A stretch of DNA of 64,000 nucleotides, taken from contig CALVTP010000004.1 in the NCBI GenBank assembly GCA_944362765.1, positions 2,250-66,249 of the forward strand. The letters are read 5' to 3'. The notes beneath the pieces were generated by a model. The model was given only the letters and a program-made list of their open reading frames with translations. It ran no database searches and was not told the origin of the DNA. This DNA is from an uncultured Clostridia bacterium (lineage in GTDB: Bacteria; Bacillota; Clostridia; Christensenellales; DTU072). The position numbers and the translations under genes are program-made. Of the stretch, positions 1 through 64,000 are shown piece after piece (positions within the stretch are counted from its first letter, which is position 1; each line of letters opens with the position of its first letter).

Positions 1-1
1 C

Positions 2-319
2 GATAACTATCCCGACGGCTACGAAGGAGATTACGATTTAAACACCTATCGCTATGTTGATAACGGCGGCGGGTTCGAATGGGTTTTCGACCCCGACTAC
101 ACCACCGACCCCGATGCACCGTTGTCCGTAGACGCGTTCCTTGACTTCTTCCGAAACATGGGATTGAACTTCACCGGTTTAGAGGAATCCTTATTCACGC
201 AATTAGGAAGGGTGTCGCTTGTCGGTAACGCGGACGGAAGCTATACTCTCACCGTGGGTGAGTGGGAGACCGTATTCGAAATCGGGCTTTCAACCGAAGA
301 GGAGATGTACGCCGAATAA
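2..319 (+). CDS. C-terminal fragment of an acidic hypothetical protein (starts before the window)
   Basis: Frame 2 is open from base 2 (DNYPDGYEGDY...) through the listed ORF 122..319 to TAA at 317-319. No recognisable motif. Confidence 0.6.
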   Translation, partial: DNYPDGYEGDYDLNTYRYVDNGGGFEWVFDPDYTTDPDAPLSVDAFLDFFRNMGLNFTGLEESLFTQLGRVSLVGNADGSYTLTVGEWETVFEIGLSTEEEMYAE

Positions 320-562
320 TCTTCATTAAAAGCGTCGGTTTTATCGGTGAGTTCGTGCGATTGCACGAAAATCGGCAATGAAGGCCGTCGGGCGGCGCAC
401 TGTTTCGGCATCATATCCGCCCGGTACATCAGCCGCAAAAAAGTTTCCGATTTAAAGCAAATACTACGACCGCCTGTCGGCAAAAGCCTTCGGGCGGTCA
501 TGTTTTACGGAGGAGACGCTTATTTTTCCGAGCGATATCTCCCCGATACACTCGCGCGGCGT

Positions 563-591
563 TTGACAGCGACGAATTTTTCGGGTATAAT
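563..591 (+). promoter_or_regulatory. sigmaA promoter of xpt
   Basis: TTGACA 563-568, 17-bp spacer, TATAAT 586-591; perfect consensus. Confidence 0.85.
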
Positions 592-620
592 TTATTCAAT
601 AACTACCAAAGAGGTTGAAG

Positions 621-1193
621 ATGAAACTTTTGGAGGACATGATTTTAAAGTATGGCGAGGTTCGTCCCGGGAACGTTTTGAAGGTGGACAGTTTTTTAAA
701 TCACCAAATTGACGTTAAATTGGTTGAAAAACTTGGGGAAGAGCTCTATAACGCCTTCAAAAAGGACAAAATCACCAAAGTTTTGACGATAGAATCCTCC
801 GGTATCGCCATCGCGATGATGACGGCGTTGAAGTTCGGAGTTCCGATGGTGTTCGCGAAAAAACGCAAGACCATCAATCTTTCCGACGACGTATATACCG
901 CACCCGTGCACAGCTATACCAACAACCGCGACTACGAAGTCATGGTCAGTAAGGACTATATCGATTCCGACGACGTTATTCTGATAGTTGACGACTTTTT
1001 GGCTAACGGTTGCGCATTGCGCGGCTTGGTGGATATCGCTCACCGTGCGGGAGCTGCCGTCGCCGGCGCCGGAATAGCCATAGAAAAGGGCTTCCAGGGG
1101 GGCGGAGACATGCTGCGCGCAGAGGGCTTGAAGGTGGTCTCCTTAGCCATCATCGAGCACATGACCGACGACTCCCTCGAATTCAGAAAATAA
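621..1193 (+). CDS. xpt: xanthine phosphoribosyltransferase
   Basis: LKVDSFLNHQID, KVLTIESSGI and the PRPP-binding motif ILIVDDFLANG. ATG 621 follows GAGGT. Confidence 0.93.
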   Translation: MKLLEDMILKYGEVRPGNVLKVDSFLNHQIDVKLVEKLGEELYNAFKKDKITKVLTIESSGIAIAMMTALKFGVPMVFAKKRKTINLSDDVYTAPVHSYTNNRDYEVMVSKDYIDSDDVILIVDDFLANGCALRGLVDIAHRAGAAVAGAGIAIEKGFQGGGDMLRAEGLKVVSLAIIEHMTDDSLEFRK

Positions 1194-1202
1194 CTCATTT
1201 TT

Positions 1203-1225
1203 AGCGGGCGTATCGCCTGCTTTTT
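1203..1225 (+). terminator. intrinsic terminator-like hairpin between xpt and folD
   Basis: AGCGGGCG-tat-CGCCTGCT followed by a T-run. Confidence 0.55.
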
Positions 1226-1243
1226 ATTAATTCGGAGGTGAAT

Positions 1244-2092
1244 ATGACCGATTACACCGATAAGATCCTGGACGGCAGAGCGGTAGCCAAACACATGGAG
1301 GCGGAAATTGCCCGAAAAATCGAACAGGAATTGGCGTCGGGCGCCGTAAGACCTGTGCTCGCTACTATAATAGTAGGGGAAAATCCTTCTTCCGTCACCT
1401 ACGTCAGGATGAAAGGGAACGCCTGTAAACGGGTCGGAATAGAACCGAGAAAAGTGGAACTTCCCGAAAACACCACTACTGAGGAACTCCTTTCCGTCAT
1501 CGACTCCCTGAACGCCGATCCCGACGTCTACGGCATACTCCTTCAGCATCCCGTACCGCGTTCCATCGACGAGCGCGCCTGCTTCGACAGAATTGCTCCC
1601 GAAAAGGACGTCGACGGCGTAGGCGTCAATTCTCTCGGGAAGACCGCTTTGGGGCTCCCCGGCTACCGCGCAGCCACCGCCAAAGCCATCATGAATATCC
1701 TGGAGTACTATAAAATCCCCCTTCAAGGAAAAGAAGCCGTCGTCATCGGCAGATCCCCGATACTCGGAAAGCCCGTTGCAATGCTGTTGTTGAATGCCGA
1801 TTGCACCGTCACCGTCACCCACACCAAAACGGTGGATATCGATAAAGTCGTCCGCCGAGCCGACATCGTCGTTGCCGCCTGCGGCGTGCCGCGATTCGTC
1901 AGACCCGAGTGGATAAAGCCCGGCGCAGTCGTCATAGACGCCGGATATAACGCGGGGAATGTCGGCGATGTCGATGAGGGAGCTTTCGAGAATGCGTCGT
2001 TGATGACTCCCGTACCCGGAGGAGTCGGTCCTGTCACAATCGCTTCTTTAATGCAGCAAACATTATTTTCTTTCTGCGATAGAAATAAATAG
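1244..2092 (+). CDS. folD: bifunctional methylenetetrahydrofolate dehydrogenase/cyclohydrolase
   Basis: YVRMKGNAC, GILLQHP, PEKDVDG, VIGRSPILGKP, TPVPGGVGPVT. RBS GGAGG 1234-1238 precedes ATG 1244. Confidence 0.95.
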   Translation: MTDYTDKILDGRAVAKHMEAEIARKIEQELASGAVRPVLATIIVGENPSSVTYVRMKGNACKRVGIEPRKVELPENTTTEELLSVIDSLNADPDVYGILLQHPVPRSIDERACFDRIAPEKDVDGVGVNSLGKTALGLPGYRAATAKAIMNILEYYKIPLQGKEAVVIGRSPILGKPVAMLLLNADCTVTVTHTKTVDIDKVVRRADIVVAACGVPRFVRPEWIKPGAVVIDAGYNAGNVGDVDEGAFENASLMTPVPGGVGPVTIASLMQQTLFSFCDRNK

Positions 2093-3304
2093 AGAAACGT
2101 TATTGCTCGCAAAATCGTTTATTTATAAAAAGCTTGTACCCCGTACGGGCTTTTTTCATAAGGAAAGACCTGATGCAGAAAGAAAAATGTTTGCTGCATG
2201 ACCCGCGTATCGGAACATATTTCACGGCACTTTCGGGCGAAAGAAACAAGTTTCCCGCAAGGGCTCCCTTGATTGTATGTCGATACTAATCGGCGGGAGT
2301 TTCGCCCGAAACCGCAGTCATTGATGCCTCCCGAGGCATAATTGCCTGCTTCGCCGCAAACTAACGCAATCCCGACATCAGTCTGTTTAAACAGCTTTTG
2401 CCTTTTGCTTGCCCCGATCCGCTCCGTACCCCGTACTTTACACGTTCGTCAACATATCGACGACTGTGTGTGATTTATATTGAGAGTTTGGTCGGTTGTA
2501 ACTTCTTTCTGCAAGAGAAATAAATAGAGAAACGTTATTGCACGCAAAGACGATATTGTGTAAAAAAGTTCGTACCCCGTACGAGCTTTTTTCATAAGGA
2601 AAAATATATGCAGAAAGAAAAATGTTTGCTGCATAAGCAAAGGACAGGAGCGAAGCGACTGTCCGTTTTGGAGCCAACTCTTATAATACCGAAGAGAAGG
2701 AAGAGATATAGTCTTAGAAAGATAGATTTTGCGGGTTATTAAAAATTTGTACATCAATTTTGCGGGGTCGTTATAAAACAACTTATACTATAAATTTAAG
2801 CGTAACAATGTTGACTATCGTGTAAAGTACGGGATACGGAGCGGATCGGGGCAAGCAAAAGGAATATAAGACGTTGGAGCAAGCATGAGCCTTGTTTGCG
2901 TTAGTTTGCGGCGAAGCAACCGGCGGAGGCGATAAAGCCTCTACCGGTTGCGGTTTCGGGCGAAATTGGCGAAGGGCTGTATCGACATACGCTCCGAGGC
3001 AACTCCCGTAGGGAGGAAACTTGTTTCTTTCGCCCGAAAGCGCCGTGAAATATGCCCCAAGCCGCGGCTATATAATTTTCTTCCCGCTCTATCCCTTCCT
3101 TATTGAAAAAGCTTATGCGTGCGTACAAGCTTTTCCATAAGGTTTTTCTTTGCGAGATATTAAAGTCCTCATACTCTAACTTTGCGGGAAGAAAATTATA
3201 AAAAATCGGTTGTAACTTCTTTCTGCAAGAGAAATAAATAGAGAAACGTTATTGCTCGCAAAAACGACATTGTGTAAAAAAGTTCGCCCGTTCGGGCGAA
3301 CTTT
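2051..3304. repeat. cluster 1 of modular palindromic repeats (modules X, P, Q, S, R), between convergent folD and sialidase
   Basis: X copies at 2066-2186, 2503-2619, 3071-3200 (inverted) and 3217-3304 (partial). P/Q at 2205-2456 (reverse) and 2808-3058 (forward). R at 2641-2734. All modules recur at 53379-56044. Confidence 0.92.
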
Positions 3305-3357
3305 CAAATGCGTTTAATTGATTCCGAGAGAAGTTTTATGGGCGCGGATTCGGGAAG

Positions 3358-4629
3358 CTACTTCAATTCGGAAAGGGAGAAGGTTGTGAATTTAATGTCT
3401 TCGTGCTTTGTGCAGTCTTCGAACAATACGGCGATTCTGCCGTCGGGGAGCTGAGCCGCGGAAGAATAAACGAATTCTCCGTCGGTTATCAACAGGCTGC
3501 GCGGGAAGGTCTTTCCGCCGTCGAAGGAAAGTCTTGCCGTTCCCAGGCGGCGTTTTTTAGGATCTGCCGCGTTGATGGTCAGAATTGCCTCTTTGCCGTT
3601 CTCCTCGACTCGTAAAGCTGTTATCTGACAGACGCATTGCGGTAGCTCCGGGTGAAGTTCGGGTTCCGTCCACGTTATGCCTGAATCGTTGGAACGGGAA
3701 ACCATAATCAAGCGTTTGGGATGATGATTCCTTAAAAACCATACCAATTCCCCGGAATCCAATTCGACTACCTGGCTTTCGGTAAGGTAAGTTCTCATCG
3801 GGAAAATCAAGGGGTTTTCTTTGCCGATATATCTGCCGCGGATAGGGGGCGTATCGGTGACCGACCAAGTCTTTCCGCCGTCGTCGGAGTAAATTAGGGC
3901 GGTAGTCAGTTTCATGGGCAGTTTGCCTAATCCGTAGTAAATCGGGAAAATCAATCTGCCGGCGTGCTCGCCGTGGCGCAGCTGAATTCCGTTTGCGGGA
4001 CCGGAGCCTATGAAGTGCCAGTTTTTGCCTTTTACCGAGGGGTTTAGCTCCAGGGGCTTTGACCAGGTTTTGCCGTGGTCGTCGGAACGTATCATCATCA
4101 GGAACGAAGTTTCGTACAGTTTATAGCCGCCTTCGCCGGTCAATACGTTGCCGCCGCTCCAGGTGCCGTCTTCGGCGACCGCATATTTTTCGGAGCCTGA
4201 CTCGTCGACCATTTCCCCGTCCTTCCACAAGAATTTTTTGCCGTTTCCGGTAACAAGCCTGGCGCCACCCGCATAGCCCGTCCCTTTCTTGCAGTTAAGA
4301 ATGCCGATACCCGCGGGGGTCATCGAATAGAGCATGAATACGGCGTCCTGCCGCTCGTCATAGAGCATGGCGGGGTCGATAGCCGCGGCGGAGTGCTTTT
4401 TGTCTTTACCGACCATTTTTACGGCGGTAATCTGCTCCGACCAGCTTTTTCCGCCGTCGGTAGAGATGCGGACGACCTTGTCGATGCGGTTCGGATTGTC
4501 GGCAGCGGTGAAAAAACGTTCGTCACAAGCTGCGACCAGAGTGCCGTCCTTCGTGCAGACGACGGAGGGAATGCGGTAGTTATCGGCATTGCCCGTAGCG
4601 CGTGAAAAAACAACGGAAAAATTATCCAT
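3358..4629 (-). CDS. exo-alpha-sialidase (GH33), no signal peptide
   Basis: YRIP motif near the N-terminus and five Asp-boxes (STDGGKSW, SDDHGKTW, SDDGGKTW, SNDSGITW, SFDGGKTF). Confidence 0.9.
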   Translation of the reverse strand: MDNFSVVFSRATGNADNYRIPSVVCTKDGTLVAACDERFFTAADNPNRIDKVVRISTDGGKSWSEQITAVKMVGKDKKHSAAAIDPAMLYDERQDAVFMLYSMTPAGIGILNCKKGTGYAGGARLVTGNGKKFLWKDGEMVDESGSEKYAVAEDGTWSGGNVLTGEGGYKLYETSFLMMIRSDDHGKTWSKPLELNPSVKGKNWHFIGSGPANGIQLRHGEHAGRLIFPIYYGLGKLPMKLTTALIYSDDGGKTWSVTDTPPIRGRYIGKENPLIFPMRTYLTESQVVELDSGELVWFLRNHHPKRLIMVSRSNDSGITWTEPELHPELPQCVCQITALRVEENGKEAILTINAADPKKRRLGTARLSFDGGKTFPRSLLITDGEFVYSSAAQLPDGRIAVLFEDCTKHEDIKFTTFSLSELK

Positions 4630-4714
4630 ATCAACCTCCTTTAAGCATTATACATTAAAATCGGCATTTTTTCAAGAGAATCCTATAAAAATAATCGATT
4701 GACAGGCGGGCTGC

Positions 4715-4743
4715 TTGCAAAACGTGCGTAGCTGTGGTAAAAT
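4715..4743 (+). promoter_or_regulatory. sigmaA promoter of the RimK-family locus
   Basis: TTGCAA, 17 bp, TG-extended TAAAAT. Confidence 0.6.
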
Positions 4744-4784
4744 GTTCAAATAGAAAACGCAAGTCCCGAACGGAGTTCACAATC

Positions 4785-5672
4785 ATGCAAAAAGCAGCCA
4801 TAATAATAAACGCATATCTTCGTCCGAAAAACGTCATACGACAAGCGGGACGGCTGTAAGAGGAGTTCGAAAAACGCGGAGTTTCGGCAGATATCATTCA
4901 AAATAACAGCTTTTTATGTCATTTGGAAGAGGACGGGGAAGTTTCCGTAAAGCTTGCCGGTTACGATTTTGTCGTCTATCTCGACAAAGATAAATACACG
5001 GCGCGGCTCCTGGAAAAGTCGGGCTTTTGCCTCTTCAACCGTTACGACGCGATAGAAAAATGCGACGACAAGATGACGACTGCTATCTTTCTTGCGGGAT
5101 CCGGGATACCGGTTCCGAAGACGCTCCCGGGGCTGTTGAGCTATTCCGAGGAGGACGAAATATCCGAAAAAAGTCTGAAAATCGTCGAAGAGGAGCTAGG
5201 ATATCCTATTATAATCAAGGGTTCCTACGGTTCGATGGGGCGTGAGGTCGACAAGGCGGACAACTTCTAGGAGCTTTTCCGCGCCGCAAAAAAATATCAA
5301 TTGAAACCGCACCTTTTTCAACGCTTTGTGTCGGAAAGCAGCGGCAGAGACATCCGCGTTGCGGTGATAGGAGGGAAAGCAATCCGGGCGATGGAGAGGC
5401 GCTCCGATATTGACTACCGCTCCAATATCGGGCTCGGTGCGGAAGGCGTTCCGTTCGATCCGCCCGCCGAAGTCGTCGAAATTGCCGAGAAGGCTGCCGT
5501 AATCTTGGGACTCGACTATTGCGGGGCGGATATTCTATTCGGTCGGCACGGTTATTACCTGACGGAAGTCAACTCCAATGCCTTTTTCGAAGGAATGGAG
5601 AAAGTCACCGGATGCAACATCGCCGCAGAATACGTCGATCACATCCTTTCAGAGGTCGGGAAGGGTAGGTAA
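4785..5672 (+). pseudogene. RimK-family ATP-grasp ligase interrupted by two in-frame stops
   Basis: One continuous frame from ATG 4785 with TAA 4857-4859 and TAG 5268-5270. Motifs CDDKMTT, IPVPKT, GYPIIIKGSYGSMG, DIRVAVIGG, DYRSNIGLG, CGADILF, EVNSN. Confidence 0.85.
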
Positions 5673-5747
5673 GTCTTGCGCTCCGGAAAGCTTTTCCGCT
5701 TTTTCAGGGAAGCGCTCGGGTGAGTATAAAAAAGCGATAAAAAACGC

Positions 5748-5776
5748 TTGATAAAATCGGCGGGGTGGTATATAAT
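5748..5776 (+). promoter_or_regulatory. sigmaA promoter of the DUF1858 gene/tRNA
   Basis: TTGATA, 17 bp, TATAAT. Confidence 0.7.
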
Positions 5777-5808
5777 AATTCATGACTTCACCAGGGAGGT
5801 TAAAAAGT

Positions 5809-6015
5809 ATGATAACCAAAGATATGGTCATCGGCGATGTGTTGGACAATGCAAAGAACCCCGAAGCGGTTGCCGAGGTTTTAATAGGACAATTCGGAAT
5901 GCATTGCCTGCAATGTCCCTGCTCCCGCAGCGAATCCATAGAGGAAGCCGCCATGGTGCACGGCGTGGACGCCGAAGTCATGGTCAAAGCGCTGAACGAA
6001 GCCGACAATAAATAA
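5809..6015 (+). CDS. DUF1858 (hybrid-cluster-associated redox) small protein
   Basis: [12 protein letters not shown]...[23 protein letters not shown] matches the family pattern; RBS GGAGG upstream. Confidence 0.85.
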
Positions 6016-6032
6016 TCCGTTACAGTCAATAT

Positions 6033-6106
6033 TGGAGTATGGTGCAATGGTAGCACAAGGGACTCTGACCCCCTTGATGTAAGTTCGATTCTTACTACTC
6101 CTGCCA
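6033..6106 (+). tRNA. tRNA-Gln(CUG)
   Basis: Cloverleaf folded by hand: acceptor TGGAGTA/TACTCCT, D-stem GTGC/GCAC, anticodon loop CT-CTG-AC, T-arm GTAAG-TTCGATT-CTTAC, discriminator G, encoded CCA. Confidence 0.93.
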
Positions 6107-6109
6107 CTG

Positions 6110-6133
6110 ACCCGCCGAAAAGGCGGGTTTTTT
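6110..6133 (+). terminator. intrinsic terminator after the tRNA
   Basis: ACCCGCC-gaaaa-GGCGGGT followed by a T-run. Confidence 0.85.
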
Positions 6134-6217
6134 GATGCCGAAAACGGTTATTATCGATATTATCCGGCGATGCCGCCGGCGAAATCAAAACTTTGTAGAA
6201 AAATTTATATAAATCAG

Positions 6218-6246
6218 TTGACAAAAATTTACCGCCATTGTATATT
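6218..6246 (+). promoter_or_regulatory. sigmaA promoter of the RHH-clpB operon
   Basis: TTGACA, 17 bp, TATATT. Confidence 0.75.
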
Positions 6247-6268
6247 ATTATCGAAAAAGGAGGCGCAT

Positions 6269-6925
6269 ATGAAAAAGAGCATGTACAGCCTGATGCTGGC
6301 GGACGAAGTCGTAAAAGCCGTTGACGAATTGGCGGCAGAACAGGGCACCAACCGTTCCAACATGATAAATCAGATACTTGCCGAGCGGCTGGAGCTGGTC
6401 ACCCCCGAAAAGCATGTCGGGCAGATATTCGACGTCATCGGCACGCTGATGGGCGGGCGCGGAGAGTACAGGATGTACTCCGAACCGAACAATCTCACCA
6501 TGTCGATAAAAAGTGTTTTAAAGTATCATTACCGCCCGACTATCCGCTACGAGGTCGAAATGCAGCGCAGCTTTACATCGACCGTCGGACAGCTGAAAAT
6601 CCTTTTCAGGACGACTTCGTCGGAGCTTTTAATGGAACTTACGCGTTTTTTCGGCTTGTGGATCAAGCTTGAAGGAATATACCTGAAGGAGTACTTCGGT
6701 GACCTCTTTCCGCACTACGGAATGGAGCCCGGACGCTTCACGAGGACGTTTGTGTCGTACGGTGAAAGCACTTACTCCGATAACGAAATAGGGGACGCGA
6801 TAGGTAACTACGTCGCTACATTCGACGAGATATTGAAAGGGTATCTTTCCGGAGAGTACAGGACGATGGAAGATATCGAAAACAGGTATATCGGGTACCT
6901 GAACAGCGGCGTTCGGTTGATATAA
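6269..6925 (+). CDS. protein with an N-terminal CopG/ribbon-helix-helix-like domain
   Basis: MKKSMYSLMLADEVVKAVDELAAEQGTNRSNMINQILAERL fits a beta-alpha-alpha RHH pattern; strong RBS AAGGAGG. Confidence 0.7.
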   Translation: MKKSMYSLMLADEVVKAVDELAAEQGTNRSNMINQILAERLELVTPEKHVGQIFDVIGTLMGGRGEYRMYSEPNNLTMSIKSVLKYHYRPTIRYEVEMQRSFTSTVGQLKILFRTTSSELLMELTRFFGLWIKLEGIYLKEYFGDLFPHYGMEPGRFTRTFVSYGESTYSDNEIGDAIGNYVATFDEILKGYLSGEYRTMEDIENRYIGYLNSGVRLI

Positions 6926-6955
6926 CTGCAATTTTCTAAAAAGGAGGCGAGATAT

Positions 6956-9553
6956 ATGAACGCACAGAAATTTACTAAAAAGTCGCTGGAAGCGCTGGGG
7001 AGCGCCGAAAGCATTGCAATAGAAAATCAAAACATACAGGTGATGCCCGAGCACCTTACCTACGCGCTTGTCGACCAGGACGGCGGACTTATACCGTCGC
7101 TTCTTAAAAAAGCGGGCGTCGACGTCGACAGGCTGCTGGCACTGTTGGACGGCGCTATTCAAAAGATTCCCGCCGTCAGCGGTTCGGGGAGAGAACCCGG
7201 GAAGATCTATATTTCCCCTCTCACCGATAAAATTCTGACCGGGGCGGAGCGCCTTAGGGACAAGTCGAAGGACGAATACGTTTCCGTCGAGCATATCATG
7301 CTGTCTGTTTTCGACCACGCGACGGAGGAATTGAAGTCGATTTTCCGCGCCATGGGCATTACCCGGACGGCGTTCGAAGAGGAGCTGAAAAAGGTCAAGA
7401 CCGACAGGGTGACTTCGGACGAACCCGAAAACGCCTATGACGCCCTGAATAAGTACGGTTTCGACCTTGTCGAGCGCGCCAAGCAGCAAAAACTCGACCC
7501 CGTCATCGGGCGGGACGCAGAAATAAGAAACGTCATTCGTATTCTTTCCAGGAAGACCAAAAACAACCCCGTTCTGATAGGTGAACCGGGCGTAGGCAAG
7601 ACAGCCGTAGTCGAAGGATTGGCTCAGCGTATTGTGCGCGGCGACGTCCCGGAAGGGTTGAAGGACAAGACGGTTTTTGCGCTGGATATGGGCGCGCTGA
7701 TAGCAGGCGCCAAGTTCAGGGGAGAGTTCGAAGAGAGACTGAAAGCCGTTCTGAACGAAATAAAAAAGAGCGAAGGCAGAATAATTTTATTTATCGACGA
7801 GCTCCATACCATTGTCGGAGCCGGCAAATCGGACGGAGCGATGGACGCGGGAAACCTTTTAAAGCCGATGCTTGCAAGAGGGGAACTTCATTGTATAGGC
7901 GCGACGACTTTGGACGAGTACAGAAAGTACATCGAAAAGGACGCCGCGCTCGAAAGGCGCTTCCAGCCCGTCACCGTCGACGAACCGACCGTCGAGGACA
8001 CGATATCGATACTGCGTGGGTTGAAGGAAAGGTACGAAGTGTACCACGGAGTACGCATTCACGATTCGGCGTTGATAGCGGCGGCTACGCTTTCGCACCG
8101 CTATATCTCCGACAGATTCCTCCCCGACAAAGCCATCGACCTTGTTGACGAAGCTTCTGCGACGATAAGGACGGAGATAGACTCCATGCCCGGCGAAATG
8201 GACGACATCAGACGGAGGATAATGCAGCTTGAAATAGAGGAAATTTCCCTTCAAAAGGAGTCCGACAAGCTTTCCGCCGAGAGGCTGGAGACCATTCGGA
8301 AGGAACTTGCCGACGACAAGGAAAAGTTCAACGCCATGAAAGCGGAATGGGCAAAAGAAAAGGAAAGTATCCACGCCGTATCCGACCTGAAAGCCGAAAT
8401 AGAGAAATTGAACGGCGAGATAGAGGCGGCGCAGCGTAACGGCGATTACGCCCTGGCGGCGGAGCTGAAGTACGGAAAACTTCCCCAATTACAAAAGAAA
8501 CTGGAGGATGCAAGCCGCGAATCGGGGAAAAAGTACTCCCTTTTGAGGGACACCGTCACCGAAGAGGAAATCGCCAAAGTCGTCTCCCGTTGGACGGGCA
8601 TACCGCTTACCAAGCTTATGCAGGGAGAGCGCGAAAAGATTCTCCATCTCGGGGACATCCTCCACGAGCGCGTAATAGGGCAGGACGAGGCGGTCACCAA
8701 GGTCACCGAAGCCATCATCCGTTCGCGGGCGGGGATATCCGACCCCAACCGCCCGATAGGCTCCTTCCTCTTCCTGGGACCTACCGGAGTAGGTAAGACG
8801 GAGCTTGCGAAAGCGCTTGCCGAAAGCCTTTTCGACGACGAGCACAACATCGTCAGAATCGATATGACGGAGTATATGGAGAAGTTTTCGGTCTCCCGTC
8901 TTATCGGCGCCCCTCCGGGATACGTCGGTTATGACGAGGGCGGACAGCTTACCGAAGCCGTCAGGAGAAAACCTTACTCCGTCGTGCTGTTCGACGAAAT
9001 AGAGAAGGCGCATCCTGACGTATTCAACATCCTTTTGCAGGTTTTGGACGACGGAAGGATAACCGATTCGCAGGGAAGGACAGTGGACTTCAAAAACACC
9101 ATAATAATTCTTACTTCGAATCTCGGTTCCCAATTTTTGCTGGACGGTATCGACGACAACGGCGAAATCTCGGAGGAAGCCAAGGAAAGCGTCGAAAAGC
9201 TTTTGAAGCAGAGCTTCCGTCCCGAGTTTTTAAACAGACTCGACGAAATCGTCTTCTACAAGCCGCTGACGAAAAAAGACGTCGTGAAGATTGTCGAACT
9301 GTTGGTAAAGGGACTCGAAAAACGGCTCGAAGACAGGCAGTTGAAGCTGGAAATCACTCCGAAAGCCAAAGAGCTCATCGCCGAGCTCGGTTACGACCCC
9401 GTCTACGGTGCGAGACCGCTGAAGCGGTTCATGCAAAGCAGGATCGAGACTCTTATCGCCCGCGTCATTCTCTCCGACGACCCCGCTCCCGGCGACGAGA
9501 TAGTCGTCGGCGCCGACAACGAAGATTTCCGCGTCGAAGTCAGGACGAAATAG
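6956..9553 (+). CDS. clpB: ATP-dependent chaperone ClpB
   Basis: Two AAA+ modules ([16 protein letters not shown]), coiled-coil middle domain, KYGKLP and GARPLKR motifs; 865 aa. Confidence 0.97.
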
Positions 9554-9593
9554 GCGTTCGGAACCTTCGATAGGCTCGGATTCGGGAATTTTG

Positions 9594-9619
9594 AAGCCCG
9601 CGAAACGTCGCGGGCTTTT
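9594..9619 (+). terminator. intrinsic terminator after clpB
   Basis: AAGCCCGCGA-aacg-TCGCGGGCTT plus TT. Confidence 0.8.
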
Positions 9620-9657
9620 CCGAGCGATTTTTTATCACGATCGGCGAAATTTGCTTA

Positions 9658-9686
9658 TTGACGAGAGGGAATATATATGCTAATAT
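9658..9686 (+). promoter_or_regulatory. sigmaA promoter of the ABC exporter
   Basis: TTGACG, 17 bp, TG-extended TAATAT. Confidence 0.6.
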
Positions 9687-9721
9687 ATATTTAAATATTT
9701 TAGATTGTGCAGGAGCCGCCT

Positions 9722-12700
9722 ATGTTTCGCCTATTCCGCAACTTAAAACCGATGGCATGGATGTTCGTTGTCATCGTATTGCTTGTCACGGGACAGGCGG
9801 TTGCGGAATTGTATCTTCCCGAGAAGATGTCCGAAATAATAGACGACGGAATATATATCGACTACGAACCCCTTTATAAATACGAGGAAATGAAGCGCCC
9901 CGACTCCCTTCCTGCCGTCGAATCCGACGCCACGCTGAAGGGCTACGACGAGGACACCATACCCGTCTTCGAAATGGTGGACGGCTTTTCGACGTATGAC
10001 CTGAAAGACGCCATCGAGGAAGAGGAGTCCCGCGCGGGCTCCGTCACCGTCGACTTCGTTTTCAGAGACATACCGGTAAAGGACTCCAAGGAGCTTTTCG
10101 ACAAGGTGCTGACTCCGTTTATGGAAGGGCTGGAAAAATATCAGCGCCAAGCTTTCGAATGGCGCGACAGCGACGAAAACGTGCCGGAAGCGGAACGTGC
10201 GGACTGGACTCCCGATTTCCGCGGCGAATATTTCTCGAAAGAAGACAGGCAGGCAATTTCCAATATCATAAACGTGCTGTTGGTGTTCGAATACGACGAA
10301 AACACATTGGAGTCTTCCTCTAACGAAGATTCGATAAAGATAGACGAGGACGATCCCCAAGTCATCGGCTCCGATGATAACACGATAACCGTAAACGACT
10401 TATTGAATCAGGATCCGAGGGACGAGGACTCCGACGCCATGGCTTCGGAATCCAACCGTACGATCCTCACCGCCTGCGTCAGCAGAATGAAACACTCCGT
10501 TTACGGAAACCTCACCCCCATCCCCGTCGACAAGGACGGGAACAGAATAGCTACCGACGAATACGGCAGGGCGCTGGATCCCTCGAAACTCGTTTACATA
10601 TACTCGGATTCCGACGGTAACGAGGTAGCCACCGCGGAAGAGTCCTATACCGGGCGCCCCGATCCGATGCCCGATTACGAGGTCATCATCTGCAACAACG
10701 TATTGGCTTACGCCTATAAATACGTCGGTGAAAAGTGGGTGGAGACTTCGCGCGGGATGACCGACTCCCGTGCGGCGGACAAGGCAATAGAGTACAACGA
10801 GGATATTCTCTTAGATGCCTTGATCGAAAACAACAAGCACTACGATGAATTCACCTCCGAGGAAATCAAAAAGATAAAAACAGGCATAAATAAAATCGTG
10901 TTAGAGTATACCGAAGCCGATGATATGGTATACCTTAGTAATCTTTTGCGGTATCAGGACAAAAAGGCTTCGAAGATAATTAAAGAATTAGGAAATTATT
11001 ATCAAATCGCCGAAGAAGACGGCGCTAGAAGCTACCGCTACCCTATGAAAGAGGGCGGCACGTTCGTTACCGAATGGCGGCAATTTTGGGCTAAGATAGG
11101 AAACTACCTGACGCTGTCGGCGACGGGTACTTCGAGGGAAAAATTCGAAGAGGAGATGGATAACGATTCCGTCGCGCGCTACGGCTCCGCCATCGTCGAG
11201 TTCAAGACTTATAAGGATATGATGCTCCCGGACGGAGAGACCACCCAGACCGACGACATGAACTTTATTCTGCGCCGCGGCGGTTTGATGTTGTTATTGA
11301 CTTTGGGCGCTTGCGCGGCGGCGATACTTGCCGCGATGTTTTCCAGCCGTCTTGCCGCCAACTTCTCGGCTATTATCAGAAGTAAGGTGTTCGGCAAAGT
11401 CGAAACTTTCTCCCTGGGCGAATTTGACGAATTCTCAACGGCTTCGCTGATCACGCGTTCCACGAACGACGTCAACCAGATCCAGCAGGTATTCCTGCTG
11501 ATATTGAGAACGGGGCTTATCGCTCCGATAACCCTTATCGGCGGCTTCATTATGTCGGCGGAAAAGTCATTCTATATGACGAGCGTGCTTTTCTATGACA
11601 TTCCCATTCTCGTCATCGCTTCGTTTGTGGCGGCGAAGGTGGTCTATCCGCTCTTCCAGGTCATTCAGAAGAAAGTGGACAGGCTGACGCTTATCACCAG
11701 AGAAGGGCTGACGGGCATCCGCGTCGTCAGAGCCTTCAACAAACAGGAAACGGAGAACAAACGCTTCGGCGAGGTCAACGATTCATTGACGAAGACCGCT
11801 ATCGTAGTCAACCGCTGGTGCGCGGTGCTGGCGCCGCTTATCGCCGTCGTCATGAACTGTTCGATGGTGGGCGTCGTCTGGCGCGCCAGCCAGCAGGTGG
11901 CGGGAGTTGCCGGAAACGGCGAGATAAACGTCGGCGACATGATGGCTGTCATCCAATATATGACGCAGATAATGATGGCGCTCGTCATGCTTGCGACGGT
12001 GTTCGTCATGTTCCCGAGGGCGACGGCTTCGGCAAAGCGTATTCTGGAAGTTTTGGATACCACAAACAAAATAAAGGATCCCGAAACTCCGGACAGGAAC
12101 TATACCGAGGTCGGTACCGTCCGTTTCAACCACGTCTATTTCAAATTCTCCAAAGACGCCGAGCACTACATATTGAACGACATTGACTTTGTCGCCGAAA
12201 AGGGTAAAGTCACCGCGATCGTCGGCGGCACCGGTTCCGGTAAGTCGGCTATAATTAACCTCATACCGCACTTTTACGACGTTCAGGAAGGGGAGATACT
12301 CTTCGACGGCGTCAATGTAAAAGACTACGTTCAGTCGGAGCTCAGAGACAAATTGGGCTTCGTGCCGCAAAAGTCGGTTTTGATGAGCGGCACAATCCGC
12401 TCCAACCTTCTTTACGGCAAGCCCGACGCCACCGAAGAGGAGTGCTGGGAGGCGCTCCGGATTGCGCAGGCGGACGCTTTCGTCAGGGAAAAGGACGGTG
12501 GGCTGGACGCCAAGGTGGAACAGGGCGGCGGCAACTTCTCCGGCGGTCAGCGTCAGCGCCTCGCCATTGCAAGGGCTATTATAAGGAAGCCGGAATTGTT
12601 GGTATTTGACGATTCCTTCTCTGCGCTGGATTTCAGAACCGACAAAAATCTGAGGGCGGCGCTGAAGGACATCACTCACGAATCGGCGACGATAATAGTC

Positions 12701-12859
12701 GCTCAGAGAATAGGTACGATAATGGACGCCGACAACATACTCGTGTTGGACGGCGGCAGAATAGTCGGGCAAGGAAGGCATGAGGAACTCATCCAAAATT
12801 GCTCGGTATACCGCGACATAGCGCTTTCGCAGATGAGCGAGGAGGAACTCGGACTATGA
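9722..12859 (+). CDS. ABC exporter subunit (TM287-like, degenerate NBD) with a large extracellular insertion
   Basis: TMD plus NBD: GGTGSGKS, FSGGQ, Walker B FDDS (no catalytic E), switch AQR (no H). About 465 extra acidic residues lie between TM1 and TM2. Confidence 0.9.
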   Translation: MFRLFRNLKPMAWMFVVIVLLVTGQAVAELYLPEKMSEIIDDGIYIDYEPLYKYEEMKRPDSLPAVESDATLKGYDEDTIPVFEMVDGFSTYDLKDAIEEEESRAGSVTVDFVFRDIPVKDSKELFDKVLTPFMEGLEKYQRQAFEWRDSDENVPEAERADWTPDFRGEYFSKEDRQAISNIINVLLVFEYDENTLESSSNEDSIKIDEDDPQVIGSDDNTITVNDLLNQDPRDEDSDAMASESNRTILTACVSRMKHSVYGNLTPIPVDKDGNRIATDEYGRALDPSKLVYIYSDSDGNEVATAEESYTGRPDPMPDYEVIICNNVLAYAYKYVGEKWVETSRGMTDSRAADKAIEYNEDILLDALIENNKHYDEFTSEEIKKIKTGINKIVLEYTEADDMVYLSNLLRYQDKKASKIIKELGNYYQIAEEDGARSYRYPMKEGGTFVTEWRQFWAKIGNYLTLSATGTSREKFEEEMDNDSVARYGSAIVEFKTYKDMMLPDGETTQTDDMNFILRRGGLMLLLTLGACAAAILAAMFSSRLAANFSAIIRSKVFGKVETFSLGEFDEFSTASLITRSTNDVNQIQQVFLLILRTGLIAPITLIGGFIMSAEKSFYMTSVLFYDIPILVIASFVAAKVVYPLFQVIQKKVDRLTLITREGLTGIRVVRAFNKQETENKRFGEVNDSLTKTAIVVNRWCAVLAPLIAVVMNCSMVGVVWRASQQVAGVAGNGEINVGDMMAVIQYMTQIMMALVMLATVFVMFPRATASAKRILEVLDTTNKIKDPETPDRNYTEVGTVRFNHVYFKFSKDAEHYILNDIDFVAEKGKVTAIVGGTGSGKSAIINLIPHFYDVQEGEILFDGVNVKDYVQSELRDKLGFVPQKSVLMSGTIRSNLLYGKPDATEEECWEALRIAQADAFVREKDGGLDAKVEQGGGNFSGGQRQRLAIARAIIRKPELLVFDDSFSALDFRTDKNLRAALKDITHESATIIVAQRIGTIMDADNILVLDGGRIVGQGRHEELIQNCSVYRDIALSQMSEEELGL

Positions 12860-14802
12860 ACGAAAACGAAGTGAAGAGCTCGAATCTCTCCGATACTCAG
12901 CAAGCTCAGGGGCTTGACCTCGGGCGCGCGCTCGGAGTGGGCGGTCCCGAGATAAAGGAAGTTGACAAGGCGGAAAACTTCCGCGCCACCGTCGTAAGGC
13001 TTATAAAGTACTTAAAACCGCAATATCCGATGCTTATCGCGATGATTCTGATTGCGGGAATCGGCGCATGGTTTGCCATTTGGGTGCCGGACATCATGAA
13101 GAAGGTCACCGACGCTCTCGCAAACAGCATAGAGTACTTTATCGACATCGGAAGACCGCCGGACGGCAACAACCAGCTCTATTCTTACATAGCGCCCATA
13201 CTTTGGACGTGCGCGGCGTTGTATGTGCTGAACGCGCTCTTCCAGTTCACCTCCGGGCTTATCGCCGCGTCGATGTCACAGAGGGTGGTAAGAAGGATGC
13301 GTAACGACGTCAAGCATAAGCTCGACAAAGTGCCGCTTTCCTACTTCGACGCCACGCCTACCGGCGACGTCATCGCGCGCTTCACCATCGATATCGAGAT
13401 GATCTCGACTACCCTTCAGGATTCCGTCAACCAGATCATCACCGGCGTCACCACCGTTATAGGCGTCTTTGTAATGATGGTGAGAATAGATTGGCTGCTG
13501 TCGATAATCGCGTTGGTCAGCCTGCCGATTCTGATTGTCGTTTCGGCGTTGATCGTCAAAAAGTCGCAAAAAGAGTTCGCCAAGCAACAGGAGCGTATAG
13601 GTATTCTGAACGGACACATTGAGGAAATGTACACCGCTCACAATATCGTTAAGCTCTATAACCACGAAAAAGAGAGCATCGAAATCTACGAAAAGATAAA
13701 TAAGGATTTAAAGCGCGCGACAAGAAAATCGCAGTTTTTGGCGAGTATAATCCTGCCGAGCATCAAATTTATCGACAACCTCGTGTATGTCGGGATCTGC
13801 GTCGGCGGCGGTCTCAGGGCAGGTAGCGGCATAGTCACGATAGGCGATATTCAGGCGCTTCTTTCGTATACCCGTCAATTTGCTCAACCCATCGAAAACA
13901 TCTCCAATATCGCAAACACCATTCAGTCGGCAATAGCCGCCGCGGAAAGAGTTTTCCAGGTCTTCGACCTTGAGGAGATGACTCCCGAGGGCAGCCGACA
14001 GATATCCGTCGCGGAGTGCAAAGGCACCGTCGATATAGAGCACGTGGCGTTCTCCTACGACAAGGACAAGCCTCTGATCACCGATCTTTCGTTGCACGTC
14101 AATGCGGGTGAATCGATAGCGATAGTCGGACCTACGGGTGCCGGAAAGACGACTTTGGTAAACCTTTTGATGCGTTTCTACGATATCGACAAGGGCAAGA
14201 TATCTATTGACGGCGTCGATATCAACGAATACTCGAGATCCGATCTTCGCTCTCTTTACGGCATGGTTCTGCAGGACACGTGGCTGTTCAATGGCAGCGT
14301 CGCCGACAACATAGCCTACGGTAACCCCGGCGCCACGCGCGAGGAAATAATAGAGGCGGCAAAGGAAGCACACGCCGACCAATTCATCGTGACGATGGAG
14401 CACGGCTATGATACCGAGCTTAAAGAGGGCGCCACGAATATCTCGGCGGGACAGCGTCAGCTGTTGACGATAGCGCGCGCGATTTTGAAAAAGCCGCGTA
14501 TCATCATTCTGGACGAAGCCACCTCCTCCGTAGACACCAGGACGGAAAAGTATGTCCAGAGCGCCATGCTCGCCATGATGAAGGACAAGACAAGCTTCGT
14601 CATCGCCCACCGCCTCTCGACAATCAAGCATGCAGCCGTCATTTTGGTCATGAACCACGGCGACGTAGTGGAGCAGGGGAACCACGAGACGCTGATGGCG
14701 AAGAAGGGCTTCTATTACGAACTGTACAACGCCCAGTTTGCGGGAGTTTCCGACGAAAACCGTGACGACGACACCGCGACGGCGCGTTTTCAACAGACCT
14801 GA
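12856..14802 (+). CDS. ABC exporter subunit (TM288-like, consensus NBD)
   Basis: GPTGAGKT, ISAGQ, LDEATSSVD, IAHR; ATGA overlap with the upstream gene. Confidence 0.92.
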   Translation: MNENEVKSSNLSDTQQAQGLDLGRALGVGGPEIKEVDKAENFRATVVRLIKYLKPQYPMLIAMILIAGIGAWFAIWVPDIMKKVTDALANSIEYFIDIGRPPDGNNQLYSYIAPILWTCAALYVLNALFQFTSGLIAASMSQRVVRRMRNDVKHKLDKVPLSYFDATPTGDVIARFTIDIEMISTTLQDSVNQIITGVTTVIGVFVMMVRIDWLLSIIALVSLPILIVVSALIVKKSQKEFAKQQERIGILNGHIEEMYTAHNIVKLYNHEKESIEIYEKINKDLKRATRKSQFLASIILPSIKFIDNLVYVGICVGGGLRAGSGIVTIGDIQALLSYTRQFAQPIENISNIANTIQSAIAAAERVFQVFDLEEMTPEGSRQISVAECKGTVDIEHVAFSYDKDKPLITDLSLHVNAGESIAIVGPTGAGKTTLVNLLMRFYDIDKGKISIDGVDINEYSRSDLRSLYGMVLQDTWLFNGSVADNIAYGNPGATREEIIEAAKEAHADQFIVTMEHGYDTELKEGATNISAGQRQLLTIARAILKKPRIIILDEATSSVDTRTEKYVQSAMLAMMKDKTSFVIAHRLSTIKHAAVILVMNHGDVVEQGNHETLMAKKGFYYELYNAQFAGVSDENRDDDTATARFQQT

Positions 14803-14835
14803 CCCGTCTGACCCGGGATGCGGAAAATTGTTTTT

Positions 14836-14860
14836 AAGCCCTCCGGAAGGCGGGCTTTTT
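14836..14860 (+). terminator. probable terminator
   Basis: AAGCCC...GGGCTT imperfect stem plus a T-run. Confidence 0.6.
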
Positions 14861-14975
14861 CATTGTCAAAAGACTGAAAGCAACAGCAAAACAACGATTT
14901 TTAGAGGTAAGATTACAGCTGACGGAAAGTTACCTTCGTTTTCTAAGCGATTAAGGTGCGCGCTGAAAAAACTAA

Positions 14976-15004
14976 TTGACAATATATACTATATAATTTA
15001 TAAT
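14976..15004 (+). promoter_or_regulatory. sigmaA promoter
   Basis: TTGACA, 17 bp, TATAAT. Confidence 0.85.
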
Positions 15005-15100
15005 ATTAATAAAGATATCTTGCGATTAAGATTTTCCTGCATTCCCGCCTGCCGTGGCAACGGTTCGGGCGGAGACGCAATAGTCCGCGTGGAGGGGAGT

Positions 15101-17083
15101 ATGTCTCGTAAACTTAAACTGTTTTTGGTGCTTGCGTTGTGCGTCGCGTGCGTCTTTACCATCCTTGCCGCCTGTAACGACAATGAGGAAGACTCCGTTG
15201 AGGACGTCGTCGTCCCGAACGAGGACGCATTTGCCGACCCCAACCAATTCGTTCCCTACACGACGGAAGGCGACGATTACTTTTTCGGCTCCTATCCGCA
15301 ATCGAAGGTTACGGACGAGACTGAAATATCCGCACTGAACGACGGGCTTAAAGAGCTTGTGGGGTACGAAGACGCCGATTCTGAGGAAACGATATATCTT
15401 CCCGGTGGAGGAAGAAGCGTTTCGCTCTGGAAAAACGACTTGGCTGCGGGAGAGCACATTTATTATCTCGATTTTCATTACGAGGGTAACGTATACAGAG
15501 CGCTTTATAAAGATACTTCTGCCGAAACCGCAGAAGGCGGAAATGCCGGCGAAGACGCGTTGGGTTCTGTTCAATGGTTCGTCTACGAGCCCATTCGTTG
15601 GAATGTAATTGCCGTCAAAAACGGTGGCGGCATCGAAAAGGTGACTTTATTAAGTAGTTTGGTCATCGATTACATGTACTTCGGCGGAGGGAATTTTGCA
15701 GGCAGCTACGTCAGAAACCGGCTGAACGGAAGCTTTTTGGAGGACGCCTTCGACGCCTACGAACAAGCAGTCATCGTCTCCGAATACTCGATAAACGATG
15801 AATCGACTTCCGGAGTGGCGGGCACCGACGGGACGACCACATATGACAAAATCTCTCTTGCGGCGCGTACGGAAGCGGAAAATTTGTCGGACGCCATCCT
15901 TAAAAAAGAGCCCTCCGGTTATGCCGAGGCGCTGGGAGCGGACGGTGATTGGTGGCTGCGTTCGACGGGCAATAACGGAGCGATGTTTGTCGATGAAGAC
16001 GGAGTCTTCAATTCCGAAAGCTCCGAAAGCTCCGAAAGCGGTAAAAACTTTAACGGAATCTCACCGATTATCGAGATATATCTTTGTTACGAGGGCGCTC
16101 ATAACCACGCCATGACCTCGGTGTCGGAGCTTCCCGATTGCTTCGAAGGCGGCTATAAGCCTTTCGAGGTCTGCCCGATTTGCTATTCGAGTTTCGGCGT
16201 CTCCCGCGATCAGTGCCTGCTGTCCGCGACGGGACATGATATCGAGGAAACCTTTGTGCCCTCGACGTACGAAAATAAAGGATATTACCAGACTTCCTGC
16301 GCCGATTGCGGGCTTTTCTACAGAAGAGATTATCAGGGCGAGCTTAGTGAAGGCGACCGCGTCGACGCTGCCGGCAAAGCCGACGAAAACGGCAAATACC
16401 TGGTTTTCGGCAGCTATCCGCAAACGGAAGTTACCGACGCCGCTTTAATCGGCAAGCTTGATGATAAGCTTGTGCTTGTCGGAAGTCCATTTAAGGAAAA
16501 ATCCGGATACGGCTATGAATACGCAGATATTGACTTCGATGATAATGAAAAATACAGAGCCGTTCGGATAACCACATACCTCGAAAACGTAGACCTAGGT
16601 CGTCCTGAAATCAACGGAAAATTGACGAATCAATACAAAAACGGCTACGAATCGGGAAAAACCAAAACCTATTGGTTTAAGTGGGAGCCCGTCAGGTGGC
16701 ATATCGAGTCCGAGGAAGACGGAAATTACACTTTAATTTCCGCGCTGATTCTGGGCGCCGCGGATTATAAGGACGCTCCGGAAGCGCTTGCCGGACTTTC
16801 CGATGATTTAGTTTTAGGTTTTGTCGTAAGCGAAGAGTTCGATAAGGATAAAATCAATATGCCCAAGGACTCCTCCGACTATGCTTTGGCAACCGGGCTC
16901 GGTAACGACACCTGGTGGCTCGGAAATAGTTACGACGAAGAATCAGAATTTGCTTGGTGCGTCAATTTCGACGGAAAGTGCACGGCTTCGGGCGGCGATT
17001 GCGTAAAAGACAAAGGCGATAAATCGGTAGGAGTCGTCCTGAAAACGACGTGGACAAAAAGCAGCGAGGTCGTAGCGGCTTAG
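15101..17083 (+). CDS. lipoprotein with two DUF6273-like domains
   Basis: Lipobox ILAAC. The module FGSYPQ...WF.(Y/W)EP.RW occurs twice, separated by a Cys/His-rich linker. The family name is recalled, not searched. Confidence 0.7.
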   Translation: MSRKLKLFLVLALCVACVFTILAACNDNEEDSVEDVVVPNEDAFADPNQFVPYTTEGDDYFFGSYPQSKVTDETEISALNDGLKELVGYEDADSEETIYLPGGGRSVSLWKNDLAAGEHIYYLDFHYEGNVYRALYKDTSAETAEGGNAGEDALGSVQWFVYEPIRWNVIAVKNGGGIEKVTLLSSLVIDYMYFGGGNFAGSYVRNRLNGSFLEDAFDAYEQAVIVSEYSINDESTSGVAGTDGTTTYDKISLAARTEAENLSDAILKKEPSGYAEALGADGDWWLRSTGNNGAMFVDEDGVFNSESSESSESGKNFNGISPIIEIYLCYEGAHNHAMTSVSELPDCFEGGYKPFEVCPICYSSFGVSRDQCLLSATGHDIEETFVPSTYENKGYYQTSCADCGLFYRRDYQGELSEGDRVDAAGKADENGKYLVFGSYPQTEVTDAALIGKLDDKLVLVGSPFKEKSGYGYEYADIDFDDNEKYRAVRITTYLENVDLGRPEINGKLTNQYKNGYESGKTKTYWFKWEPVRWHIESEEDGNYTLISALILGAADYKDAPEALAGLSDDLVLGFVVSEEFDKDKINMPKDSSDYALATGLGNDTWWLGNSYDEESEFAWCVNFDGKCTASGGDCVKDKGDKSVGVVLKTTWTKSSEVVAA

Positions 17084-17112
17084 AAGTTAGACCATATAAG
17101 TGGAAAATCCTT

Positions 17113-17140
17113 AAAAGCGCGGGCGACCCCGCGCTTTTTT
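17113..17140. terminator. bidirectional-type intrinsic terminator
   Basis: AAAAGCGCGGG-cgac-CCCGCGCTTTT plus TT. Confidence 0.85.
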
Positions 17141-17250
17141 CATCGGAGCAAGCCCTTCAAAGAAATAGAAAACGCATACCTCGCGCATCTTCTGAAGTGA
17201 CCGGCGCAAAAAAATATAAGCTAAACTTTCATGCGGAGGCGAGAAGTTTA

Positions 17251-17279
17251 TTGCAATTTTTCTTTCCGTGTGGTAATAT
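17251..17279 (+). promoter_or_regulatory. sigmaA promoter of prs
   Basis: TTGCAA, 17 bp, TG-extended TAATAT. Confidence 0.65.
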
Positions 17280-17314
17280 TAAAATATACTTCTAAGCCAC
17301 GGAGGAATTGTCTC

Positions 17315-18469
17315 ATGCCTACATTTTTTACGGAAGTTTTCGAAGACGCCTCGCCCGTAGCGCCGCTCGGGCTGATAGTTTTGAAGGGCGCCGAGGAGCT
17401 CGGCAAAAAGATAGATAATTACCTGGTCGAATGGTACAACCGCGACGTCGGCAATAAGAATCCCAAATTCAAAAAGAAATCGTTTATTATCGAAAACCAC
17501 TGCCCGCGTTTCACGACGGGCGACGCCAAAGGCATGATCGAGGACTCCGTAAGGGGTTTCGATATCTACATTTTGGTGGATGTAGGTAACTATAATTGTA
17601 CATATCCGATGTTCGGAAGGACGAATTGTATGTCGCCCGACGACCACTACGCCGACTTAAAACGCATCATCAGCGCCGCGGGAGGCAAAGCCGAAAGAAT
17701 TACCGTCATAATGCCGCTTTTGTACGGCGGAAGACAGCACAGAAGGAACTCGAGGGAATCGTTGGACGGCGCACAGATGCTGCAGGAACTCTATTCGATG
17801 GGAGTCAAAGACATCATCACCTTTGACGCGCACGACCCGCGGATCCAAAACTCTGTGCCGCTGATGGGATTTGACAACTTTTTCCCGACATATCAGATAA
17901 TGAAGGCACTTCTCCTTCAATACCCCAACCTCGAACTCGACGACAAACACTTCATGATAGTCTCCCCCGACGAAGGCGCGATGAACAGAAACATCTACTA
18001 CGCGTCGATACTCGGAGTCGATCTCGGAATGTTCTATAAGCGCCGTGACTACACAACCGTCGTCAACGGCAGAAACCCCATTGTCGCCCACGAATATATC
18101 GGAACTTCTGTTAAAGGCAAGGATATTTTGGTGGCGGACGACATCATCGCGACGGGCGATTCGGTATTGAGGCTGTGCCGCGAACTGAAAGAAAAAGGCT
18201 GTGGCAAGATCTTCCTGACGGCGACATACGGCTTGTTTACCGAAGGCTACGAAAAGTTCGACAAAGCCTATGAAGAAGGTTTGTTTACCTCGGTTATAAG
18301 TACGAATCTCACGTATAATACCCCGGAACTTCTGGGAAAGACGTGGTTTATCTCGGCGGACTTGTCGAAGTTCATCAGCTACATCATCTCTTCCTGTAAC
18401 CAAAACAAGTCCGTTTCACCCCTTCTCAATTCCGCCGACCGCATTCACGAGCTTCTCGGTAAGGCATGA
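17315..18469 (+). CDS. prs: ribose-phosphate pyrophosphokinase
   Basis: RFTTGDAK, LYGGRQHR, IITFDAHDP, VSPDEGA, LVADDIIATG; RBS GGAGG. Confidence 0.92.
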   Translation: MPTFFTEVFEDASPVAPLGLIVLKGAEELGKKIDNYLVEWYNRDVGNKNPKFKKKSFIIENHCPRFTTGDAKGMIEDSVRGFDIYILVDVGNYNCTYPMFGRTNCMSPDDHYADLKRIISAAGGKAERITVIMPLLYGGRQHRRNSRESLDGAQMLQELYSMGVKDIITFDAHDPRIQNSVPLMGFDNFFPTYQIMKALLLQYPNLELDDKHFMIVSPDEGAMNRNIYYASILGVDLGMFYKRRDYTTVVNGRNPIVAHEYIGTSVKGKDILVADDIIATGDSVLRLCRELKEKGCGKIFLTATYGLFTEGYEKFDKAYEEGLFTSVISTNLTYNTPELLGKTWFISADLSKFISYIISSCNQNKSVSPLLNSADRIHELLGKA

Positions 18470-18885
18470 GGAAAAACGCCGTTGTCAGCATCATCCCCGG
18501 TCCGGATGCTCCGATAAGCGTGCTTGCGACGCCTGCAGAGTACTGCTACTACGGTCACTTTGCCGAGATTCGTTTCAAACTCGACGACGAAGAGCAGCTT
18601 ATCGGCTTGAACGATGACAAAGTGAGCCTTTATAAGGAAGTCGTCGTAGATGAAAAAAAGCGGATCTTCAGGAAGGAACTGTACATTCTGACCAAGACAG
18701 CGGGAAAAGGGATAGTAGTCTATTTTTCCGATTACAGGCTGGAACTCGATCCGTTCGAACTTTTTATTGATTTCGACGCCGTCTCCGCCCGCGTCAAGGT
18801 GGATTGCAACATTTCTCCGAAGAAGGGCGGTAGCAAGTGCCACACCTTTATAGAGCTGAACTTAAAACTTCTGCCCGATCGGTAA
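18466..18885 (+). CDS. hypothetical beta-rich protein
   Basis: ATGA overlap with prs and ends before a terminator; no confident family. Confidence 0.65.
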   Translation: MRKNAVVSIIPGPDAPISVLATPAEYCYYGHFAEIRFKLDDEEQLIGLNDDKVSLYKEVVVDEKKRIFRKELYILTKTAGKGIVVYFSDYRLELDPFELFIDFDAVSARVKVDCNISPKKGGSKCHTFIELNLKLLPDR

Positions 18886-18933
18886 TCGCTGCACAAGTAG
18901 CAAAAATGGCGTTATTCGGTAGCTAAGAATACT

Positions 18934-18968
18934 AATAAGACCGTCTTTCGGGACGGTCTTATTTATTA
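18934..18968 (+). terminator. intrinsic terminator
   Basis: AATAAGACCGTC-tttcgg-GACGGTCTTATT. Confidence 0.8.
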
Positions 18969-19080
18969 TCGCATCAATACCGGGGAATGCAGGCTTTTAA
19001 AGAAGGCTTTACGGAATAAAAACGTCGGCTTTCAACGCCCGATCGATACCGAATAACGATATTAAATAGTTAAATGTATA

Positions 19081-19109
19081 TTGCAAAAATCCCGAGGAAG
19101 TAGTATAAT
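19081..19109 (+). promoter_or_regulatory. sigmaA promoter of the FGGY kinase operon
   Basis: TTGCAA, 17 bp, TATAAT. Confidence 0.8.
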
Positions 19110-19145
19110 AATTTATAATTTAAACGAAATTCTTCGGAGGAAGCT

Positions 19146-20735
19146 ATGGCAAATTACATAATCACATATGACGTCGGCACGACGGGCATCAAGACTTGCC
19201 TTTTCGATATAGGAGACACCATTCGTTTAGTCGACGCGGCGACTAAGGGCTACGGTTTGTATGTTCTTGAAGGCGGCGGCGCCGAACAGGATCCTTACGA
19301 ATGGTGGGACGCCATGTGTGAAACTACCGGAACGCTCCTGAAAGACACCGGCGTAGCGCCGGAGGAGATACAGGGGATTTCCTTCTGCTCGCAGATGCAG
19401 GGTCTGGTACTTGTCGACAAAGACGGCGAACCCGTAAGACGGGCGATGAGTTATATGGATCAGCGCGCCGTCGAGGAAATAAAAAAGGGGATAGCTTACG
19501 GATTCAAAATTGCGGGCGCAAATATTTTTAAACTTTTAAAATCGCTGTATTACACCGGGGCGGTCGCGGCTTCCGTCAAAGATCCCGTCTGGAAGTATAA
19601 GTGGGTGGAAGTGCACGAGCCCGAGGTATTCAAAAAGGTTTATAAGTGGCTGGACGTCAAAGAATTTCTTATTTCGAAGTGCACCGGAAAGATGGTTATG
19701 ACTTCTGACTCGGCGTTCGGCACGCTGATGCTGAATGTGCATACGGGGAAGTGGGCGATGCCCGTCGTAAAGATGCTCGGCGTCAACCCCGATCATCTTC
19801 CCGAGCTTATAGCTTCTACCGATTGCGTCGGCGGTATCACGAAGAAAGCCGCAGAGGAACTCGGGCTCAAAGAGGGAACCAAAGTTTTCGGCGGCGGCGG
19901 CGACGCCAGCCTTATAGGAGTGGGGGCGGGCGCCACGGCTCTCGGCGACACCCATATTTATTCCGGTACGTCCGGGTGGGTCGGCACCGTAGTCGACAAG
20001 TCTATGGTCGACGCCACTGCGATGATAGCCTCAATCGTCTGCGCTCAGAAGGGAAAGTATGTCTATTTTGCCGAGATGGAGACTTCCGGAAAGTGCCTGG
20101 AATGGGTCAAAGACCACCTTGCTCTCGACGAAATCGGCATATACCTTGAAAAGAAGCATATCACGGAGGACTTTGAAAGAAAGTATACCTCTTTATACGA
20201 TTACATGACGGACGTAGCCGACAACGCTCCTGCGGGCGCCGGCGGAGTCATCTTTACTCCGTGGCTCCACGGCAACCGCTGCCCCTTCGAAGATCCCGCT
20301 TCGCGCGGAATGTTTTTCAACATTTCGCTGGAAACCGGCAAGACCGAACTTATAAGAGCCGTCCTGGAAGGGGTTTGTTATCACAAGCGCTGGATGCTGG
20401 AAGCGCAGGACAAGAAAGTCAAAACTTCCTTAACCATCCGCTTTGTAGGCGGCGGAGCGCTTTCGGACTTCACTTCGCAGCTGCTTTCCGATATCACCGG
20501 AAGAACCATCGAAACGGTTGCCGCTCCGCAGAATGTCGGTGCGGTGGGCGCTGCGGCGGTAGTGGCGGTAGGTTTAGGGCTGATCGACTCTTTGGACGAG
20601 ATAAAACGATTTATTCCCGCCGTCAAGAGCTTCACTCCGAGAAAGGAATTGAAGAGCGTTTACGACAGGAATTTCGAAGTATTCAAATCGCTTTACAAAT
20701 GCAATAAAAAGGCGTTTTCAATATTGAATAAATAG
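19146..20735 (+). CDS. FGGY-family carbohydrate kinase (xylulokinase-like)
   Basis: YDVGTTGIK, GGGGDA, YSGTSGW, FTPWLHGNRCP, RAVLEG, VGGGA. Confidence 0.88.
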   Translation: MANYIITYDVGTTGIKTCLFDIGDTIRLVDAATKGYGLYVLEGGGAEQDPYEWWDAMCETTGTLLKDTGVAPEEIQGISFCSQMQGLVLVDKDGEPVRRAMSYMDQRAVEEIKKGIAYGFKIAGANIFKLLKSLYYTGAVAASVKDPVWKYKWVEVHEPEVFKKVYKWLDVKEFLISKCTGKMVMTSDSAFGTLMLNVHTGKWAMPVVKMLGVNPDHLPELIASTDCVGGITKKAAEELGLKEGTKVFGGGGDASLIGVGAGATALGDTHIYSGTSGWVGTVVDKSMVDATAMIASIVCAQKGKYVYFAEMETSGKCLEWVKDHLALDEIGIYLEKKHITEDFERKYTSLYDYMTDVADNAPAGAGGVIFTPWLHGNRCPFEDPASRGMFFNISLETGKTELIRAVLEGVCYHKRWMLEAQDKKVKTSLTIRFVGGGALSDFTSQLLSDITGRTIETVAAPQNVGAVGAAAVVAVGLGLIDSLDEIKRFIPAVKSFTPRKELKSVYDRNFEVFKSLYKCNKKAFSILNK

Positions 20736-20743
20736 GAGGACTT

Positions 20744-21775
20744 ATGCAAAACCGAATTACAGAGAAAGTGCGTCTTCTGGACGAAAACGGCGCGTTGACT
20801 TCCCCCGGTTACGCCACGGAGTACCTGATGGCATACGACAGGACGGATATCAAGGCTCCGAAATTCCGCATCAAGGAATGGGACTACTACTATGTCGGCA
20901 ACGACAAATACGCAATCTGTCTTACGGTAGCCGATATGGGCTATGTGGGAGCCATAAGTGCCACTTTTCTTGATTTTGAAGTTCCCACGCAAATTACGAA
21001 AAGTTCGATAAAGCTTTTCCCGATGGGTAGCTTTCATATGCCGAAATCGACTCTTACCGGGGACGTTGTCGGGACAAACGGCGGCGTCGAATGCGTCGTG
21101 ATCCTCGACTCCGGCGTAAGGCATATTTTCGGGAAATATCCGAAATTCGGGAATAACGGCGAGGAGCTGGCATTCGATTTTCATCTCAGCGATCCGCCGG
21201 AGGAAAATATGTATATCGCGACTCCTTTTTCAAAGCCGAAGCACTTCTACTATAACGCTAAGATCAATTGCATGACGGCGAAAGGGAAGTTTACCCTTGG
21301 CGACAAGGAGTACTCTTTGGACGGCGCCCTCGGCACCCTCGACTGGGGAAGAGGAGTCTGGACTTTCGACAACACCTGGTATTGGGGAAGTCTTCAGACG
21401 GTTTTACCGGACGGGAAAAAATTCGGGTTCAATCTGGGTTACGGCTTCGGCGACACCTCTGCAGCCACCGAAAATATGCTTTTCTACGACGGAAAGGCGC
21501 ATAAGCTCGAAGATGTCACCTTCAATATCCCCGGAGACGGCACCGATAACGTCGAATACATGAAGCCGTGGACGGTCAGCTCCTCCGACAACCGCGTCAG
21601 GCTGGATTTCGAGCCGCTCATCGACCGCCAGGCGCCGATCGATCTGAAAGTTTTCTGCATGATTCCGCACCAGGTCTTCGGTTATTTTTCGGGTGTCTGC
21701 GTCTTGGACGACGGCAGCGAAATAAAGCTTGAAAGAGTTTTGGGCTTTGCCGAGAAGGTGCACAACAAGTGGTAA
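20744..21775 (+). CDS. DUF2804-family protein
   Basis: KEWDYY, DWGRGVW, WYWGS, FGFNLG, ENMLFYDGKAHKL (pattern recalled). Confidence 0.75.
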   Translation: MQNRITEKVRLLDENGALTSPGYATEYLMAYDRTDIKAPKFRIKEWDYYYVGNDKYAICLTVADMGYVGAISATFLDFEVPTQITKSSIKLFPMGSFHMPKSTLTGDVVGTNGGVECVVILDSGVRHIFGKYPKFGNNGEELAFDFHLSDPPEENMYIATPFSKPKHFYYNAKINCMTAKGKFTLGDKEYSLDGALGTLDWGRGVWTFDNTWYWGSLQTVLPDGKKFGFNLGYGFGDTSAATENMLFYDGKAHKLEDVTFNIPGDGTDNVEYMKPWTVSSSDNRVRLDFEPLIDRQAPIDLKVFCMIPHQVFGYFSGVCVLDDGSEIKLERVLGFAEKVHNKW

Positions 21776-21813
21776 TCCGGGCTTGGACTGCTGAAAATTT
21801 CAAAATGAACGGT

Positions 21814-21838
21814 AAAGGCGCTTTCGGGCGCCTTTTTT
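21814..21838 (+). terminator. intrinsic terminator
   Basis: AAAGGCGC-tttcgg-GCGCCTTT plus TTT. Confidence 0.8.
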
Positions 21839-21919
21839 GACGGAAATATTCAATTAAGGGATGCTCGGTTTATAAAATCCGTCCCGAAAAACGGCTTTCC
21901 GAAGGGACATTTTTAAATA

Positions 21920-21948
21920 TTGACTTTTCAGCTAAAATTATATATAAT
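21920..21948 (+). promoter_or_regulatory. sigmaA promoter
   Basis: TTGACT, 17 bp, TATAAT. Confidence 0.8.
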
Positions 21949-21997
21949 AAATTAAACGCGCACGAGAAGCGTAGCGCATACACGATAAAGGACCGAG

Positions 21998-23503
21998 ATG
22001 AGCAAACTTTCCGGCATAAAAGCTTATTTCAAAGGGCTGTCGAAGCGGCAAAAGGTGATTTGGATAGTCGCCGTCGTGCTGCTGCTTTTATTGATAGCGG
22101 GCGGAATTGCCGCCGCGGTGCTGCTGACGCGGAAAGACGAAAGCCTTCCGGGCGTTCTGAAAAGAAAGGATTATTATTACGCGATACGCGCGACCGACGA
22201 AGACGGTTTTCGTTTAAGCGACGACTTTATCGCGGGGCTGCAACTTGATGACTTCGTGAAAACGACGCTTTCCGAAGCGGAGGGCGTGACGCTTTCGGAG
22301 GAACTTCTTTTGACCTCTTACGGCGCGACCCCCGGCGAGAAAGCCGAATATTCCTTTACATATAAGGGGTTGGAAATCGCGTCAATCACCGTCGAGGTGG
22401 TGTCAAACGACGCCATCGCCGTTTCCGACGCCGTGTCTTTGGGGAATATCGCTAACGGCACGGGGACGTATATTCTGACTTCCGATATCGATCTAACGCC
22501 GGTAACGGCGCAGATATCAAACTTTTCCGGGCGCCTTTTCGGCAACCATTTTACGCTGACGGGTTCTCTTCCCGCGGGAGGACTTTTCAAAAGGATTAGC
22601 GACGCCGAAGTGAGGGGGTTGGAGTTTTCGGTGAATTCCGAGATGAACTACTCCGCCGCCAACTTCCCTTCCGACGGGCTGAATATCGGTGTGCTCGCTT
22701 CCCGGACGGATGACTCGGATATTTCGGAGTGCTACGTAAAGGGGAGCATTGCGGTAAATTACAGTGCGCCGACGAACAACTCCGTCATCAGGATAGGGGG
22801 ACTCGTAGGTTTTGCGAAGGCGGGAGCCAGAAGTAACCTCAACACGCCCGTTTATTCGCTGATGCGCTGCGGGTCGGAAGCCGCCCTCACTGTCAGAGGA
22901 AACGGAGTCGTCTATATCGGCGGTATCTACGGCAGGGCGGAAAATATCGGCGCCGAAAATCTGAGGTGCTACGGGGAGATCTCGTTCGAAGGGTCGGCGA
23001 GCGCTCTGAAAGAGTTGTACGCCGGAGGTATAGGCGGTTATCACGGCAAAGAGTACGGTGCCGCGCTTCAGACCGGTCACGAACTCGAAAGTACGAACAG
23101 GATCTATTTCTACGGCACTCTAAGGCTGAATGTTCCGGGGGACTCCGGCAATGCCTACGCCATCAAGGCGGGCGGCATATTCGGTGCGGCGGAGCGCCTT
23201 TCGATGACCAACTCGGAATTCAGAGGGGTTATAGAGATAACGTCGGCTGCTCCGTTGCACTCGGGCGGCATAACGGGAGAGGCGTCATGTGACGCAAATG
23301 CCGTTATGCGCATAAACGGAGTGCGTTCGGTGGGTAAAATGACGCTGAACGCGACGGGAATCTGTTACGGAGGCGGAGTCGTCGGAGTGATGACGGGGAA
23401 CGCGGAATACCTGAACGTTGCCGAATCGATATTGCCCGAACTTACCGGCGAGAGCGATAAGACGCGCGTGGTCGACCGCGGAGCCGCACTGAAAGAACAA
23501 TAA
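21998..23503 (+). CDS. membrane-anchored protein with GLUG-like (beta-helix) repeats
   Basis: N-terminal TM (VIWIVAVVLLLLLIAGGIAAAVLL), YILTSDIDL...FSGRLFGN, repeated GG(L/I)xG motifs. Confidence 0.7.
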   Translation: MSKLSGIKAYFKGLSKRQKVIWIVAVVLLLLLIAGGIAAAVLLTRKDESLPGVLKRKDYYYAIRATDEDGFRLSDDFIAGLQLDDFVKTTLSEAEGVTLSEELLLTSYGATPGEKAEYSFTYKGLEIASITVEVVSNDAIAVSDAVSLGNIANGTGTYILTSDIDLTPVTAQISNFSGRLFGNHFTLTGSLPAGGLFKRISDAEVRGLEFSVNSEMNYSAANFPSDGLNIGVLASRTDDSDISECYVKGSIAVNYSAPTNNSVIRIGGLVGFAKAGARSNLNTPVYSLMRCGSEAALTVRGNGVVYIGGIYGRAENIGAENLRCYGEISFEGSASALKELYAGGIGGYHGKEYGAALQTGHELESTNRIYFYGTLRLNVPGDSGNAYAIKAGGIFGAAERLSMTNSEFRGVIEITSAAPLHSGGITGEASCDANAVMRINGVRSVGKMTLNATGICYGGGVVGVMTGNAEYLNVAESILPELTGESDKTRVVDRGAALKEQ

Positions 23504-23553
23504 AATATACTCGGGTTCAGATGCCGCCCGTCAAGAAGGCATCCGGAGGAGAG

Positions 23554-26500
23554 ATGCAATACGACGTCAAAAAGCGCGCCAACTACAAAAATTTCAAGGT
23601 TTTCAAAGACAACCGTCTCGATCACCGCGCCTACTTTATTCCGTTCGGTTCAAGGGCGGGGGCGGACATCGAGCTTACGAAAAAACGGTATTCTTCGGAC
23701 AGAGTGCAGCTGCTGAACGGCGAATGGGATTTCAAATATTACCCGAAGATCAAAGATCTTCCCGACCCGCTTGACACCGACAATGTGGAATTCGACAAAA
23801 TTCCGGTGCCGGGGGTGTGGAGCAGGTACGGTTACGAGCCGCCCTTCTATACCAACATCAAGTATCCCTTCCTCTGTACTCCGCCGAAGCCCTCCACCAC
23901 CCAGTTGGAAGGCGTCTACAAAGGCGCAGTCGACGGGGAAGAGTACGTTTGCAAGGAGCAATATAACTCAGTCGGAGTCTACCGCACCTTCATCGAGATA
24001 ACCGAGCTTGACAAACGCTATATTCTCTCCTTCCTTGGAGTGGCGGGCGCTCTCGAAGTGTATATGAACGGCAAATACGTCGGCTACTCGGAAGGCTCCC
24101 ACAACACGGCGGAGTTTTATCTGGATTCCTTTCTCCGTGAAGGCAGCAACGAACTTGTAGCCGTCGTCAGAAAGTGGTCGACGGGCTCCTACCTCGAAGA
24201 CCAGGATATGTTCCGCGAAAACGGCATTTTCCGTGACGTATTACTGTTTAAAAACGAACAGTCCTTTATTTTCGATTTCGAATTTTTCACTTCCAAAAGC
24301 AACGAGCGCTACGACGCCATCGTCAATGTCAAAGTGGTCGGCTTTGACGGCGCCACCGTTTCGGTCAGTCTGACGGACGCAAGTAACATCATTGCGATGC
24401 GCGTAGCCGAGGCGCAGCCCGAAACCAAACTGATGCTGGACAAACTCGACGTAGAGGAGTGGTCGGCTGAAAAACCGAAGCTGTACAGGCTGGACATCGT
24501 TTTGATGAGAGGAGGGAAAATAGTAGAGTACGTTTCGAAATTCGTCGGCTTCAAGACAGTGTCCGTCGAAGGGCGCGTTTTCCTCTTCAACGGCAGAAAA
24601 ATAAAACTTCTGGGTGCCAATCACCACGATACGGATGCCGAAACAGGCTATTACATGACTCCCGAAAAGATAGAACGGGACATAAAACTTTTCAAGGAAT
24701 ACAATATGAACGCCGTCAGGACTTCGCACTATCCTCCCGACCCATTGTTCATAGAGCTTTGCGATAAATACGGGCTTTACGTTGTCGACGAAGCCGATAT
24801 AGAAACGCACGGCACCAAGACGCCGGGACAGATCTCCGACCGCTCCAAGTGGCGCTATCACTACTGGGACAGGGTGGAAGGCATGTTCATGCGCGACAGA
24901 AACTCGGTATCGGTGACGATGTGGTCGCTCGGAAACGAATCGGGCGGCATCCGCTGCCACGACTATTGCTATAAAAAGCTTAAAGCGATGACGCTTATCC
25001 CGATCCATTACGAAAGGGCTATCTTTTGCAGGCGCGGCGGTTACGATGTCGCAAGTTCGATGTACACCTCCGTGCCCGAGCTTATAAAGGCTGCCGAGGG
25101 GCGCCCCTTCGCGTTCAAACCGGCAGGGCGGCGGGCGATAAAGAAAAAGCCTTTCTTCCTTTGCGAGTACGCCCACGCGATGGGCTTGGGACCGGGGAAC
25201 CTCAACGATTATGTCGAAGCATTCTTCAAATACGATTCTCTGATGGGCGGCTGCATATGGGAGTTTGCCGACCATGCGGTGAAACACGGCGAAGGAAAAC
25301 CTTACGAATACACCTACGGCGGTGACCACGGCGAGTATATCCACGACGGGGAGTTCTGCGTGGACGGGCTGTTCTATCCGGACAGAACGCCTTCGACCGG
25401 TGCAAGGGCAGCCAAAAACTGCTACCGCCCGCTGACGGCGCGTCTTATCGCCAACGGAGTATTGGAACTCAAAAACAGGCTGGCATTCAGGAATACTTCC
25501 TATATCACCTGCCGCGGCAAGGTGATGCTCGGCGGAGAAGCGGTTTTCGATTTTTCCTTTGTCACCGACATTGCGCCCGGTCAGACGCACATATACAACC
25601 TCAATTTCGAAGTCAACGGCGGCGACGTACAGATACTTTTAGACTATTTCGACGGCGATAAAGTGGTGGCGACGGAGTCGGTGGAAGCTTCTTTCGAGCT
25701 CCCGAAGAGGATTGCTCCCTGCCGCGGAAAAGGGGTTTACGCTGCCGACGAGGGCGGAGCGATAGGCGTACATTTCGACGCGGGAAGCGTGCGCTTTTCA
25801 AAGGAAAGCGGCGCCGTGATAGGTTACGACTACGCGGGAAAGGAGTTCCTAGCCGATCGTCCCGGAAACAAAGGAAACGGGAGAATCTACACCAATATTT
25901 ACCGCGCGCCTACCGATAACGACAGAAACATCAAAAACAGCTGGCACAAGTGGGGCTACGACAGATTGCTGACGGAGTGCAGGGATATTTATACGGTGTC
26001 CCGCGAAAATGCCGTGGACGTAGTTGTCGCGACGGCGCTGAAAGACGGCGACAAGACGCGCTTCACCGTTCGGGATGTTTATACGGTACACGCCAACGGT
26101 ATCGTGGACGTGAAAAGCGTACTGAAACCGGCTTCCCCGAAGCAACCGCTCATTCCGAAGGTAGGTAAGATAATCGAGACCCGTCCCGAATTTTCCGAAG
26201 TCATCTATTTCGGCGCGGGACCGTATGAAAGTTATCCCGACTTCAAAGAGCAATCCCGTCCCGGCGTCTATCACACCACGGTGGACGAGCTTTACGACAA
26301 CTATATCCGCCCGCAGGAGAGCGGCAACCGCACCGATATCCGTTATTGTCTGTGCATGAACGGAGAAGGAGCCGGGCTGATGTTCACGGCGGACTCCGTG
26401 CTTTTGAACTTCAACGGCAAGCGCTATACCGATACCGCCCTCGAAGGGTTCAGACACCGCGAAGATATCGTCAGGGAAGAGGACGTCATTTATTACTCGG

Positions 26501-26676
26501 TGGACGGCTATATGCTGGGTATCGGTTCCAACTCCTGCGGACCGATGACCCTTCCGAAATATCGCTTAAAATGCAACCGAAGCTATGCGTATTCGTTTAC
26601 GGTGACGCCGTTTACCGAACTCAGATATGTCATGGCGGAAATAGAAAATAAAAAAGAAAATCCGGAGGACAAATGA
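23554..26676 (+). CDS. lacZ: beta-galactosidase (GH2, LacZ-type)
   Basis: RTSHYP, WSLGNE (acid/base), CEYAHAMG (nucleophile), RPQESGN; RBS GGAGGAG before ATG 23554. Confidence 0.9.
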   Translation: MQYDVKKRANYKNFKVFKDNRLDHRAYFIPFGSRAGADIELTKKRYSSDRVQLLNGEWDFKYYPKIKDLPDPLDTDNVEFDKIPVPGVWSRYGYEPPFYTNIKYPFLCTPPKPSTTQLEGVYKGAVDGEEYVCKEQYNSVGVYRTFIEITELDKRYILSFLGVAGALEVYMNGKYVGYSEGSHNTAEFYLDSFLREGSNELVAVVRKWSTGSYLEDQDMFRENGIFRDVLLFKNEQSFIFDFEFFTSKSNERYDAIVNVKVVGFDGATVSVSLTDASNIIAMRVAEAQPETKLMLDKLDVEEWSAEKPKLYRLDIVLMRGGKIVEYVSKFVGFKTVSVEGRVFLFNGRKIKLLGANHHDTDAETGYYMTPEKIERDIKLFKEYNMNAVRTSHYPPDPLFIELCDKYGLYVVDEADIETHGTKTPGQISDRSKWRYHYWDRVEGMFMRDRNSVSVTMWSLGNESGGIRCHDYCYKKLKAMTLIPIHYERAIFCRRGGYDVASSMYTSVPELIKAAEGRPFAFKPAGRRAIKKKPFFLCEYAHAMGLGPGNLNDYVEAFFKYDSLMGGCIWEFADHAVKHGEGKPYEYTYGGDHGEYIHDGEFCVDGLFYPDRTPSTGARAAKNCYRPLTARLIANGVLELKNRLAFRNTSYITCRGKVMLGGEAVFDFSFVTDIAPGQTHIYNLNFEVNGGDVQILLDYFDGDKVVATESVEASFELPKRIAPCRGKGVYAADEGGAIGVHFDAGSVRFSKESGAVIGYDYAGKEFLADRPGNKGNGRIYTNIYRAPTDNDRNIKNSWHKWGYDRLLTECRDIYTVSRENAVDVVVATALKDGDKTRFTVRDVYTVHANGIVDVKSVLKPASPKQPLIPKVGKIIETRPEFSEVIYFGAGPYESYPDFKEQSRPGVYHTTVDELYDNYIRPQESGNRTDIRYCLCMNGEGAGLMFTADSVLLNFNGKRYTDTALEGFRHREDIVREEDVIYYSVDGYMLGIGSNSCGPMTLPKYRLKCNRSYAYSFTVTPFTELRYVMAEIENKKENPEDK

Positions 26677-29069
26677 AAATATATGCTCCCGACCGCGCAT
26701 TCGCGGTCTCCGATTACCTGGACGCGGAAGCGCTGAAAGGCTGCCCCGAAGGACGCAGCTTCGAATACGAATGCTCCATACACGAGTATTTTGTGGTGCA
26801 GTTGGTGCTGCTGTCCGATTACAACGTCAAAGACCTCTCCGTCACCGTCGGCGCCCTCTGTCCGGAAGGTAGCGAAAACGGGATAGAGAGAGCCGTTACA
26901 TCGCTGAACACCGAACCCGTCTTTCCGAACGGCGAAAAAAAGAGGGTCGGACTGAATTTACATGCCGGCGTGCTGCAACCCGTATTTTTCGGGGTGGACT
27001 TCAAAAAAGCAACGCTCGGAAACTACTCCGCAGTCGTCAATATCGGCGAAGAGAGGGTGGAACTGAAATTTAAGCTCAACGACGAATTGGTGTTCGCTTC
27101 GGGCGCCTTCGACGGGCAGAGGCTGTCGAGGCTCGGCTGGCTGAACTCGACGAAATACCGCGACAAGCGTCCGCTTAAATGCTTCGAAGAAATTTCGGTC
27201 TCCAAAAACGTCGTCAAATTGACGGGGAAGGAACTGAGCTTCGGCAATAACGGATTTATCGAAGGTGCCGATTTCTTCTTCAACGCCTCCAACGCGCTGA
27301 CGGAAGAAGTGCAGACTTCACTCTTTCAGGCGCCGATGGACTTCATTCTCGAAGGGCAGAAATTCAAATATAACAAGGTGAGGATCCGCCCCCGCGCCGC
27401 CTCCGCGCTGGTGGAAGCCGACGGCAGAAGCCGCGACGCGAGAATCGACGTGGAAGCGCTGATCGGCTATGTCGGCACCGTCGACTACACTATTAAAATT
27501 ACCGCAGAAAACAACTTTATCTCCACCTACGCCGACCTTGAATTTGTTCTCGGCAAAGCCGACTATGCCGCGGGACTCGGCATGAAAGGCGGAAAGTTTA
27601 AAAATTTCGAATACGACTGGAATTCCTTAACGGCATCCGATTCTCTCTTTGTGGGCGCGGTAAACGCCGGAATGATATTGAAACTTTACGAGCGTGATGC
27701 AGCGCTTCCCCCCTTCGGAATGTACAAAAAGAGAAAAAAAGCGGTGCCGGTCGAGTCCTGGTGCAACTACCAAAGAGGCTCGGTGACGCTTTCGGAAGGC
27801 GGAGACGGAGAAAAGCTCGTGACGGCTTCGGCAGGGCAGATAATAATGAAGGCGGGAGAGCAGAAAGTCTTCCGTTTCAGGCTGCTGTTTACCCCCTTCA
27901 AACCCCTCGAATTAAAGTATACTCTCGGTATGCGTCCCGCCGAAACGGAGCTTTTCACGTCTAAAACGGACGCGATATCGAAAGCACGCGAAAACGCCAT
28001 GCAATACATTGCGCTCCCCCGTCACTGCGCGGGAAACCCGTACAGGAATTATCCGTTTGACGAATATAAGGAGCTCCAAAAGCTTACTTTGGGAGCCCAT
28101 AAACAAAAAATCGGACTGGCAATTGAATACGACTCTTCCTCTTTAAGCGCACATGCGCCGGAAAGCGGAGCCATCGCTTCGATGGGGGACGAACTTATTT
28201 ACAGAAGGAGCGGCGAACTCACTCCCGCAAGCTGGATAGCGGGCGGCGTCGTCATAGAGGACGTTGAAATCGCCGGGCGGAAGGAACGCGACGCGTCATA
28301 TCTTCTGGTGCCCGGTTCCAGAATGGACAATTTCTTTGTCGAAGGCGTTGAGTTCCTCGCAAGGGAAGCCAAGGTGGACGGAGTGCTGCTTTCGGATACG
28401 TCCATGCAGCGCGACACCGCCGAGAGGGCTGCGAAATGCCTTGAAAGAAACAGGGGAGAGCGGGCGATGACGGAGCTCGGCTTCAGAGAGCGTTTCGATA
28501 AAGCCAACGGCTACCTCACCTCGCTTGTCGCTTACGCCGACATATTGCCGTTCATGAAAAGGCTGTATGCCATGGACAAACTCGACTTCGGCGCGCCGGA
28601 CAAAAACCTGTTTGAGCTCAGCGGCATTCCCTTCGGACTGGCGGGAGACTCGTCTCGAGACAGCTCCGTTTTAGGCTCTTTATTGTATGCCATGCTGCCG
28701 CGTTACGGCAAAAACTACGAGGCGGGATTTGCGATGAACGACATCCAGAAGATATTGAAGGAGTTCGATATCTCGTCCGCCAAATTACGCGGCTTTTGGG
28801 ATCCCGAAAACCCTGTAAGGGTCGACAATTCCAAGATTTTATGCACTTCGTTTATCAACGGCGAAAACATGATCACGGTGCTGTACAACATATCCGACAA
28901 GGACATCGTTTTCGAGGTCGGCGTCGAAAACAAGATGGGTTACACCACCGTCGGGAAGAAGGTCGTAAAGCCTTCGATAGAGGGGTTGCAGCGTTCGGGG
29001 CGCGTCAACTTCGGAAAGCCGATGAAATTGAAGGCGGGGCGGGGTATGCTTATCACGGTGACAAAATAA
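26673..29069 (+). CDS. divergent DUF6067-like (putative glycoside hydrolase fold) protein
   Basis: LGWLNS, FRLLFTPFKP, NPYRNYPF, ELSGIPFGL, GFWDPENPV; ATGA overlap with lacZ. Confidence 0.65.
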   Translation: MKIYAPDRAFAVSDYLDAEALKGCPEGRSFEYECSIHEYFVVQLVLLSDYNVKDLSVTVGALCPEGSENGIERAVTSLNTEPVFPNGEKKRVGLNLHAGVLQPVFFGVDFKKATLGNYSAVVNIGEERVELKFKLNDELVFASGAFDGQRLSRLGWLNSTKYRDKRPLKCFEEISVSKNVVKLTGKELSFGNNGFIEGADFFFNASNALTEEVQTSLFQAPMDFILEGQKFKYNKVRIRPRAASALVEADGRSRDARIDVEALIGYVGTVDYTIKITAENNFISTYADLEFVLGKADYAAGLGMKGGKFKNFEYDWNSLTASDSLFVGAVNAGMILKLYERDAALPPFGMYKKRKKAVPVESWCNYQRGSVTLSEGGDGEKLVTASAGQIIMKAGEQKVFRFRLLFTPFKPLELKYTLGMRPAETELFTSKTDAISKARENAMQYIALPRHCAGNPYRNYPFDEYKELQKLTLGAHKQKIGLAIEYDSSSLSAHAPESGAIASMGDELIYRRSGELTPASWIAGGVVIEDVEIAGRKERDASYLLVPGSRMDNFFVEGVEFLAREAKVDGVLLSDTSMQRDTAERAAKCLERNRGERAMTELGFRERFDKANGYLTSLVAYADILPFMKRLYAMDKLDFGAPDKNLFELSGIPFGLAGDSSRDSSVLGSLLYAMLPRYGKNYEAGFAMNDIQKILKEFDISSAKLRGFWDPENPVRVDNSKILCTSFINGENMITVLYNISDKDIVFEVGVENKMGYTTVGKKVVKPSIEGLQRSGRVNFGKPMKLKAGRGMLITVTK

Positions 29070-29158
29070 TCCGCCTTCCTTAATTCGCCGATTGCGGCGG
29101 AGAAGGGGAATTTTCCGCGGAAGCGTTAAAGTTCAGATAACTATGCTTTCCTTATCCG

Positions 29159-29195
29159 AAAGGGGCGTTCTCATATGCGGGAACGCTCTTTTTTC
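29159..29195 (+). terminator. probable terminator
   Basis: GGGGCGTTC...GAACGCTC plus a T-run. Confidence 0.6.
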
Positions 29196-29215
29196 GCCAA
29201 AGGCGAAATTTGATA

Positions 29216-29244
29216 TTGCATTTATTACGCGCGTATGATATTAT
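29216..29244 (+). promoter_or_regulatory. sigmaA promoter of the 1948-aa surface protein
   Basis: TTGCAT, 17 bp (contains palindrome TACGCGCGTA), TG-extended TATTAT. Confidence 0.65.
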
Positions 29245-29273
29245 AAAAATATAAAATCGTAGGGTGGCATTTC

Positions 29274-32200
29274 ATGACCAAAAAAGTTTTTCTGTTCGTT
29301 CCGATTTCTTTGATTATTATGGGAGCTTTGCTTGTCGCGGCGTTTTTTGCGGCATCGCCGGGAGCCGACCGAACGGCTTTTGCCGCCGATTTCCCGAGCG
29401 GACAGACGGGCGACGGAACAGCGGAAAACCCCTACATCATTTCCGACTACTCCGATCTTGAAAGGGTGGCGAAGCTTGTCAACGGCGGAACCGGCAATTA
29501 CGGCAGCGCATACTACTCGGTCAACGTCGATACCATAGAAGCCCCCTCCTCTTCGAGATGGACGCCGATAGGCACTCAGAAGTCACCGTTTTGCGGAGTT
29601 TTCCTCGGCAACGGCGTAATTATTTCGGGACTTTACGTCAATATGACCGCCGGAAGCTATTACGGCGGCTTTTTCGGATATATCGGAGAGGAAGGGAAGG
29701 TCTCCGGTGTCGGACTGTACAAAGCCTCCGTCGGCTCATCCGATTGTTTCGGCGGTATAGCAGGATACAATGCGGGGCGCATTTCGGAATGTTTTGTCGA
29801 CGGAACGGTATCGGGACTTGACCGCGTCGGCGGCATAGCGGGAGAAAACGCCGGGACGGGAGAAATAGAAAATTGTTTCTCCTCCGCAGATATCCGCCCC
29901 GCCTCCGGTTCGGTGCCGTTAAGTAATGCGGGCGGAATTGCGGGAAGCAATGCGGGCTCCATCCGTTACTCTTATACGATTTCCGCCGTCGAGGCGGCTT
30001 CCGGCTCCGATAGCGTAGGCGGAGCCGCAGGCGCGAACGACGGTTCGTTCACCAAGGCATATGCGTTGAGTATCACCGCGGGCGGGCTGAAAGCGGTAGG
30101 CGAAGGCTCCGCGGCGGGCGTAAACCTTCTTACCGGCTACAATCTTCAGACGTACGCCTTATCTTCGATGTTTTCGGACGCCACAGCCGCGCGGTGGAGG
30201 AGAGTGGAGAAATATTCCACCGGGGACGGAGCCTCTTTTTCGGGACCCGTGCAGGCTGTCTTCCGCGACAAAGCCTCGGATGTCACTGAATTCGACGGCA
30301 TACTTTTCGACGTCTTCTCATACAGATATTTTTCCGTTGCCGATGTCGCGCGATATGACGATTGGGGTACGACGGCGGAGAATCCTTATCTTATAAGTTC
30401 CGCGGAGGAGCTGAAAGATCTCGCTCTCCTGGTCTCCGCCCGTAACGTAGAGATGACCGGTTTGTCCGCTCAAAGTTACAGAGGAAAGTACTTTGCGCTT
30501 TCCGAAGATATAGAAATAGAAAACGCAGATTCCGTGCTGCCGGTCGGCAGCGGTTCCACGCCGTTTTCCGGGAATTTTTCGGGCAGAGGCCACAAAATAG
30601 AGGGCTTTAAGATTAACAGTACCGATGAATATACGGGACTGTTCGGATATCTGAGTTATGCTTCCGTTTCCGATCTTTATATCGAAAACGCTTCCGTTAC
30701 CGGCACCGGCGCCGCGGGCATAGCCGCGGGACGGGCGGTTTCTTCGACGTTGAAGAATATAGTCATAACAGCTTCTTTGCTGACCGCGTCGTCGAATTCC
30801 GGGGCGATCGTTGCCGTTTCGGACAACTCCGGCGGGACGCAGGGCGCAATAGAGTCGGTTTATGTCGAGGCGACGCTTGCCGCCCGAAACTCAAGCTCAG
30901 GAACTCCCTATGCGGACGTCGGCGTAATCAACGGTTCGGCTCCCTCTTCGGACGGAAATATCTGGTATGCGGGAAAGACCGTCGCCTCATCAAGGCTGCA
31001 GGCGACCTCTACGGTCGTTATGCGCGAGCCGGGAGCGGACGCTGTTCTTTCGGTGGACGGCTCGGAGGGCAGCTACCGCTTTACGCTGACCGCCAAGCCG
31101 AATGCAGGCACTTCGGTAGAATACCGCGATGCCGACGAGACGATAATAGCCGCCGACAACGCCGATGAAATTTCACTTGACTCGCTTCGCGACAGCGGTT
31201 CTCAGTACGGCACGAAGGTATTCTATCTGAGATTTGTGCGCACCGTCTCTATAGACGTCGAACCCCGAAACGGCGGCACGAAGGTTATCTCCGCCCGGTT
31301 TCTGATAAAAGGTGAGAGGGTGACGGAAGCATCCCTTTATGAAGGACAGAGCGCAACTATTGTAATAGAAGACCTCAGAACAGAGGCGAACAACAATATA
31401 TACTATATCTACGATATTGAGACGGAAGGCTCCGACATAGGGTTGAAGTTGACGAACCAAACCGGTGCCGCGACGATGCCGACTGTGGTGGGTGAGTTCA
31501 CGATGGACGATTCACTCGATGCCATAACCGTTGTACAGAGTTACGTTTCGACAGGTACCGATTATATCAATTTTCTGACCAACGAATACGACGGCAACAA
31601 GGTGGAATACGACAACACAAAATTGATTATCTCTTATTCGGGCGGCTCAGCCGAAACGCGGGTGGAATTTTCTTCGGGCTCGGCTCCGACAGACGTAGGC
31701 GAATATCTCGTAACCACCGATTTTTACGGAAAAGGCGGGATATTCGAGAATATCCTCCTGGGCTCCATTCGCTCCACGCTCGTCGTTAATCCGCGTGAAA
31801 TCACTTACGTTCCGGCTGACGATATAAAACTTAATCCGGAGCGCACGCCTACCGTTGCATGGGGCGACAGCGGCATTATTACGCTTGAAATCCCCGTCGA
31901 AGACAATAAGGGTATCGGGAAAGATCAATTCATCGAAGGCGACGTGCTCGGGATAAGCGCGACAGTCACTTTCGACGCCGCGGCGCTGCAGGTGCCCGGG
32001 GATAATAAATCGGTAAGCTATACACTTTCTCTCGTCGGGGAAGACGCGAAAAACTATAAGCTGACGGCTGAATCCGTTCAGAATGTGGGACTGGGCAAAG
32101 TAGAAAAGAGAAAGATAATCATAACCTTCGAATCCACTTCGAAAGTTTACGACGGTCAGCCCTTCGAAATAAATTCGTTCAAAGTCACAAACGCGCTGGA

Positions 32201-35120
32201 ATCTGCGGGAGCGATAGAACACAGTCATCTTTTGGTCGTAATCGTACCCGAAGACACGGTCATCGAAGCAGGGGATGTGGGAAAATATAAAGTCACCGTA
32301 CAATGGGCGGATGCGACGCCTGAGGTCGGTAACGGGCTCTCATTCAAAGACGTCTACGACATTTATATCGAAGACGGAAAATATTCTCTTAAATACGTGC
32401 CCGGCTCGGAAGGAATATTCTGTAGCGTACTTTCGAAGAAATTGGATGTGGAATACAGCTTGACCAACGGGGAAACCTCTTACGAGGAAGGCGATGAGAC
32501 CGTTTATAACGGAACGGAATTTATTCCGTCGGCAGCAAGCTTTACCGCGGCAAGCGGCGGAAGTACGGACTCCCTTGAAAATTATATTAAAATTTATCGG
32601 GTGAACGGCAGCACGGAAGAGGCGTCCGGCAATCCTTGTAATGCGGGAAATTATATCCTGAAAATCGACGCGGCAGCGCTTGCCGAAAAAGATATCGTTT
32701 ACAGAAACTACATATTCGAAGAGTATGCGTTCGAAATCAAAAAAGCCGTGCCCACAGCCAAGGTAAATTCCGAAAAGGAATATTACTATTCTCCGGAAAA
32801 CGTCACGGTGACTTTTGCGGACGCAGTCGTTATAGAATACCCGGGCGCCGAGGCGCTTAACGTGGAATATGTTTACGACGGGGAATCGGCAGAAAGTCAT
32901 AGCTTTACCGCCGCGGACGATTACGAGATAACGGTAAAAATAACGGGAGACGATAACCGCGAGTCGGTGGAAGTGAAGCTTTCCATAACCGTAAATAAGC
33001 GCCCGGTCACTTTGTCGGTAGCCGAAATCGAGGCGGAGTACGGTGACCCGATAGAATACCTTGACAACATCATCGTGACCGACGGTCGTCCCGATAATAA
33101 GGAGATAGCATTCTCGTCGCTCGGAATAACCGTCACCGCCAAAAATTCTTCCGGACAAGATATTCCCGATGTCGGAACCTATGACATTTTATTGTCGACG
33201 GAGAATGTTTCCTCCAATTACGATGTAACGTTGACGGAGGTAAATGAGGGCGCTCTCCGAGTGATACAAAAGAAGCTTTATATTTCCTGGGAAGAGGGGC
33301 TTTTCTCCGAATACGGACAGGAAATCTCCGTTCCGTACACGGCGTCGTACGAAGACGGGACGGTGCCGGAAAGCCCGCCCCTTGTCGGTGAGCTTCAGAT
33401 AGGAAAGTGGGAGACCGATAGCAATAATACGGATGAGGAGATCTTCGTTCCGGCTTCGGTAAACAAATATGATCGCTACGACGCAGGCACTTACGACATA
33501 GGCTGGACGGAGGAATTTGAGGAGAAGAATAAAAATTACCTCATCATTAAAAAAGGGACATATGCCTATCGGATAAAGAAGGCGGTTTTCGGTATCTCCG
33601 TTCAGTCGAACCAAAAGAACTTCGGCGAGGACGACCCCGAAGTAACATGGGGCTTGATAAACGTCTTTGATAAAGAGGCGGATAACGTCAAAAAAGCCTA
33701 CCAAGTGGCGGTAACGCGCCGGAGCGGCGAAAACGCTTATATTTCAGAAGACGGCGTAATCTCTTCTCCCGCGGTATACGCTTACTCCGTTGAGGTGAAG
33801 CTTAACGGAGAGGCGCCCGATAATTACGAGTACAAGTCAAGCCTGAATAAGCTTGGGAGTCTCAGCATCCTCCGCATAGCGCCCGTGGTGGAAGTTTCAG
33901 GGAACGCCGTCGAACCGAATACCGTTCTGGACGGCTCCGTCCCCGTCAACGCGGTTGCGTACGACTTGAACGGTTCGGAAATGGCGGGTATCTTCTCCTG
34001 GGCGACGGAAGAGGGCTTCGCCCCCGACTTTATAGGGAGCGCCTCCGTCACAGTCAAGGCAAAGTTCACCCCCGACTACGGCGTGCCGGAAAACGGCAAT
34101 TATTCCGAAACGGAATTCGATGTTATCCTTACGGTTATCCCCGCCGAGGTGGCAATCACGTGGGGGGTTATAAGGTATGTCTACTCCGGTGAGACCACTC
34201 CCGAGATGCATTATACCGCAGTCGCGGCAGGGGAGAGCGTTACGCTTCTCCTTACCTATTCCGGTGACAGGATAAATGTCGGCACCTATACCGTCACCGC
34301 CTCCATCCGGGATCCGAGATTTATTCTTCCCGCAAACAGTTCCGTCGAAGTGGAGATAGTTCCTGCCACAGTCACGGTATCTTTCAGTAGCCCAAGCTAC
34401 GAAATCATCGCAGGCGAACAACTTACCCCCGAAGTAGTCTATTCGGGCTTCGTCGGGGGCGAGACGGCGGAAGTACTGACAAGAGAAGCGGAGTTTACGA
34501 TGTACTCCGAGCCCGGTAATTATAAGCTGTCGCTTTCCGGAGCCGAAGCGGACAACTACGAATTCAAATACGTCGATTCCGACCTCATAATATACCGCGC
34601 CGAGCTTGAAGACGAGGAGGCGGGCGCAAAGTTCGAAGGCGCCTTCCCCGAGGAAGTCGGTCTGACCATTACCGTTGCCGACGACCTCAACGCAGGGAAT
34701 GCTCTGAACGAGTTCAGTCTGATAAAAGGAGCTTACAAATCGCTCTCCGGAAAGGTGTTGAATACCGTCTATTCCTTGAATTATTCCGGTCTTGACGGCT
34801 ACGTCAATAACGGCGAACTGACCGTCACCATGCCCGCATTCTCTGCCGAAAGCGCCGATTCCGTCAAATACCTCTATATCACCAACTCGGGCGAGATCGT
34901 GGTTATAGACGATGTCGGCTATAACGAAGACGGAACCGTCACGTTTACGCTCGAAGACGCGGCGTACATTCTGGTTTCCGTCGACGACGAGTCGCTTTTC
35001 GGCAGCATGACAATGTACGTTATAATAGGCGGAGTCGTCCTGGCGGTGATTTTATTGATAGCCGTTGTCACCGCCGTCAAACGACGCAGGAAGAGAAGAA
35101 TTATAAAATTCGACGACTGA
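29274..35120 (+). CDS. large surface protein: GLUG repeats, MBG/Ig-like repeats, C-terminal TM anchor
   Basis: Signal peptide, two GT(T)AENPY(I/L)I units with GGIAGxN repeats, many NY...I.K/R stalk units, C-terminal hydrophobic helix followed by KRRRKRR; no LPxTG. Confidence 0.85.
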   Translation: MTKKVFLFVPISLIIMGALLVAAFFAASPGADRTAFAADFPSGQTGDGTAENPYIISDYSDLERVAKLVNGGTGNYGSAYYSVNVDTIEAPSSSRWTPIGTQKSPFCGVFLGNGVIISGLYVNMTAGSYYGGFFGYIGEEGKVSGVGLYKASVGSSDCFGGIAGYNAGRISECFVDGTVSGLDRVGGIAGENAGTGEIENCFSSADIRPASGSVPLSNAGGIAGSNAGSIRYSYTISAVEAASGSDSVGGAAGANDGSFTKAYALSITAGGLKAVGEGSAAGVNLLTGYNLQTYALSSMFSDATAARWRRVEKYSTGDGASFSGPVQAVFRDKASDVTEFDGILFDVFSYRYFSVADVARYDDWGTTAENPYLISSAEELKDLALLVSARNVEMTGLSAQSYRGKYFALSEDIEIENADSVLPVGSGSTPFSGNFSGRGHKIEGFKINSTDEYTGLFGYLSYASVSDLYIENASVTGTGAAGIAAGRAVSSTLKNIVITASLLTASSNSGAIVAVSDNSGGTQGAIESVYVEATLAARNSSSGTPYADVGVINGSAPSSDGNIWYAGKTVASSRLQATSTVVMREPGADAVLSVDGSEGSYRFTLTAKPNAGTSVEYRDADETIIAADNADEISLDSLRDSGSQYGTKVFYLRFVRTVSIDVEPRNGGTKVISARFLIKGERVTEASLYEGQSATIVIEDLRTEANNNIYYIYDIETEGSDIGLKLTNQTGAATMPTVVGEFTMDDSLDAITVVQSYVSTGTDYINFLTNEYDGNKVEYDNTKLIISYSGGSAETRVEFSSGSAPTDVGEYLVTTDFYGKGGIFENILLGSIRSTLVVNPREITYVPADDIKLNPERTPTVAWGDSGIITLEIPVEDNKGIGKDQFIEGDVLGISATVTFDAAALQVPGDNKSVSYTLSLVGEDAKNYKLTAESVQNVGLGKVEKRKIIITFESTSKVYDGQPFEINSFKVTNALESAGAIEHSHLLVVIVPEDTVIEAGDVGKYKVTVQWADATPEVGNGLSFKDVYDIYIEDGKYSLKYVPGSEGIFCSVLSKKLDVEYSLTNGETSYEEGDETVYNGTEFIPSAASFTAASGGSTDSLENYIKIYRVNGSTEEASGNPCNAGNYILKIDAAALAEKDIVYRNYIFEEYAFEIKKAVPTAKVNSEKEYYYSPENVTVTFADAVVIEYPGAEALNVEYVYDGESAESHSFTAADDYEITVKITGDDNRESVEVKLSITVNKRPVTLSVAEIEAEYGDPIEYLDNIIVTDGRPDNKEIAFSSLGITVTAKNSSGQDIPDVGTYDILLSTENVSSNYDVTLTEVNEGALRVIQKKLYISWEEGLFSEYGQEISVPYTASYEDGTVPESPPLVGELQIGKWETDSNNTDEEIFVPASVNKYDRYDAGTYDIGWTEEFEEKNKNYLIIKKGTYAYRIKKAVFGISVQSNQKNFGEDDPEVTWGLINVFDKEADNVKKAYQVAVTRRSGENAYISEDGVISSPAVYAYSVEVKLNGEAPDNYEYKSSLNKLGSLSILRIAPVVEVSGNAVEPNTVLDGSVPVNAVAYDLNGSEMAGIFSWATEEGFAPDFIGSASVTVKAKFTPDYGVPENGNYSETEFDVILTVIPAEVAITWGVIRYVYSGETTPEMHYTAVAAGESVTLLLTYSGDRINVGTYTVTASIRDPRFILPANSSVEVEIVPATVTVSFSSPSYEIIAGEQLTPEVVYSGFVGGETAEVLTREAEFTMYSEPGNYKLSLSGAEADNYEFKYVDSDLIIYRAELEDEEAGAKFEGAFPEEVGLTITVADDLNAGNALNEFSLIKGAYKSLSGKVLNTVYSLNYSGLDGYVNNGELTVTMPAFSAESADSVKYLYITNSGEIVVIDDVGYNEDGTVTFTLEDAAYILVSVDDESLFGSMTMYVIIGGVVLAVILLIAVVTAVKRRRKRRIIKFDD

Positions 35121-35252
35121 TTTTTGTCGGCTTCGGCGTAGGTGAAACTAAGCCCTGCAAACAGGTTTTGCGGTAAGCGCCGGGTTCGTTATGCGCTTTT
35201 TTCGTAAGCGACGGTTTTTCCGGCGGCAAAATCATTGTGCTTTTAATTAAAT

Positions 35253-35281
35253 TTGACTTTTCGTCTTATATATAGTATAAT
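35253..35281 (+). promoter_or_regulatory. sigmaA promoter of the citrate synthase operon
   Basis: TTGACT, 17 bp, TATAAT. Confidence 0.8.
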
Positions 35282-35339
35282 AGCTATAATCACATTTTTA
35301 AGGGCTTAAACTCCCTTCATTTCAACAAGGAGGTATGTA

Positions 35340-36713
35340 ATGCCGAAAGCGGAAAACCCCAAAAAGGGCATTCAGAAGCGGGTCAAAGAACTCAGCGTTG
35401 TAGCAAAAAAGTCGACTATCATAAAGGAAGAATATTATGAACAGCACGATTGTAAGCGCGGGTTGAGAGACATAAACGGTAAAGGCGTTTTGGTGGGTCT
35501 TACCGAAATTTCCGAGATAATAGCGTCGAAAACCGACGAGAACGGCAACCGCATTCCCTGCCACGGGGAGCTCTATTACAGGGGAATTCTGTTGGACGAT
35601 ATCGTGCGCGGATTTGTCAAGGAGAAGCGCTTCGGTTTTGAGGAGACGACATACTTACTACTCTTCGGGCACCTTCCGAACGCAAAAGAATTGAAGGAAT
35701 TTTCGGAAATGCTTGCTGCGCTCAGAGTGTTGCCGTCCGGTTTTTTGAGGGACGTCATAATGAAGCGCCCCTCCGTCGATATGATGAACGTTCTGCAAAG
35801 AAGCGTTCTGACGCTTTACGCTTACGACGACAACCCCGACGACATAGGTATAGACAACGTCCTATTGCAATGTCTCGACCTCATCGCGAAATTCCCGATG
35901 CTTTCGGTATACGGCTACCATGTCTTCAAACACTACTACGAAGACGGCAGCCTCATCATTCACAAACCTGACCCGTCGATGTCGCTTGCGGAGTCTTTTC
36001 TCCACATGCTGAGGGCGGACGGGAGCTATACCGCTTTGGAAGCAAAGCTTCTGGATCTGTGCATGGTGCTGCACGCCGAACACGGCGGCGGCAACAACTC
36101 CACCTTCACCGACCACGTAGTGACCAGCTCGGGGACGGACACCTATTCCGCAATTGCGGCGTCCTTGGGTTCTTTAAAGGGTCCCAGGCACGGCGGCGCC
36201 AACGTAAAAGTCATCCGCATGATGCAAAACATCAAGGAAAACGTCAATATCAACAGCGACGACGCCATCCGCAAGTACCTGAACGACATTCTGGACAAGA
36301 AAGCTTTCGACAAATCGGGGCTCATATACGGCATGGGACACGCCGTCTATTCCATCTCCGACCCGAGAGCGAAGATATTGAAATCGTTTATAAAACCGCT
36401 TGCGATAGAAAAGGGGCTCGAAGAGGAATACAAGTTCTATGCGAGGATAGAAAAGATAGCTCCGGAGGTCATCTCCGAAAGAAGGCGCATCTATAAAGGC
36501 GTTTCGGCGAATATCGACTTCTACTCGGGACTTATTTACAGCATGCTCGGTATTCCGATGGAATTATTTACGCCGCTTTTCGCGATGGCGAGAATGTCCG
36601 GTTGGAGCGCCCACAGAATAGAGGAGCTCTCCAACAACGGTAAGATAATCCGTCCCGCCTACGACGCCGTAGCCGCCCATCAACCGTATATCAAACTGAC
36701 CGAAAGGAAATAG
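35340..36713 (+). CDS. gltA: citrate synthase
   Basis: GELYYRG, LHAEHGGGNNST, GPRHGGAN, IYGMGHAVY, DPRA, ANIDFYSG. Confidence 0.93.
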   Translation: MPKAENPKKGIQKRVKELSVVAKKSTIIKEEYYEQHDCKRGLRDINGKGVLVGLTEISEIIASKTDENGNRIPCHGELYYRGILLDDIVRGFVKEKRFGFEETTYLLLFGHLPNAKELKEFSEMLAALRVLPSGFLRDVIMKRPSVDMMNVLQRSVLTLYAYDDNPDDIGIDNVLLQCLDLIAKFPMLSVYGYHVFKHYYEDGSLIIHKPDPSMSLAESFLHMLRADGSYTALEAKLLDLCMVLHAEHGGGNNSTFTDHVVTSSGTDTYSAIAASLGSLKGPRHGGANVKVIRMMQNIKENVNINSDDAIRKYLNDILDKKAFDKSGLIYGMGHAVYSISDPRAKILKSFIKPLAIEKGLEEEYKFYARIEKIAPEVISERRRIYKGVSANIDFYSGLIYSMLGIPMELFTPLFAMARMSGWSAHRIEELSNNGKIIRPAYDAVAAHQPYIKLTERK

Positions 36714-36717
36714 ACAT

Positions 36718-38343
36718 ATGATAAATATCATTCCGCGTCCTCAATTTGCCGAGGAGCGCCTAGGAGAGTTCACCGTCACCCGCGACACCACCGTCTATGC
36801 CGACGACAGGCTGGCGTTTGCAAGGGACAGACTCATCGACGCCGTCGAAAACGCCTGCGGATTCAGGCTGCATGTCGCCGTCACCAAAAAAGCCGACATT
36901 CTCTTCGTTGTCGACCCGCATATAGCAAAAGAAGGTTACGTCCTCGAAGCCGATACCGAAAAAATGACTATCAGCGCTTCGCATATAGCGGGCGCATTCT
37001 ACGCAGTGCAAAGCTTCAGACAGATGACCTTGGCGGACATCATTTCAAACCCCGAAATGCTTTCGATGCACGCCGTCAAAATCGTCGACGAACCGAAGTA
37101 TCCTTACAGAGGTATCCTTTTTGACGAAGCGCGCTATTTCCACGGTGCCGACGTCGTCAAGACCCTTCTGGACATGATGGCGCTATACAAACTAAACGTT
37201 CTGCACTGGCACCTTACCGACAACGAGGGATGGCGCATAGAGATAAAAAAGTATCCCAAATTGATTGAAATAGGATCCCATAGACGTGGTTCTCAAAATC
37301 TCTCGTGGGGGAACAAATCGATAGACTGGACGGAGCACGACGGCTACTATACCCAAAGCGAGATAAAGGAAATCGTGTCATATGCGGCGAAGCTGAATAT
37401 CATGATAGTCCCGGAAATCGATATGCCCGCGCATATGGGCGCGGCGATCGCGTCGTATCCCGAGCTCAGCTGTTCCGACATTCATATGCAGGTTCCGATA
37501 ATCCACGGCGGTACCCCCGAAAGCAACGGTATCGGCGACATTATCGCCTGTGCGGGGAAGGAGACCACCTATAAATTTATCTACGACATAATCGACGAAC
37601 TGGCTTTGCTGTTCCCCGCTCCGTATTTCCACATAGGCGGCGACGAAGCTCCCAAGAAGGAGTGGAAGAAGTGCCCGCATTGTCAGAAGACGATGGAAAA
37701 AGAGGGGTTGAAGGACGAAGAGGAGCTTCAGGGCTACTTCAACAATAAAATAGCCGTCTATCTTTCCAGGAAGGGAAAGCGCATGATAGGCTGGAACGAA
37801 ATTCTGAAAGCAGGGATGCTCGAAAACAGTGTCATCGCCGAATATTGGACGCCGCAAAAGGATTCCGCCGTCGGCGAGTATCTGGAGGCGGGGAAAAACG
37901 TCATCGTCGCAAAGCATCAGGCATTCTATTTCGACATGCCTTATGCTCAGAACAGATTGAAGACCACATACAAATTCACCCCCGAAAAGTACGGACTCAA
38001 AGCCGAAACGGGCGGTATCCTCGGTATGGAAGGCGCCGTCTGGACGGAGTGGATCGCCACCGAAGAACGGGTCTGGTACCAGCTTTTCCCGAGGATGCAG
38101 GCACTGTCGGAAGTGGCTTGGACGGACGAAAAGCTTCGCAACTACCGCGATTTCTCGGCACGCCTCAAACGCGCTCTTCCGATGTTTGATAAATTTGGGA
38201 TAGACTATTGCCCGAGTTCGATGTGGAATCCGAAAAATCCGCTGAAACGGGCAAAGATAATGCGTTCCTTCTACAAAAACAACGCGCATATCGAATACAA
38301 CCGCGCGGTGCTCATCCGGAAACGGAGAAGATATAAACTTTAA
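36718..38343 (+). CDS. beta-N-acetylhexosaminidase (GH20), no signal peptide
   Basis: YRGILFDEAR, HWHLTDNEGWR, PEIDMPAH, HIGGDE, FPR. Confidence 0.92.
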   Translation: MINIIPRPQFAEERLGEFTVTRDTTVYADDRLAFARDRLIDAVENACGFRLHVAVTKKADILFVVDPHIAKEGYVLEADTEKMTISASHIAGAFYAVQSFRQMTLADIISNPEMLSMHAVKIVDEPKYPYRGILFDEARYFHGADVVKTLLDMMALYKLNVLHWHLTDNEGWRIEIKKYPKLIEIGSHRRGSQNLSWGNKSIDWTEHDGYYTQSEIKEIVSYAAKLNIMIVPEIDMPAHMGAAIASYPELSCSDIHMQVPIIHGGTPESNGIGDIIACAGKETTYKFIYDIIDELALLFPAPYFHIGGDEAPKKEWKKCPHCQKTMEKEGLKDEEELQGYFNNKIAVYLSRKGKRMIGWNEILKAGMLENSVIAEYWTPQKDSAVGEYLEAGKNVIVAKHQAFYFDMPYAQNRLKTTYKFTPEKYGLKAETGGILGMEGAVWTEWIATEERVWYQLFPRMQALSEVAWTDEKLRNYRDFSARLKRALPMFDKFGIDYCPSSMWNPKNPLKRAKIMRSFYKNNAHIEYNRAVLIRKRRRYKL

Positions 38344-38345
38344 AT

Positions 38346-38789
38346 ATGCCCAAACTCCTTCTTGCCTCCGGCAGGATAGGTACGGAGGCGTTGCACACGC
38401 ATATCCGCATTCCGTTCAGGCTTACCGAAGCAGTCGAGGAGCTTTCGATAAATTATTCCTATTCGCCGAAAAAGTACTTCGGCGAAGATGCATATTCGAT
38501 GGCGTACGCCGCCTTCAAACGGAGTTATCCCGAGTCGGAACCGATTTTTAAGGAAGTTGTGGACAGGGAACTTCCGCTGAACAACCACATCACCTTTTCG
38601 CTGGAAAAAGACGGCGTACTGCTCGGTACGGCGCACAGGCACTCCCCCCGGAACACCTTTAAAATTTCCGAAAAACAGGCAAGCTATGGCTTTTATCCGC
38701 AAAAACTCCTCCCCGGGGAGTATTTTGCGGTGCTCTCGGTGCATGCCGTGTTGGAACCCGTAGAATACACGCTGGAGGTCGAAGTATGA
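38346..38789 (+). CDS. hypothetical protein, coupled to the PHP gene
   Basis: Tight packing (2-bp gap upstream, ATGA overlap downstream); no recognised motif. Confidence 0.7.
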   Translation: MPKLLLASGRIGTEALHTHIRIPFRLTEAVEELSINYSYSPKKYFGEDAYSMAYAAFKRSYPESEPIFKEVVDRELPLNNHITFSLEKDGVLLGTAHRHSPRNTFKISEKQASYGFYPQKLLPGEYFAVLSVHAVLEPVEYTLEVEV

Positions 38790-39463
38790 GGTATTATCCC
38801 TTCGAACTCCATTGCCACACGGTGCATTCGGACGGTTCGTTTACACCGGAAGAGCTCGTCAAAGCTGCCAAGGCGCGCGGATTAAGCGGCATTGCTCTTA
38901 CGGACCACAACACCGCGTCGGGTGTTGCGGAAGCCGTCGAATACGGCAAAAAATACGGCGTTTTGGTGATACCGGGTATCGAGTGGACGACATTCTACGG
39001 GCATATCACGATATTGGGCGGACACTCCGATATCAATTGGACGACAGTCTCCCCCGAGACGGTGACGGAGAAATTGATAAAAGCCCGCGCCGCGGGGGAC
39101 GTCGCGATACTGGCGCATCCGTACCGCGTCGGATACCCGGTCTGCACCGGCGGGATGAACGAATTTCCGAAAGAGATATTCTCCGTTCTGGACGGTTACG
39201 AGGCAATTTCCGAGGACGTCGGAAAGCCCACCAACATTCGTCAGACCGAGGAATATTACAGACTTGTAAGCGAAGGATATTCTCTGTCCGCCGTATACGG
39301 CAGGGATTGGCACAGAAACTCCGAAGGTAAGTTTGCGGTAACCGAACTTGGCATTTCGGGGGACTTAAACGTAGAAAACGCGCTCGACGCCATTCGTTCG
39401 GGGCGCACAAAAATAACTTGCGGCAGCGGCGAATTACTTGTCACTGTCAAATACGGAGGGTAA
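38786..39463 (+). CDS. PHP-domain metallohydrolase
   Basis: ELHCHTVHSDG, ALTDHN, GIEWTTFYGH, AHP, DWH. Confidence 0.88.
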   Translation: MRYYPFELHCHTVHSDGSFTPEELVKAAKARGLSGIALTDHNTASGVAEAVEYGKKYGVLVIPGIEWTTFYGHITILGGHSDINWTTVSPETVTEKLIKARAAGDVAILAHPYRVGYPVCTGGMNEFPKEIFSVLDGYEAISEDVGKPTNIRQTEEYYRLVSEGYSLSAVYGRDWHRNSEGKFAVTELGISGDLNVENALDAIRSGRTKITCGSGELLVTVKYGG

Positions 39464-39467
39464 CGAC

Positions 39468-40106
39468 ATGATAACTGCACACGGCGGCGCTTTGGGCACC
39501 GGAAGAAACAGTCTGAAGTACTTCGAAGAGATGGAAAAGCATCCCGAGTTCGAAGCCATCGAAGTCGACATCCGCCGCGCGGGCGGCAAGCTTTGGTTGG
39601 GGCATGTAATAGTGCCTTTTTCGAAGGAGAAACGCATTCCTTTGGAGTTCGTTTTCGAATTTTGCAAGCGTACGGGAAAACGCGTCAACTGCGACGTCAA
39701 AGGGCGCGGGATGGTGCATGACGTTGTAAAAATCGCAAAGGATTTGAACGCCGTCGAGTATATTTACTTCACCGGCGCGGTGTCGAAGCATGAAATTCCC
39801 GATCTCGGCGGGGCGATAGCGTACCTGAATAACTCTTTTTATCCGTATTCGTTGAGGGACGCCAACGTTCCTGCGATAAAGGAGTATATCGCCTCTTTCA
39901 AAGCCCCCGGAATAAAGGGGTTGAATGTCAACTATAAGTTTGCCGACGAGAGGGTGCGCGAGGCGGTGACGAAGGCGGGTCTGGGACTGTCGGTTTTCAC
40001 CGTCGACGATCTTGACGCGCTGCAAAAGATAGTCAATTCCGGTTACGACAACGTCACTACCAACGAGCCCGTGAAGGCGTACGAATTTCTCGGTAAACAA
40101 GCGTGA
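39468..40106 (+). CDS. glycerophosphodiester phosphodiesterase-family protein
   Basis: ITAHGG, IEVDIR, LGH, DVK, VFTVDD, VTTNEP. Confidence 0.82.
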   Translation: MITAHGGALGTGRNSLKYFEEMEKHPEFEAIEVDIRRAGGKLWLGHVIVPFSKEKRIPLEFVFEFCKRTGKRVNCDVKGRGMVHDVVKIAKDLNAVEYIYFTGAVSKHEIPDLGGAIAYLNNSFYPYSLRDANVPAIKEYIASFKAPGIKGLNVNYKFADERVREAVTKAGLGLSVFTVDDLDALQKIVNSGYDNVTTNEPVKAYEFLGKQA

Positions 40107-41248
40107 AAAAATTTATAGTGGTAGGCGTGGGGCGGATGGGCTCCGTGCACGCCGACAACTTATATAAAGGAAGGGTGAAGGGAGCTACCCTTATAGGGGT
40201 GGTCGACAGCTCCCCCGAAGCGCTCGCGGCTTTTACGAAAAAGCACGGGACGCCCGCGTTTAAGGAGCTTGACGAGTGTCTTGAAAAGCTCTCTCCCGAC
40301 GCCGCAGTCATCGCCACTCCGCACTACTCACACGTGCCGATAGCGATAAAGCTTTTGGAAAGAGGGGTGTCGGTACTCACCGAAAAGCCCGAAGCCGTCG
40401 AAATAAAGGAAGCGATGAGGCTTAACGAGACTGCCCGAAAGCACCCGGAGCTTCTTTTCGGGATAGTCTACAACCAAAGGACGAATCCCTGTTATCGCTT
40501 CGCAAAAGAGATAATCGAAGGGGGCGGCATAGGTAAAATCAAGCGCGTTACGCTGATAATAACCGATTGGTACCGCTCTCAGCACTACTACGATATGGGC
40601 GGCTGGCGCGCCTCGTGGACGGGCGAAGGGGGCGGTCTGATGATAAATCAATGCGTCCATCAGCTGGATGTGTTGCAGTGGCTTGTGGGACTTCCGGAGT
40701 CGGTCGACGCCGAGGCGGGCACCAAAGGACGGGACATCTTCGTAGAAAACGAAGTCAACGTCCGTATGCGCTATCCGGGCGGAGCCGAGGGTACTTTCAT
40801 CGCTTCCGCGCACGAATTGAAAGGCACCAACATCTTGGAGATAGCGGGAGACAAAGGTAAGCTTTCGGTGGGGAAATACGCCGCAAAGTATTATAAGTTC
40901 ACGCCGTCGGAAGAGGAAGTAAACGCCACCGCCAAAAAGGGTTACGGCTCGGCTAAAATCAGCCGCCGCACCAGGCGCTACGGGCTTTTCAGACTTCTTC
41001 GCGACGCCCTGTACGGGCAGCAGATGCGGGTGTTGGAGGGCTTTACGAAGGCGTTGAACGGCGACGGATCGGCGCTTGTGGCGGACGGAAAGGAAGGTAT
41101 TAAGGCTCTTTCGTTCATAAACTCCGTCTATTTGTCGGCGTATACCGGGAAAGCCGTCTGCTGTCCGCCGGACGCCGAGGAATACTCCGAATGTCTCGAA
41201 AGGATGAAAACAGACGAGAGGGAAGGGGTGCGTTCCTTTGACAGATAA
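40103..41248 (+). CDS. Gfo/Idh/MocA-family oxidoreductase
   Basis: GVGRMG, ATPHYSH, EKP, GGGLMINQCVHQLD; GTGA overlap with the upstream gene. Confidence 0.9.
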   Translation: MKKFIVVGVGRMGSVHADNLYKGRVKGATLIGVVDSSPEALAAFTKKHGTPAFKELDECLEKLSPDAAVIATPHYSHVPIAIKLLERGVSVLTEKPEAVEIKEAMRLNETARKHPELLFGIVYNQRTNPCYRFAKEIIEGGGIGKIKRVTLIITDWYRSQHYYDMGGWRASWTGEGGGLMINQCVHQLDVLQWLVGLPESVDAEAGTKGRDIFVENEVNVRMRYPGGAEGTFIASAHELKGTNILEIAGDKGKLSVGKYAAKYYKFTPSEEEVNATAKKGYGSAKISRRTRRYGLFRLLRDALYGQQMRVLEGFTKALNGDGSALVADGKEGIKALSFINSVYLSAYTGKAVCCPPDAEEYSECLERMKTDEREGVRSFDR

Positions 41249-41340
41249 CGAAGCTTTTTTATCGATAATCTGAATTTTATCGGTAAATTAATGCGAAACG
41301 GAGATAAATTGCCGCCGACGTCGGCGGCGAGGAGGGAACT

Positions 41341-43281
41341 ATGGCTAAACAAAGTTTCGACAACGGCGCTCTCGTATACGAAGGCGATTTTCACGAGAGA
41401 TGTTTTTACGACATCTCCAACAATCTGCTGACTGCTCAATTCGACGGCAGAGGCGCCGTTTCGAAGTACGCCGTCGTCAACAAGTGGGATTTCATCGAGT
41501 GCTACTTCAACCAGATGTCGGTAAACGGCGAGCCTCTTGATTTCTATGCGCCGAAACGCGTCGTGATGACGGGGAGAATGCAGACCGCGGAAACGACTTT
41601 CGGCGGCGCGGAAATTGTCGTAAAACAGTTTGCGGATTCCGCCACGAACGCGCTGTTCACCGAGTTCGAGGTGACGGCAAAAGAGGGTGACGTCCGCTTT
41701 GAAAATACCGTAAATTTCGGGCTCAACATCACCTCGTGGATGAAGAACTTTTTCTCGGTGCGGTTTACGGCGCGGAATCTCATGCGGCTGATTTTCGGCA
41801 CGTTGTGCTCGGAGATAAAAGGGCACAAAAAGACCGAAAAACGTGAAAATATGCTGGTTATCCGCAACACGGTGATCGAAAATTTCTACTTCGATTTCGC
41901 CGTCACCGGCGAGGCGGAAGCACTGGAAAGCAATCACCTTTACATCAACCAGTTTGCCTCTTCGATAACGGTAAGGAAGGGAGAGACGGGGAGACTGCGC
42001 ATGGTGCTTTCCGCGGGCACGAAGAAGGACTTTTCCTATTGCGACGTAGCCGAATGCATGGAGAATTTCGACTCGTCCCTGGCTCAGGCAAAGGAATACA
42101 TCGACAAAATGCCTCTTCCGGAAAAGGCGGAAAGCGACTTTGAAAAAGCCTATTTCCGCTCCCTTCACAACACCGCAGTTTCGTTATACAAGGAGGTCGG
42201 CGATTTTAAAGGCTTTATCGCCGGCATCGTCTACCAGTCGCCGGCAAGAACTTATTACCGCGACGGCTACTGGACGGCGATATCGGTGCTGAAGGATCGC
42301 CCGGAATTGGTCAGAAACGAAGTGCTGACGCTCGCAAAGGGTATCGACAGGGACGGGAAGTGCCCCTCCGCCGTCAAGTTCAACTTCCGCAATTGGTGGG
42401 GGAATCACTATGATTCGCCCTCGTTTTTCGCGATTTTGTTGTACGATTACGTGCGCCTGACCGGCGATAAAGGCATTCTGCAAGAGCGCGCCGGCAGGAA
42501 TACCGTTCTCGAATCCGCCGTAAAGGTGGTCGAAAAGCTGTCCGAGTACGCAGACGAAACGGGGCTGCTTTACAAGAAAGGTCCGTATAATCGCCGCGAC
42601 TGGTGCGACAACGTCTTCCGCGAGGGTTACGTCACCTACGACGAAGCGCTTTACGCAAGGGCGCTGTACGCTCTCCATAAGCTTTTAAAGGAGTCCGACC
42701 CCGCGCTTTCCGACAGATTCTTCAAACGGCATAAAGCAGTCGTTAAAGCCATAAACGATATACTTTGGGATCCCGAACTCGGGTATTACGTAAACTATAA
42801 AAACGAAAATTATACAGAGAAGAACCTTTCGATAGACACCGTAACGACGGTATTGTACGGCGTCGCGACAGAGGAGAGGGCGCGCTCGGTACTTCAAAAC
42901 ATGGAGCGCACGCTGGAATCTAAAAACAATTCCCTGCAGAAGGCGGGAGACTTCGGCGTGCTCTCCGTCTACCCGTTCTACAAGCCGGACAGGTCGGTGG
43001 TTTTGAAATCCTCGCTTCCGTACTATTATCATAACGGCGGCGACTGGCCATATCTTTCCGCCGCTTACGCCTACGCAAAACTGATGTACGGCATGGAATA
43101 CCAATATCCGCTGACGCGCTGGTTTGAATACAATCTCGCAAAGGGGAATTTCACCCCCGTCGAATTTTTCGCGCCGCCGCACCCGGACGGCTCGCTGCTG
43201 CAGGGGTGGTCGGCTCTCGGTCAGCTGGCGTACTCCTACCCCGAGGGCGACTTTTTCTCCGACCGCGACCCGGCGGAATGA
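41341..43281 (+). CDS. six-hairpin (alpha/alpha)6 glycoside hydrolase-like protein
   Basis: YYRDGYW, DSPSFF..LLYDY, DWCD, YHNGGDWPY, QGWS; subfamily not assignable. Confidence 0.72.
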   Translation: MAKQSFDNGALVYEGDFHERCFYDISNNLLTAQFDGRGAVSKYAVVNKWDFIECYFNQMSVNGEPLDFYAPKRVVMTGRMQTAETTFGGAEIVVKQFADSATNALFTEFEVTAKEGDVRFENTVNFGLNITSWMKNFFSVRFTARNLMRLIFGTLCSEIKGHKKTEKRENMLVIRNTVIENFYFDFAVTGEAEALESNHLYINQFASSITVRKGETGRLRMVLSAGTKKDFSYCDVAECMENFDSSLAQAKEYIDKMPLPEKAESDFEKAYFRSLHNTAVSLYKEVGDFKGFIAGIVYQSPARTYYRDGYWTAISVLKDRPELVRNEVLTLAKGIDRDGKCPSAVKFNFRNWWGNHYDSPSFFAILLYDYVRLTGDKGILQERAGRNTVLESAVKVVEKLSEYADETGLLYKKGPYNRRDWCDNVFREGYVTYDEALYARALYALHKLLKESDPALSDRFFKRHKAVVKAINDILWDPELGYYVNYKNENYTEKNLSIDTVTTVLYGVATEERARSVLQNMERTLESKNNSLQKAGDFGVLSVYPFYKPDRSVVLKSSLPYYYHNGGDWPYLSAAYAYAKLMYGMEYQYPLTRWFEYNLAKGNFTPVEFFAPPHPDGSLLQGWSALGQLAYSYPEGDFFSDRDPAE

Positions 43282-43342
43282 AAAATGAAAGATATTTCGT
43301 GAAATTTTCATCCGAATTGCACGATAACTATCGGTAAAACCG

Positions 43343-43368
43343 AAAAAGCGTCGGAAACGGCGCTTTTT
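43343..43368. terminator. bidirectional-type terminator
   Basis: AAAAAGCGTCG-gaaa-CGGCGCTTTTT. Confidence 0.8.
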
Positions 43369-43418
43369 ATTTGCATGAAAGAAGGGAGAATTTTTTGCAA
43401 ATTTCCGCCAAATAGCTA

Positions 43419-43447
43419 TTGATTTTTCCGCGCGCTTATTTTATAAT
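43419..43447 (+). promoter_or_regulatory. sigmaA promoter of the Ig-repeat lipoprotein
   Basis: TTGATT, 17 bp (contains CGCGCG), TATAAT. Confidence 0.7.
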
Positions 43448-43475
43448 ATAAATAATTAATAAAGGCGGAGCCGAA

Positions 43476-46400
43476 ATGCGCAGAAAGATTTTGATGACAT
43501 TGCTTCTTTCAGTATGCATCGCCCTGACGGGGGCGGCGCTTTTTGCGTGCACCACATTCGAATCTTCGACCGACAAGGTGGCTTCCGTAGTTTTGAACAA
43601 TTATCCTTCTCAGTCCGTTACGGTCTATCAGAACGAGACTCCCGGGTTTGATGACTGCACTTTGCTGGTGACTTACGAATCCGGCAGGACGGCGGTAGTG
43701 CCGTTCGACGACCCCGGGGTGGAATTTTCCGGGCTCGCCACTCAAAACGCCGGCGAACAGACCTATACCGTTTCCTACGGCGGCAAATCCACGGTGGCAT
43801 TCGTTACCGTAATGCCGCTGGTAATAGAAAACATCGAAATAAGGGAGCGCCCCGAAACGATAATCGTCGTCGAAGGAAACGCTTTCGAGCCGTCCGGTAT
43901 CTCGCTTGCCGTCAACTACACCAACGGCAGTTCCGTTGTGATAGCGAGGGTCGGCGCCGAGATGGTCAGCGGTTATTCGACTTCTTTGAAACCCGGGGAA
44001 CACACCGTCTACATCTCATACCACGGCGCAAGTCTGCCGCTGACGATAACGGTGGTGCCGAAAAGTCTCAATTCGGTAGAAGTCGACACCTCTCCGACGA
44101 AGACCGCCTATTATCAGGGCGAAGAGTTTATACCTTCGGGGCTGAAACTTAAACTCAACTACAATAACGGCTCCTCCGAAGTGGTCTCATACGGCGATAA
44201 CCCCTCCGCCTTCACATTCTCTCTCGACCACTATATGGATCCCGAGACTTTGAAATTTTTCTCTTCCTCCAACGGCAGCCGCGTGGCGATGACGGTGAAG
44301 TATCTCGGCGCGAACGGCGAGTATGCCGATTCGGGAGCGCAGGCATCTTTCGAGGTTGAGATCCGCTCGGTGGCTCCGGAGTCAATAGTGCTGGAGAAAC
44401 TGCCCAAGACCATCGGCTTCAAGACTCCCGAAAACGAGGGCGACCCGTATTACGAATCGTACAGAGGCGTTTCCGAACTTACCGACGTGGTCAGAGGCGA
44501 CGGCGTGGATTGGTCCACCGGCGCTTTCAGAGCTATTTATAACGACGGTTCCGTCGTGGAGAACATTCCGATGTCCGGTAACGACGTCTATCTTTACGTC
44601 AACGGCACCGCCGACAGCAACAGAATAACTTACAAGGACAATTACCGTTTCGACACCGTGGGCTCGATGACGATATACATCACCTACGGCTCGACGGGAA
44701 GCTTTATTCAGATAACCGTCAACGTCACTGCGCCCGATCCGATAGCGCTGGAAATCGACTACCTCGGGGCAAAACCGCTCGAAGAGGAGACGTTCTTTGA
44801 CGGAGACAGGCTCTCCACCGACAATCTCGTTTACAACGTCTTTTACAATAACGCCACCGAAAAGTTCGAAGAGGGCGAAGAGGGCGCCGTTACCGATCGG
44901 ATGCTGGCGGCGGGCGAGACCTTCACGCTGGTCTACAACGAACTCAACGACGAGGACGGCGATGGCGTTTCCGCCGAGAAAATCACGCTGACATATTCCG
45001 ACGAGGCTACCGGCGAGCGCGCCGTTACGTACGACATCAGATTGAATGTCACCGCGCTCGAAGCCCTCGACTACTTTTACAGTCTCCCGTATAAAAGCTC
45101 ATATCTCAAAAATTCCGCTTCTCTCGATTTTACCGGTTCTTCGCTGAAAGTGGAGATGAATTCCGGGGCGGTGGAGTATTTCCCGGTGTGGGACGAGACC
45201 GTTACCGAAAATTCGGTATATTGCGACGTTGACGGCAATGAGAAAACGGCAAGCGAAGTTTTCTCCGCCGCGGGCAGCTATATTCTGAAAATAAACTATG
45301 CGGGCGCAGAAGTGGTGTTCGAGTTCGAAGTCGTAGAGGAAGATGTCGGGACGCTGGCGCTTTACAGAAACGGTGCTCCCGTGGCGTCCGGACAGATTTA
45401 TGAATTTGCGTCTTATGAAGACTTTATCGCCGCCGAAGCGGGATTCGAACTCAGAATAACTGCCAATGGCGCCACTGCCACCGTTCAGTGGGCAGACAGC
45501 GACCTTGATGTAAAAGGTAAGGACGGCTCCGGCGAAAGGACGATGGCGTTTATCTATAAAGAATACGCCTACGCTCTTGTCGGCGTCAATTTCTACGGCA
45601 GCAGGCTGGCTTCGCTGGAAATACAGACCGCTCCCGAAAAAACCGTTTACGCCCCCGGCGAAGACTTCGATCCGCAGGGATTGATATTAAAAGCCGTCCA
45701 CGACAACGGCAACATCGGCACCGTCTCTTCTACGGACGCTTCGATACTTTACGGTGAACTGCCGAAATCGGTCGAAAGACCCACCCTTTATTCGCTCCCG
45801 ATAACATATCTCGGAACAATGACATATCTCGATATCGTCCTCGTTCCCGAGGGCGTCACCGCTGTGGGCATTAAATTGTCGGACGAAGGACGGGCGGAGG
45901 ACGCCGAGTACGACTTCCTCGTCACAAAATCGGAAAGCCTGATGTTTTACTATGTTTCGGAGTCCGGCACCGTCGAGGAGCCCCGCTTCGTGGTTTCGTT
46001 CAGCGACGGAAGCACTGTCGCGATACCGCTGAGGCAAGCTTTCGTGCCGTATTCGGCGGATTACATAAACCCCGGAGAAAATCCCGTGGTCTCCGTCAAT
46101 GTCCGCTTTAACGGGCTCACCACTCCGCTGACGCTGTATTTCAGCGACAGGGTGCTGACGAGTATAGAAGTTTTCGAGTATCCGTCGCGGCTTAACTATG
46201 TGGAAGGGCAGGCGCTTTCCGTGGAGGGCGGCTTTATCCGCAGATTTTACGATAACGGCGAGAGCGATATCATACCTATGACGAACGGATTCGTGACGGT
46301 CAGAGGGTATAACTCTTCTCCGTTCACGTCCGGCACTTACGGAAACTCGATGTCGCAGACCGTCGAATTGGTCTATCGCGGCGCCCGCACTACGTTCACG

Positions 46401-47264
46401 GTGACCACTTATAAGAAGCTGAATCCGCTGGTCGCCTCTTCTCCCGGCGACGACGGCGTAGACTATGGCGTGACGATAGCTAACATTTCGCTGGAATACG
46501 GAAATTTCGATCTGTCACCCGCGCCCCGGATCAATATCCCGATCGCGGACTTCAACGATTTCGTGCCCGATATGACGATAGAGTATTTGTTGGACGGCGT
46601 CTGGACCGATTCCGTTCCCGTCTATCCCGGGAAATATGAGATGAGGGTCATCGTAGAGGGTAACGAGTGCTTCAACGGCGCAGAACTTTCTATACCGTAC
46701 AGCTTCGAGCGTTACAACAGACTCCTGACCGTTACCGTCATCAACACCACCAAAGTTTACGGAAGCAGCGATCCCTCCGCTTACGATTTCGTCATAGACG
46801 AAGGCGATCTTTTGGAAGGCGACTCGGTGGAATTCAACTTCGTAAGAACTCCGGGAGAAGACGTCGGCTCTTATGACGTCACCGTCGAATTTGCTTCGGG
46901 AGAGGGCAATCAGAACGGCTATTATTTGCTGATCCCGGTAAAAGGCAGCCTGAATATCACTAAGCGCGTCGTCAATAACTCTTCGGGACAGCAGACGGTC
47001 ACGGTGAACTTCCGACCGCTTTCGACAACGCATTATCACGACGGTGTGTTCACCTACACCGGGGAGCCGATAGCGGGGTTTGAAATCACGTATATAGACG
47101 AGACGGGCGCAACCGTCATCGTGAACGCGAGAGACGTCGTTTACTACGACGGAGAAGGCAAAAGGCTCGAATCTCCGCCTAGGGAAAGGGGGTATTACGA
47201 GGTGAGGATCTCGGATAACTACTCCATCAACGGGTCGAACAGGTTCTCCTTCTCGATTAAGTGA
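43476..47264 (+). CDS. lipoprotein with bacterial Ig-like (Big_3-type) repeats and MBG-like domains
   Basis: Lipobox ALFAC; repeated units such as P.KT.Y..GE.F.P.GL.L...Y.NG; TKVYGSSDP. Confidence 0.85.
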   Translation: MRRKILMTLLLSVCIALTGAALFACTTFESSTDKVASVVLNNYPSQSVTVYQNETPGFDDCTLLVTYESGRTAVVPFDDPGVEFSGLATQNAGEQTYTVSYGGKSTVAFVTVMPLVIENIEIRERPETIIVVEGNAFEPSGISLAVNYTNGSSVVIARVGAEMVSGYSTSLKPGEHTVYISYHGASLPLTITVVPKSLNSVEVDTSPTKTAYYQGEEFIPSGLKLKLNYNNGSSEVVSYGDNPSAFTFSLDHYMDPETLKFFSSSNGSRVAMTVKYLGANGEYADSGAQASFEVEIRSVAPESIVLEKLPKTIGFKTPENEGDPYYESYRGVSELTDVVRGDGVDWSTGAFRAIYNDGSVVENIPMSGNDVYLYVNGTADSNRITYKDNYRFDTVGSMTIYITYGSTGSFIQITVNVTAPDPIALEIDYLGAKPLEEETFFDGDRLSTDNLVYNVFYNNATEKFEEGEEGAVTDRMLAAGETFTLVYNELNDEDGDGVSAEKITLTYSDEATGERAVTYDIRLNVTALEALDYFYSLPYKSSYLKNSASLDFTGSSLKVEMNSGAVEYFPVWDETVTENSVYCDVDGNEKTASEVFSAAGSYILKINYAGAEVVFEFEVVEEDVGTLALYRNGAPVASGQIYEFASYEDFIAAEAGFELRITANGATATVQWADSDLDVKGKDGSGERTMAFIYKEYAYALVGVNFYGSRLASLEIQTAPEKTVYAPGEDFDPQGLILKAVHDNGNIGTVSSTDASILYGELPKSVERPTLYSLPITYLGTMTYLDIVLVPEGVTAVGIKLSDEGRAEDAEYDFLVTKSESLMFYYVSESGTVEEPRFVVSFSDGSTVAIPLRQAFVPYSADYINPGENPVVSVNVRFNGLTTPLTLYFSDRVLTSIEVFEYPSRLNYVEGQALSVEGGFIRRFYDNGESDIIPMTNGFVTVRGYNSSPFTSGTYGNSMSQTVELVYRGARTTFTVTTYKKLNPLVASSPGDDGVDYGVTIANISLEYGNFDLSPAPRINIPIADFNDFVPDMTIEYLLDGVWTDSVPVYPGKYEMRVIVEGNECFNGAELSIPYSFERYNRLLTVTVINTTKVYGSSDPSAYDFVIDEGDLLEGDSVEFNFVRTPGEDVGSYDVTVEFASGEGNQNGYYLLIPVKGSLNITKRVVNNSSGQQTVTVNFRPLSTTHYHDGVFTYTGEPIAGFEITYIDETGATVIVNARDVVYYDGEGKRLESPPRERGYYEVRISDNYSINGSNRFSFSIK

Positions 47265-47319
47265 GCGCAGAAAAAAATAAAAAACCTAATATATAGTGTT
47301 TAGGAGGTTATATATCACT

Positions 47320-48933
47320 ATGGACGACAACAGACAATACGGCGTAACTTTTTGGGAAGATCCCGATAAGATTTACGAAGCGCTGCACAAGCTGACCTCG
47401 CAACCCATCTACGAAGTCAAGAAAAGCGAAATGGATCGCATTCTTGTAGAGTATTTCGACACAAAATGCGCCAAATCGAAAGCCATTTCGACGGAAGCAA
47501 AGAAGTATATTCCGGGCGGAGTTCAACATAATCTTGCGTTCAACTATCCCTTCCCGATAGCAATCGCCAAAGCCAAAGGCGCTTACATGGAAGACGTCGA
47601 CGGCAACACATACATAGACTTTTTGCAGGCAGGCGGTCCGACCATTCTTGGCTCCAACAACGACGAAGTCCGTAACGAGGTCAAAAAGCTTATCGATTCC
47701 TGCGGACCCGTTACGGGGCTCCTTCACGAAGCGGAGCTTTTGCTTGCCAAGAAAATAAACGAGCATATGCCCGCGGTCGAGATGTTCAGAATGCTCGGTT
47801 CGGGCACCGAATCGGTGATGGCGGCTTTGAGGATCGCCAGGATCGAGACCAAGAACAAGAGAATCATCAAGATGGGCGGCGCATACCACGGCTGGTCAGA
47901 TCAGATGGTTTACGGCTTGAAGATCCCGGGAACCAGGCAGTTCCTCGAATCGCACGGCATTCCCGGCACCTGCTTCAAACTTACCGACGAGGTCAAACCC
48001 AACGACCTCGACATGCTCGAAAGAATGCTCCATAAGAACAAGTCCCGCGGCGGCACGGCGGCGGTCATCGTCGAACCGGTAGGTCCCGAATCGGGCACCC
48101 GTCCCGTTTCCAAGGATTACAACGCAGAGGCGATGAAGCTTGCGCATAAGTACGGCGCCTTGTTCATCTTCGACGAAGTCGTCACCGGCTTCCGTCTCGG
48201 TCTCGGCGGCGCGCAGGGCTACTTCGGCATAGAACCCGACCTCACTATCTTCGGAAAGATCATAGCGGGCGGCTATCCCGCGGCAGGCGGCGTCGGCGGC
48301 AAGAGACAATACGCATCGCTGATGGCGGCGGGCGTCGCGACGGGAAAACACCGCGCATACGTCGGCGGCACGCTGGCTGCAAACCCGATGAGCTCCCTTG
48401 CGGGCTACGAGTGCATAAAGCAAATAGAAGCCACAAACGCCTGCGTCAAAGCAGGACTTGCGGGCGACAGGCTGGCAAAAGGGCTTAAAGGGCTTGTCGC
48501 GAAATACAACCTTCCGTACGTTGTATACAACCAGGGTTCCATTGTCCACCTCGAATGCACCGGTGCGATGAGCTTCGATTTCAGCTCCTTCAACCTTTTG
48601 AAGTCGTTGAGCGGCATACTCACCCACCAAAGGATGATCTATAAGAGAAAGGACGCCATGGAACACATGGGCGCCGCGTATATGGCAAACGGCATAGTCA
48701 CGCTTGCAGGCAGCAGGCTCTACACTTCGCTTGCCGACTACGAGAACAACTTCGAGGTCATCGACGAGGCGTTGAGACGTTTCGACAAAGTGTTCGCGAT
48801 GGTCGAAAATACCGGCGAAGGCGTCGAGATCGACTCATTGATGGACGGCATCAAGAACGAGCTCAACAAGAAAAAAGCCAAAAAAGCCGCCGCGGCGAAA
48901 GCCGAGGCCGCTTTGAAGACGGAAGCCGAATAA
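47320..48933 (+). CDS. class III PLP aminotransferase (GSA aminomutase-like fold)
   Basis: DVDGNTYIDF, SGTESVMAALRIAR, YHG, FDEVVTGFR, PDLTIFGKIIAGG, GGTLAANP. Confidence 0.88.
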   Translation: MDDNRQYGVTFWEDPDKIYEALHKLTSQPIYEVKKSEMDRILVEYFDTKCAKSKAISTEAKKYIPGGVQHNLAFNYPFPIAIAKAKGAYMEDVDGNTYIDFLQAGGPTILGSNNDEVRNEVKKLIDSCGPVTGLLHEAELLLAKKINEHMPAVEMFRMLGSGTESVMAALRIARIETKNKRIIKMGGAYHGWSDQMVYGLKIPGTRQFLESHGIPGTCFKLTDEVKPNDLDMLERMLHKNKSRGGTAAVIVEPVGPESGTRPVSKDYNAEAMKLAHKYGALFIFDEVVTGFRLGLGGAQGYFGIEPDLTIFGKIIAGGYPAAGGVGGKRQYASLMAAGVATGKHRAYVGGTLAANPMSSLAGYECIKQIEATNACVKAGLAGDRLAKGLKGLVAKYNLPYVVYNQGSIVHLECTGAMSFDFSSFNLLKSLSGILTHQRMIYKRKDAMEHMGAAYMANGIVTLAGSRLYTSLADYENNFEVIDEALRRFDKVFAMVENTGEGVEIDSLMDGIKNELNKKKAKKAAAAKAEAALKTEAE

Positions 48934-49020
48934 TCTCTTCGGTCGTTCGGAATATTATAATTGTATAATGTGTACGCGTGTGTCCGTGCGGGTGCGCGCG
49001 TACAGGGAGGGTATTTAAAA

Positions 49021-49656
49021 ATGGTTGAACAAGCCGCAAAACTCCGCATACTCGACTGCTGCAAAAAGCTTTCGGAGCATCAGTTGACGGCTCCGGGTGA
49101 TGTTGTCAGCGTAAGAGCCGAGGGCGGAATGCTTATTACGAACCCCGAAACCGAGATGTCGTCGATTACCGAAAACGACATCCGTTTTGTGGGGAGAGAT
49201 GAGGCGAAGGGCACGCAGGAAGCACTGCACCTTGCAATTTACGCCCATCGTGAAGACATCAACGCCGTAATCATGAACCATGCGCCGTTCTGCGTAGGGA
49301 TAGCTAAAAGGCTGAAATCGTTCCCCGCAACTCTGGACGACATGGCGCAGATAATAGGGCATACCGCCAAGGTCTCTCCGTCCGAAGAAGCGACCGACAT
49401 TTTAAGGACGCTTACCGGAAGGAACGCCTGTCTTATCTCGGGCGGCGGCGTAATCGCCACGGGAAGGACGTTGGACGAAGCTTTTACCGGCTCTTTGGTG
49501 CTCGAAAAAGGCGCATTATGTTATGTCGGTTCCGCCATCATCGGAAAACCCGTAAAGATAGGGCTTTTCGACGCCGTTTTGATGAGAGCGGTTTACAAAC
49601 TGAAATACTCCAAAAAAGATCAGGCGGCAAAACTCAAAGAGGAGCAGGGAGGCTGA
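49021..49656 (+). CDS. class II aldolase/adducin-fold protein lacking Zn ligands
   Basis: LHLAIYAHREDINAVIMNH and ACLISGGGV: the HxH and NHG motifs are eroded. Confidence 0.75.
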   Translation: MVEQAAKLRILDCCKKLSEHQLTAPGDVVSVRAEGGMLITNPETEMSSITENDIRFVGRDEAKGTQEALHLAIYAHREDINAVIMNHAPFCVGIAKRLKSFPATLDDMAQIIGHTAKVSPSEEATDILRTLTGRNACLISGGGVIATGRTLDEAFTGSLVLEKGALCYVGSAIIGKPVKIGLFDAVLMRAVYKLKYSKKDQAAKLKEEQGG

Positions 49657-49657
49657 T

Positions 49658-50296
49658 ATGACGGAATCCGAAGTCAGGCAGGCGGTAAAGGACGCCGGCG
49701 TTAAATTACTCGAAAACAACCTCGTTCAGGGCACTTGGGGAAATATCTCGATACGCCTTAGCGACAAAAAGATGGTGGTCACTCCTTCGGGCATGGACTA
49801 TATCCGTATGCGTCCCGAGGACACCGTCGTCGTGGATATAGAAACATTGGAATACGTGTCCGAAGTAAAACCCACTTCGGAAAAGAAGATACATGCCGCC
49901 ATTTATCGCGATCGTCCCGAGATAGGCGCGGTTATCCACTCCCACCCGTTGTGGAGTTCGGCAGCCGCTGCGGCAAGGAAGGAGATCCCTGTGCTCTGCG
50001 AAGAGCATAAAAGATTGCTGGGCGGCGACACCGTCAGGGCGGGCGCCTACGGGCTTCCCGGCACTAAGAAGCTGACAAACGGCGCCGTAGAGGCTATGAA
50101 GGACAGGAACGCATGCTTTTTGTCCAATCACGGCATAGTTTGCTGCGCCGAGACGATAGAGGGCGCTTTCGAAGTCTGCAAGGCGATGGAAGAAAACAGC
50201 CGTGCTTATATAGAAAGCGTTGTAAAACGGGAACTCGGAAAGGATTCCGTCGATATCGACGATATCTTTGAAGTGTTTTATAAACGGATAAATTAA
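49658..50296 (+). CDS. class II aldolase (fuculose-phosphate aldolase-like)
   Basis: GTWGNIS, TPSG, PTSE..IH, IHSHP, SNHG intact. Confidence 0.9.
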   Translation: MTESEVRQAVKDAGVKLLENNLVQGTWGNISIRLSDKKMVVTPSGMDYIRMRPEDTVVVDIETLEYVSEVKPTSEKKIHAAIYRDRPEIGAVIHSHPLWSSAAAAARKEIPVLCEEHKRLLGGDTVRAGAYGLPGTKKLTNGAVEAMKDRNACFLSNHGIVCCAETIEGAFEVCKAMEENSRAYIESVVKRELGKDSVDIDDIFEVFYKRIN

Positions 50297-50312
50297 TTGT
50301 GGAGGCGGAGTA

Positions 50313-51938
50313 ATGGAAGGAAAGATGAGCTTTGCTCAAAAACTCAATGCGTTTTCCCATAAGCTGTTCGGAACAAAACCGAACGACGGGGACGTTCAGC
50401 CGAAAGAGGCTTGGAGCTACGGTATAACGGGTATCGGACAAAACTTTATTTGTACCGTTATAGGTTCGTATCTGACCGTTTTTATGACGGACGCGTTGGG
50501 ATTCAACAACGACATAAAACTTGGTACATTGACAGCGTCGGTCGCGGTGGCGATATTGATGTTGGTCGCCAGAATATTCGACGCGTTGAACGACCCGATT
50601 ATGGGCTCCGTAGTCGACTACACCCGTACCAAATGGGGTAAGTGCCGTCCCTATCTTTTGTGGATGGCTATTCCTATCGGTTTATTGACGATATTATGCT
50701 TCCTGCCCGTTTATCCGAGGGATATGGAAGGCTTCCTCGCCTGCGGACTTATCTATGTAGTGTGGTCGGTGGCGTACACGATAGCCGACGTTCCGTATTG
50801 GGGATTGTCCACCACGATGACGAACAACACCACAAAGCGCGGCAATATTCTGACAATAGTGCGTCTTATGTGTACGGCGGGAGCGGGTATCGTCACCATC
50901 TTCGTCCCGATTATCACCGATGCCGTCACCGCCGAATTTAAAAATTCCGACGGCTATGTACTGGCACAATATGCGGATCAATACAGAAATACGCTGCAAT
51001 GGACGTACTTTATTATAGCAATAGTTCTGGTTGTCATTTCAATCCCGATGTTCTATATCGGTTTCAAAAACACCAAAGAGCGCTTCGGAACGATACAAAA
51101 CGGAGAAAAACCCCGTTCGCTCGGTAAAAACCTCAAATTATTGTTCAAAAACGACCAGGTCATGCTCGTCGTTCTGTCGGGTATACTTGGCGGTGCGAGA
51201 ATGGTGTATACATATACCGGCGGATTGTATTTTTGCAAATACGCGTTGGGCTCCGAATCGGCGTACAGCATTCTGACAATGCTGGTCATTCCGGGCGGAT
51301 TGATAGCTTCGGTATTGTGCCCGTGGCTCACCAAAAAATTCACCAAGAAATGGTCGTTCATCGGCTCGCATATTCTGGGAGCAGCCGCAATGGTATTGAT
51401 GCTGTTCATGTGGGACTTCGACAACGGTAAATTCATCGGCGGCGGCGAAGTCGGCACGGCAGGGCTGGTGGTCGCGGTAATCTGCATGATAATCGTCGGT
51501 ATCCCGCAAGGTATCGCCAATATCATGAGTTACGCAATGATAGGAGACACAGTCGAATACCTCGAATGGAAGACCGGCGAGAGGGCGGAAGGTATCTGCT
51601 TCTCGATGCAGACATTTATTTCCAAGATAGGCATGGCTGTCGGCGCTTTCATCGGTGTCCTTGCTTACAATATGAGCGGTATAAGCTCCGATGACCCCGT
51701 CGGCTCTATGACGATTGAAGGCTTGAACGACTTGTGGCTGATGCTTGTTCTGTCGAGCGCCGTAAGCTTTGTCGCTTGCGTTATCCCGCTGTTCTTCTAC
51801 CACATCACCGAGGATAAACAGCGCTGGTACGTCGGTGAGATAAGAAAAAGAAAGATAGCTTCCGGCGAACTTGCAGCCGAAACCGCCGGAGACGCCGAGA
51901 ATGTCGAAATGACGGTCGGCGAAGACAATAACGATTAA
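50313..51938 (+). CDS. glycoside-pentoside-hexuronide (MelB-like) MFS symporter
   Basis: RIFDALNDPIMG..VD.TRTKWGKCRPYLL, YTIADVPYWGL, DTVEY.EWKTG.RAEG. Confidence 0.9.
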   Translation: MEGKMSFAQKLNAFSHKLFGTKPNDGDVQPKEAWSYGITGIGQNFICTVIGSYLTVFMTDALGFNNDIKLGTLTASVAVAILMLVARIFDALNDPIMGSVVDYTRTKWGKCRPYLLWMAIPIGLLTILCFLPVYPRDMEGFLACGLIYVVWSVAYTIADVPYWGLSTTMTNNTTKRGNILTIVRLMCTAGAGIVTIFVPIITDAVTAEFKNSDGYVLAQYADQYRNTLQWTYFIIAIVLVVISIPMFYIGFKNTKERFGTIQNGEKPRSLGKNLKLLFKNDQVMLVVLSGILGGARMVYTYTGGLYFCKYALGSESAYSILTMLVIPGGLIASVLCPWLTKKFTKKWSFIGSHILGAAAMVLMLFMWDFDNGKFIGGGEVGTAGLVVAVICMIIVGIPQGIANIMSYAMIGDTVEYLEWKTGERAEGICFSMQTFISKIGMAVGAFIGVLAYNMSGISSDDPVGSMTIEGLNDLWLMLVLSSAVSFVACVIPLFFYHITEDKQRWYVGEIRKRKIASGELAAETAGDAENVEMTVGEDNND

Positions 51939-52023
51939 AACAGGTTTCCGAAACTTCGGAAAAGGGAACCCTAAACAGCATTTAACATATACCTGCGCTG
52001 CAAGGCGCCGGGTGGAGGAGAGT

Positions 52024-53385
52024 ATGTGTAAACGTAAAAAATTGACCAGGGCAGAGAGACTCAGAAGAGAATTGGTCGAAGACCACATCAAGACCAGGCG
52101 CGAAATGTTTGAAGACAGAGCCCGGCTGAACAGGCACGTGTTCCGGTACGGCGCGCCGCCTCCCGGCTCGGTGCTGTATGACGAGCATCACGATATGTCG
52201 GCGGCAAACGGCGTCTTCGTGAACGGCAGACAGAAGGATGCGCTTACGGTAATACGTCCCTCCGGCAGGGGTTATGAAGACATCGGAACGGGAGCCTACA
52301 ACACCGAAAAACCGGATTTTTATCGTGTGGCTCTGGCAGGGCGTCCCTACGAACCGGTCTTCCCGACCGCGGAGTCGAAGAAGTTCTTCATCGGCTGCAT
52401 TAAAAGGGCGCTGCCGCTCTTTCCGATAGAGACGGAAAGCTATTCGATTCTCGCGAATTCGGCGTATTTTGTCTTTGCGTCGTACGACCAAACAAGGATA
52501 AGTCTGCAGCGCTTCGTTTCGTTGGTTATCGAAACTTATGCCGACTATTACAACGAGGCTTTCGGGCATTCGGGTACTCCGTTCAGGGGGAGACCCGAAT
52601 TGAAAAAGCTGGATAAGCTCGAAGAGATTGCCGACCAGATAACCTTGGTTCAAAGGCAGCCGATAGTGCGCGGACACCGCCCGGACTATCCCTTCTCTTC
52701 GATAGGCGAAGGCGAGGGCGGACTGACAAGCACAACCGCGTTCAACGATCGCTTCGGCGCCGCAGGCAAGAAGGCGTTGCAGGAGGCAAGTACCGAGGAG
52801 TATTCCAAGCTTCACGCCGTCGACCTTTCTACCAGGCTGTTCGGTTTGAATCCCCGCCTCACCGAAGTAATCGAGGAAACGCTTATCGATTACGGCTGCT
52901 TTACCAAGCGCGCAATGCCCAATTTCCTCATGCCTAAGGTCGTTGCCGAAGTCAACGAGCGCTCCGGAGCCTCCTTCAAAAAGATTTCGCGGAAAATGGG
53001 CGGCGGCTGGCGCACCAGGTATGAGCTTCTGGTCAAAACCATTTGCGAATTGATTATCGAGTCGAAGCGCACGTTCGACTACGCCTGGCGCACTTTGCAG
53101 GTGGAAAAGTACCAAAAACGCCCCGTCGCAATCGACGTTGCCGAGGAGCTTTTTGATCGCCTCGGCTACTCGATAGACCAAATCTTCCAAATGATGGGTT
53201 TTGCTTATTGCGCCGTCATCAACGGCACCGTCCAATACTATAATGAAGATCTCCTAGTTCGTTTGATAAAGGACTACGCCTTAGAGCACAATTGCCCCGT
53301 CACGAAGGTTATAGAGTTGTTCGGCATCCGTAACTCCCACGAAGATCCCCAAAGGGTACTGCGCGTCTCTTCTTATTTTATGTAA
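52024..53385 (+). CDS. catalytically degenerate Y1 HUH (IS200/RAYT-like) transposase-fold protein with tandem HTH-like repeats
   Basis: Manual alignment to the RAYT pattern over 52318-52704. NHxH reads NSAY (52456-52467), YNxxxxRxGHLFQGR reads YNEAFGHSGTPFRGR, RYIHxNP reads TLVQRQP, and DYxWSS reads DYPFSS. RBS GGAGG precedes ATG 52024. Confidence 0.75.
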   Translation: MCKRKKLTRAERLRRELVEDHIKTRREMFEDRARLNRHVFRYGAPPPGSVLYDEHHDMSAANGVFVNGRQKDALTVIRPSGRGYEDIGTGAYNTEKPDFYRVALAGRPYEPVFPTAESKKFFIGCIKRALPLFPIETESYSILANSAYFVFASYDQTRISLQRFVSLVIETYADYYNEAFGHSGTPFRGRPELKKLDKLEEIADQITLVQRQPIVRGHRPDYPFSSIGEGEGGLTSTTAFNDRFGAAGKKALQEASTEEYSKLHAVDLSTRLFGLNPRLTEVIEETLIDYGCFTKRAMPNFLMPKVVAEVNERSGASFKKISRKMGGGWRTRYELLVKTICELIIESKRTFDYAWRTLQVEKYQKRPVAIDVAEELFDRLGYSIDQIFQMMGFAYCAVINGTVQYYNEDLLVRLIKDYALEHNCPVTKVIELFGIRNSHEDPQRVLRVSSYFM

Positions 53386-53937
53386 TTTTCTTCCCGCAAG
53401 ATTAAAGTTAGAGAACTTTAATTGCTCGCTTGAACAAAGCCTTATGGAAAAGTTCGTACCCCGTACGAGCTTTTTTCATAAGGAAGGATTAATTGCGGGA
53501 AGAAAATTACATACCCGCGGCTTGGGGCATATTTCACGGCGCTTTCGGGCAGGACAGGAGCGAAGCGACTGTCCGTTTTGGAGCCAACTCTTATAATACC
53601 GAAGAGAAGGAAGAGATATCGTCTTAGAAAGATAGATTTTGCGGCGGAGTGACGAAATGAGAGAGCGGCATACGACGTATGCCGCGAAAGATATTTCTAT
53701 ACTCCGCCACAAAAGATAATTTGTAAGGCGATAGAAATTTCTTCGAAGCGGTATTATTTTGATTAAAGTGGGGTACTATAAGCCAATATAGAGACAGCAT
53801 AGGGCATTATTCAAACAAGCTTTAGTTGAAGAAGCTCTTACAAGAAGAAATATTATTTATTGAATCGGTATGCTATAATTTCCGCATGAAAACAAATATA
53901 AATCTGAAAATTAATTCAAAAAACTCAGCAAAAACTA

Positions 53938-53966
53938 TTGCAATTTATCCCCAATTATGATATAAT
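53938..53966 (+). promoter_or_regulatory. sigmaA promoter P1 with no downstream ORF
   Basis: TTGCAA, 17 bp, TG-a-TATAAT, followed by TATAGGGGA. Confidence 0.75.
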
Positions 53967-54517
53967 TATAGGGGACGGATACGGATAATCGATAAGCTCT
54001 CGTTCCGTCGGCTCGAAGGGTGTTTGCCCTTGGGGCAAACACTTGGGCTACGCACTTTTGCTACCACAAAAGTGCGCGCCCGCGCTCGCTCGAATCGTGG
54101 CAGAGTCGTTAATATCGTGGCAGTTTTACATCACAAGGTAGTCGCTTCGCTTCGATTAGACTAGACCCACCCAACCGCCCACAAGTTTGCCGCTATGCGG
54201 GATAGGAATATTAATATTAGTATACGCATACCGCTATCCCCTTTCGCGTTCTCATGGCGATAACATCACACAAGGTTGCCGCTACGCGGATGATGGGGAA
54301 TATATAAGCTATAATTTGTTTTAACGCATTACGATATTCTTTCAATTCGCTTATATACTGGCGATATTACATTTCAATGTGTTTCTTCGCTCCGATATGA
54401 TTTAACTATATAAGCATATGGAATATTATTGATATAACAAATCATTTTAATTATTTAATTTCAGCAGGAAATTAAATATAAAATCGAAAATTATATCAAA
54501 TAATTTAACAAAAAGTA

Positions 54518-54546
54518 TTGCATTTTTAGGCATAATGTGATATAAT
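54518..54546 (+). promoter_or_regulatory. sigmaA promoter P2, paralog of P1
   Basis: TTGCAT, 17 bp, TG-a-TATAAT, followed by TTAAGGGGA; 580 bp downstream of P1. Confidence 0.75.
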
Positions 54547-54644
54547 TTAAGGGGATAGGGTTGCGATTACCGCCGAGGGGCGGAAGGTTTGGTGTGCGCA
54601 CTTTGCCGGGCTAAGCTGCGCGGCGGGTGTCTGCTCGAATCGTG

Positions 54645-54918
54645 GCAGAGTCGTGAGTATCGTGGCGGTTTTACGGCGTTGTTTGTGAAGTAAGGCAGAG
54701 TGGTGGGTATCATGGCGGTTTTATATTTTTGTTCAAATCATAGCTAAGTTTTTAATATCCTGGCAATCTTACGGCGCTATTGTTGTAATAAGTCATAGTC
54801 GTAAGTATCGTAGCTGTTTTACGGCTTTTTCGGTAAGATACAGCATGGTCGTAATAAGCATGGCGTTCTTATTATCTTTTAAATCTTTGCGTAGTCGTGA
54901 TACATTTAGCAATTCTAC
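54645..54918 (+). repeat. degenerate ~50-bp tandem array, about six units
   Basis: Core TATCGTGGC variants start at 54658, 54708, 54756, 54806, 54856 and ~54902. Confidence 0.7.
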
Positions 54919-56133
54919 ATCACAAGGTGGTCGCTTTGTTCCGAGAAGACTAGACCCACCCAACCGCCCACAAGGTTGCCGCTGCGCGGGATAGGAATAT
55001 TAATATCAGGATACGCATATCGTTATTCCGCTTTCGCATTCTCATAACTACATCTTTCCACAAGGTTGCCGCTGCGCGGATTGGAAATATAAAATAGTCA
55101 TGCTGTTATTCTGTATTTCCATTACAGCAGTTTTCCTCAAGGTTCCCGCTTCGCGGATAAGTGAATGGAAAATAGGTAATTAGTTCAAGTACTCCTATCG
55201 GTGAAGCCTGCTTTACCGTTTATTATAGCAAATTTAATATATTTATAATACCCGGCTATATTTCAATAATACCGCTTCGAAGAAATTTCTATCGCCTTAA
55301 AAATTATCTTTTGTGGCGGAGTATAGAAATATCTTTCGCGGCATACGTCGTATGCCGCTCTCTCATTTCGTCACTCCGCCGCAAAATCTATCTTTCTAAG
55401 ACGATATCTCTTCCTTCTCTTCGGTATTATAAGAGTTGGCTCCAAAACGGACAGTTGCTTCGCTCCTGTCCTGCTACGCGGGTATAATTTTCTTCCCGCA
55501 TCAATAGCTCCTTATGAAAAAAGTCCGTACGGGGTACGAACTTTTCCATAAGGGTTTGTTTTAACGAGCAATAAAAGTACTCTTACTTAAATCTTGCGGG
55601 AAGGGCTACAACCGACCAAACTCTCACTATAAAATACAGCCGTTGAGATGTAGACGAGCGTGTAAACTGTGAGATACGGAGCGGATTGGGGCAAGCAAAA
55701 GACAAAAGCTGTTTGAGTAGACTAAAGTCGGGATTGCGTTAGTTTGCGGCGAAGCAACCGGCGGAGGCGATGAAGCCTCTACCGGTTGCGATTTCGTGCG
55801 AAATTGGCGAAGGGCTGTATCGACATACGCTCCGAGGCAACTCCCGAAGGGAGGGAACTTGTTCCTTTCGCTCGAAAGCGCCGTGAAATATGCCCCTAGA
55901 CGCGGGTATACTATAATTTTCTTCCCGCATTAATAACTCCTTATGAAAAAAGTCCGCACGGGTGGCGAACTTTTTTATAAGGGTCTGTTCTCGCGAGCAA
56001 TTATAGTTCTCTTACTTAAATTTCGCGGGAAGAAAATTATAGTAAAATATATATTATATATACGCGCGCGTATGATAGAATGAGATACGGAGAAGTCTGC
56101 CCAAAACTTCTCTCAACTCATTCAGAGGTAAGT

Positions 56134-59100
56134 ATGAGAAAGAAGAGTATTATTACGATTATTGCGATTTTGGCTATGGCGGTGACGGCGCTTATTTGTC
56201 TTTCCGCCTGTGAAGAGGAATACAATATCGATCACCTTGAGATCTATTCTTCGCCGAGGACGGATTACTTTGTCGGAGAGGAATTTGATTATTCCGGTGC
56301 TTCGATAAGGGTAGTCTACACAAACGGCACCGATCGCATAGTTCAGGTAGACGGCACCATGATTTCTTCTTTCGATTCTTCTGTTTTGGGCTCGCAATAC
56401 ATAAAGATTTATTATCGGAACCACAGCGTTTCCGTGAAGGTCAACGTCAACCGTTACGCTACCGCATCCAGCGCGCTGGAAATTCCCGACACGAATTACA
56501 ATCTTATAGAGGGGCAACCGCTCAATCTAAATGATTCTTATTTGCTGATAACTTTTGAGGACGGCTCCGTTCGGCGCATCCCGATAACCGAATCGATGTG
56601 CTCCGGTTACGACGCGGGAAGAGTGGGCTCGCAGGACATCAACGTCAGCTACACCTTCCCCGACGGCGAGGTTGTCAACGTTTCGTTCAGCGTCACCGTA
56701 GAGGAGCGGGCGATAGAGTCGGTTTCGATACAGACTCTTCCGGACAGGAGCATATACTATCAAGGCGATCGCGAAGTGGCGCTTGAGGGCGGCGAACTCC
56801 ACGTCGTATATAACAACGGCTACACCGAAAGGCTTCCCATGGTGACGGGCGGTGCTCTTCTCGAAGGGTTGGAAGTGGTCTCTTTCGATTCCTCCGTCGA
56901 GAGCGGTTCCGTCAAGGTTGCGCTGAGGTATTACAATTTCGACATAAGCTTCAATGTTTCCGTCGAAGAGCGCGACATAAGGTCATTCGTCTTTGACAAA
57001 GACGCCATTCCCGTTCAGCTGGAAGACACCGCGCTGAATCTGGACGGAATGCTCTTTTCGATAACGTACACCAACGATGAGCAGCTCCTTCTCGAAGCGG
57101 GAGACGAAAACTTCGGCGACTATATAGATATTCGCGGATACGATCCTTCTCGGATCGGCACGCAGGAGCTCGTTATCAGTTTCCTGTACGGCGGAGTTGA
57201 ATTGGCTACAAAGTGGACGATGTCGGTCACGGTCAGGGAGCGCTCGCTTACGGAAATCGGTGTGTCCGGAACCAATCCGGTCATATATCTCGGCTCCGAC
57301 TACGAGCTTAACGAATTCAACCTGGAGCTTCGCTACGACAACGGCAATATCGACTTAAAAAGCCTTGCCGATGACTCGGTAAGGGTTGTCGACGTTACCG
57401 GATCCGGTCAACCGGAAGAAGTTACGGGATCCTTTGTCTATTACGAGCATGCCGACAGGGTTTGGAGAGTGGTCTATACCGAAACCGACGCGGAAGGAAC
57501 GGTTACGGAGTACGAATGCGAACACACCTTCGAGGTGACTATCCCCGCAGTCGTCTCCCATGAATTTTCGGGTTACGACGCCGAGGGCTCGTTGGTTTAT
57601 TTCGAATACGTCGACGGAGAACCTCGCTTTACCGCGTTCGCGGACGGGCTGAAATTGAAACTTACATATAATTCCGGCGTCGAATTGACGAGGGAACTCG
57701 ATTCTCTTTCGGGCTCCGGCTACGAAATAGAAGTGTCGACAGCGGCTGAAAGCGCAGGAAAAGCCACAGCCGACCTGACTATTATCGATATATACGGAGC
57801 CGACAGGGCGGAGTACACGATAGAAGGCGTCGACGCCTATGTAGCGCGCACCATCGAACGGGTAACGGTGACGGCGGCGGAGACATTTGACTGCCATCTT
57901 GTCCCCGAGGACACTTTCTCCGACCAAGGACTTACCGTCGAGGTCAAATACCTTGACTCCGAGGAGATCACATACTCCCTTCCGGATCCCGACTTCTACG
58001 CGGCGTTTTATTTCCTTTCGGAGGGTGCCGTCGATATCGCGGGCGGCATATTGATGTTCCCGGAGGAAGGGGGATACCTTGTCACCGTGGGTTCTGCCGA
58101 CATTACCGAAAATACCGAGATAATCTACCCCGGAAACTCCGATGAGGGCGGCATTGCGATCACGGTCGACTCCCTTCCCGATTCCGTCATCGGCGTATAT
58201 ACCGACGACAATGGCTTGAACGAAGTCGGCATGAGTTCGTCGGAGCCCGGAATCAACGTGCCTTACGGCACCGATATTCCGTTGGATAAGTATTATCTCG
58301 GCGTAAGATACACCGGGAAGAAGGACGGCGCCGAAATAATAAAATATTTCCCGTTGTCCGACAAACGGATAGAAGTTTCTTCGACCAAAGAGATGGGGAC
58401 CGGACCCAAAGAGATAACGATAACCTTCGAGGACGAAGGGAAGAAAATCTCTTCCGAAGGCTACTATGTTTACGTAAGCGACAGGGTGCCTGTCGGTATA
58501 ACGGTCACTTTGCCGAAGACGGTGTTTTACTACTATCCTAACAACGAAATAGAGCAGCCTTCCACAAGCGGAGTTATCATCAGAGTAAACTACGATAACG
58601 GCACGTTTGAAACCATTGCATATACCGACGCCGAAGGCAGCGTTGTTTTGACAAACTACAGTTGGTCGAATGACTTGTCGGAGCGGGAGCAGGAAGTGAC
58701 GATAACCTACTCGACGGAGGGAGTCGTCCTTCAGACGACGGCGACAATTTATCTGAAAGAAGCGATGCCGCAATCGATAACGTGGGGTTCGGGTACGGCA
58801 ATGTACGCCACGATAGGCGCCGGCGTTGAATTTTCTTTGGAAAACCTTTCTTATGCCGTTATCGGAAGTGACGGCGAATATATCACTCAACAAGACACTA
58901 TCGTCGAGAAAACGATCACTGCCACCTACGAAACGCCGAACGGTCTGTACTACAGCACGGAAACGGTGCGCGATATTCTTGATGAAATCACCTTCGACCC
59001 CGCGTCGTTCAATTCCAATTCTCTTGTGGCGCAGGGGGTAAGGCTCAGCTATCTCGGCTGCACATTCACGATAAACGTCAAGATAATTCATGAGAGTTCG

Positions 59101-62100
59101 CTTACCTCCGTCACGATGAATACGGAACGTTTTTCGGTTATACGAGGCGGTACGATAGATATCAACGAGCTTGTCCTCAATCTCCATTTCGGCGAACTTG
59201 TCTACCAGGTACCGATGAGAGAGGAATATTTCGTCAAAGCTGCCGACCTTCAGGCGGACGAGCAGGGCGAATTGACCGGCATCGACGTTATCCTGCACCC
59301 GGACACAACGCCCGCTGAGTACAAAGCCAAGGTATCCTATACCTACAATGGCGTCACCTGCACGACAGAAGTCATCGTAGAAGTTCTGCAAAGAAAACTC
59401 ATCGAGATTCAATTCATGAACGTCAAGACGGAGTTCGTGGAGCACGAAGAGTTCGAAACGGGCGACGGCAGCTATATTCTGGCGATTTACGATAACGGAA
59501 GACAGGACGTCGTCTACCTTACGGACGCCGTGATCTACGACGGAAGCGACAATCTGACGAACGATAGTTTCTATGTGGACATCCGCAGCTTCGACAATTC
59601 CGAGATAGCTTCGGGCGGCAAGGTCAAGCAACAAGCCATCACCATATACTATACCGACAACAAGGTCTCCGGCGGCGAGTCGGCAAGTGATACTTATATC
59701 ATTTATATGCGCGACAGACGTTATCCGACGGTGACTTTCACACCGGATAACGTTTTCGAACGCACATATAAAGATGAAGGTGCGTCGAATCCCGTCAGCC
59801 TCACGGTGACGGGCTATCGTAACTATTCCGATGAAGGAAAGGATTTCCAGCCATGGAACGGCGAAGGCGAACCCGACGTCTACGAATACGAACTGTATTT
59901 CATCGGCGAGGACGGAACGGAATACGGCTCAGGGCGCGACGTGAAATTCCCGATAAATGCCGGCGTTTACGACATAGTCGTCCGTTATAAGGGCGACCCG
60001 CTCCATAACCCGATAGAGGTGCATTCGGAGACCCCGCTGACGATATTAAAGCGGTCGCTGACGATAACTTTCACCGACGAGAAGTTTGCAAGCGTCACGT
60101 CCCTCGAGAAAATTTACGGCGAAGCTACCGAAAAGCTGTATGTTTCGATATCGGGCTTGGCTGAGGGCGACGGCTATGAAGCTGTCTATGGCACTTTGCA
60201 GGATAATTGTTTAACCGTCTATCCCGAGGATTATTCCGCGGGGCTCAGCATATTCGATATAGCTTATCTTGATCTGCGCGGCAACGTCGTCGGCATGGAA
60301 GACAGGACGGCGGCAGGGATTTACGAATTGGCGCTTAACCCGAACACCGACAAGGTTTCAGTAAACTACGAAATAGTCGTTAAAGGAATTTATTACAACA
60401 TCGAGAAGCGCCCCGTCGAGGTGTATGCCGATTCGATAGAAGTCTCTTACGGCGACCCGGTGCCGCGGCTGACGTTCACTTACGAAGAGGATATCGGCTA
60501 CGGACGAGGAGTGCTTGACGGCGAGACGTTAAGCGGCGAATTGAGAAGAGAGTCCGGTTCCAACGCCGGAGTGTATCCGATAAACGCAGGTACGCTTTCC
60601 TCCTCCAACCCCAATTACGACATAGAATTTTACGAAGGAGCCGAAGTCACTCCTCCCACCGTTACCATTGTCGCAAGGCAGATTTATATCCGCATCGTAA
60701 CCGATTCGGTGATATACGGTACGGAGTACGTCGCGCCCGCCGTCATGGCGGAGTATTTCCGTGACGCCGCTCTCGAAGATTCCGAAAACGTCTTTGCCCA
60801 AGCGGATATTGCCGCCTACGGCGACGATCCCGAAGACATTTTGGGTGAATTGACGATAATTTATCGGCTGAACGGCGAGCCAGTAGCGGAGCCGTGGAAA
60901 CAAGGCGTGAACGAGTACGAGGTCGGGGGCGAATTCCGCTCGGCAAGCGATTTGGTCAGAAACAATTATAAGTGGGAGTTTGTCTTCGGCAGCCTGACGG
61001 TCACCAAGAGGAATGTCTCGGTTGAAGTATTGTCCGTCAGCACGGAGTACGGCATTCCTGTCGGCGAAATAGCGTTTGAATATAGGGTGGAAGAGCAGGG
61101 CGAAAACTCCGGACTGATGAAAGGCGACGAGCTGAGACTTAAATTCGGTGTGGCAGGCAGTGAAGACGAAGATATCCTCGGCTATGGCGCTCATTCCATC
61201 GAGCAGATCGTAACGGGTGAGGAAAACGCCAACTACGAACCGATCATAAGCTTTGCTACGCTTACCGTAACCGCGAAAGCGCTGGGTGTACGGATAGACG
61301 CGTCGGCGCTGAGTAAAGATTATGACGGGAAAATGCCTTCCGTTTCATACTCCTCGGAATATATTTCGTTTTTCGACGACGGCGAACGGTTTGACGACGG
61401 GAAGCTGACGGCGGAAGCCGGCTCGGCGCTCAGAGTAAATATTTCCGGTTCCTCGGCGAATGCGGGAAGCTATGCCGTGACGGTGAGTTCGGGAAGCCAA
61501 AACTTTACGTTCGAGCTCGAAGAAAGCGTGAATTTCGTCATAGATCCGCTTGAAATCGGCCTTACGGCGGATGACTACTACTATTCTCCGGAGGGGGACG
61601 AGTATTTCAAACTTAACGGGGCGGAGCTCGTTTATTCCGGTTTCGGATATTCGATTTCCGCACGCATACCCGAAGCCACTTCAGACGAAAACGGCAATTA
61701 TTTGCCGAATGGGCTGCAACCCGTCTACAACGCGTCCGGGACTCCCGCGACAGACGACGACAACAACGTCATATTCGATTCCGTCGTGGTCACCGTAACA
61801 TTAGGTTCCGTCACCAATGCCGGGGAATACACCGTGAAGGCGACGGCGTTCAGCAACAGAAACTACACTCTTACCGACGCCGAGGAGCTCACCTTTAAGG
61901 TAGCTAAAAAAGAGGTGACGGTCTATTTCAATACGTCCGGAGCCGACGAAGGCGCGCCGAACACCATTGTCCGTCAATACACCGGCGAGCCGCAGCAATT
62001 CATCCGCGGTTCCTACGAAGGCGGCGAAGTCGTAAACGGCGATTATGCGCTTACCGATGACTCGGTCGGCACGGTGACGGTAGTGCTCGAACGCAACGGC

Positions 62101-64000
62101 GTTGCCTACACCGACGCACTTCAGGATGTCGTATACGATGCCTCCGGAAATCCGTTGGTTTACGACATTAAAGTGGTGTCATCCTTGGACAGCAACTATG
62201 ATTTGAAGACAGCGGAGGAGTATAAGTTTATCCTCAATCCGCGCTCGATAATATTGAAAATTTATCCGGACGCGCTGACGATGGAGTATAACGGCGGCGC
62301 TCCCGGGAAAATCGAATCGTCTCTGTTTGATATAGTCTATGGCAGCGGCGCGGACGCTACCGACGCGGGCTTTGAAAAGAGCTGGGTGAACTTTATATAC
62401 TCCAGAGAGGATAACGACTATCGCTCCGGCTCCTCTGTGGGCACATATTCCATATCCGTATCGGTGGAAGACAAGAACTTCGAGGTATCTCTGGACTCCG
62501 TTTACAAATTGAGCATAACGAGAAAAGAATACAACTTCTCTCTTTCCGACAGTTCCCCCGAAAAGCAATATGACGGCGCGGGTATAGAGTTCACCAGAAA
62601 CGACGTCACTTTAAACATTCCGTCGAACTTGGATTTCCCGAGCATCCGTACCTTTGCTTACGACAGAATAATGTCCTCCGAAGGAGAAAACCGGTTTGTC
62701 AATCTTATGACGACCGCCGATGACATGCTGAGTGCTATAATCACGGCATACTTTGACGTGAGCGCAGCTTTCAACACAAGTACAAGTATCGGGGCTGTCG
62801 TCGAAAACGCGGAAGCGACGAAGAGGGAAGTCGAAGAGCTTCTCGCTCATTTCACAGCGGACGAAAATCGCGACGCGAGCCTTTTGATGAACGGCGACGC
62901 ATTGAGGGCAAGCCTCGTTACCCTTTCAGAGCGTCTGGATGCGATTGTGGCTGCCGCCGGCGCCGGCGGCATGTCCGATATCCGCAACGCGATGACGGCG
63001 TTCGAAACGGCGCTCGGTAACTTTGTGGATATATTCGACGAAGAAAACTACTACATGATCTTCGTTCTGGGCGAGGAAGGCACCTCGGAAATAAGCGGAA
63101 CGGGCGAGTATCCCCTCCACATCTATGCCAACGACTTCAACCGTGAACTTGTAGACCTGAATGCCGCAAGCGGTTATATTGTCGAGATAACTCCGAAAAT
63201 TCTGGAAGTGCAGATCGGGCACGACGAAGGGTACACCGGTCCCGTGGTTGTCGATAAAGGCAATGTCATAGCGGAGTACGGCGATGTTCCCGCGAACGCT
63301 TCGGAAGAACCCTTTATTCCGTACAGAATATACGACCCCGTCAGAGGCGAATATCTCGAAAGGGTGGGTGAGTACGACGAGGAGAACTACAACAATACAT
63401 CGACGGAATACTACTTCCGCTACAAAGGCGAAGAAGAAAATGTCGTCTATATTTACGGAAACCTGCATAAGGCGGCAGGCACGGCTATTAGCAACTACCC
63501 TGTGCTGCGCGGCACCCTCAAAGTCTATACGGACGCACAGCATAATACCGAAAACGAAAACGCAAACTACCAATTGACATTCAATGTAGGCAGCTACATC
63601 GTCTCCCGCCGCGCAATCACGCTGCGGTTCGAAGGGGATGAAACGACCACAGACGGCGAACCGATCATTCGGAGCGGAGTCAGTTACGGCGGATTGCTGG
63701 CGAAGAACAGCGGAAGCGTCTGGAGCGAGAAGCTTAAACTTGCCGACTTACCGTACAATGAATTACCGTACAATGAAAATATAGAGGACTTCAACTATGC
63801 CGATATTTCGTACACCTGCTATATCAACGGCAGTAACGCCATTAACAGTACGGCAACCGCCGCAGGTATTTTCGAGTTGGAAGCTTCTTTACCGGGTTCT
63901 GCCGCTCCGAACTATTCCATCACGATCCTGCCCGCGAAAATCAAAATAGAAAAGGCTCAGCTCAGAATGGGCTACACCGTTTCGGGCGCTACCGAAATCG
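56134..64000 (+). CDS. giant (>2600 aa, truncated by the window) lipoprotein with Big_3-type and MBG-like repeats
   Basis: ATG 56134 gives MRKKSIITIIAILAMAVTALICLSAC (lipobox), then PRTDYFVGEEFDYSGASIRVVYTNG. Spot translations in the same frame at 60001, 62701 and 63901 are open and repeat-like. It is absent from the ORF track, consistent with no in-frame stop in the window. Confidence 0.9.
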   Translation, partial: MRKKSIITIIAILAMAVTALICLSACEEEYNIDHLEIYSSPRTDYFVGEEFDYSGASIRVVYTNGTDRIVQVDGTMISSFDSSVLGSQYIKIYYRNHSVSVKVNVNRYATASSALEIPDTNYNLIEGQPLNLNDSYLLITFEDGSVRRIPITESMCSGYDAGRVGSQDINVSYTFPDGEVVNVSFSVTVEERAIESVSIQTLPDRSIYYQGDREVALEGGELHVVYNNGYTERLPMVTGGALLEGLEVVSFDSSVESGSVKVALRYYNFDISFNVSVEERDIRSFVFDKDAIPVQLEDTALNLDGMLFSITYTNDEQLLLEAGDENFGDYIDIRGYDPSRIGTQELVISFLYGGVELATKWTMSVTVRERSLTEIGVSGTNPVIYLGSDYELNEFNLELRYDNGNIDLKSLADDSVRVVDVTGSGQPEEVTGSFVYYEHADRVWRVVYTETDAEGTVTEYECEHTFEVTIPAVVSHEFSGYDAEGSLVYFEYVDGEPRFTAFADGLKLKLTYNSGVELTRELDSLSGSGYEIEVSTAAESAGKATADLTIIDIYGADRAEYTIEGVDAYVARTIERVTVTAAETFDCHLVPEDTFSDQGLTVEVKYLDSEEITYSLPDPDFYAAFYFLSEGAVDIAGGILMFPEEGGYLVTVGSADITENTEIIYPGNSDEGGIAITVDSLPDSVIGVYTDDNGLNEVGMSSSEPGINVPYGTDIPLDKYYLGVRYTGKKDGAEIIKYFPLSDKRIEVSSTKEMGTGPKEITITFEDEGKKISSEGYYVYVSDRVPVGITVTLPKTVFYYYPNNEIEQPSTSGVIIRVNYDNGTFETIAYTDAEGSVVLTNYSWSNDLSEREQEVTITYSTEGVVLQTTATIYLKEAMPQSITWGSGTAMYATIGAGVEFSLENLSYAVIGSDGEYITQQDTIVEKTITATYETPNGLYYSTETVRDILDEITFDPASFNSNSLVAQGVRLSYLGCTFTINVKIIHESSLTSVTMNTERFSVIRGGTIDINELVLNLHFGELVYQVPMREEYFVKAADLQADEQGELTGIDVILHPDTTPAEYKAKVSYTYNGVTCTTEVIVEVLQRKLIEIQFMNVKTEFVEHEEFETGDGSYILAIYDNGRQDVVYLTDAVIYDGSDNLTNDSFYVDIRSFDNSEIASGGKVKQQAITIYYTDNKVSGGESASDTYIIYMRDRRYPTVTFTPDNVFERTYKDEGASNPVSLTVTGYRNYSDEGKDFQPWNGEGEPDVYEYELYFIGEDGTEYGSGRDVKFPINAGVYDIVVRYKGDPLHNPIEVHSETPLTILKRSLTITFTDEKFASVTSLEKIYGEATEKLYVSISGLAEGDGYEAVYGTLQDNCLTVYPEDYSAGLSIFDIAYLDLRGNVVGMEDRTAAGIYELALNPNTDKVSVNYEIVVKGIYYNIEKRPVEVYADSIEVSYGDPVPRLTFTYEEDIGYGRGVLDGETLSGELRRESGSNAGVYPINAGTLSSSNPNYDIEFYEGAEVTPPTVTIVARQIYIRIVTDSVIYGTEYVAPAVMAEYFRDAALEDSENVFAQADIAAYGDDPEDILGELTIIYRLNGEPVAEPWKQGVNEYEVGGEFRSASDLVRNNYKWEFVFGSLTVTKRNVSVEVLSVSTEYGIPVGEIAFEYRVEEQGENSGLMKGDELRLKFGVAGSEDEDILGYGAHSIEQIVTGEENANYEPIISFATLTVTAKALGVRIDASALSKDYDGKMPSVSYSSEYISFFDDGERFDDGKLTAEAGSALRVNISGSSANAGSYAVTVSSGSQNFTFELEESVNFVIDPLEIGLTADDYYYSPEGDEYFKLNGAELVYSGFGYSISARIPEATSDENGNYLPNGLQPVYNASGTPATDDDNNVIFDSVVVTVTLGSVTNAGEYTVKATAFSNRNYTLTDAEELTFKVAKKEVTVYFNTSGADEGAPNTIVRQYTGEPQQFIRGSYEGGEVVNGDYALTDDSVGTVTVVLERNGVAYTDALQDVVYDASGNPLVYDIKVVSSLDSNYDLKTAEEYKFILNPRSIILKIYPDALTMEYNGGAPGKIESSLFDIVYGSGADATDAGFEKSWVNFIYSREDNDYRSGSSVGTYSISVSVEDKNFEVSLDSVYKLSITRKEYNFSLSDSSPEKQYDGAGIEFTRNDVTLNIPSNLDFPSIRTFAYDRIMSSEGENRFVNLMTTADDMLSAIITAYFDVSAAFNTSTSIGAVVENAEATKREVEELLAHFTADENRDASLLMNGDALRASLVTLSERLDAIVAAAGAGGMSDIRNAMTAFETALGNFVDIFDEENYYMIFVLGEEGTSEISGTGEYPLHIYANDFNRELVDLNAASGYIVEITPKILEVQIGHDEGYTGPVVVDKGNVIAEYGDVPANASEEPFIPYRIYDPVRGEYLERVGEYDEENYNNTSTEYYFRYKGEEENVVYIYGNLHKAAGTAISNYPVLRGTLKVYTDAQHNTENENANYQLTFNVGSYIVSRRAITLRFEGDETTTDGEPIIRSGVSYGGLLAKNSGSVWSEKLKLADLPYNELPYNENIEDFNYADISYTCYINGSNAINSTATAAGIFELEASLPGSAAPNYSITILPAKIKIEKAQLRMGYTVSGATEI

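Follow-up and report, generated by a model that had tools for sequence, protein, structure and literature searches.

A dispersed palindromic repeat at the 3' ends of bacterial genes with an outer stem that extends into host-gene codons

The window, that is, the whole stretch of 64,000 nucleotides that was analysed, carries seven loci of a palindromic, non-coding element of about 135 bases, termed X here, which were located with an iterated nhmmer profile of 144 positions. All seven copies of the original prediction were recovered with coordinates agreeing to a few bases. Three of them (c3, c6 and c7) lie on the minus strand; strand had been absent from that prediction. Where a single range is given for a copy below, it is also the range of the profile match.

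Copy c1 (2052-2199, +; profile match 2063-2192) is the first unit of an array behind folD. Its outer stem is formed by ATGCAGCAAACATTATTTTCTTTCTGC and GCAGAAAGAAAA-ATGTTTGCTGCAT, and its fold has a free energy of -54.3 kcal/mol (z -7.5). The left arm equals the last nine codons' worth of folD, the stop codon TAG of which is located at 2090-2092. 3' of the right arm follow a tail and a structured, non-coding spacer module of about 285-300 nt starting with ACCCGCG (Y; 2201-2500, +). Y belongs to a 16-member family, in which hairpins are swapped for different, still complementary sequences; its fold is closed and multi-helix, with 17 pairs represented by two or more Watson-Crick types. In the internal unit c2 (2500-2634, +; profile match 2500-2626), the end of Y (GGTTGTAAC) takes the place of the left tip and the right arm retains the folD-derived ATGTTTGCTGCAT. 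An inverted Y module (2808-3067, -), which is repeated at 55648-55921 among other places, is part of the converging half of the island. Copy c3 (3062-3202, -) has the arms TATAATTTTCTTCCCGC and GCGGGAAGAAAATTATA and folds at -49.2 kcal/mol (z -9.2). The partial copy c4 (3214-3304, +; profile positions 9-98) matches the left portion of c2 with 96% identity; it terminates in its own hairpin and T-run.

At the other end of the window, the left arm of c5 (53380-53513, +; profile match 53380-53520) includes the stop codon TAA (53383-53385) of an ORF at 52012-53385. This copy, which folds at -60.2 kcal/mol (z -11.2), consists of an outer stem P1 (53380-53399 paired with 53493-53512), a hairpin P2 (53400-53423) and a terminator-like hairpin P3 (53441-53482), and is followed by the constant tail ACCCGCGGCTTGGGGCATATTTCACGGCGCTTTCGGGC (53514-53550, +). 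A tail and spacer module Y (55607-55907, -) lies between c7 and c6. In its own orientation the internal unit c6 (55477-55612, -) has the end of Y, GTAGCCC, as left tip. Copy c7 (55901-56046, -; profile match 55901-56041) has the arms CTATAATTTTCTTCCCGC and GCGGGAAGAAAATTATAG, folds at -52.4 kcal/mol (z -9.8) and is not anchored to a long ORF.

Single copies of X thus fold at -49 to -60 kcal/mol with z values from -7.5 to -11.2, and they have a common anatomy. P1 is an outer stem of about 17 bp; its start coincides with the host-gene stop codon in array-first copies. P2 is a small hairpin. P3 is a long A-tract/hairpin/T-tract shaped like a two-way intrinsic terminator, and a constant tail of about 30 nt closes the element. 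The predicted central hairpin is present and longer than originally described (CCTTATGGAAAAG-TTCGTAC-ccc-GTACGAG-CTTTTTTCATAAGG). Both predicted terminal variants, TTCTTCCCGCA/TGCGGGAAGAA and TTCTTTCTGCA/TGCAGAAAGAA, were found as well; the second, in which the left arm consists of folD coding sequence, is confined to the folD array (c1, c2 and c4). A terminator consensus scan flagged only some copies, on the antisense strand. X had no match in Rfam and displayed no conserved REP-type GTAG signature.

The host genome is that of a chicken-gut Clostridia. X is not restricted to the seven copies of the window and is, as predicted, a dispersed and repeated element devoid of an ORF. About 130 non-overlapping loci, 118 of them full length, were detected on more than 36 contigs and make up approx. 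1% of the 1.71-Mb assembly. Since this assembly is a 68-contig MAG and a contig end is no more than 300 bp away from 19 of the copies, the copy number and the order within arrays are uncertain. The copies reside in non-coding mosaic islands without credible ORFs, which account for 4.9% of the assembly; more than 40 separate islands are positioned behind housekeeping genes. X is one module of composite arrays, in which it alternates with structured non-coding spacer modules, an arrangement overlooked in the original prediction. The partner modules ("cassettes") represent a few repeated non-coding families. Consecutive copies are oriented ++ in 30, -- in 29 and +- in 17 cases, and -+ in only two. 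The constant tail (ACCCGCGG...) forms the right flank of approx. 115 of the 130 copies, and for only 15 of 117 copies does the closest relative belong to the same island, which speaks for movement between loci. Contigs from other samples omit 411, 835 or 848 nt, which correspond to whole units. RNA contigs across X and Y are few and shallow.

Model R1 matched seven of the 22 species of the genus and had no match among 16 other sampled genera of the family; the gain of X is lineage-specific. Between species, the arm sequences differ completely and complementarity is retained.

The arm TAA is the in-frame stop codon of a reading frame of at least 100 codons in 33 of 62 array-first copies (baseline 6.1%, p ~5e-24). 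This start of X on a stop codon was missed in the original prediction. All 33 anchored stops are TAA, which accounts for 52% of stop codons, and anchoring is strictly one-sided. In another species, G013, which has at least 42 copies, a sister family (ATTGATTTCTTTGCCGAA/TTCGGCAAAGAAATCAAT) likewise anchors on TGA. The orthologous PFOR stop sites of 19 other species carry plain short terminators, consistent with a lineage-specific gain of X. Anchoring could reflect a short target motif (TAAT or TTGAT) together with purifying selection in a compact genome, with no functional link to translation. That several copies end in TA was seen correctly, but this TA lies in a palindromic TAA...TTA with the stop codon TAA of the upstream gene and is not a target-site duplication.

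Covariation of the termini had been predicted and proved to be stronger than noted. In a 32-sequence alignment tested with 500 shuffles, 90.1% of the cells were paired as compared to 83.6% after shuffling, and 26 pairs had changed on both sides as compared to 11.5; none of the 500 shuffles reached the observed values. All slid controls dropped to 41-54% paired cells. P1 (helix 1) had changes on both sides in 15 of 18 pairs, with 95% of the cells paired. The ratio of one-sided to double changes was 6:39 in P1 and 67:22 in the central hairpin P3 (Fisher 4e-12). G·U and A·C cells were equally frequent in P1 (24:26), unlike in P3 (229:61) and P2 (90:33). Pairing in P1 is strictly of the Watson-Crick type, G·U being nearly absent, and changes there are switches from one Watson-Crick pair to another; the inner hairpins P2 and P3 have, on the sense strand, the G·U bias typical of RNA. 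Given this bias and its shape, P3 may function as a terminator.

Furthermore, the P1 stem extends into the last codons of the host genes themselves, by 15 nt in guaA and by about 25 nt in folD. The mean extension was 3.1 nt as compared to 1.06 ± 0.17 nt with permuted flanks, and in G013 it was 1.52 versus 0.66 nt (p 2e-4). The guaA locus reads AACGATAGAGTGGGAG-TAA ... TTA-CTCCCACTCTATCGT-ACCCGCG, and the alignment to the Pfam domain GMP_synt_C extends to its final position; the two guaA loci are not independent and represent one event that became common through gene conversion. The 25-nt folD extension matches the synonymous codons of its own genome. The C-terminus of folD is shared with L001, and its Pfam alignment reaches residue 279 of 284. 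A 10-nt extension is common to orthologous loci in two other species, G007 and G010. The extension takes the form of a variable-length insert, which separates the right arm from the constant tail. Since the stem continues into the gene end and the matching letters form a variable insert, the right arm appears to be templated from the left arm and the gene end rather than to be a transposase-binding repeat. In internal array copies, the right arm is complete although the spacer end has replaced the left tip (median perfect repeat 9 nt, against 18 nt), indicating that templating is not continuous at every copy.

End pairing had originally been ascribed either to selection or to a copying mechanism. 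That pairing is non-random holds; between the two causes the data favour enforcement by copying, because G·U intermediates are nearly absent from the outer stem, which moreover runs on into coding sequence specific to each gene. We therefore propose, with a probability of about 50%, that the non-coding X is a non-autonomous palindrome acting as a terminator module at the 3' end of ordinary genes, and that P1 is kept by templated synthesis. P1 complementarity would be maintained at the DNA level: at the right foot of the folded hairpin, the 3' end would be elongated by copying the left arm and the end of the upstream gene and would then be rejoined to the tail. Nicking of the junction between X and tail could provide this 3' end, as could intrastrand template switching in the course of replication. 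Through such synthesis, mismatches between the two arms would be repaired, and the final 1-15 or more nucleotides of the gene would be appended in inverted form. P2 and P3 would act in the sense RNA, terminating the transcript of the upstream gene and structuring its 3' end. X, together with its partner modules, would have spread among loci within one genus; no nicking enzyme, transposase or recombinase tied to X was found. In quasi-palindrome correction by intrastrand template switching and in P-nucleotide addition at opened hairpins, one arm of an imperfect inverted repeat becomes a templated copy of the other. As in P1, palindromic letters can be added at the foot of a hairpin. To our knowledge, both have been described as sporadic events, not as something that recurs throughout a repeat family or at its junction with host genes.

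Alternatively, P1 might be a functional 3' UTR RNA helix over the stop codon, which for example stabilizes the mRNA 3' end or couples downstream folding to the termination of translation and which, with its part inside the gene, has evolved by ordinary compensatory changes under selection. The exact position on the stop codon in two families with different stop codons is consistent with such a helix, as are the approximate length of P1, which a ribosome at the stop codon would melt, the sense-strand G·U bias of P2 and P3, and the extension kept at the orthologous loci of G007 and G010. However, P1 does not share this bias, perfect extensions of 15 and 25 nt consisting of extra letters are hard to obtain via point mutation, and internal copies retain the right arm without the left tip. 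Overall, we regard selection on an RNA helix as rather unlikely.

Doubtful to a greater degree is a REPIN- or PATE-like nature of X with mobilization in trans by an HUH Y1 enzyme (IS200-type TnpA or RAYT) that cuts at the foot of the folded single-stranded hairpin, the arm extension being a by-product of a free 3'-OH extended before resealing. REP/REPIN elements with RAYT and the palindrome-associated IS200/IS605 elements are hairpin repeats handled as folded single strands without target duplication, and IS200/IS605 read the target via base pairing with a guide inside the element. X shares the hairpins and the apparent lack of target duplication and is orientation-specific, and the unit of X plus spacer is bounded by a hairpin on either side. 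Cleavage at the foot of the hairpin yields exactly the primer-template required for extension, and there are short candidate target motifs, TAAT and, in G013, TTGAT, the known ISDra2-type target. The genome contains one intact and one broken IS200 gene as its only HUH Y1 genes; Y1 is present in five of seven X-positive and three of 15 X-negative species (Fisher p 0.052), and in G001 an IS200 copy directly adjoins a Y-X fragment. In contrast, neither the X-rich G013 nor G010 had a Y1 match. The IS200 copies are ordinary, have ends (...CCCCGCGATAGTCGCGGGG..., ...CCACCCGCTAGGCGGGTGGATATTTATT) unlike X, and are located after ordinary terminators and not within X. The RAYT-like ORF 52012-53385 had no family, structure or HUH domain match and occurs once per genome, as a core gene, in each of the 22 species of the genus, including those without X. 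A conserved REP signature and a flanking or co-varying RAYT are both absent, and the REPIN label is not supported.

A classical MITE, i.e. an IS630/Tc1-type or other DDE element that has lost its internal part but retains transposase-binding terminal inverted repeats and a TA duplication, is highly improbable. The size of X, the absence of an ORF, terminal inverted repeats, many dispersed copies and TA at both ends would fit. Correia elements of Neisseria and RUP of pneumococcus are IS630-type MITEs of 100-155 bp with TA duplication. They are similar to X in size, terminal inverted repeats, high copy number and effects on neighbouring gene transcripts, but they have conserved arms, a duplicated TA and a DDE parent. 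The arms of X are wholly different between species yet complementary, its TA belongs to the palindrome and the stop codon, its right flank is the constant tail instead of a duplicated target, and its anchoring is one-sided. Neither a DDE_3 (IS630) transposase nor a multi-copy ORF-bearing repeat was found in the genome. No direct target duplication was apparent; the insertion boundaries are provisional, as no empty X allele was detected and Logan contigs break at the repeats. The MITE label is already contradicted on three defining features. Equally hard to credit are integron-like cassette arrays with X as attC-type folded hairpin for a tyrosine recombinase: conservation of structure rather than sequence, the single orientation of units in an array, the overlap with stop codons and unit numbers that differ between samples would fit, but no integron integrase was found in the genome, the assembly has only one tyrosine recombinase gene, the arms lack R''/R' core sites (RYYYAAC/GTTRRRY), and the islands do not form one platform and hold a few repeated "cassette" families.

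Among known systems, X most resembles SPRITE, BOX and REP-type repeats. E. coli BIMEs are mosaics of REP units. BOX is a modular boxA-boxB-boxC repeat (PMC3049150). Both are, like X, modular intergenic mosaics, whose modules recombine and vary in number and which are co-transcribed with neighbouring genes and fold extensively, but their modules are short and are not known to have a fixed stop-codon register or a gene-specific arm. SPRITE is a dispersed non-coding repeat of approx. 30 copies with a long hairpin, a T-rich tract and AAAA/TTTT ends (2011, PMC3049150). SPRITE and X are both situated near gene 3' ends and enriched between convergent genes, without a known transposase or demonstrable target duplication. 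In contrast to X, neither stop-codon anchoring nor a gene-end-copying outer stem nor partner-module arrays have been reported for SPRITE (PMC3049150). A group IIB1 intron, likewise a mobile element, occupies the stop codon of the housekeeping gene groEL (Gomes et al. 2025, PMC12584367). This large ribozyme has a reverse transcriptase and a single specific target gene (PMC12584367), whereas no reverse transcriptase was found here and X, which has no Rfam match, is associated with dozens of different host genes.

Stop-codon anchoring and a target-templated arm are undescribed features. A far arm that mirrors both the near arm and the codons of the host gene points to a DNA-copying mechanism that has not been described for bacterial repeats.

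Regions of the window in which the palindromic repeat X had been claimed were read and searched with an iterated nhmmer profile. Exactly seven loci were found, at the positions put forward in the original prediction: 2063-2192 (+), 2500-2626 (+), 3062-3202 (-), 3214-3304 (+, partial), 53380-53520 (+), 55477-55612 (-) and 55901-56041 (-), referred to as c1 to c7. The source assembly is a fragmented, 92%-complete MAG of 1.71 Mb in 68 contigs (window: C4:2250-66249). It contains approximately 130 non-overlapping X loci of ~135 nt, 118 of them full length, which make up ~1% of the DNA and display at least nine arm variants; 19 loci are located within 300 bp of a contig end. An Rfam 15 scan of the whole window at the gathering threshold returned a tRNA at 6033-6103 as the sole match and none for X or the spacers. 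The FolD protein encoded in the window is 90% identical to FolD of Candidatus Stercoripulliclostridium merdigallinarum, a MAG of the Clostridia from chicken gut; no record of the exact FolD protein of this genome was found.

Every full window copy closes into a single structure with a free energy of -49 to -60 kcal/mol (z -7.5 to -11.2). It consists of an outer stem P1, made by the ‘terminal inverted repeats’, followed inward by the small hairpin P2 and the long central hairpin P3. In P3 (CCTTATGGAAAAG-stem-loop-stem-CTTTTTTCATAAGG) the stem is flanked by an A-run and a T-run. This AAAAG-stem-loop-stem-CTTTTTT form occurs in nearly all copies, and a consensus terminator scan flags P3 in part. 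Covariation was analyzed in a 32-sequence alignment from four species, using a structure that we specified. Paired cells amounted to 90.1%, compared with 83.6% after shuffling and 41-54% in a slid control, and 26 pairs were changed on both sides compared with 11.5 after shuffling. None of 500 shuffles attained the observed pairing or covariation values, demonstrating that the proposed covariation of the X ends is real. X is not limited to the seven window copies, and its covariation holds in a larger alignment.

The helices differ in the kind of covariation they display. In P1, both sides were changed at 15 of 18 pairs, pairing reached 95% and almost all switches led from one Watson-Crick pair to another. 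One-sided and double changes numbered 6 vs 39 in P1 and 67 vs 22 in P3 (Fisher p = 4e-12). Among 113 distinct copies, G·U and A·C cells were balanced in P1 (24 vs 26), whereas G·U prevailed in P3 (229 vs 61) and P2 (90 vs 33), so that P2 and P3 both act like RNA helices if read in the orientation of the upstream gene. P1 acts like a DNA palindrome with neither strand preference nor a wobble stage. Judging from the sense-strand G·U bias and the succession of A-tract, stem and T-tract, P2 and P3 most likely represent a predicted terminator and 3′-end structure of the host transcript; RNA data on X came from shallow metatranscriptome contigs only. Covarying ends are usually read either as RNA structure or as a transposase site, and X combines, in one element, RNA-type covariation of the two inner helices with DNA-type templated complementarity of the outer stem. 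The G·U/A·C balance together with the ratio of one-sided to double changes provides a practical discriminator of RNA-type and DNA-type covariation.

X is anchored at the ends of genes. Of 62 array-first copies, defined by a unique left flank, 45 follow an ORF of at least 100 codons that ends in or at the left arm. An exact recount showed that the TAA of TAATTTTCTTCCCGC is the stop codon of such an ORF in 33/62, compared with a genome-wide share of 6.1% of TAA trinucleotides closing a frame of at least 100 codons (binomial p = 5e-24). TAA accounts for 52% of all stops, which gives a probability of 6e-10 for TAA in all 33 cases. The anchored host genes are ordinary and include dnaE, the pyruvate:ferredoxin oxidoreductase (PFOR) gene, guaA and an ABC transporter gene. 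Anchoring is one-sided, as the right ends of X do not fall on the stops of converging genes. Where the in-frame stop is missing, ORFs run 20-30 nt into X, and all three frames are stopped within its first 28 nt. Several ORFs, for example at C5:47503, owe their last 7-9 codons to X. The last codons of folD (window 1238-2092; …TLFSFCDRNK) lie within the X palindrome, and its TAG stop aligns with the third of the stops inside canonical X. At C7:7500-8250 of the same genome, outside the window, a gene ending in …AKIFE precedes TAATATTCTTCCCGG, a sequence similar to the left arm of X, and then come a plain terminator with no right arm and a frameshifted IS200; this site might represent either X in decay or a ‘proto’ X. 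Siting at stop codons might reflect a short stop-containing target motif (TAAT, or TTGAT in G013, another species of the genus) together with purifying selection, the genome being compact, or alternatively a functional link of translation termination to P1 folding.

The outer stem extends beyond the stop codon into the host gene. Gene-specific complementarity past the stop codon had a mean of 3.1 nt, compared with 1.06 ± 0.17 nt when left and right flanks were permuted (2000 permutations; maximum permuted mean 1.78). The guaA junction reads AACGATAGAGTGGGAG-TAA … TTA-CTCCCACTCTATCGT-ACCCGCG. Since guaA ends in the family-canonical …TIEWE, with an alignment to Pfam GMP_synt_C that reaches its final position, the left side is native coding sequence. 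Two guaA paralogues (C17:28400-28960 and C51:1380-1930, both outside the window) are ~70% identical at the DNA level, share identical last 27 nt and carry the same X, extended by 15 nt. This pattern indicates gene conversion across the gene/X boundary, and the two cases represent one event. The left arm at folD, listed in the original prediction as the second terminal variant (ATGCAGCAAACATTATTTTCTTTCTGC), encodes …MQQTLFSFC, a C-terminus that Ca. S. merdigallinarum has in common but writes with other synonymous codons (CTGTTTTCGTTTTGC). The right arm at folD, GCAGAAAGAAAA-ATGTTTGCTGCAT, is a 25-nt mirror of the codons of its own genome. The copies c2 and c4 are local duplicates with the same folD-derived arm. 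At an rplQ-like gene, a 10-nt extension is common to the orthologous loci of two sister species. The mirrored letters vary in number and are in every case inserted where the constant part of the right arm gives way to the constant tail.

To follow X across the family, a covariance model (R1) was searched. Matches were obtained in 7 of the 22 species of the genus: at least 42 each in the present genome and in G013, 18 in G007, 9 in G010, 3 in G001 and one each in G018 and G004. The other 16 genera sampled in the family gave no match. The arms in G013 are quite unlike those of the present genome (ATTGATTTCTTTGCCGAA/TTCGGCAAAGAAATCAAT, plus a ATTGATCGATTGCCGAA variant). In this species, a long ORF ends on a TGA inside the arm in 11 of 23 sampled copies, and the gene-specific extension amounts to 1.52 nt vs 0.66 nt (p = 2e-4). 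Plain short terminators were found at the orthologous PFOR stop sites of 19 other species, indicating that the arrays are lineage-specific gains. Divergence at orthologous sites in other species is too great for the right boundary of X to be placed, and no empty allele was present in Logan contigs of eight DNA or RNA runs, which break at repeats.

X is a module of mosaic islands and not a free-standing element. Repeat islands, defined as sequence repeated at least three times, comprise ~83 kb or 4.9% of the assembly, are 0.5-3.5 kb long and contained no credible ORFs. The left flank was unique and the right flank repeated in 59 copies, both flanks were repeated in 55 and only the left flank in 12; three ‘solo’ copies have the same ~30-nt tail ACCCGCGGCTTGGGGCATATTTCACGGCG after the right arm. 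Consecutive copies are oriented ++ (30), -- (29) or convergent +- (17), with only two divergent -+ pairs. The spacers between copies belong to few families of ~260, 285, 420 and 430-455 nt. Between islands, spacers are conserved to at least 92% and X to ~73%, and conserved blocks start at the right end of X. In array-internal copies, the left tip is replaced by the spacer end (…GGTTGTAGCC|CTTCCCGC), and the median perfect repeat is 9 nt compared with 18 nt in array-first copies. The non-coding spacer module Y (~285 nt; window 2201-2500, 2808-3067 and 55607-55907), closed by GGGGCA…TGCCCC, is present in 16 full copies in the genome and is better conserved than X. It folds as a closed multi-helix domain, about equally well on both strands and with a G·U balance that singles out neither, and whole hairpins, including one long hairpin, are exchanged between copies for unrelated yet complementary sequence. 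Local duplication as the sole source of the arrays was ruled out, because the nearest relative of an X copy lies in the same island in only 15/117 cases and in another island in 102/117. In contigs of other samples, stretches of 411, 835 and 848 nt are skipped, equal to exactly one or two units. Together, the distant nearest relatives and the unit-length skips argue that units move or recombine between and within loci.

The region between c5 and c6 contains two 210-nt arms (53549-53758 and 55265-55474), 99% complementary, around a 1.5-kb ORF-free centre. Near-consensus σ70 promoters (TTGCAA-17-TATAAT with an upstream TG) at 53938-53966 and ~54518-54546 each head a ~790-nt paralogous structured non-coding unit (D4 and D11 repeats). 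A degenerate array downstream of the second promoter (54088-54822) has a ~50-nt period, at least five units like GGCAGAGTCGTGAGTATCGTGGCGGTTTTAC and ~19-nt spacers, and gave neither an ORF nor an Rfam match. Inside the promoter-led units, the 23-24-nt motif CACAAGGTTGCCGCTGCGCGGAT occurs five times (~54187, 54270, 54976, 55059 and 55135) with ~80-nt spacing.

Among known repeats, X works most like the terminator-like or mosaic interspersed repeats of Firmicutes and enterobacteria, namely SPRITE, BOX (PMC3049150) and BIME/REP. Like SPRITE elements, it combines a long hairpin with a following T-rich tract and resides at gene 3′ ends (45/62 array-first copies) and between convergent genes (17 convergent vs 2 divergent pairs). 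X has no duplication and a strict orientation, and TAAT (present genome) or TTGAT (G013) precedes the element body, which may or may not reflect an origin from an IS200/IS605-type element. The original prediction had labelled X as MITE/REPIN-like. An IS630/Tc1-mariner MITE would likewise be small, non-coding and dispersed in many copies, as are the ~130 loci of ~135 nt; arms, target duplication and transposase all disagree with the MITE label. In contrast to a MITE, X has arms that are not conserved (at least nine variants, and wholly different in G013) and neither a TA nor a direct duplication, its left flank being a gene end and its right flank the constant tail ACCCGCGG. Similarity of the flanks is inverted and not direct. 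No multi-copy ORF-bearing repeat that might be an autonomous parent was detected in the genome. The REPIN label could not be retained either, as no RAYT gene (HUH + Tyr) was linked to X and the Y1 matches were IS200 copies. Unlike the short inverted doublets of REP/REPIN, X is one long three-helix palindrome, and no conserved GTAG-type motif was found at its arm tips. Integron attC sites differ by the GTTRRRY/RYYYAAC motifs, which X arms lack, and the genome has one tyrosine recombinase gene only. X therefore does not qualify as an IS630-type MITE, a REPIN/RAYT system or an integron attC site. Full-text literature searches revealed no account of the X family, nor of palindromic repeats that are anchored on stop codons and have arms copied from the target. 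The nearest published case, a group II intron located in the stop codon of groEL (PMC12584367), is unrelated in kind.

Candidate enzymes were sought in the 92%-complete assembly. It gave no match to DDE_3 (IS630-type, PF13358), no reverse transcriptase (RVT_1) and a single tyrosine recombinase gene. Two IS200-type Y1 loci, one of them broken, are placed after ordinary terminators. IS630 or IS200 elements with the same ends as X, for which the original prediction had suggested a search, were not encountered, as DDE_3 is absent and the IS200 ends are unlike X. Neither the X-rich G013 nor G010 has a Y1 match, and the association of Y1 with X across species is weak (Fisher p = 0.052). IS200 Y1 was rejected as parent enzyme because of its dissimilar ends and the lack of co-occurrence in G013. 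In G001, an intact IS200 nearly identical to the copy of the present genome (locus L085, G001:C1:229169-232326) borders directly with its right end on the 3′ half of Y, after which come an X copy and the tail, and the Y-X fragment is 84% like that of the present genome. The arrangement suggests hitch-hiking, by which island fragments may have moved between species with IS200. The ORF at 52012-53385 (457 aa) displays COG1943/RAYT-like motifs by eye, without the HUH histidines, and X adjoins its stop codon in the present genome and in G013. No Pfam, NCBIfam or PDB entry matched it, and the gene is present once (37-68% identity) in each of the 22 species of the genus, X-free ones included. It is not a marker of the X system and was dismissed as RAYT for X, given the missing domain or structure match and its single-copy presence regardless of X.

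A mechanism can be sketched from what was observed directly, namely the anatomy of X, its anchoring at stop codons, the two kinds of covariation and the native-coding extension inserted beside a fixed junction. The DNA would be opened at the junction of right arm and tail, and the foot of the folded hairpin would present its 3′ end as a ready primer-template. Extension of this end would copy the left arm and then the end of the gene, before the strand is rejoined to the tail. Alternatively, intrastrand template switching at the quasi-palindrome might yield the same product with no dedicated nuclease. Either route would lead to double changes of the Watson-Crick type only, to arms that track synonymous changes in the coding left arm and to variable inserts. 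Taking hairpin-primed synthesis one step further, we consider it possible, at roughly one chance in four, that X and its partner modules represent a new kind of mobile DNA, which integrates as a folded hairpin at the stop codons of ordinary genes. The 3′ end of the hairpin would prime synthesis on the target gene, each insertion would write an inverted copy of the last codons of its host, giving a target-templated terminal repeat. The recognition stem would include the stop codon, TAA or TGA depending on the family.

If confirmed, an outer stem templated by copying of the host gene would be new biology. Should the templated extension reflect insertion or maintenance, the process would be one undescribed for bacterial repeats and would leave a record of the past sites of each copy. 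X and spacer modules account for ~5% of this genome, a small one from the gut. Behind core genes such as dnaE, PFOR, guaA and folD they take the place of ordinary terminators, and in some cases they also provide the stop and the codons before it, with consequences in this group for 3′-end annotation, for MAG assembly, as contigs break in the modules, and for models of gene expression.

Follow-up and report, generated by a model that had tools for sequence, protein, structure and literature searches.

Inverted copies of host gene ends beside a stop-codon-anchored repeat in a chicken-gut Clostridia bacterium

Results

The folD locus and its repeat array

We have analysed a window of 64,000 nt from a chicken-gut bacterium, whose repeat-rich MAG comprises 68 contigs and 1.71 Mb. 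Near its left end lies folD (1244–2092, plus strand), an ORF with the Pfam domains THF_DHG_CYH and THF_DHG_CYH_C, the latter extending to FolD residue 277, and it is native up to the TAG stop at 2090–2092. The gene is followed by an array of non-coding repeats, the first of which belongs to a family called X here. The codons MQQTLFSFC at 2051–2077 (plus strand, ATGCAGCAAACATTATTTTCTTTCTGC) are native folD sequence and the source of an inverted copy, and they constitute the left arm of a long stem, in the register occupied by the 14-nt left arm AATTTTCTTCCCGC in other X copies. The remaining five codons and the stop, and then the interior of the first copy X1, occupy 2078–2174 (plus strand; nhmmer X model, sequence and fold), with a terminator-like hairpin and T-run at 2127–2156 and a CATAAGG motif. 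The right arm at 2175–2199 (plus strand, GCAGAAAGAAAAATGTTTGCTGCAT) has been converted to folD, i.e., it reads GCAGAAAG and not GCGGGAAG, and continues into a 13-nt extension ATGTTTGCTGCAT.

A sequence-only reading of this DNA had already described 2175–2199 as the reverse complement of 2051–2077 apart from a 2-nt indel and had assigned 2051–2062 to MQQT of FolD. Both statements hold exactly: 25 of the 27 nt are complementary, a 2-nt (TA/AT) bulge lies on the left, the outer 17-nt part of the inverted repeat is recovered by a repeat search of the window, and the codon assignment is confirmed by the ORF together with its THF_DHG_CYH_C domain.

The array continues with a structured Y module of ~262 nt (2201–2459, minus strand; nhmmer Y model), whose better-folding strand is convergent with folD and whose 3' end adjoins the extension. 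Then come a linker (2460–2502, plus strand, ...GGTCGGTTGTAAC), found genome-wide as the recurrent left flank, i.e., 5', of internal X copies, and the internal copy X2 (2503–2634, plus strand). The beginning of X2 (2503–2527) is a fossil of an ancestral folD tail, TGC AAG AGA AAT AAA TAG or CKRNK*, and this K-type tail equals the protein tail in the relative G007. At its end (2608–2634) the converted right arm and extension occur a second time, identical over the 27-mer ATGCAGAAAGAAAAATGTTTGCTGCAT. Next to X2 lies a V-type non-coding module (2635–2807, strand unassigned, …GGACAGGAGCGAAGCG…), the same module that stands 3' of many X copies. One promoter-like minus-strand site (2814–2787) is aimed through V toward X2; it was the single match of the promoter scan, which yielded nothing above shuffled expectation. 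A second Y module in inverted orientation (2808–3069, plus strand), a full-arm X copy with the extension TAT/ATA (3071–3200, minus strand) and a partial internal copy X3 (3206–3304, plus strand) come next. X3 holds a second fossil of the ancestral tail (3217–3241), and a contig of the RNA run X28 joins the folD tail letters directly to an X3-type copy. The recurrence of the 25-mer at 2610–2634 without a left partner, noted in the earlier reading, is real, and duplication of the gene-proximal unit accounts for it; X2 and X3 both carry the fossil folD tail as well.

Elsewhere in the window, a full-arm X copy at 53379–53513 (plus strand, extension TATGT/ACATA) uses the TAA stop of ORF 52012–53385 as its first bases; this ORF has no Pfam match. 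An internal copy whose short left arm is joined to the linker lies at 55483–55607 (minus strand), and a further full-arm copy at 55909–56044 (minus strand) forms the far end of a 2.7-kb composite, its extension TACTAT/ATAGTA having been copied from non-coding flank. The three self-complementary extensions listed earlier, at 53379, 55909 and 3071, are thus all present.

A lineage-specific repeat system on stop codons

In a lineage-specific system of non-coding repeats, X, Y, V and linker modules are combined into arrays scattered over ~50 gene ends, with X as the module nearest the gene. X is a long imperfect palindrome of ~125 nt, a hairpin repeat sitting on the stop codons of ordinary genes, with 14-nt arms (consensus TAATTTTCTTCCCGC / GCGGGAAGAAAATTA) held ~100 nt apart by a branched interior. 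Among the 37 gene-adjacent copies, 28 start on the gene's TAA in the orientation of the gene. X is never solitary, a Y- or V-type module always being next. Its pairing is constrained on the mRNA-sense strand (G-U 113 vs A-C 18). Y is likewise a strand-specific structured element, for which RNAalifold gives -80.7 vs -47.0 for the two strands, G-U 158 vs A-C 22 and 15 covarying pairs. Its sequence is covered by contigs from RNA runs (metatranscriptomes, whose contigs carry neither strand nor end information).

This stop-codon-anchored system is undescribed. Rfam searches at gathering and permissive thresholds gave no credible match for X or Y. The exact X arm pattern is absent from all ~30 relatives searched, a degenerate pattern met single scattered chance matches only across 185,579 species, BLAST with Y against 200 genomes of the order found no match outside the source genome, and HMMs of X and Y matched loci of relatives weakly and at terminator-like cores only. 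No protein associated with the X/Y/V system was found.

Several known families share part of these features. Like REP/BIME/REPIN, ERIC and SPRITE-type repeats, X is a high-copy imperfect palindrome of ~100–130 nt located 3' of genes, terminator-like, clustered with other motifs and variable between strains; as in SPRITE-like terminator repeats, a central G+C-rich hairpin with a T-run is present in every copy. Unlike them, X begins exactly on the stop codon, is oriented with the gene and is always followed by Y or V. To our knowledge, host-templated stem extensions are not a described feature of these families, and a literature search for such extensions in them found none. Like MITEs and Correia-type elements, X has terminal inverted repeats and many copies, at sites that are filled here and empty in related species, whereas its flanks, like those of the 53379–56044 composite, are inverted copies and it never stands alone. 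No direct target-site duplication was seen by eye at X flanks or at the 53379–56044 composite. A search limited to two domains, Y1_Tnp (PF01797) and RVT_1 (PF00078), revealed no autonomous partner with the same terminal repeats; it found an IS200-type tnpA (C34:35–391) and a broken copy (C7:7728–8068). The IS200 TnpA has been rejected as a mobiliser of X, as the tnpA ends are unrelated to X. The PF01797 matches are IS200-type and not X-flanked, and no active RAYT with X-matching ends was found among them. Integron attC arrays resemble the present arrays in their one-orientation series of ~125-nt imperfect palindromes between short cassettes, in a structure conserved above sequence and in a first site distinct from the internal ones. 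They differ in that the cassettes here are non-coding repeats and the arrays sit at ~50 gene ends, and the attC core sites RYYYAAC ... GTTRRRY are absent from X.

The left half is native coding sequence

The FolD tail LFSFCDRNK* is orthologous to LFSFCKRNK* in G007 and MLSFLKRN* in G010, two genomes without X. As the same tail exists in these X-free relatives, the whole left arm must be native folD and the right arm the copy. The X-free alleles themselves (ATGCAGCAAACG in G010, ATACAACAAACG in G007) contain ATGCAGCAAAC(A/G), and TGTTTGCTGCAT occurs three times in the 1.71-Mb genome, always at the folD locus, which excludes it as a constant part of X found at unrelated loci. Neither of the two outcomes that the earlier reading named as refuting it was thus obtained. 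The claim that the element ends are extended by copies of flanking DNA stands for the inverted copy, while the left arm and the tail FSFC(D/K)RNK* belong to folD and are not supplied by the element. We have also considered whether the family was founded by the folD tail, or whether this tail was a target unusually similar to X, and rejected both, since the native tail of G007 does no better in score than 14% of ORF tails.

The same relation is seen at 12 further genes, where the left half consists of native last codons conserved in X-free G007 or G010 (for example ...GATATGTATT, ...GAATTGAAAT and ...ATCGAGTGGGAAT, each followed by AA), and in none of these 12 genes of the relatives does an inverted copy lie 3' of the stop codon. 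With the left half being coding sequence in X-free relatives, copying ran from host to element.

These empty sites bear on the idea that X inserts at the centre of existing palindromes, such as native terminator stems, both halves then being target DNA. Native terminators do lie directly 3' of the same stop codons in relatives. Nevertheless, the empty sites in G007 and G010, at the 12 genes and at folD, lack the inverted copy after the stop, and the right half lies between X and Y, within the array and not at its far end. We have rejected this explanation as contradicted by the empty sites, and it is barely credible.

Extensions across the genome

We have scored the extension, i.e., perfect complementarity beyond the 14-nt arms, in 69 full-arm X copies against a permutation null. 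An extension of at least 4 nt is present in 42% of the copies (null 6%) and one of at least 5 nt in 30% (null 2%), the range being 0–16 nt with no preferred value. For copies after an ORF of at least 80 codons, a hand tally gives 24/37 with at least 4 nt, while 11 of the 37 have 2 nt or less; internal copies with 9-bp stems have no such extensions. The extension is an insertion, preceded by the constant arm GAAAATT and followed by the constant start of Y, AT-ACCCGCG. Many extensions terminate in AT or ATA, which fits microhomology realignment. As had been proposed, the duplication at X copies is inverted, and among the flanks examined by eye none showed direct repeats. Some extensions are common to several loci and agree with the local flank only in part, ATTTTAT occurring at three loci, which shows that inheritance or gene conversion acts besides local copying.

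The arms themselves covary. Compensated double changes number 26, vs 2.1 in shuffles (maximum 11 in 1000), and the uncompensated changes are polar, with 4 in the left arm only and 20 in the right arm only. Such covariation could be expected from ordinary compensatory evolution, in which selection for a long RNA stem fixes point mutations singly; stems maintained on the mRNA-sense strand with G-U tolerated would agree with it. However, the extensions are perfect complements of unrelated coding sequences, inserted in lengths of up to 16 nt, and the differences between the folD alleles described below form a clustered block and are not scattered. We consider this explanation highly improbable.

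Two folD alleles in metagenome runs

A contig of run X5 matches window positions 2042–2174 with two differences, which give the ancestral K-type tail, and then continues with TGCGGGAAGAAAATTATACC, i.e., with a consensus, unconverted right arm without extension at the same folD–X junction. The converted and extended allele is gap-free in contigs of the public runs X3, X8 and X17. The two alleles differ by one block, consisting of two arm substitutions and the 13-nt insertion. Thus, at folD, the extension is separable from the presence of X, as the two strain versions show; template switching by DNA polymerase would lead one to expect this. Judged by the K codon of ancestral type and by the consensus of the family, the change probably went from unconverted to converted, though in the X5 strain the right arm could have been reset through ectopic gene conversion with a different X copy as donor. 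Another polymorphic locus (C57:4364, with an extension of 13 nt) was set aside, as unitigs break in shared X k-mers.

Could the converted allele be an assembly or chimera artefact? The MAG is repeat-rich and in 68 contigs, and several runs have no contigs across 2188–2211. On the other hand, the gap-free contigs in three runs show that the converted allele is not an assembly artefact, the X2 right arm and extension are present in runs X4 and X6, and the same pattern is repeated at dozens of loci. We give an artefact virtually no credence.

The alleles also bear on insertion-coupled inverted target duplication, by which placement of the array, through hairpin-primed repair or a microhomology-mediated replicative jump, would make the copy at each integration. 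The 24/37 anchored copies with at least 4 nt agree with this, as do left junctions at TAA, TAAT or TATTTTC microhomologies. Internal copies (contigs C44, C17 and C34; X2 at folD) retain the extension matching the host gene of their array, and therefore the copy is often older than the growth of the array. Against it, the identical folD–X junction occurs with a consensus, unextended right arm, extension lengths spread over 0–16 nt without a preferred value, 11 of the 37 anchored copies hardly have any (2 nt or less), and some extensions are inherited and mismatch the local flank. This explanation is unlikely overall. Since the unconverted, unextended strain allele shares the junction, the folD event looks like a post-insertional template-switch mutation rather than an obligatory duplication at insertion.

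Discussion

Probable template switching within the palindrome

Overall, we think it probable that, once X is in place, host codons become the template for a new right arm through quasipalindrome template-switch synthesis, and that unit duplication then spreads the copy. X, as an imperfect palindrome with arms far apart, would be prone to intramolecular template switching during DNA synthesis. A newly synthesised right arm would pair with the left arm of the same strand, and the polymerase would then read outward into the sequence left of X, which is the final codons of the host gene, before the strand realigns to the normal template at a short AT/ATA junction before Y. The outcome would be a reverse-complement insertion of 1–16 nt between the right arm and Y, with mismatches within the arms overwritten in the same event. 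Since the left side encodes protein and is subject to purifying selection, only left-to-right events would survive; possibly a polarity is also built into the mechanism itself. At folD, where the own left arm of X is missing and native codons stand in its register, the consensus right arm would have been synthesised anew with those codons as template, which would account for two compensatory G-to-A changes and the 13-nt extension, and a later duplication of the proximal unit would have taken the extension and the fossil tail into X2 and X3.

Arm-to-arm template switching in inverted repeats is known to homogenise and expand the arms (PMC13100816, PMC8604942, PMC3820800, PMC7202029, PMC8794818), and the present extensions correspond to a 'stem extended by an insertion in one stem half' (PMC8794818). 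A close likeness is to quasipalindrome mutation (the Ripley model, E. coli and yeast reporters, Löytynoja's 'TSM'; PMC7202029, PMC3820800, PMC8794818, PMC13100816). As there, the imperfect inverted repeat becomes longer and more perfect, the added bases are the reverse complement of the other arm together with its flank (perfect in extensions up to 16 nt, 25/27 at folD), substitutions and insertion would arise as one block, and 'before' and 'after' alleles both exist. An ancestral source and a derived target are likewise found, in the native codons of G007 and G010 and the K codon of run X5. Unlike known cases, the event recurs in dozens of copies belonging to a single repeat family, a branched interior keeps the arms ~100 nt from each other, a protein-coding sequence with its stop codon serves as donor, and the transfer is strongly one-directional. 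The mutational process is known, and the variant acting on X repeats is new.

While the inverted copies, the direction from host to element, the two allelic states and the polarity of arm covariation are observed, we infer that copying takes place by a template switch in replication or repair. Some observations fit it less well: the folD copy is imperfect, its 2-nt bulge requiring a misaligned switch, a second event or later slippage, internal copies with 9-bp stems lack extensions, some extensions are shared between loci, and the exact stop-codon anchoring (28/37) is left unexplained by template switching. A cDNA route is disfavoured, since a search of the whole genome with Pfam RVT_1 (PF00078) found no reverse transcriptase domain, and on this ground we have rejected it. 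P nucleotides, formed by off-centre hairpin opening in V(D)J joining and in hAT excision footprints, are also short inverted duplications of flanks made on a folded-back template, but they abut their source, whereas here the copy and its source are separated by a whole element of 100–125 nt.

A gene-specific address?

We have also considered that the copy is functional and actively maintained as a gene-specific 3' segment of Y/V RNAs, serving as guide, decoy or R-loop former, a view that we find very doubtful. It is just as doubtful that convergent Y/V transcripts end in a sense copy of the host's last codons, the stop and the arm. In keeping with such an address tag, Y is a strand-specific structured element with its 3' end at the extension and is covered by RNA-run contigs, copying has a left-to-right polarity, and X structure is constrained on the mRNA-sense strand (G-U 113 vs A-C 18). 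Yet there is no associated protein and no RT, the sole Y1 transposase has ends unlike X, the X arm pattern (~30 relatives) and Y (BLAST, 200 genomes of the order) are confined to the source genome, the RNA contigs are strandless so that the direction and 3' ends of Y/V transcripts remain putative, and many copies have a very short extension or none. Nor does X resemble guide-bearing mobile elements (group II intron EBS/IBS, IS110 bridge RNA, IS200/605 reRNA): a search of the genome for RVT_1 found none, and the complementary segment differs at every X locus, while in guide elements it is constant within the family.

It is quite unlikely, in our opinion, that copying is a polar, element-specific 'writing' of the host 3' end into the array, directly upstream of the terminator of the convergent Y/V RNA. 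If it were so, each Y/V RNA would end in a sense copy of the host's last codons, stop codon and arm, which would provide a gene-specific address usable in regulation, in the maintenance of arrays or in the targeting of further gene ends, and a stop-codon-anchored, self-addressing non-coding module would be of a new kind.

Implications

Returning to template switching as the preferred reading, the X copies would constitute a natural, replicated record of one mutational mechanism, with dozens of independent events in a single genome, each of which would create or lengthen a long stem in one step and overwrite mismatches. At folD, the 'before' and 'after' alleles both circulate in chicken-gut metagenomes. 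X therefore makes the origin and upkeep of long, perfectly paired stems directly testable in bacteria, and a right arm mirroring the host flank is a diagnostic feature of the X system that orders events within arrays.

For the host genes, we infer that lengthening of the stem has consequences at the mRNA 3' end. The suggestion that read-through mRNA would fold back over the end of folD accords with the strong fold predicted for the folD 3' RNA (-58.2 kcal/mol, z -7.6). Codons up to and including the stop can become part of a 20–30-bp helix at the mRNA 3' end, and this helix likely affects translation and transcription termination as well as mRNA decay.

Inverted copy at the folD gene end

The folD ORF occupies 1244–2092 and carries both Pfam folD domains. 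At its 3′ end, the sequence-only reading had claimed a reverse complementarity, broken by a 2-nt indel, between 2051–2077 (ATGCAGCAAACATTATTTTCTTTCTGC) and 2175–2199 (GCAGAAAGAAAAATGTTTGCTGCAT), which is borne out, the indel being a 2-nt bulge, and the first 12 bases of 2051–2077 do encode FolD MQQT as proposed. The recurrence suggested near 2610–2634 is real as well, with a second copy of the 27-mer ATGCAGAAAGAAAAATGTTTGCTGCAT at 2608–2634. We have checked whether TGTTTGCTGCAT is a constant part of X, the hairpin repeat found on gene ends, and it is not: the 1.71-Mb genome contains three occurrences, all of them at the folD locus. In the RNA of 2040–2210, a 26-bp outer helix is predicted to close over the last 14 folD codons, with a predicted fold energy of −58.2 kcal/mol vs −30.8 on average for shuffles (z −7.6). 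The extensions described for the X copies at 3071, 53379, and 55909 were all found as quoted.

Extensions across the genome

We define an extension as perfect complementarity continuing past the 14-nt arms of X, and have compared the 69 full-arm copies with a permutation null in which left flanks are paired with the right flanks of other copies. Extensions of at least 4, 5, and 8 nt are observed in 42%, 30%, and 10% of the copies vs 6%, 2%, and 0.5% under the null, respectively, and the maximum is 16 nt. Among the 37 copies that follow a same-orientation ORF of at least 80 codons, 24 have an extension of at least 4 nt by hand tally. The extension is inserted where the arm otherwise meets the baseline AT-ACCCGCG junction.

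An ATTTTAT spacer after X is common to three different genes (contig positions C60:3306, C41:12194, and C1:137); at two of them the match is limited to 4 nt. The C60 and C41 copies have identical right halves and different left halves. This suggests that the unit of right half, spacer, and Y (a module accompanying X) undergoes frequent ectopic gene conversion.

Direction of copying

The closest relatives, the X-free genomes G007 and G010 (FolD 90% and 89% identical), have an empty folD site, where folD is followed by a 150–215-nt spacer with a terminator and then by a convergent sialidase gene. Their FolD tails end in IQQTLFSFCKRNK and MQQTMLSFLKRN before the stop, respectively, and those of more distant relatives in QTVESFLDKE. 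Judged by these tails, all of 2051–2092 is native folD, including the apparent left arm of X, and it is therefore the right arm that is the copy. For 12 other genes, orthologous ends in G007 or G010 were recovered with a concatenated query. In 12 of 12, the left half of the extension consists of native last codons (e.g., preceding AA, ours GATATGTATT, the same in both relatives; ours ACGATAGAGTGGGAGT vs ACTATCGAGTGGGAAT in G007; ours TATACAATAATAT vs TATACCGTCATAT in G010), and no inverted copy follows the stop in the G007/G010 orthologues. Native last codons that lack an inverted copy in the relatives rule out both pre-existing palindromic targets and a pre-formed guide.

Left-arm departures from the consensus are nearly always compensated on the right, with 26 double changes vs 2.1 in shuffles (maximum 11), and uncompensated changes number 4 for the left arm and 20 for the right. 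This polarity matches what would be expected of a right arm re-templated from the left; stepwise compensatory evolution is less well supported.

Two folD alleles and the history of the locus

Allele evidence comes from Logan contigs of public sequencing runs, which are strandless and have variants dropped. In run X5, a 153-nt contig equals 2042–2174 apart from 2078 G>A and 2080 T>G, two changes that restore TGC AAG AGA (CKR), the G007-type tail. It goes on as TGCGGGAAGAAAATTATACC, the right arm of the family consensus followed by the baseline junction, unextended and not converted to match folD. The window allele, GCAGAAAG plus ATGTTTGCTGCAT, is found gap-free in runs X3 (2136–2232), X8 (2081–2199, zero differences), and X17 (2068–2244, two differences, preceded there by a linker). 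The internal copy X2 is present in runs X4 and X6, and in X4 its A-run is three bases longer, a length nearer to the perfect complement. Since unconverted and converted states exist at one X–folD junction, X can be present there without the change; duplication coupled to insertion is less well supported.

We infer the direction of change between the two alleles, and also a four-step history of the locus. In the first step, X, devoid of a left arm of its own, would have come to lie behind the folD stop, its interior joined to TAG/AGAAAC; the arm register would be occupied by the folD codons TTTTCTTTCTGC, which could pair with GCGGGAAGAAAA via two G-T pairs, as in the run X5 allele. A template-switch event would then have rewritten the right arm and added 13 nt, and the proximal unit would subsequently have been duplicated. 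Finally, a K to D change would have arisen in the functional folD tail after the duplication. The copies X2 (2503–2527) and X3 (3217–3241) retain TGCAAGAGAAATAAATAG, i.e., CKRNK and stop, and X2 keeps the extension. One RNA-run contig has the folD tail letters joined directly to an X3-type copy, and arrays vary from sample to sample. The native G007 folD tail does not stand out for its resemblance to X, an equally good score being reached by 14% of ORF tails.

Mechanism

Single template-switching events have been suggested to generate and preserve RNA stems, one described outcome being a "stem extended by an insertion in one stem half" (PMC8794818). The features seen here all agree with it: the inverted copy is exact and contiguous with the existing stem, the change comes as a block, its length varies, and AT/ATA overlap is frequent at the return point. 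No reverse transcriptase domain was found in the genome, and its sole Y1 transposase is that of an IS200-type element with ends unrelated to X.

The ends of this element are hairpins unlike X. Its transposase gene is intact at C34:35–391, at the contig start; a second copy (C7:7728–8068) is interrupted by a stop. That copy comes right after the end of an EF-Tu-like gene, with an X copy ~660 nt further downstream.

Anchoring at stop codons

In 28 of the 37 gene-adjacent full-arm copies, the last host T and the first AA of X together make up the TAA stop (in the window, 53383–53385); in the other 9, the stop is found within X, at a depth of 18–26 nt, except for one case where it precedes X by 5 nt. 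Judged by the G007 and G010 orthologues, X starts at the native stop position, and the host/X junctions have 3–7 nt in common with X (TAA, TAAT, TAATT, TATTTTC).

Junctions in the coding tail instead of the stop are seen at C31:210, C5:47508, and C35:13385. At C31 the junction is on native TATTTTC, and the native C-terminus has given way to residues encoded by X (WYYF-RDDEKAD in G010 vs WYYF-LPAI here, each before the stop).

X, Y, and their arrays

An iterated nhmmer search of the whole genome (a MAG, 92% complete), in which the window is C4:2250–66249, has located 129 X loci and 97 Y hits. X is ~125 nt long and consists, in order, of the left arm TAATTTTCTTCCCGC, a small hairpin, a long central terminator-like hairpin bordered by CCTTATGAAAAAG / CTTTTTTCATAAGG, and the right arm GCGGGAAGAAAATTA, with structural constraint on the mRNA-sense strand (G-U 113 vs A-C 18). 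It is never found alone: the right arm leads through a short variable spacer to a constant (A)TACCCGCG that opens a Y- or V-type module. Arrays run from the host through full-arm X, spacer, Y on the opposite strand, a 39-nt linker, and an internal X whose left arm is 9 nt long, and onward, and many clusters are bounded by two full-arm copies facing outward. The X arm pattern was not found in relatives, and no other species has multiple X-pattern hits.

Many right-end X copies (C18:3461, C60:4269, C2:7248, and C17:6005 among them) have their outer arm adjoined by a further recurrent module, ...TCTATCGCCCCAGAAATTATCTTTTTTTAT, so some "terminal" copies border another repeat, not host DNA. Native terminators at loci of X-free relatives (L005, L006, L007, L010, L033, L034) are often of the form TTATGAAAAAG-hairpin-CTTTTTTCATAAGG, resembling the X core, and the X centre may have its origin in a kind of terminator characteristic of the lineage. 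Inverted X copies bound a 2.7-kb composite, within which 53900–55200 contains two strong promoter-like sites (TTGCAA-17-TATAAT at ~53940, TTGCAT...TATAAT at ~54520), repeated CACAAGGTTGCCGCTGCGCGG motifs, and, at 54640–54930, a degenerate array of GTCGTGAGTATCGTGGCGGTTTTAC-like units with a period of ~55–60 nt.

Y is ~262 nt long, with 27 full copies genome-wide, and lies in the window at 2201–2459 (−), 2808–3069 (+), and 55645–55907 (+). RNAalifold gives −80.7 vs −47.0 kcal/mol for its two strands, the better-folding one being convergent with the host gene. Fifteen pairs show at least two Watson-Crick types, and G-U outnumbers A-C (158 vs 22); compensatory stem changes are clear, e.g., GCAGGCAATGATGCC...GGCATCATTGCCTGC vs GCAACCGGCGGAGGC...GCCTCTACCGGTTGC. 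Y matches nothing in Rfam, and BLAST against 200 genomes of the order gave no hit outside this one. That the extensions are an actively written address tag for convergent RNAs is less well supported than template switching. Y has the look of a hitherto undescribed structured RNA that is convergent with host genes.

Follow-up and report, generated by a model that had tools for sequence, protein, structure and literature searches.

The window analysed here is a 64,000-nt stretch of DNA from an uncultured chicken-gut Clostridia bacterium, which is represented by a 1.71-Mb short-read metagenome-assembled genome (MAG). Two clusters of repeats lie in it: cluster 1 begins at the 3′ end of folD, and cluster 2 reaches from the stop codon of gene 52012-53385 to a position shortly upstream of a giant lipoprotein gene. 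An earlier note on this DNA had pointed to a composite of about 670 bp shared by both clusters. The modules are the following.

Cluster 1
2051..2199, plus strand: X1, an anchor X; left arm (2051-2077) formed by the folD 3′ end, right arm (2175-2199) an inverted copy of the folD end, centre a terminator-resembling hairpin (covariance-model match G000:C4:4311-4440)
2200..2384, plus strand: P, variant Pa, a multi-hairpin body beginning with ACCCGCG
2385..2502, plus strand: Q of the composite; its 3′ end GGTCGGTTGTA (2490-2500) is the segment called S in the earlier note
2503..2634, plus strand: X2, an internal X fused to Q, without the TAATTTT part of the left arm
2641..2734, plus strand: R, in which a hypervariable mini-hairpin lies between a 5′ hairpin and a 3′ part of 50 nt, both of them invariant
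2735..3300, minus strand: rest of the cluster, a 51-nt linker and then reverse-oriented Q, P and X
about 2880-3071, reverse orientation: P, variant Pb
3072-3192, reverse orientation: X
3206-3300, forward: partial X, with its hairpin ~60 nt past the stop of a minus-strand BNR-domain gene

Cluster 2
53376..53758, plus strand: opposite end of the cluster, an anchor X on the TAA of gene 52012-53385, followed by a 40-nt P stub (53511-53550), R (53551-53644) and E (53645-53758)
55379..55472, minus strand: R of the composite, within a 210-nt inverted repeat (R+E; repeat pairs I1, I4)
55483..55603, minus strand: X2 of the composite
55604..55720, minus strand: Q of the composite including the S joint
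55719..55909, minus strand: P of the composite, variant Pb
55912..56046, minus strand: X1 of the composite, off a stop codon; it precedes the start of the giant lipoprotein gene by ~85 nt

Two stretches with the same module order

The module order at 2066-2734 equals the reverse complement of 55381-56044 (X-P-Q/S-X-R), as the earlier note had stated, and the two are collinear in a MAFFT alignment. Between 2050-2760(+) and 55360-56070(-) the mean column identity is 84% through X, P, Q, X and R, and a repeat search of the window yielded the same pairs (I2, I4, I6, I9, I11, I17, D7). This likeness is far beyond chance. Direct counting reproduced exactly the differences reported before, 1 of 94 positions between R at 2641-2734 and R at 53551-53644 and 7 of 163 between P at 2896-3058 and P at 55734-55896; R at 2641-2734 differs from the reverse complement of 55379-55472 at 2 of 94 positions. 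The 210-nt R+E inverted repeat of cluster 2 matches 53549-53758 at 99%. In cluster 1 the right arm of X2 (2610-2634) is identical to that of X1 letter for letter, and both share a 2-nt gap relative to the folD arm. The composite contains no ORF of more than 63 aa, and no reading frame is kept across the bodies.

The possibility that collapsed or mis-joined repeats of the short-read metagenome bin mimic a shared composite was weighed against independent assemblies. Of the 136 contig ends of the MAG, 19 fall in array modules, R is nearly identical between loci, and strain contigs compared for array regions end within repeats. A second assembly (sample ERZ28613582) breaks inside the cluster-1 repeats, but agrees at 100% on either side, up to 2315 and again from 2887 onwards, thus matching both edges of the cluster. 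Likewise a 98% strain (SRR7457757) continues from folD into X1. Furthermore, each of the ten composites of the genome (see below) lies between unique flanks of its own and their sequences have diverged (75-90%), differences that assemblers can resolve, and arrays of the same kind occur in the independent genome G013. An artefact as the source of the shared order is therefore very improbable. Joins through the near-identical R could nevertheless be chimeric and inflate the apparent mosaicism beyond R.

Array grammar and anchoring on stop codons

Throughout the MAG 61 array loci obey a strict module grammar. X occurs in about 128-135 dispersed copies, Q in 72, full P in 27 and R in 42. Each array opens with X; every later cassette consists of a body starting with CCGCG, then Q and then a new X, with Q and X fused at one fixed joint, to which the S-X junction of the earlier note corresponds. 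Three body types fill the cassette slot: the structured P of ~190 nt, an unrelated body N of 126-180 nt, or R plus E. P and N occupy the P slot about equally often (27 and 25 times in the genome), while R stands right behind X or behind a P stub of 38-41 nt. The counts of neighbouring modules are Q to X (57), X to P (27), P to Q (27), X to R (23), X to P stub (22), R to E (21) and P stub to R (19). The spacing between successive X copies falls into classes of 243, 277-286, 296-316 and 410-440 nt, and adjacent X copies are direct in 54 pairs (28 ++, 26 --) versus inverted in 19.

The genome holds ten runs with exactly the order X-P-Q-X-(P stub)-R, each 613-683 bp long. Since the grammar permits few orders, every array in which a P cassette is followed by an R cassette gives the 670-bp order. 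The two stretches noticed in the window are two of these ten instances; each is made up of two cassettes that follow one another in a modular non-coding array, and is not a single element.

X is a quasi-palindrome of ~130 bp (126-136 nt) with 16-bp outer arms (TAATTTTCTTCCCGC/GCGGGAAGAAAATTA) and a 20-bp central terminator-like hairpin bordered by A and T runs. Its terminal inverted repeats span 13-16 nt; TA borders both arms (TA-ATTTT...AAAAT-TA), and these flanks are themselves further inverted copies of each other. Dozens of genes have such an array on their stop codon, the left arm TAATTTTCTTCCCGC of X often being the source of the TAA of the upstream gene. Among 68 non-internal X copies, 43 abut an open frame of at least 100 codons, and 28 of these frames end precisely with the TAA of TAATTTT as stop codon. 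Pairing within X reaches 94.4% of cells, with 24 of 36 pairs changed on both sides; none of 500 shuffles was as high, and slid controls were ~50% paired. The arms (29 copies) are 97.6% paired, and in 25 of 67 anchor X copies they pair at least 5 nt beyond TAATTTT. Hybrid copies (C2:6676, C45:10926) carry left and right arms from different subfamilies.

The orthologous folD spacer measures 143 bp in S. merdigallinarum (L031) versus 1260 bp here. The covariance model finds no X in the shorter spacer, but because this species shares the X-like folD tail it was rejected as a clean empty site. A coding reading of the right X arm, suggested by AAGGAG-N7-ATG, was dismissed as well: the subsequent frames are short, shift with the variable extension, and stop after 9 codons where an N body follows.

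Module histories, structure and distribution

Across the ten composites the distance matrices of the modules are essentially uncorrelated (r -0.07 to 0.41, Mantel p mostly >0.05). The ten copies are mosaics of modules with separate histories, and the two composites of the window are among the least alike of them (X1 72%, P 79%, Q 86%, X2 78%). P exists in two variants, Pa and Pb, plus chimeras at C35 and C40:12569. The earlier note had taken the close similarity of R and P as a sign that some modules were homogenised recently. This does not hold for the pair in particular: R is 96-99% identical over about 34 copies genome-wide, so that its likeness in the two clusters requires no special event, and 7 differences in 163 positions are ordinary for P, as same-variant copies are 91-98% identical. 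Local homogenisation does occur, but in one part of the arrays only: the right arm of X, together with the extension that derives from its flank, is closer within arrays than between them (0 of 300 permutations).

Larger blocks are seldom shared: only six of at least 300 bp at ≥94% were found. Two of the six, each shared by one pair of loci, measure 806-879 bp at 95% and show that multi-module units are sometimes copied whole. Together with the recurrence of ten copies in the same order and of similar length, these pairs are what speaks for a discrete non-autonomous transposable element of 670 bp that moves as a whole, in keeping with the mobile or recombining unit larger than any one hairpin that the earlier note supposed. 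We disfavour this reading and regard it as improbable, as the module histories are incongruent and the ends of the shared blocks do not lie at the composite borders. Neither end of the composite is constant: on the left stands a stop-codon anchor X or an internal X (C2:6255), and on the right the sequence runs into E or into a 47-nt linker with inverted Q-P-X. Moreover, just as many cassettes hold N in the place of P. Of the earlier proposal there remains that the unit exceeds any one hairpin and that the mosaics have a fixed order; a single mobile unit and a BIME nature were not borne out.

Folding of the composite gave z values of -11 for the plus strand and -6 for the minus strand. In P 98% of cells are paired compared with 88-91% in shuffles, with 14-15 compensatory pairs. 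R comprises 74 nearly invariant nt surrounding the hypervariable mini-hairpin. Q copies elsewhere in the genome hold a promoter-like motif, TCTACA-17-TATAGT; in the forward Q of the window (2385..2502) its spacer carries a 4-nt insertion, and the scan detects the motif in the reverse Q at 2814-2787. GTAG is confined to two places, the Q-X joint and the beginning of R.

The distribution of X was searched with covariance model R1 in 22 species of the genus. It yielded 135 matches in this genome, 91 in G013, 19 in G007, 9 in G010 and 4 in G001; X is present in 7 of the 22 species and had no match in the other 15. A 'species-specific family', as suggested by BLAST, is therefore rejected. In G013, X′-body′-X′ arrays occur whose body is helix-closed and unrelated. 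Of Q, P and R, the only trace outside this genome is one fragment in G001, in which a 25-nt core of R is identical while the adjoining X and Q are ~84% identical. In IMG/VR the X arm had 102 single hits, all attributable to chance and without a match to the module HMMs, and the scan for R gave no hits; a scan of JGI metagenomes for the Q core returned one chance match only. At gathering score the sole Rfam 15 match in the window was a tRNA-Gln, and at E≤5 the best sub-threshold match in 2000-3400 was Thr_leader with 27 bits against a cut-off of 55.

A search for an autonomous partner found no orphan X-arm pair enclosing an ORF. Among the multi-copy ORFs, which encode LRR surface proteins, there was no transposase. 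TnpB and reverse transcriptase were likewise not found. PF01797 matched only two sequences, an IS200-type TnpA at C34 and, at C7, a decayed copy, and there is no X at the flanks of either; gene 52012-53385 beside cluster 2 had no match at E≤0.01.

These structural data also bear on the idea that the loci are arrays of functional RNA genes, in which function would set the order and P, N, R and E would be selected structured RNAs. X would then end the upstream gene and terminate in both directions, and the Q promoter would drive an RNA of ~105 nt that runs across S and the left half of X and stops at the X terminator. The conserved promoter-like motif of Q, the X hairpin with its A and T runs, the many compensatory pairs in P and X, the near-invariant R with a core more conserved in G001 than its neighbours, and the recurrence of the architecture in G013 with bodies that are unrelated are all in line with this. 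Still, we consider it unlikely: the arrays have no Rfam match, the promoter spacing of the forward Q in the window is broken, X is absent from 15 of 22 species and the system is thus dispensable, and template switching without selection can yield compensatory stems (PMC8794818). The idea is compatible with the explanation preferred below and does not exclude it.

Proposed origin and comparison with known systems

Taken as a whole, the arrays are probably best explained as mosaic cassettes reshuffled by recombination or conversion, with template-switched hairpins and a mobile-like X. They would grow and be reshuffled one cassette at a time, likely by recombination or gene conversion between dispersed conserved segments, namely X, the joint of Q with X and the CCGCG with which all bodies begin, and blocks of 0.8-0.9 kb seem to be copied between loci now and then. 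The complementary stems (X arms, P hairpins, R mini-hairpin) and the extension of X arms into gene flanks likely arise from template switching between arms during replication (quasi-palindrome correction), a process documented to create and maintain hairpins (PMC8794818, PMC7202029); selection on RNA or DNA structure possibly aids stem maintenance. X itself, patchy in the genus and with bursts in single species, would be a non-autonomous mobile-like element. That the grammar is so strict, that parts of R are invariant and that G013 repeats the architecture with unrelated bodies could instead reflect functional selection.

A more far-reaching idea is that of an undescribed, integron-like platform of structured-ncRNA cassettes anchored on stop codons, with X as terminator and recombination site, Q as portable promoter, exchangeable RNA bodies, a programmable R and hairpin-templated copying. 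We regard this as speculative and rather unlikely. If it were true, P, N, R-E and the helix-closed body of G013 would be exchangeable RNA genes, and R, with its invariant scaffold and hypervariable mini-hairpin, a programmable recognition element.

Small dispersed repeats such as REP/BIME, BOX, Correia and RUP have long been known, and how they build higher-order mosaics is still unsettled. The present 1.7-Mb genome offers ~61 arrays with a simple countable grammar, stop-codon anchors, compensated stems and arms that copy the adjoining coding sequence. Because these features and the sister-species architecture come together, two questions can be tested in one system: whether it is cassette-wise recombination or transposition that enlarges mosaic repeats, and whether template switching alone makes and extends long hairpins, including the remodelling of protein C-termini (folD tail). 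In practical terms, the arrays break short-read assemblies of this gut lineage.

Several known systems share parts of this architecture. Integron arrays and CALINs (attC clusters without integrase) are likewise co-oriented, with imperfect palindromes of ~60-140 nt between exchangeable cassettes, and in attC as in X the palindrome sequence varies while pairing is kept. In contrast, the cassettes described here lack ORFs and are scattered over ~60 loci instead of one platform, and the X arms contain no attC R''/R' core (RYYYAAC...GTTRRRY).

MITEs such as Correia and RUP (PMC3184786, PMC10969869) resemble X in their TA-flanked terminal inverted repeats, non-coding nature, copy number above 100, patchy occurrence among species and internal terminator. 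The searches described above brought up no partner IS that shares the ends of X, however, and the arms of X reach into locus-specific inverted copies of the flanks; 28 insertions lie exactly on a stop codon, and X serves as scaffold for cassette arrays. The pneumococcal SPRITE is, like X, a Rho-independent-terminator-like repeat strongly enriched just past the 3′ ends of CDSs, but it is a single short element of 30 copies without long outer arms, flank-derived extensions or cassette arrays (PMC3049150).

With BOX of Streptococcus pneumoniae (boxA-boxB(n)-boxC; Croucher 2011, PMC3049150) the arrays have in common a fixed order with variable module number, the lack of coding capacity, a length up to ~640 bp, predicted folding and the restriction to one species and close relatives (PMC3049150). 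BOX forms one A..C unit bounded by terminal inverted repeats, whereas the arrays are open-ended and stop-codon-anchored and have alternative bodies per slot; a sequence relation is not apparent, the organism is unrelated, and the likeness is one of architecture only.

BIME/REP mosaics of Enterobacteria and Stenotrophomonas (Gilson 1991; Nunvar 2010, PMC2817692) also combine extragenic palindromes and defined linkers into higher-order mosaics at the 3′ ends of genes; complementary mutations keep the palindromes, and hybrid clusters occur in both (PMC2817692). REPs differ from X in length (20-40 versus 126-136 nt) and usually in a GTAG or CGTC head; they alternate in orientation, whereas neighbouring X copies are mostly direct. 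REPs go with an active RAYT, X is without a linked active RAYT (PF01797 search), and the linkers of these arrays are, unlike those of BIMEs, structured cassettes of 130-440 nt. The arrays are mosaic intergenic repeats that resemble BIME or BOX but would belong to neither.

Two composite copies in the window

The module order that the earlier note had proposed as common to both clusters was recovered by alignment of the window. Positions 2050-2760 (+) and 55360-56070 (-) are collinear across five modules with a column identity of 84%, and the repeat search returned the same pairs. The segment S, which the note had placed between Q and X, is the 3′ end of Q, and its S-X junction is the constant Q-X joint of the arrays. 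Both clusters lack credible ORFs (stretches 2093-3357 and 53386-56079).

Modules and arrays of the window (> and <, the two orientations; spacers in nt)
X, ~125-150 bp: inverted arms around a terminator-like hairpin
P, ~185 nt
Q, ~118 nt: ends in GGTCGGTTGTA
R, 94 nt: 2641-2734, 53551-53644 and 55379-55472, plus 31 more copies in the genome
Composite (X-P-Q-X-R): 2066-2734 (+) and 55381-56044 (-)
Cluster 1, after folD: >X >P >Q >X >R ..51.. <Q <P <X, then a partial X
Cluster 2: >X >P stub >R >E ..1508.. <E <R <X <Q <P <X

Direct counting reproduced the reported differences, 1 of 94 positions for R (2641-2734 vs. 53551-53644) and 7 of 163 for P (2896-3058 vs. 55734-55896). A recent homogenisation particular to these clusters did not hold for R, which is 96-99% identical among 34 full copies; the single difference is therefore not specific to the two clusters. 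In the same locus pairs, the X beside R is 84% and E 94% identical. R opens with a 5′ hairpin of 24 nt (GGACAG..CTGTCC) that does not vary. A mini-hairpin of 12-15 nt follows, hypervariable in sequence and present in at least four versions that all keep the hairpin, and the 3′ part of 50 nt is again almost invariant. A neutral repeat would not usually show such a scaffold with a variable loop. The 25-nt core of R has 39 occurrences in this genome (G000) and one in G001, another species of the genus; 81 genomes of the family gave no others.

In cluster 2, R and E form a 210-nt inverted repeat (53549-53758 and 55265-55474, 99% complementary). The 1506 nt of AT-rich non-coding DNA in between are built of 15-30-copy repeats, among them tandem units of ~49 bp (54633-54822) and duplicated units of 148 nt (54093 and 54882). 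A giant ORF from 56133 (+) starts with a lipoprotein signal peptide (MRKKSIITIIAILAMAVTALICLSA). As the outer X lies ~85 nt from its start codon, the array occupies the promoter region of this ORF.

Array grammar and mosaic composites

The source is a short-read MAG of 1.71 Mb in 68 contigs. Its FolD shares 90% identity with the protein of Candidatus Stercoripulliclostridium merdigallinarum, a Clostridia lineage from the chicken gut. All of the modules are repeats dispersed over the genome. With nhmmer profiles built on the same genome and overlaps resolved, 128 X, 72 Q, 54 P (27 full length), 42 R and 34 E copies were counted; since 19 of the 136 contig ends lie inside modules, these counts are lower bounds, and joins that pass through near-identical modules (R in particular) should be read with caution. 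The modules form 61 array loci and make up 2.1% of the assembly. The other large repeat class is coding and comprises leucine-rich-repeat surface proteins with LTSIEIPAGVTSIG units (C43:2275-3941, C46:471-3755, C1:90957-93360), not transposases.

The arrays follow a strict grammar. Each begins with X, and each further cassette adds a body starting with CCGCG, then Q, then X. The counts of neighbouring modules are Q->X (57), X->P (27), P->Q (27), X->R (23), X->P stub of 38-41 nt (22), R->E (21), P stub->R (19) and Q followed after 47 nt by inverted R (12), and successive X copies are spaced in classes of 243, 277-286, 296-316 and 410-440 nt. Between X and Q, the body is P in 27 cases and a member of the unrelated N family (126-180 nt) in 25. 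At the constant Q-X joint GGTCGGTTGTAGCC runs directly into CTTCCCGC, and the TAATTTT part of the X left arm is removed; a second joint type keeps the full left arm and involves an X subfamily with the left arm CTTTCCGC.

The order X-P-Q-X-(P stub)-R occurs ten times in the genome (613-683 bp each), twice in the window, and the window pair is one of the most divergent.

Pairwise identity of composite modules (mean of the ten composites; window pair)
X1 (first X): 0.82; 0.72
P, two variants: 0.89; 0.79 (Pa vs. Pb)
Q: 0.85; 0.86
X2 (second X): 0.80; 0.78
R: 0.965; 0.98

Across the ten composites the distance matrices of the modules are nearly uncorrelated (r -0.07 to 0.41, permutation p mostly >0.05). 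Mosaics are found within modules as well: P chimeras join the 5′ part of one variant to the hairpin of the other (C35, C40:12569), and some X copies carry arms from two subfamilies. Six shared blocks of ≥300 bp at ≥94% identity exist genome-wide; the longest (C2/C47, 879 bp; C55/C60, 806 bp) cover several modules and do not end at composite borders. Taken together, the uncorrelated distances, the chimeras and the block limits argue against the composite as a single unit. Judged from these sequence comparisons, the common order is due to the grammar plus occasional block copying. The larger mobile or recombining unit of the earlier note thus stands as far as multi-module block copying and mosaics are concerned; transposition of a fixed 670-bp element, like a recent exchange between the two clusters, runs against the module-wise divergence and the block borders.

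P folds as a helix-closed multi-hairpin with 98% of cells paired (88-91% in shuffles) and 14-15 compensated pairs (0-5 in slid controls). Its G-U pairs weakly favour the strand opposite to the composite orientation, a mixed signal. The whole composite folds much more stably than shuffled sequence, with z = -11 on the plus strand and z = -6 on the minus strand.

Stems, stop codons and right arms of X

The structure of X was set by hand with 29 copies, of which five come from relatives. In total 94.4% of cells are paired; shuffles gave 87.4%, and none of 500 was as high. Both partners have changed in 24 of 36 pairs (7.1 expected), and sliding the partner by 1-3 columns left ~50% paired. In the outer arms pairing reaches 97.6%, and 14 of the 16 pairs are compensated.

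Arm subfamilies of X (left/right)
CTTCCCGC/GCGGGAAG
CTTTCCGC/GCGGAAAG
TTTGCCC/GGGCAAA
TCCACCGC/GCGGTGGA
CTTTCTGC/GCAGAAAG, cluster 1 only

Many X copies outside a Q joint are anchored on stop codons. An open frame of ≥100 codons adjoins 43 of 68 such copies; its stop is exactly the TAA of TAATTTT in 28 of the 43, and in nine the frame continues into X. The arms of 25 of 67 anchor copies pair ≥5 nt past TAATTTT, and this pairing reaches as far as 22 nt outward of the core, so the right side contains an inverted copy of the coding-sequence end. In the window, the left arm of X1 (ATGCAGCAAACATTATTTTCTTTCTGC) is the 3′ end of folD. X1 and X2 of cluster 1 share one right-arm sequence, GCAGAAAGAAAAATGTTTGCTGCAT, and in both it departs from a perfect complement by the same 2-nt gap, so the two right arms are copies of one another. 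Within arrays, compared with between arrays, identity is raised for the right arm (0.76 vs. 0.67) and the extension beyond it (0.60 vs. 0.47; 0 of 300 permutations as high for either), but not for the X centre (0.77 vs. 0.76). This local likeness is real but narrow. Most X copies carry CATAAGGAG-N7-ATG immediately before the right arm (e.g. 2160-2176 and 55925-55945 (-)), which resembles a perfect ribosome-binding site with start codon; the frames downstream of it are short and lack conservation.

The last 9-10 codons of folD (LFSFCDRNK) resemble an X left arm read through after a TAA->TTA change.

Regions at the folD 3′ end
Window: 2051-2092
S. merdigallinarum (L031): 6800-6851
G013, another species of the genus (L032): 6790-6964

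S. merdigallinarum folD has the same tail, and model R1, a covariance model of X, found no X in its folD region. Its 143-bp spacer (1260 bp here) is thus not a clean empty site, and the folD site is probably an old X site. In G013 a different X′ sits on the folD TGA stop, eight codons further downstream, suggesting that insertion on the stop codon happened more than once.

Distribution, proposed spread and known systems

By BLAST and nhmmer, Q, P and R were found only in this genome, apart from one fragment in G001. X is patchily distributed in the genus, with matches to model R1 in at least seven of 22 species and none among up to 150 scored candidates per genome in the 15 others.

X matches, model R1
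G000: at least 135
G013: at least 91
G007: at least 19
G010: at least 9
G001: at least 4
G018: at least 1
G004: at least 1

The sister species G013 (CALVJA01, BRZ_CF bin14; L260-L264) has X′-body′-X′ arrays with arms that also extend into the flank. Its helix-closed body of ~200 nt begins with CCACCGC and is unrelated in sequence; in one copy an insertion of ~190 nt interrupts the body. On this sequence evidence the array architecture is a family trait and the bodies are lineage-specific. No related sequences were found in IMG/VR or JGI metagenomes.

Searches for an ORF bounded by X arms, a multi-copy transposase, TnpB or a reverse transcriptase found none, and the gene whose stop codon anchors cluster 2 has no PF01797 match at E≤0.01. 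IS200-type TnpA is present as one intact (152 aa, C34:35-391) and one decayed copy (C7).

Loci of IS200-type elements
G000: C34:1-573
G000: C7:7548-8250
G001: C1 ~229.2-232.5 kb (L112)

The element ends in G000 are unlike the modules. The same IS is present in G001 at 98.6% identity, and its right end there lies directly against the single P(3′ 34 nt)-Q-X-P stub-R(core) fragment of that species. In G001 and C7 the left end follows a terminator T-run (TTTTTGTG).

We infer that X spreads as a non-autonomous element, whose TA-flanked arms are compatible with a TA target. Cassettes would be gained and swapped at X when dispersed conserved segments recombine or undergo gene conversion, and some blocks would be copied. 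Template switching between the arms at replication, as documented elsewhere (PMC8794818, PMC7202029), would maintain stem complementarity and lengthen stems into the flanks, and only non-coding right-side changes would survive. The arrays may also be functional, with X as terminator, Q as promoter carrier and the bodies as RNA genes; Q contains a promoter-like TCTACA-17-TATAGT, and such a role is compatible with the proposed mechanism.

As mosaics of palindromic units and linkers the arrays are like BIMEs or BOX elements, and X resembles a SPRITE or a TA-flanked MITE (PMC2817692, PMC3049150). They belong to none of these families: unit size, orientation and the lack of an active RAYT separate them from BIMEs, to which the earlier note had likened them, the attC core of integrons is absent, and the searches found no partner IS for X as expected of a MITE.

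Follow-up and report, generated by a model that had tools for sequence, protein, structure and literature searches.

Organization and expression of the locus

The window is a stretch of 64,000 nt from an uncultured Clostridia bacterium, and an open reading frame running from ATG 52024 to TAA 53383-53385 was identified in it, followed by a nest of repeats and a giant lipoprotein gene (Table 1). The frame is called the dead-Y1 gene here. An identical GGAGGAG-AGT-ATG layout was present in orthologue L005, and an alternative start at GTG 52012 was unlikely because the orthologues had equivalent ATG starts. A metatranscriptome contig covered positions 51787-53405, that is the whole gene, which is apparently transcribed; this evidence comes from assembled contigs, in which DNA could be included. 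The upstream intergenic region (85 nt) had no match to the downstream region, and no inverted repeats bracketing the gene were found at this locus.

Table 1. Features of the dead-Y1 locus, in positions of the window
Feature	Position	Strand	Details
Ribosome-binding site	52014..52020	+	GGAGGAG ahead of ATG 52024, read from sequence
CDS, predicted nuclease-dead Y1/TnpA-REP-like protein	52024..53385	+	453 aa, ORF list
N-terminal basic segment	52024..52158	+	Residues 1-45; 15 K+R, pI 11.1
Y1/HUH-fold domain	52306..52719	+	Residues 95-232; AlphaFold, Foldseek, hhalign
Former HUH motif	52459..52467	+	Now S146-A147-Y148; alignment columns
Clade-specific derived motif	52477..52503	+	ASYDQT..S, residues 152-160, directly after former HUH strand
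Former catalytic helix	52645..52662	+	L208-V-Q-R-Q212-P for Y-I-H-x-N-P; MAFFT, hhalign alignments
Retained class-2 serine motif	52684..52701	+	DYPFSS, residues 221-226; aligns with Y..SS of active relatives
C-terminal region	52720..53382	+	Residues 233-453; all-helical with one small beta-hairpin, separate AlphaFold model
Basic helix-turn-helix-like segment	52924..53031	+	Residues about 301-336; pI about 10, hhalign
135-nt palindromic interspersed element	53379..53513	.	Inverted repeat I7, overlaps stop codon
Multi-copy repeat module nest	53386..56032	.	Lineage-specific, 2.65 kb, between dead-Y1 gene and giant-gene promoter
Giant-gene promoter and leader	56033..56133	+	Conserved; extended -10 TATGATAGAAT, stem-loop GGAGAAGT/ACTTCTC, SD AGAGG
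Giant Big_3/MBG_2 surface lipoprotein gene	56134..63999	+	>2622 aa, runs off the window

Fold and domain structure of the encoded protein

With the 453-aa protein as a single-sequence query, zero matches were obtained in Pfam, NCBIfam, PHROGs and PDB. PF01797 was not matched even at E<=10, nor was it matched in the deeper clade members P0012, P0015, P0020, P0025 and P0026, and a 10-sequence profile found nothing among PDB sequences. Homology was visible only through a family profile or a structure model. In the AlphaFold model, residues 95-232 had block pLDDT values of about 72-91 and showed the Y1 fold, with a four-stranded sheet, helices and alpha-D over beta2/beta3. The best PDB match of the model in Foldseek was 4er8_A, the E. 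coli TnpA-REP (E 3.8e-4, TM 0.68 on target, rmsd 2.5 A, 137 columns), followed at ranks 2-23 by more than 20 TnpA chains of IS608, ISDra2 and IS200, including 2vic, 2a6m and 2xqc. A profile search of a 1.8-billion-protein set revealed 1532 relatives, with Pfam Y1_Tnp present in those of ~250 aa, and hhalign against the active Y1_Tnp+HTH proteins gave a probability of 99.6% (E 9.3e-25, 236 aligned columns). The Y1 resemblance exceeds chance by far.

An origin from a Y1/RAYT-type HUH transposase had been proposed in a sequence-only reading of the window, and both the structure matches and the profile comparison bear it out. The Pfam PF01797 search suggested there failed with the single sequence, while the comparison of profiles with Y1_Tnp proteins succeeded. 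As for the RAYT/IS200-type label, the Y1/RAYT descent stood, but the nearest active kin were Y1+HTH proteins of subclass 2.1 (TIRYT) and not REP-flanked RAYTs or IS200.

By charge, the basic segments of the protein were residues 1-45 and 301-350. Residues 1-45 were modelled by AlphaFold as a long helix with low confidence, and this segment was present in only part of the genus. The hhalign alignment reached column 315, and MPKVVAEVNERSGASFKKISRKMG was paired with the 'LS..QIA..' HTH of active Y1+HTH proteins; judged by this alignment, residues about 301-336 are homologous to the C-terminal HTH of those proteins. Only one HTH was supported by hhalign, and weak HTH_11 and HTH_28 matches were given by relative P0031. 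The Y1-like domain was near neutral (pI 6.2), a property that counts against the best explanation proposed below.

A separate AlphaFold model of the C-terminal 218 residues had a pLDDT of 81.8. Foldseek returned nothing significant for this model, the best E being 0.24 in PDB and 0.63 in BFVD, and an alignment-wide Pfam scan gave only sub-threshold hits (HNOB, RH3/Arc-like, HTH_23). In a search for fusions, a 750-aa version in one genus had only a weak, uninformative L11_N-like match. Among known DNA-binding folds there is none that the C-terminal 220 residues resemble, which likewise counts against that explanation. The protein retains its Y1 fold, its structural motifs and the C-terminal HTH of its ancestors.

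Loss of the catalytic residues

In HUH enzymes the two histidines are metal ligands and the single Tyr is the nucleophile. All motif pairings of the sequence-only reading were reproduced by MAFFT and hhalign alignments with active Y1_Tnp proteins, in which FYRVALAG paired with FYHVMvqG, VFPT...K..F with IF.....K..Y, SYSILANSAYFVF with AYCIMxNHxHLL, YADYYN...SGTPFRGR with YAxYYN..RVGxVFRDR, LVQRQP with YIHxNP, and DYPFSS with Yx(x)SS. The positions it gave for S, Y and L in place of H, H and Tyr were exact, the codons of S146, Y148 and L208 starting at 52459, 52465 and 52645. These three columns were H, H and Y in 105 of the 157 representatives. The HUH columns were N-H-x-H in active relatives versus N-[SRGA]-A-[YF] in 21/21 genus orthologues; the nucleophile Tyr was changed to L208, and the metal ligand Asn to Q212, before P213. 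In the class-2 context the third metal ligand is the N of Y---NP (PMC6006769), and in E. coli TnpA-REP Y115 and N119 act as nucleophile and third metal ligand (PMC3479197; N119 also PMC6006769).

H, H and Y were absent from every one of the 21 genus orthologues, so the loss is not that of one mutated copy. They were also absent from 36 representatives, which formed one clade apart from the active relatives, on a branch with 96% support. According to this tree, there was a single catalytic loss at the root of the clade, whose later diversification took place in one gut Clostridia family. The dead-Y1 protein would be unable to nick or join DNA. Y222 and S226 of the serine motif, which was described for subclasses 2.1-2.3 (PMC6006769), were invariant across the family alignment.

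Distribution and selection

In the chicken-gut genus Ca. Stercoripulliclostridium, all 22 genomes carried one intact copy each. The gene was present in 68 of the 81 family genomes, with an open frame in all but two, and its position among the genus loci was syntenic and fixed, with a single copy per genome. The dN/dS was 0.02-0.16 for the whole gene and 0.03-0.15 for the Y1-like domain alone, values that are approximate because dS was near saturation in most pairs. Within the order the clade was limited to one family, except for one shorter match in another family. On this comparative evidence, the dead-Y1 gene is not mobile, and it is vertically inherited under strong purifying selection. The idea of a domesticated and not decaying gene, already put forward from the single locus, agrees with its single-copy, syntenic occurrence, and the orthologue comparison proposed with it gave dN/dS <1 and a consistent H/H/Y loss in all genus orthologues. 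None of the observations named in that reading as refuting it was made.

The giant lipoprotein gene as neighbour

Pfam Big_3 and MBG_2 and a lipobox (LSAC) were identified in the giant ORF, and the giant ORFs adjoining the orthologues were homologous to each other in the genera examined. In all 18 genus loci that extended far enough, the dead-Y1 gene immediately preceded the giant gene, and the same order was kept in genera g6, g7, g8, g11, g12, g14 and g16. In genus g2 it was directly downstream of the giant gene, with uvrC as its other neighbour. The exception was genus g4, where it adjoined the gene of a 1193-aa Metallophos protein instead. Judged by gene order, the conserved partner of the dead-Y1 gene is the adjacent giant lipoprotein gene, which the first reading had missed. 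The whole region was syntenic, including the upstream sugar-metabolism cluster, and the adjacency could therefore partly reflect low rearrangement; both this region-wide synteny and the g4 locus without a giant gene count against the best explanation. In genus g1 a terminator was found between the two genes, and there the dead-Y1 gene may be co-transcribed with an upstream MFS transporter gene.

The giant-gene promoter and leader was the sole intergenic part conserved with relatives. Its leader stem showed compensatory changes among species, and a stem-loop was present directly ahead of the giant-gene SD in all genus members, in two unrelated sequence types. The CGCGCGCG tract, the GC-rich promoter spacer of the giant gene, was considered as an operator and rejected as a general promoter feature: in a genome scan it also preceded housekeeping genes, together with the extended -10, namely NuoE-like, TilS-like, HD-phosphohydrolase-like and glycosidase-like genes, labels that come from reading of the translated ORFs and not from database matches.

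Putative function of the dead-Y1 protein

The retention of a single-copy gene by selection, despite the lost cutting residues, suggests that a transposase has been reused as a non-cutting nucleic-acid binder. The best explanation, to which we give a probability of about 0.6, is that the protein is a domesticated, nuclease-dead descendant of class-2 Y1 proteins (TnpA-REP/TIRYT-type) which binds nucleic acid and is a putative regulator of the giant gene. Sequence- or structure-specific binding would replace cutting, and hairpins or ssDNA may be the ligands. The Y1 platform and the basic HTH could serve as binding parts, together with the basic N-terminal helix in this species. The protein would act at its own locus, most probably by controlling the expression of the neighbouring giant gene as its dedicated regulator, and its target would probably lie in the conserved promoter/leader of that gene rather than in the species-specific palindromic repeats.

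A bolder form of this idea, which we regard as rather unlikely, is that the dead Y1 was exapted to recognise a hairpin of single-stranded DNA or RNA at the giant-gene promoter/leader. The hairpin could form on the non-template strand when the open complex has melted the DNA, or in the leader RNA as it is being made, and by way of it the protein would license the transcription, antitermination or stabilisation of the exceptionally long mRNA (8-12 kb).

It is about equally doubtful that the dead Y1 domain binds RNA or protein rather than DNA. In the RNA variant its ligand might be, for example, the leader stem-loop in the giant-gene mRNA (8-12 kb), with stabilisation, antitermination or translation control as the effect; in the protein variant it might associate with the giant lipoprotein in the cytoplasm. 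In favour of this, the ferredoxin/RRM-like platform of the Y1 fold recognises single-stranded hairpins (PMC3479197), a leader stem-loop with compensatory changes directly precedes the SD in all genus members, the Y1-like domain is not basic, and the adjacency has been kept in both gene orders. However, leader stem-loops in Firmicutes are common 5' stabilisers for which no protein is needed, the leader hairpins of the genus are of two unrelated sequence types, and the retained HTH, homologous to that of active transposases, points to DNA.

The palindromic repeats next to the gene could suggest a different target. The 135-nt element contains a terminator-like inner hairpin and was present in 95 near-full copies (113-116 matches) in the 1.7-Mb genome. 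Each module of the nest had 17-90 BLAST matches elsewhere in the genome, and read depth over the nest was 10-30 times that of the flanks. In a pair of the RAYT/REPIN kind, the protein would be a non-cutting reader of these ~100 dispersed repeats. Such a pair would be in keeping with the perfect-ended palindrome at the stop codon and two more within 2.7 kb, with the 95-113 copies per 1.7 Mb, with outermost element bases that vary while complementarity is kept, and with the habit of RAYT genes, which are typically single-copy, vertically inherited and REP-flanked (PMC6006769). We nevertheless find it very improbable. The element was found in only 2 of 80 other family genomes, with 1-2 copies each, and was missing in 78, against a gene present in 68 of 81; no counterpart of the nest was found in the orthologous intergenic regions (64-989 nt), and the REP/REPIN flanking typical of RAYTs in each lineage was likewise absent from orthologous loci. 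Subclass 2.1 relatives have no nearby REPs either (PMC6006769), and an intact IS200-type Y1_Tnp in this genome, which has IS200-type copies of its own away from the locus, could move hairpin elements. By their distribution, the palindromic repeats are a species-specific burst outside the conserved gene system. The neighbouring palindromic element was rejected as the partner of the gene because it is species-specific, and the neighbouring hairpins, named as substrates in the sequence-only reading, are probably not its targets.

A still smaller chance is given to the idea that the protein is an enzyme with a new active site, made of the invariant AYN, FPT and ASYDQT residues. A152, S153, D155, Q156, T157 and S160 were invariant in alignment A1, these polar motifs have arisen beside the former HUH strand, and the Y1-like domain is under strong purifying selection. 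But the four HUH-type catalytic/metal residues are all lost, the catalytic helix offers no clade-wide invariant Tyr, His or Cys as a substitute, and conservation of the new motif is incomplete in deeper branches; 'DQ' was retained in most of the dead clade and missing in active relatives. A decaying insertion-sequence remnant, which the absent Pfam match and the missing catalytic residues might suggest, is effectively refuted by the comparative data, that is by the open frames across the family, the low dN/dS, one fixed locus across genera, and the absence of terminal structures conserved between species.

In the dead-Y1 proteins a whole clade has lost the chemistry while the fold stayed under strong selection over a family-level time span, with the gene linked to that of a giant adhesin-like lipoprotein. 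Bacteria thus offer here a clean example of how a transposase became a pseudo-enzyme, and it could give a handle on the control of the largest surface proteins in gut Clostridia. As a natural 'binding-only' HUH scaffold, it might also be of interest for HUH-tag engineering.

Comparison with known systems

To our knowledge, the domesticated Y1 transposases known so far are active nucleases (RAYT/TnpA-REP). In full-text literature searching, no account of a conserved clade of nuclease-dead Y1 proteins came up, and the main phylogenomic survey explicitly left out sequences that lack HUH and Tyr, treating them as non-functional (PMC6006769).

The nearest active relatives of the dead clade, by profile search and hhalign, were the proteins of subclass 2.1 (TIRYT), which carry a Y1_Tnp domain of about 250 aa and a C-terminal Bac_DnaA_C/HTH_23/HTH_28-like HTH (Quentin et al. 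2018, PMC6006769). The Y1 core, YAxYYN, G.VF..R, the Y..SS serine motif and the C-terminal HTH are shared, the combination of Y1 core and HTH being recovered through hhalign with Pfam HTH hints that stayed sub-threshold. No REPs occur near TIRYT genes (PMC6006769), and the same holds for the dead-Y1 gene. TIRYT proteins retain N-H-x-H and Y-I-H-x-N-P, whereas the dead clade has S/Y/L/Q, about 95 extra N-terminal and about 120 extra C-terminal residues, and no PF01797 match. Terminal inverted repeats, a mark of TIRYT, were absent from the dead-Y1 locus, and unlike TIRYT genes the dead-Y1 gene has a fixed chromosomal position beside the giant lipoprotein gene.

The fold is also common to the IS200/IS605 TnpA (IS608, ISDra2; PF01797), which, unlike the dead-Y1 protein, are mobile and dimeric, with about 150 aa, trans active sites and a Y---Q context.

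The best structural match was the E. coli TnpA-REP/RAYT (YafM; 4er8; Messing et al. 2012, PMC3479197). As a nuclease, RAYT is active, requires Mn2+ and is subject to auto-inhibition; it has H59, H61, Y115 and N119, and its gene is flanked by the REPs that it acts on, whereas in dead-Y1 the catalytic set is gone and conserved flanking repeats are absent. In common with RAYT, dead-Y1 occurs in a single copy, is inherited vertically and is a 'domesticated' Y1 protein.

Fold and domain architecture

The 453-aa frame of the nuclease-dead Y1-like gene was intact and preceded by a good ribosome-binding site, as the sequence-only reading had held. Single-sequence search with the protein gave no match in Pfam, NCBIfam, PHROGs or PDB sequences. 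A profile of ten close homologues (alignment A1), run against 1.84 billion representative proteins, retrieved 1532 relatives; Pfam Y1_Tnp was present in relatives of ~250 aa, some of which also carried a sub-threshold HTH match. The family matched 30 active Y1+HTH proteins with a probability of 99.6% (E 9e-25, 236 columns) in profile-profile comparison, and all motif pairings with the Y1/RAYT pattern proposed earlier were reproduced in computed alignments with active relatives, which keep the HUH histidines and the catalytic Tyr. The AlphaFold model (mean pLDDT 74.7) had E. coli TnpA-REP (4er8) as its top PDB match, followed by more than 20 IS608, ISDra2 and IS200 TnpA chains. The remaining C-terminus was helical and confidently modelled (pLDDT 82), with no match among structures of PDB or BFVD. 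A 750-aa form was observed in another genus of the family (genome G058, locus L049, 7884-10136), in which a long insert parts the Y1-like from the C-terminal section; its sole further Pfam hint, a Ribosomal_L11_N-like match close to the N-terminus, was below threshold.

Features of the dead Y1-like gene, its protein and the downstream intergenic region
Feature	Position	Remarks
Ribosome-binding site	52014-52020	GGAGGAG, ahead of ATG 52024
CDS, 453 aa	52024-53385	ATG to TAA, open frame
Basic N-terminal segment	residues 1-45	pI 11.1; helix in low-confidence model; in part of the genus only (A1)
Y1 fold	residues 95-232	block pLDDT about 72-91
Basic HTH-like segment	residues ~301-336	pI ~10; aligns with HTH of active relatives
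Non-coding repeat nest, 2.65 kb	53386-56032	made entirely of modules multi-copy in the genome
Palindromic interspersed element, 135 nt	53379-53513	contains the stop codon of the gene
Further palindromic-element positions	55485-55603, 55914-56040	
210-nt arms	53549-53758, 55265-55474	99% complementary, flanking 1.5 kb

Loss of the catalytic residues

The replacement of H, H and Y by S, Y and L was confirmed at the exact positions: S146 (52459) and Y148 (52465) fill the two HUH histidine columns of the alignments and L208 (52645) the tyrosine column, so that the loss is a solid observation. The Asn of the class-2 'Y---NP' motif is the third metal ligand (N119 in TnpA-REP; PMC6006769, PMC3479197), and its position is occupied by Q212. 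Judged from these residues, HUH chemistry cannot operate in the protein, because neither metal ligands nor nucleophile are left. The loss was consistent across orthologues, with N-[SRGA]-A-[YF] and [LIVS]-[VIA]-x-x-Q-P in 21/21 of the genus. H, H and Y were present in 105 of 157 representative relatives. In a FastTree tree of 143 columns, the 36 without the histidine pair all lie to one side of a branch whose local support is 96%. A few deep members retain one His or the Tyr. One ancient inactivation followed by further erosion would be expected to leave such a pattern. The dead clade has gained invariant motifs of its own: AYN, FPT and, just past the old HUH strand, ASYDQT.

The giant lipoprotein gene and its leader

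Gene order in the genus was strict: Big_3 protein, class-III aminotransferase, two class-II aldolase-like genes, MFS_2 transporter, dead Y1-like gene and giant ORF, whose product begins with a lipoprotein signal (…LSAC). The aldolase-like pair (48961-50296) adjoins the transporter genus-wide, and the Pfam match of its first gene was much weaker (E 7e-18 vs 1e-46). In other genera the upstream genes differ, yet a same-strand giant ORF still lies directly downstream (1285 to >2900 codons, mostly lower bounds since the ORFs run off the fetched stretch), homologous to that of the window at E 1e-137 to 1e-30. One genus (g2) showed the reversed order, with a 1583-2568-aa ORF, a gap of ~20-50 nt, the homologue (336-377 aa) and then uvrC; these ORFs match the giant gene at E 1e-8 to 1e-15, by way of the Big_3 region at the N-terminus. 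Genus g4 was an exception, the dead Y1-like gene adjoining a 1193-aa Metallophos protein. The best available clue to function is that the dead Y1-like gene and the giant gene stay adjacent even where their order is switched.

The stretch 56033-56133 was conserved with relatives and contains an extended -10 promoter. A leader stem-loop (56084-56112; same place in L005 and L020-L038, orthologous loci of relatives) lies directly 5' of the giant-gene SD. In one subclade the stems are of the GGAGAAGT/ACTTCTC type, show compensatory changes between species and enclose a (T)ATGCCCAAA loop; the other subclade has ACGCGCG-TGGG-GCGCGT. A (C)GCGCGCG spacer tract just 5' of the extended -10 (TATG.TA.AAT, 56060-56078) was considered as a giant-gene-specific feature and rejected: the same tract-promoters occur in the own genome (C1:112510, C2:72395, C4:31477, C6:48433, C23:8671, C48:3229), also before unrelated housekeeping-type genes, so the tract probably characterises promoters of this organism in general.

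We infer that the protein would still bind nucleic acid through the Y1 platform and the HTH, and that it would act at the locus of the giant gene, whose dedicated regulator it would be in the simplest case; a candidate target is 56033-56133, in the form of DNA or RNA. Alternatively, the ligand may be RNA or a protein.

Intergenic repeats

A second alternative to such a locus-specific regulator is a reader of palindromic repeats, in line with the earlier suggestion that nicking and binding be assayed on the neighbouring hairpins. The ends of the 135-nt element are perfect over 16 nt (TAATTTTCTTCCCGCA...TGCGGGAAGAAAATTA), and its inner hairpin resembles a terminator; the 3-4 bases beyond the conserved ends are variable among copies, yet mutually complementary. 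About 95-113 copies were counted in the 1.7-Mb genome (95 near-full; 23 within 600 nt of contig ends), and its 15-nt terminus occurred 152 times vs 2 for the reversed control. Elsewhere in the genome the 210-nt module had 19 near-full copies and a 308-nt module (55604-55911) 27, with similar nests on contigs C2, C16, C17, C24, C30, C44 and C60. The 210-nt arms are thus members of a family of dispersed repeats, and their reading as a dedicated invertible switch is weakened accordingly; among three runs, a single strand-switching join was found (in run X17), joining two 135-nt element copies (53405 to 55588).

Any copy of the 135-nt element was found in just 2/80 other family genomes. Orthologous intergenic regions, of 64-989 nt, have sequence in common with the window only in the ~100 nt immediately preceding the giant gene, lack these repeats, and have an ordinary terminator hairpin 3' of the dead Y1-like gene. 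The repeats thus amount to a recent invasion of this intergenic region, specific to the species. They are not the conserved ligand of the protein, and the neighbouring hairpins are probably not its substrate.

Two units, 53876-53975 and 54456-54555 (75% identical), have a TTGCAA-N17-TATAAT promoter-like layout, then GC-rich hairpins and short iterated motifs (CACAAGGTTGCCGCTNCGCGGAT), with copies elsewhere in the genome; they held no ORF and no Rfam match at gathering threshold. The genome encodes one intact IS200-type Y1_Tnp ORF (152 aa, C34:35-391, at the contig start) and a second copy disrupted by a stop (C7:7728-8068), ~660 nt from which lies a 135-nt element copy (C7:8727-8854).

Conservation, selection and expression

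The genus was identified as Candidatus Stercoripulliclostridium, uncultured Clostridia of the chicken gut, from related contigs and sequencing runs. The gene had exactly one copy in its own MAG (68 contigs), and in a family-wide search a single intact copy was present in 22/22 genus genomes, 68/81 family genomes and 15/17 genera. Among 251 sampled genomes of the order, strong matches were restricted to the family, except one shorter match in another family (263-aa frame, E 2e-19). Pairwise Nei-Gojobori dN/dS among orthologues was 0.02-0.16 (Y1-like domain alone 0.03-0.15), rough ratios with synonymous sites near saturation, but the protein identity of 95% at pS 0.57 is telling on its own. A new catalytic site would have to work with the HUH metal ligands and nucleophile all gone, and decay is contradicted by this family-wide intactness and low dN/dS. 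Domestication, as first proposed, is thus well supported. A 1.7-kb metatranscriptome-assembly contig covering 51787-53405 at 98.8% identity suggests transcription of the gene, although contigs from an RNA library may also contain DNA.

Comparison with known systems

A conserved dead Y1 clade was not described in the full-text literature searched, and the TnpA-REP survey discarded sequences without HUH or Tyr as presumably non-functional (PMC6006769). The nearest known group is TnpA-REP subclass 2.1 / TIRYT, in which a Y1 core is joined to an HTH and REPs are not nearby (PMC6006769). The dead Y1-like protein has the same scaffold but fails in the defining catalytic features, and it is therefore not classed as a transposase.
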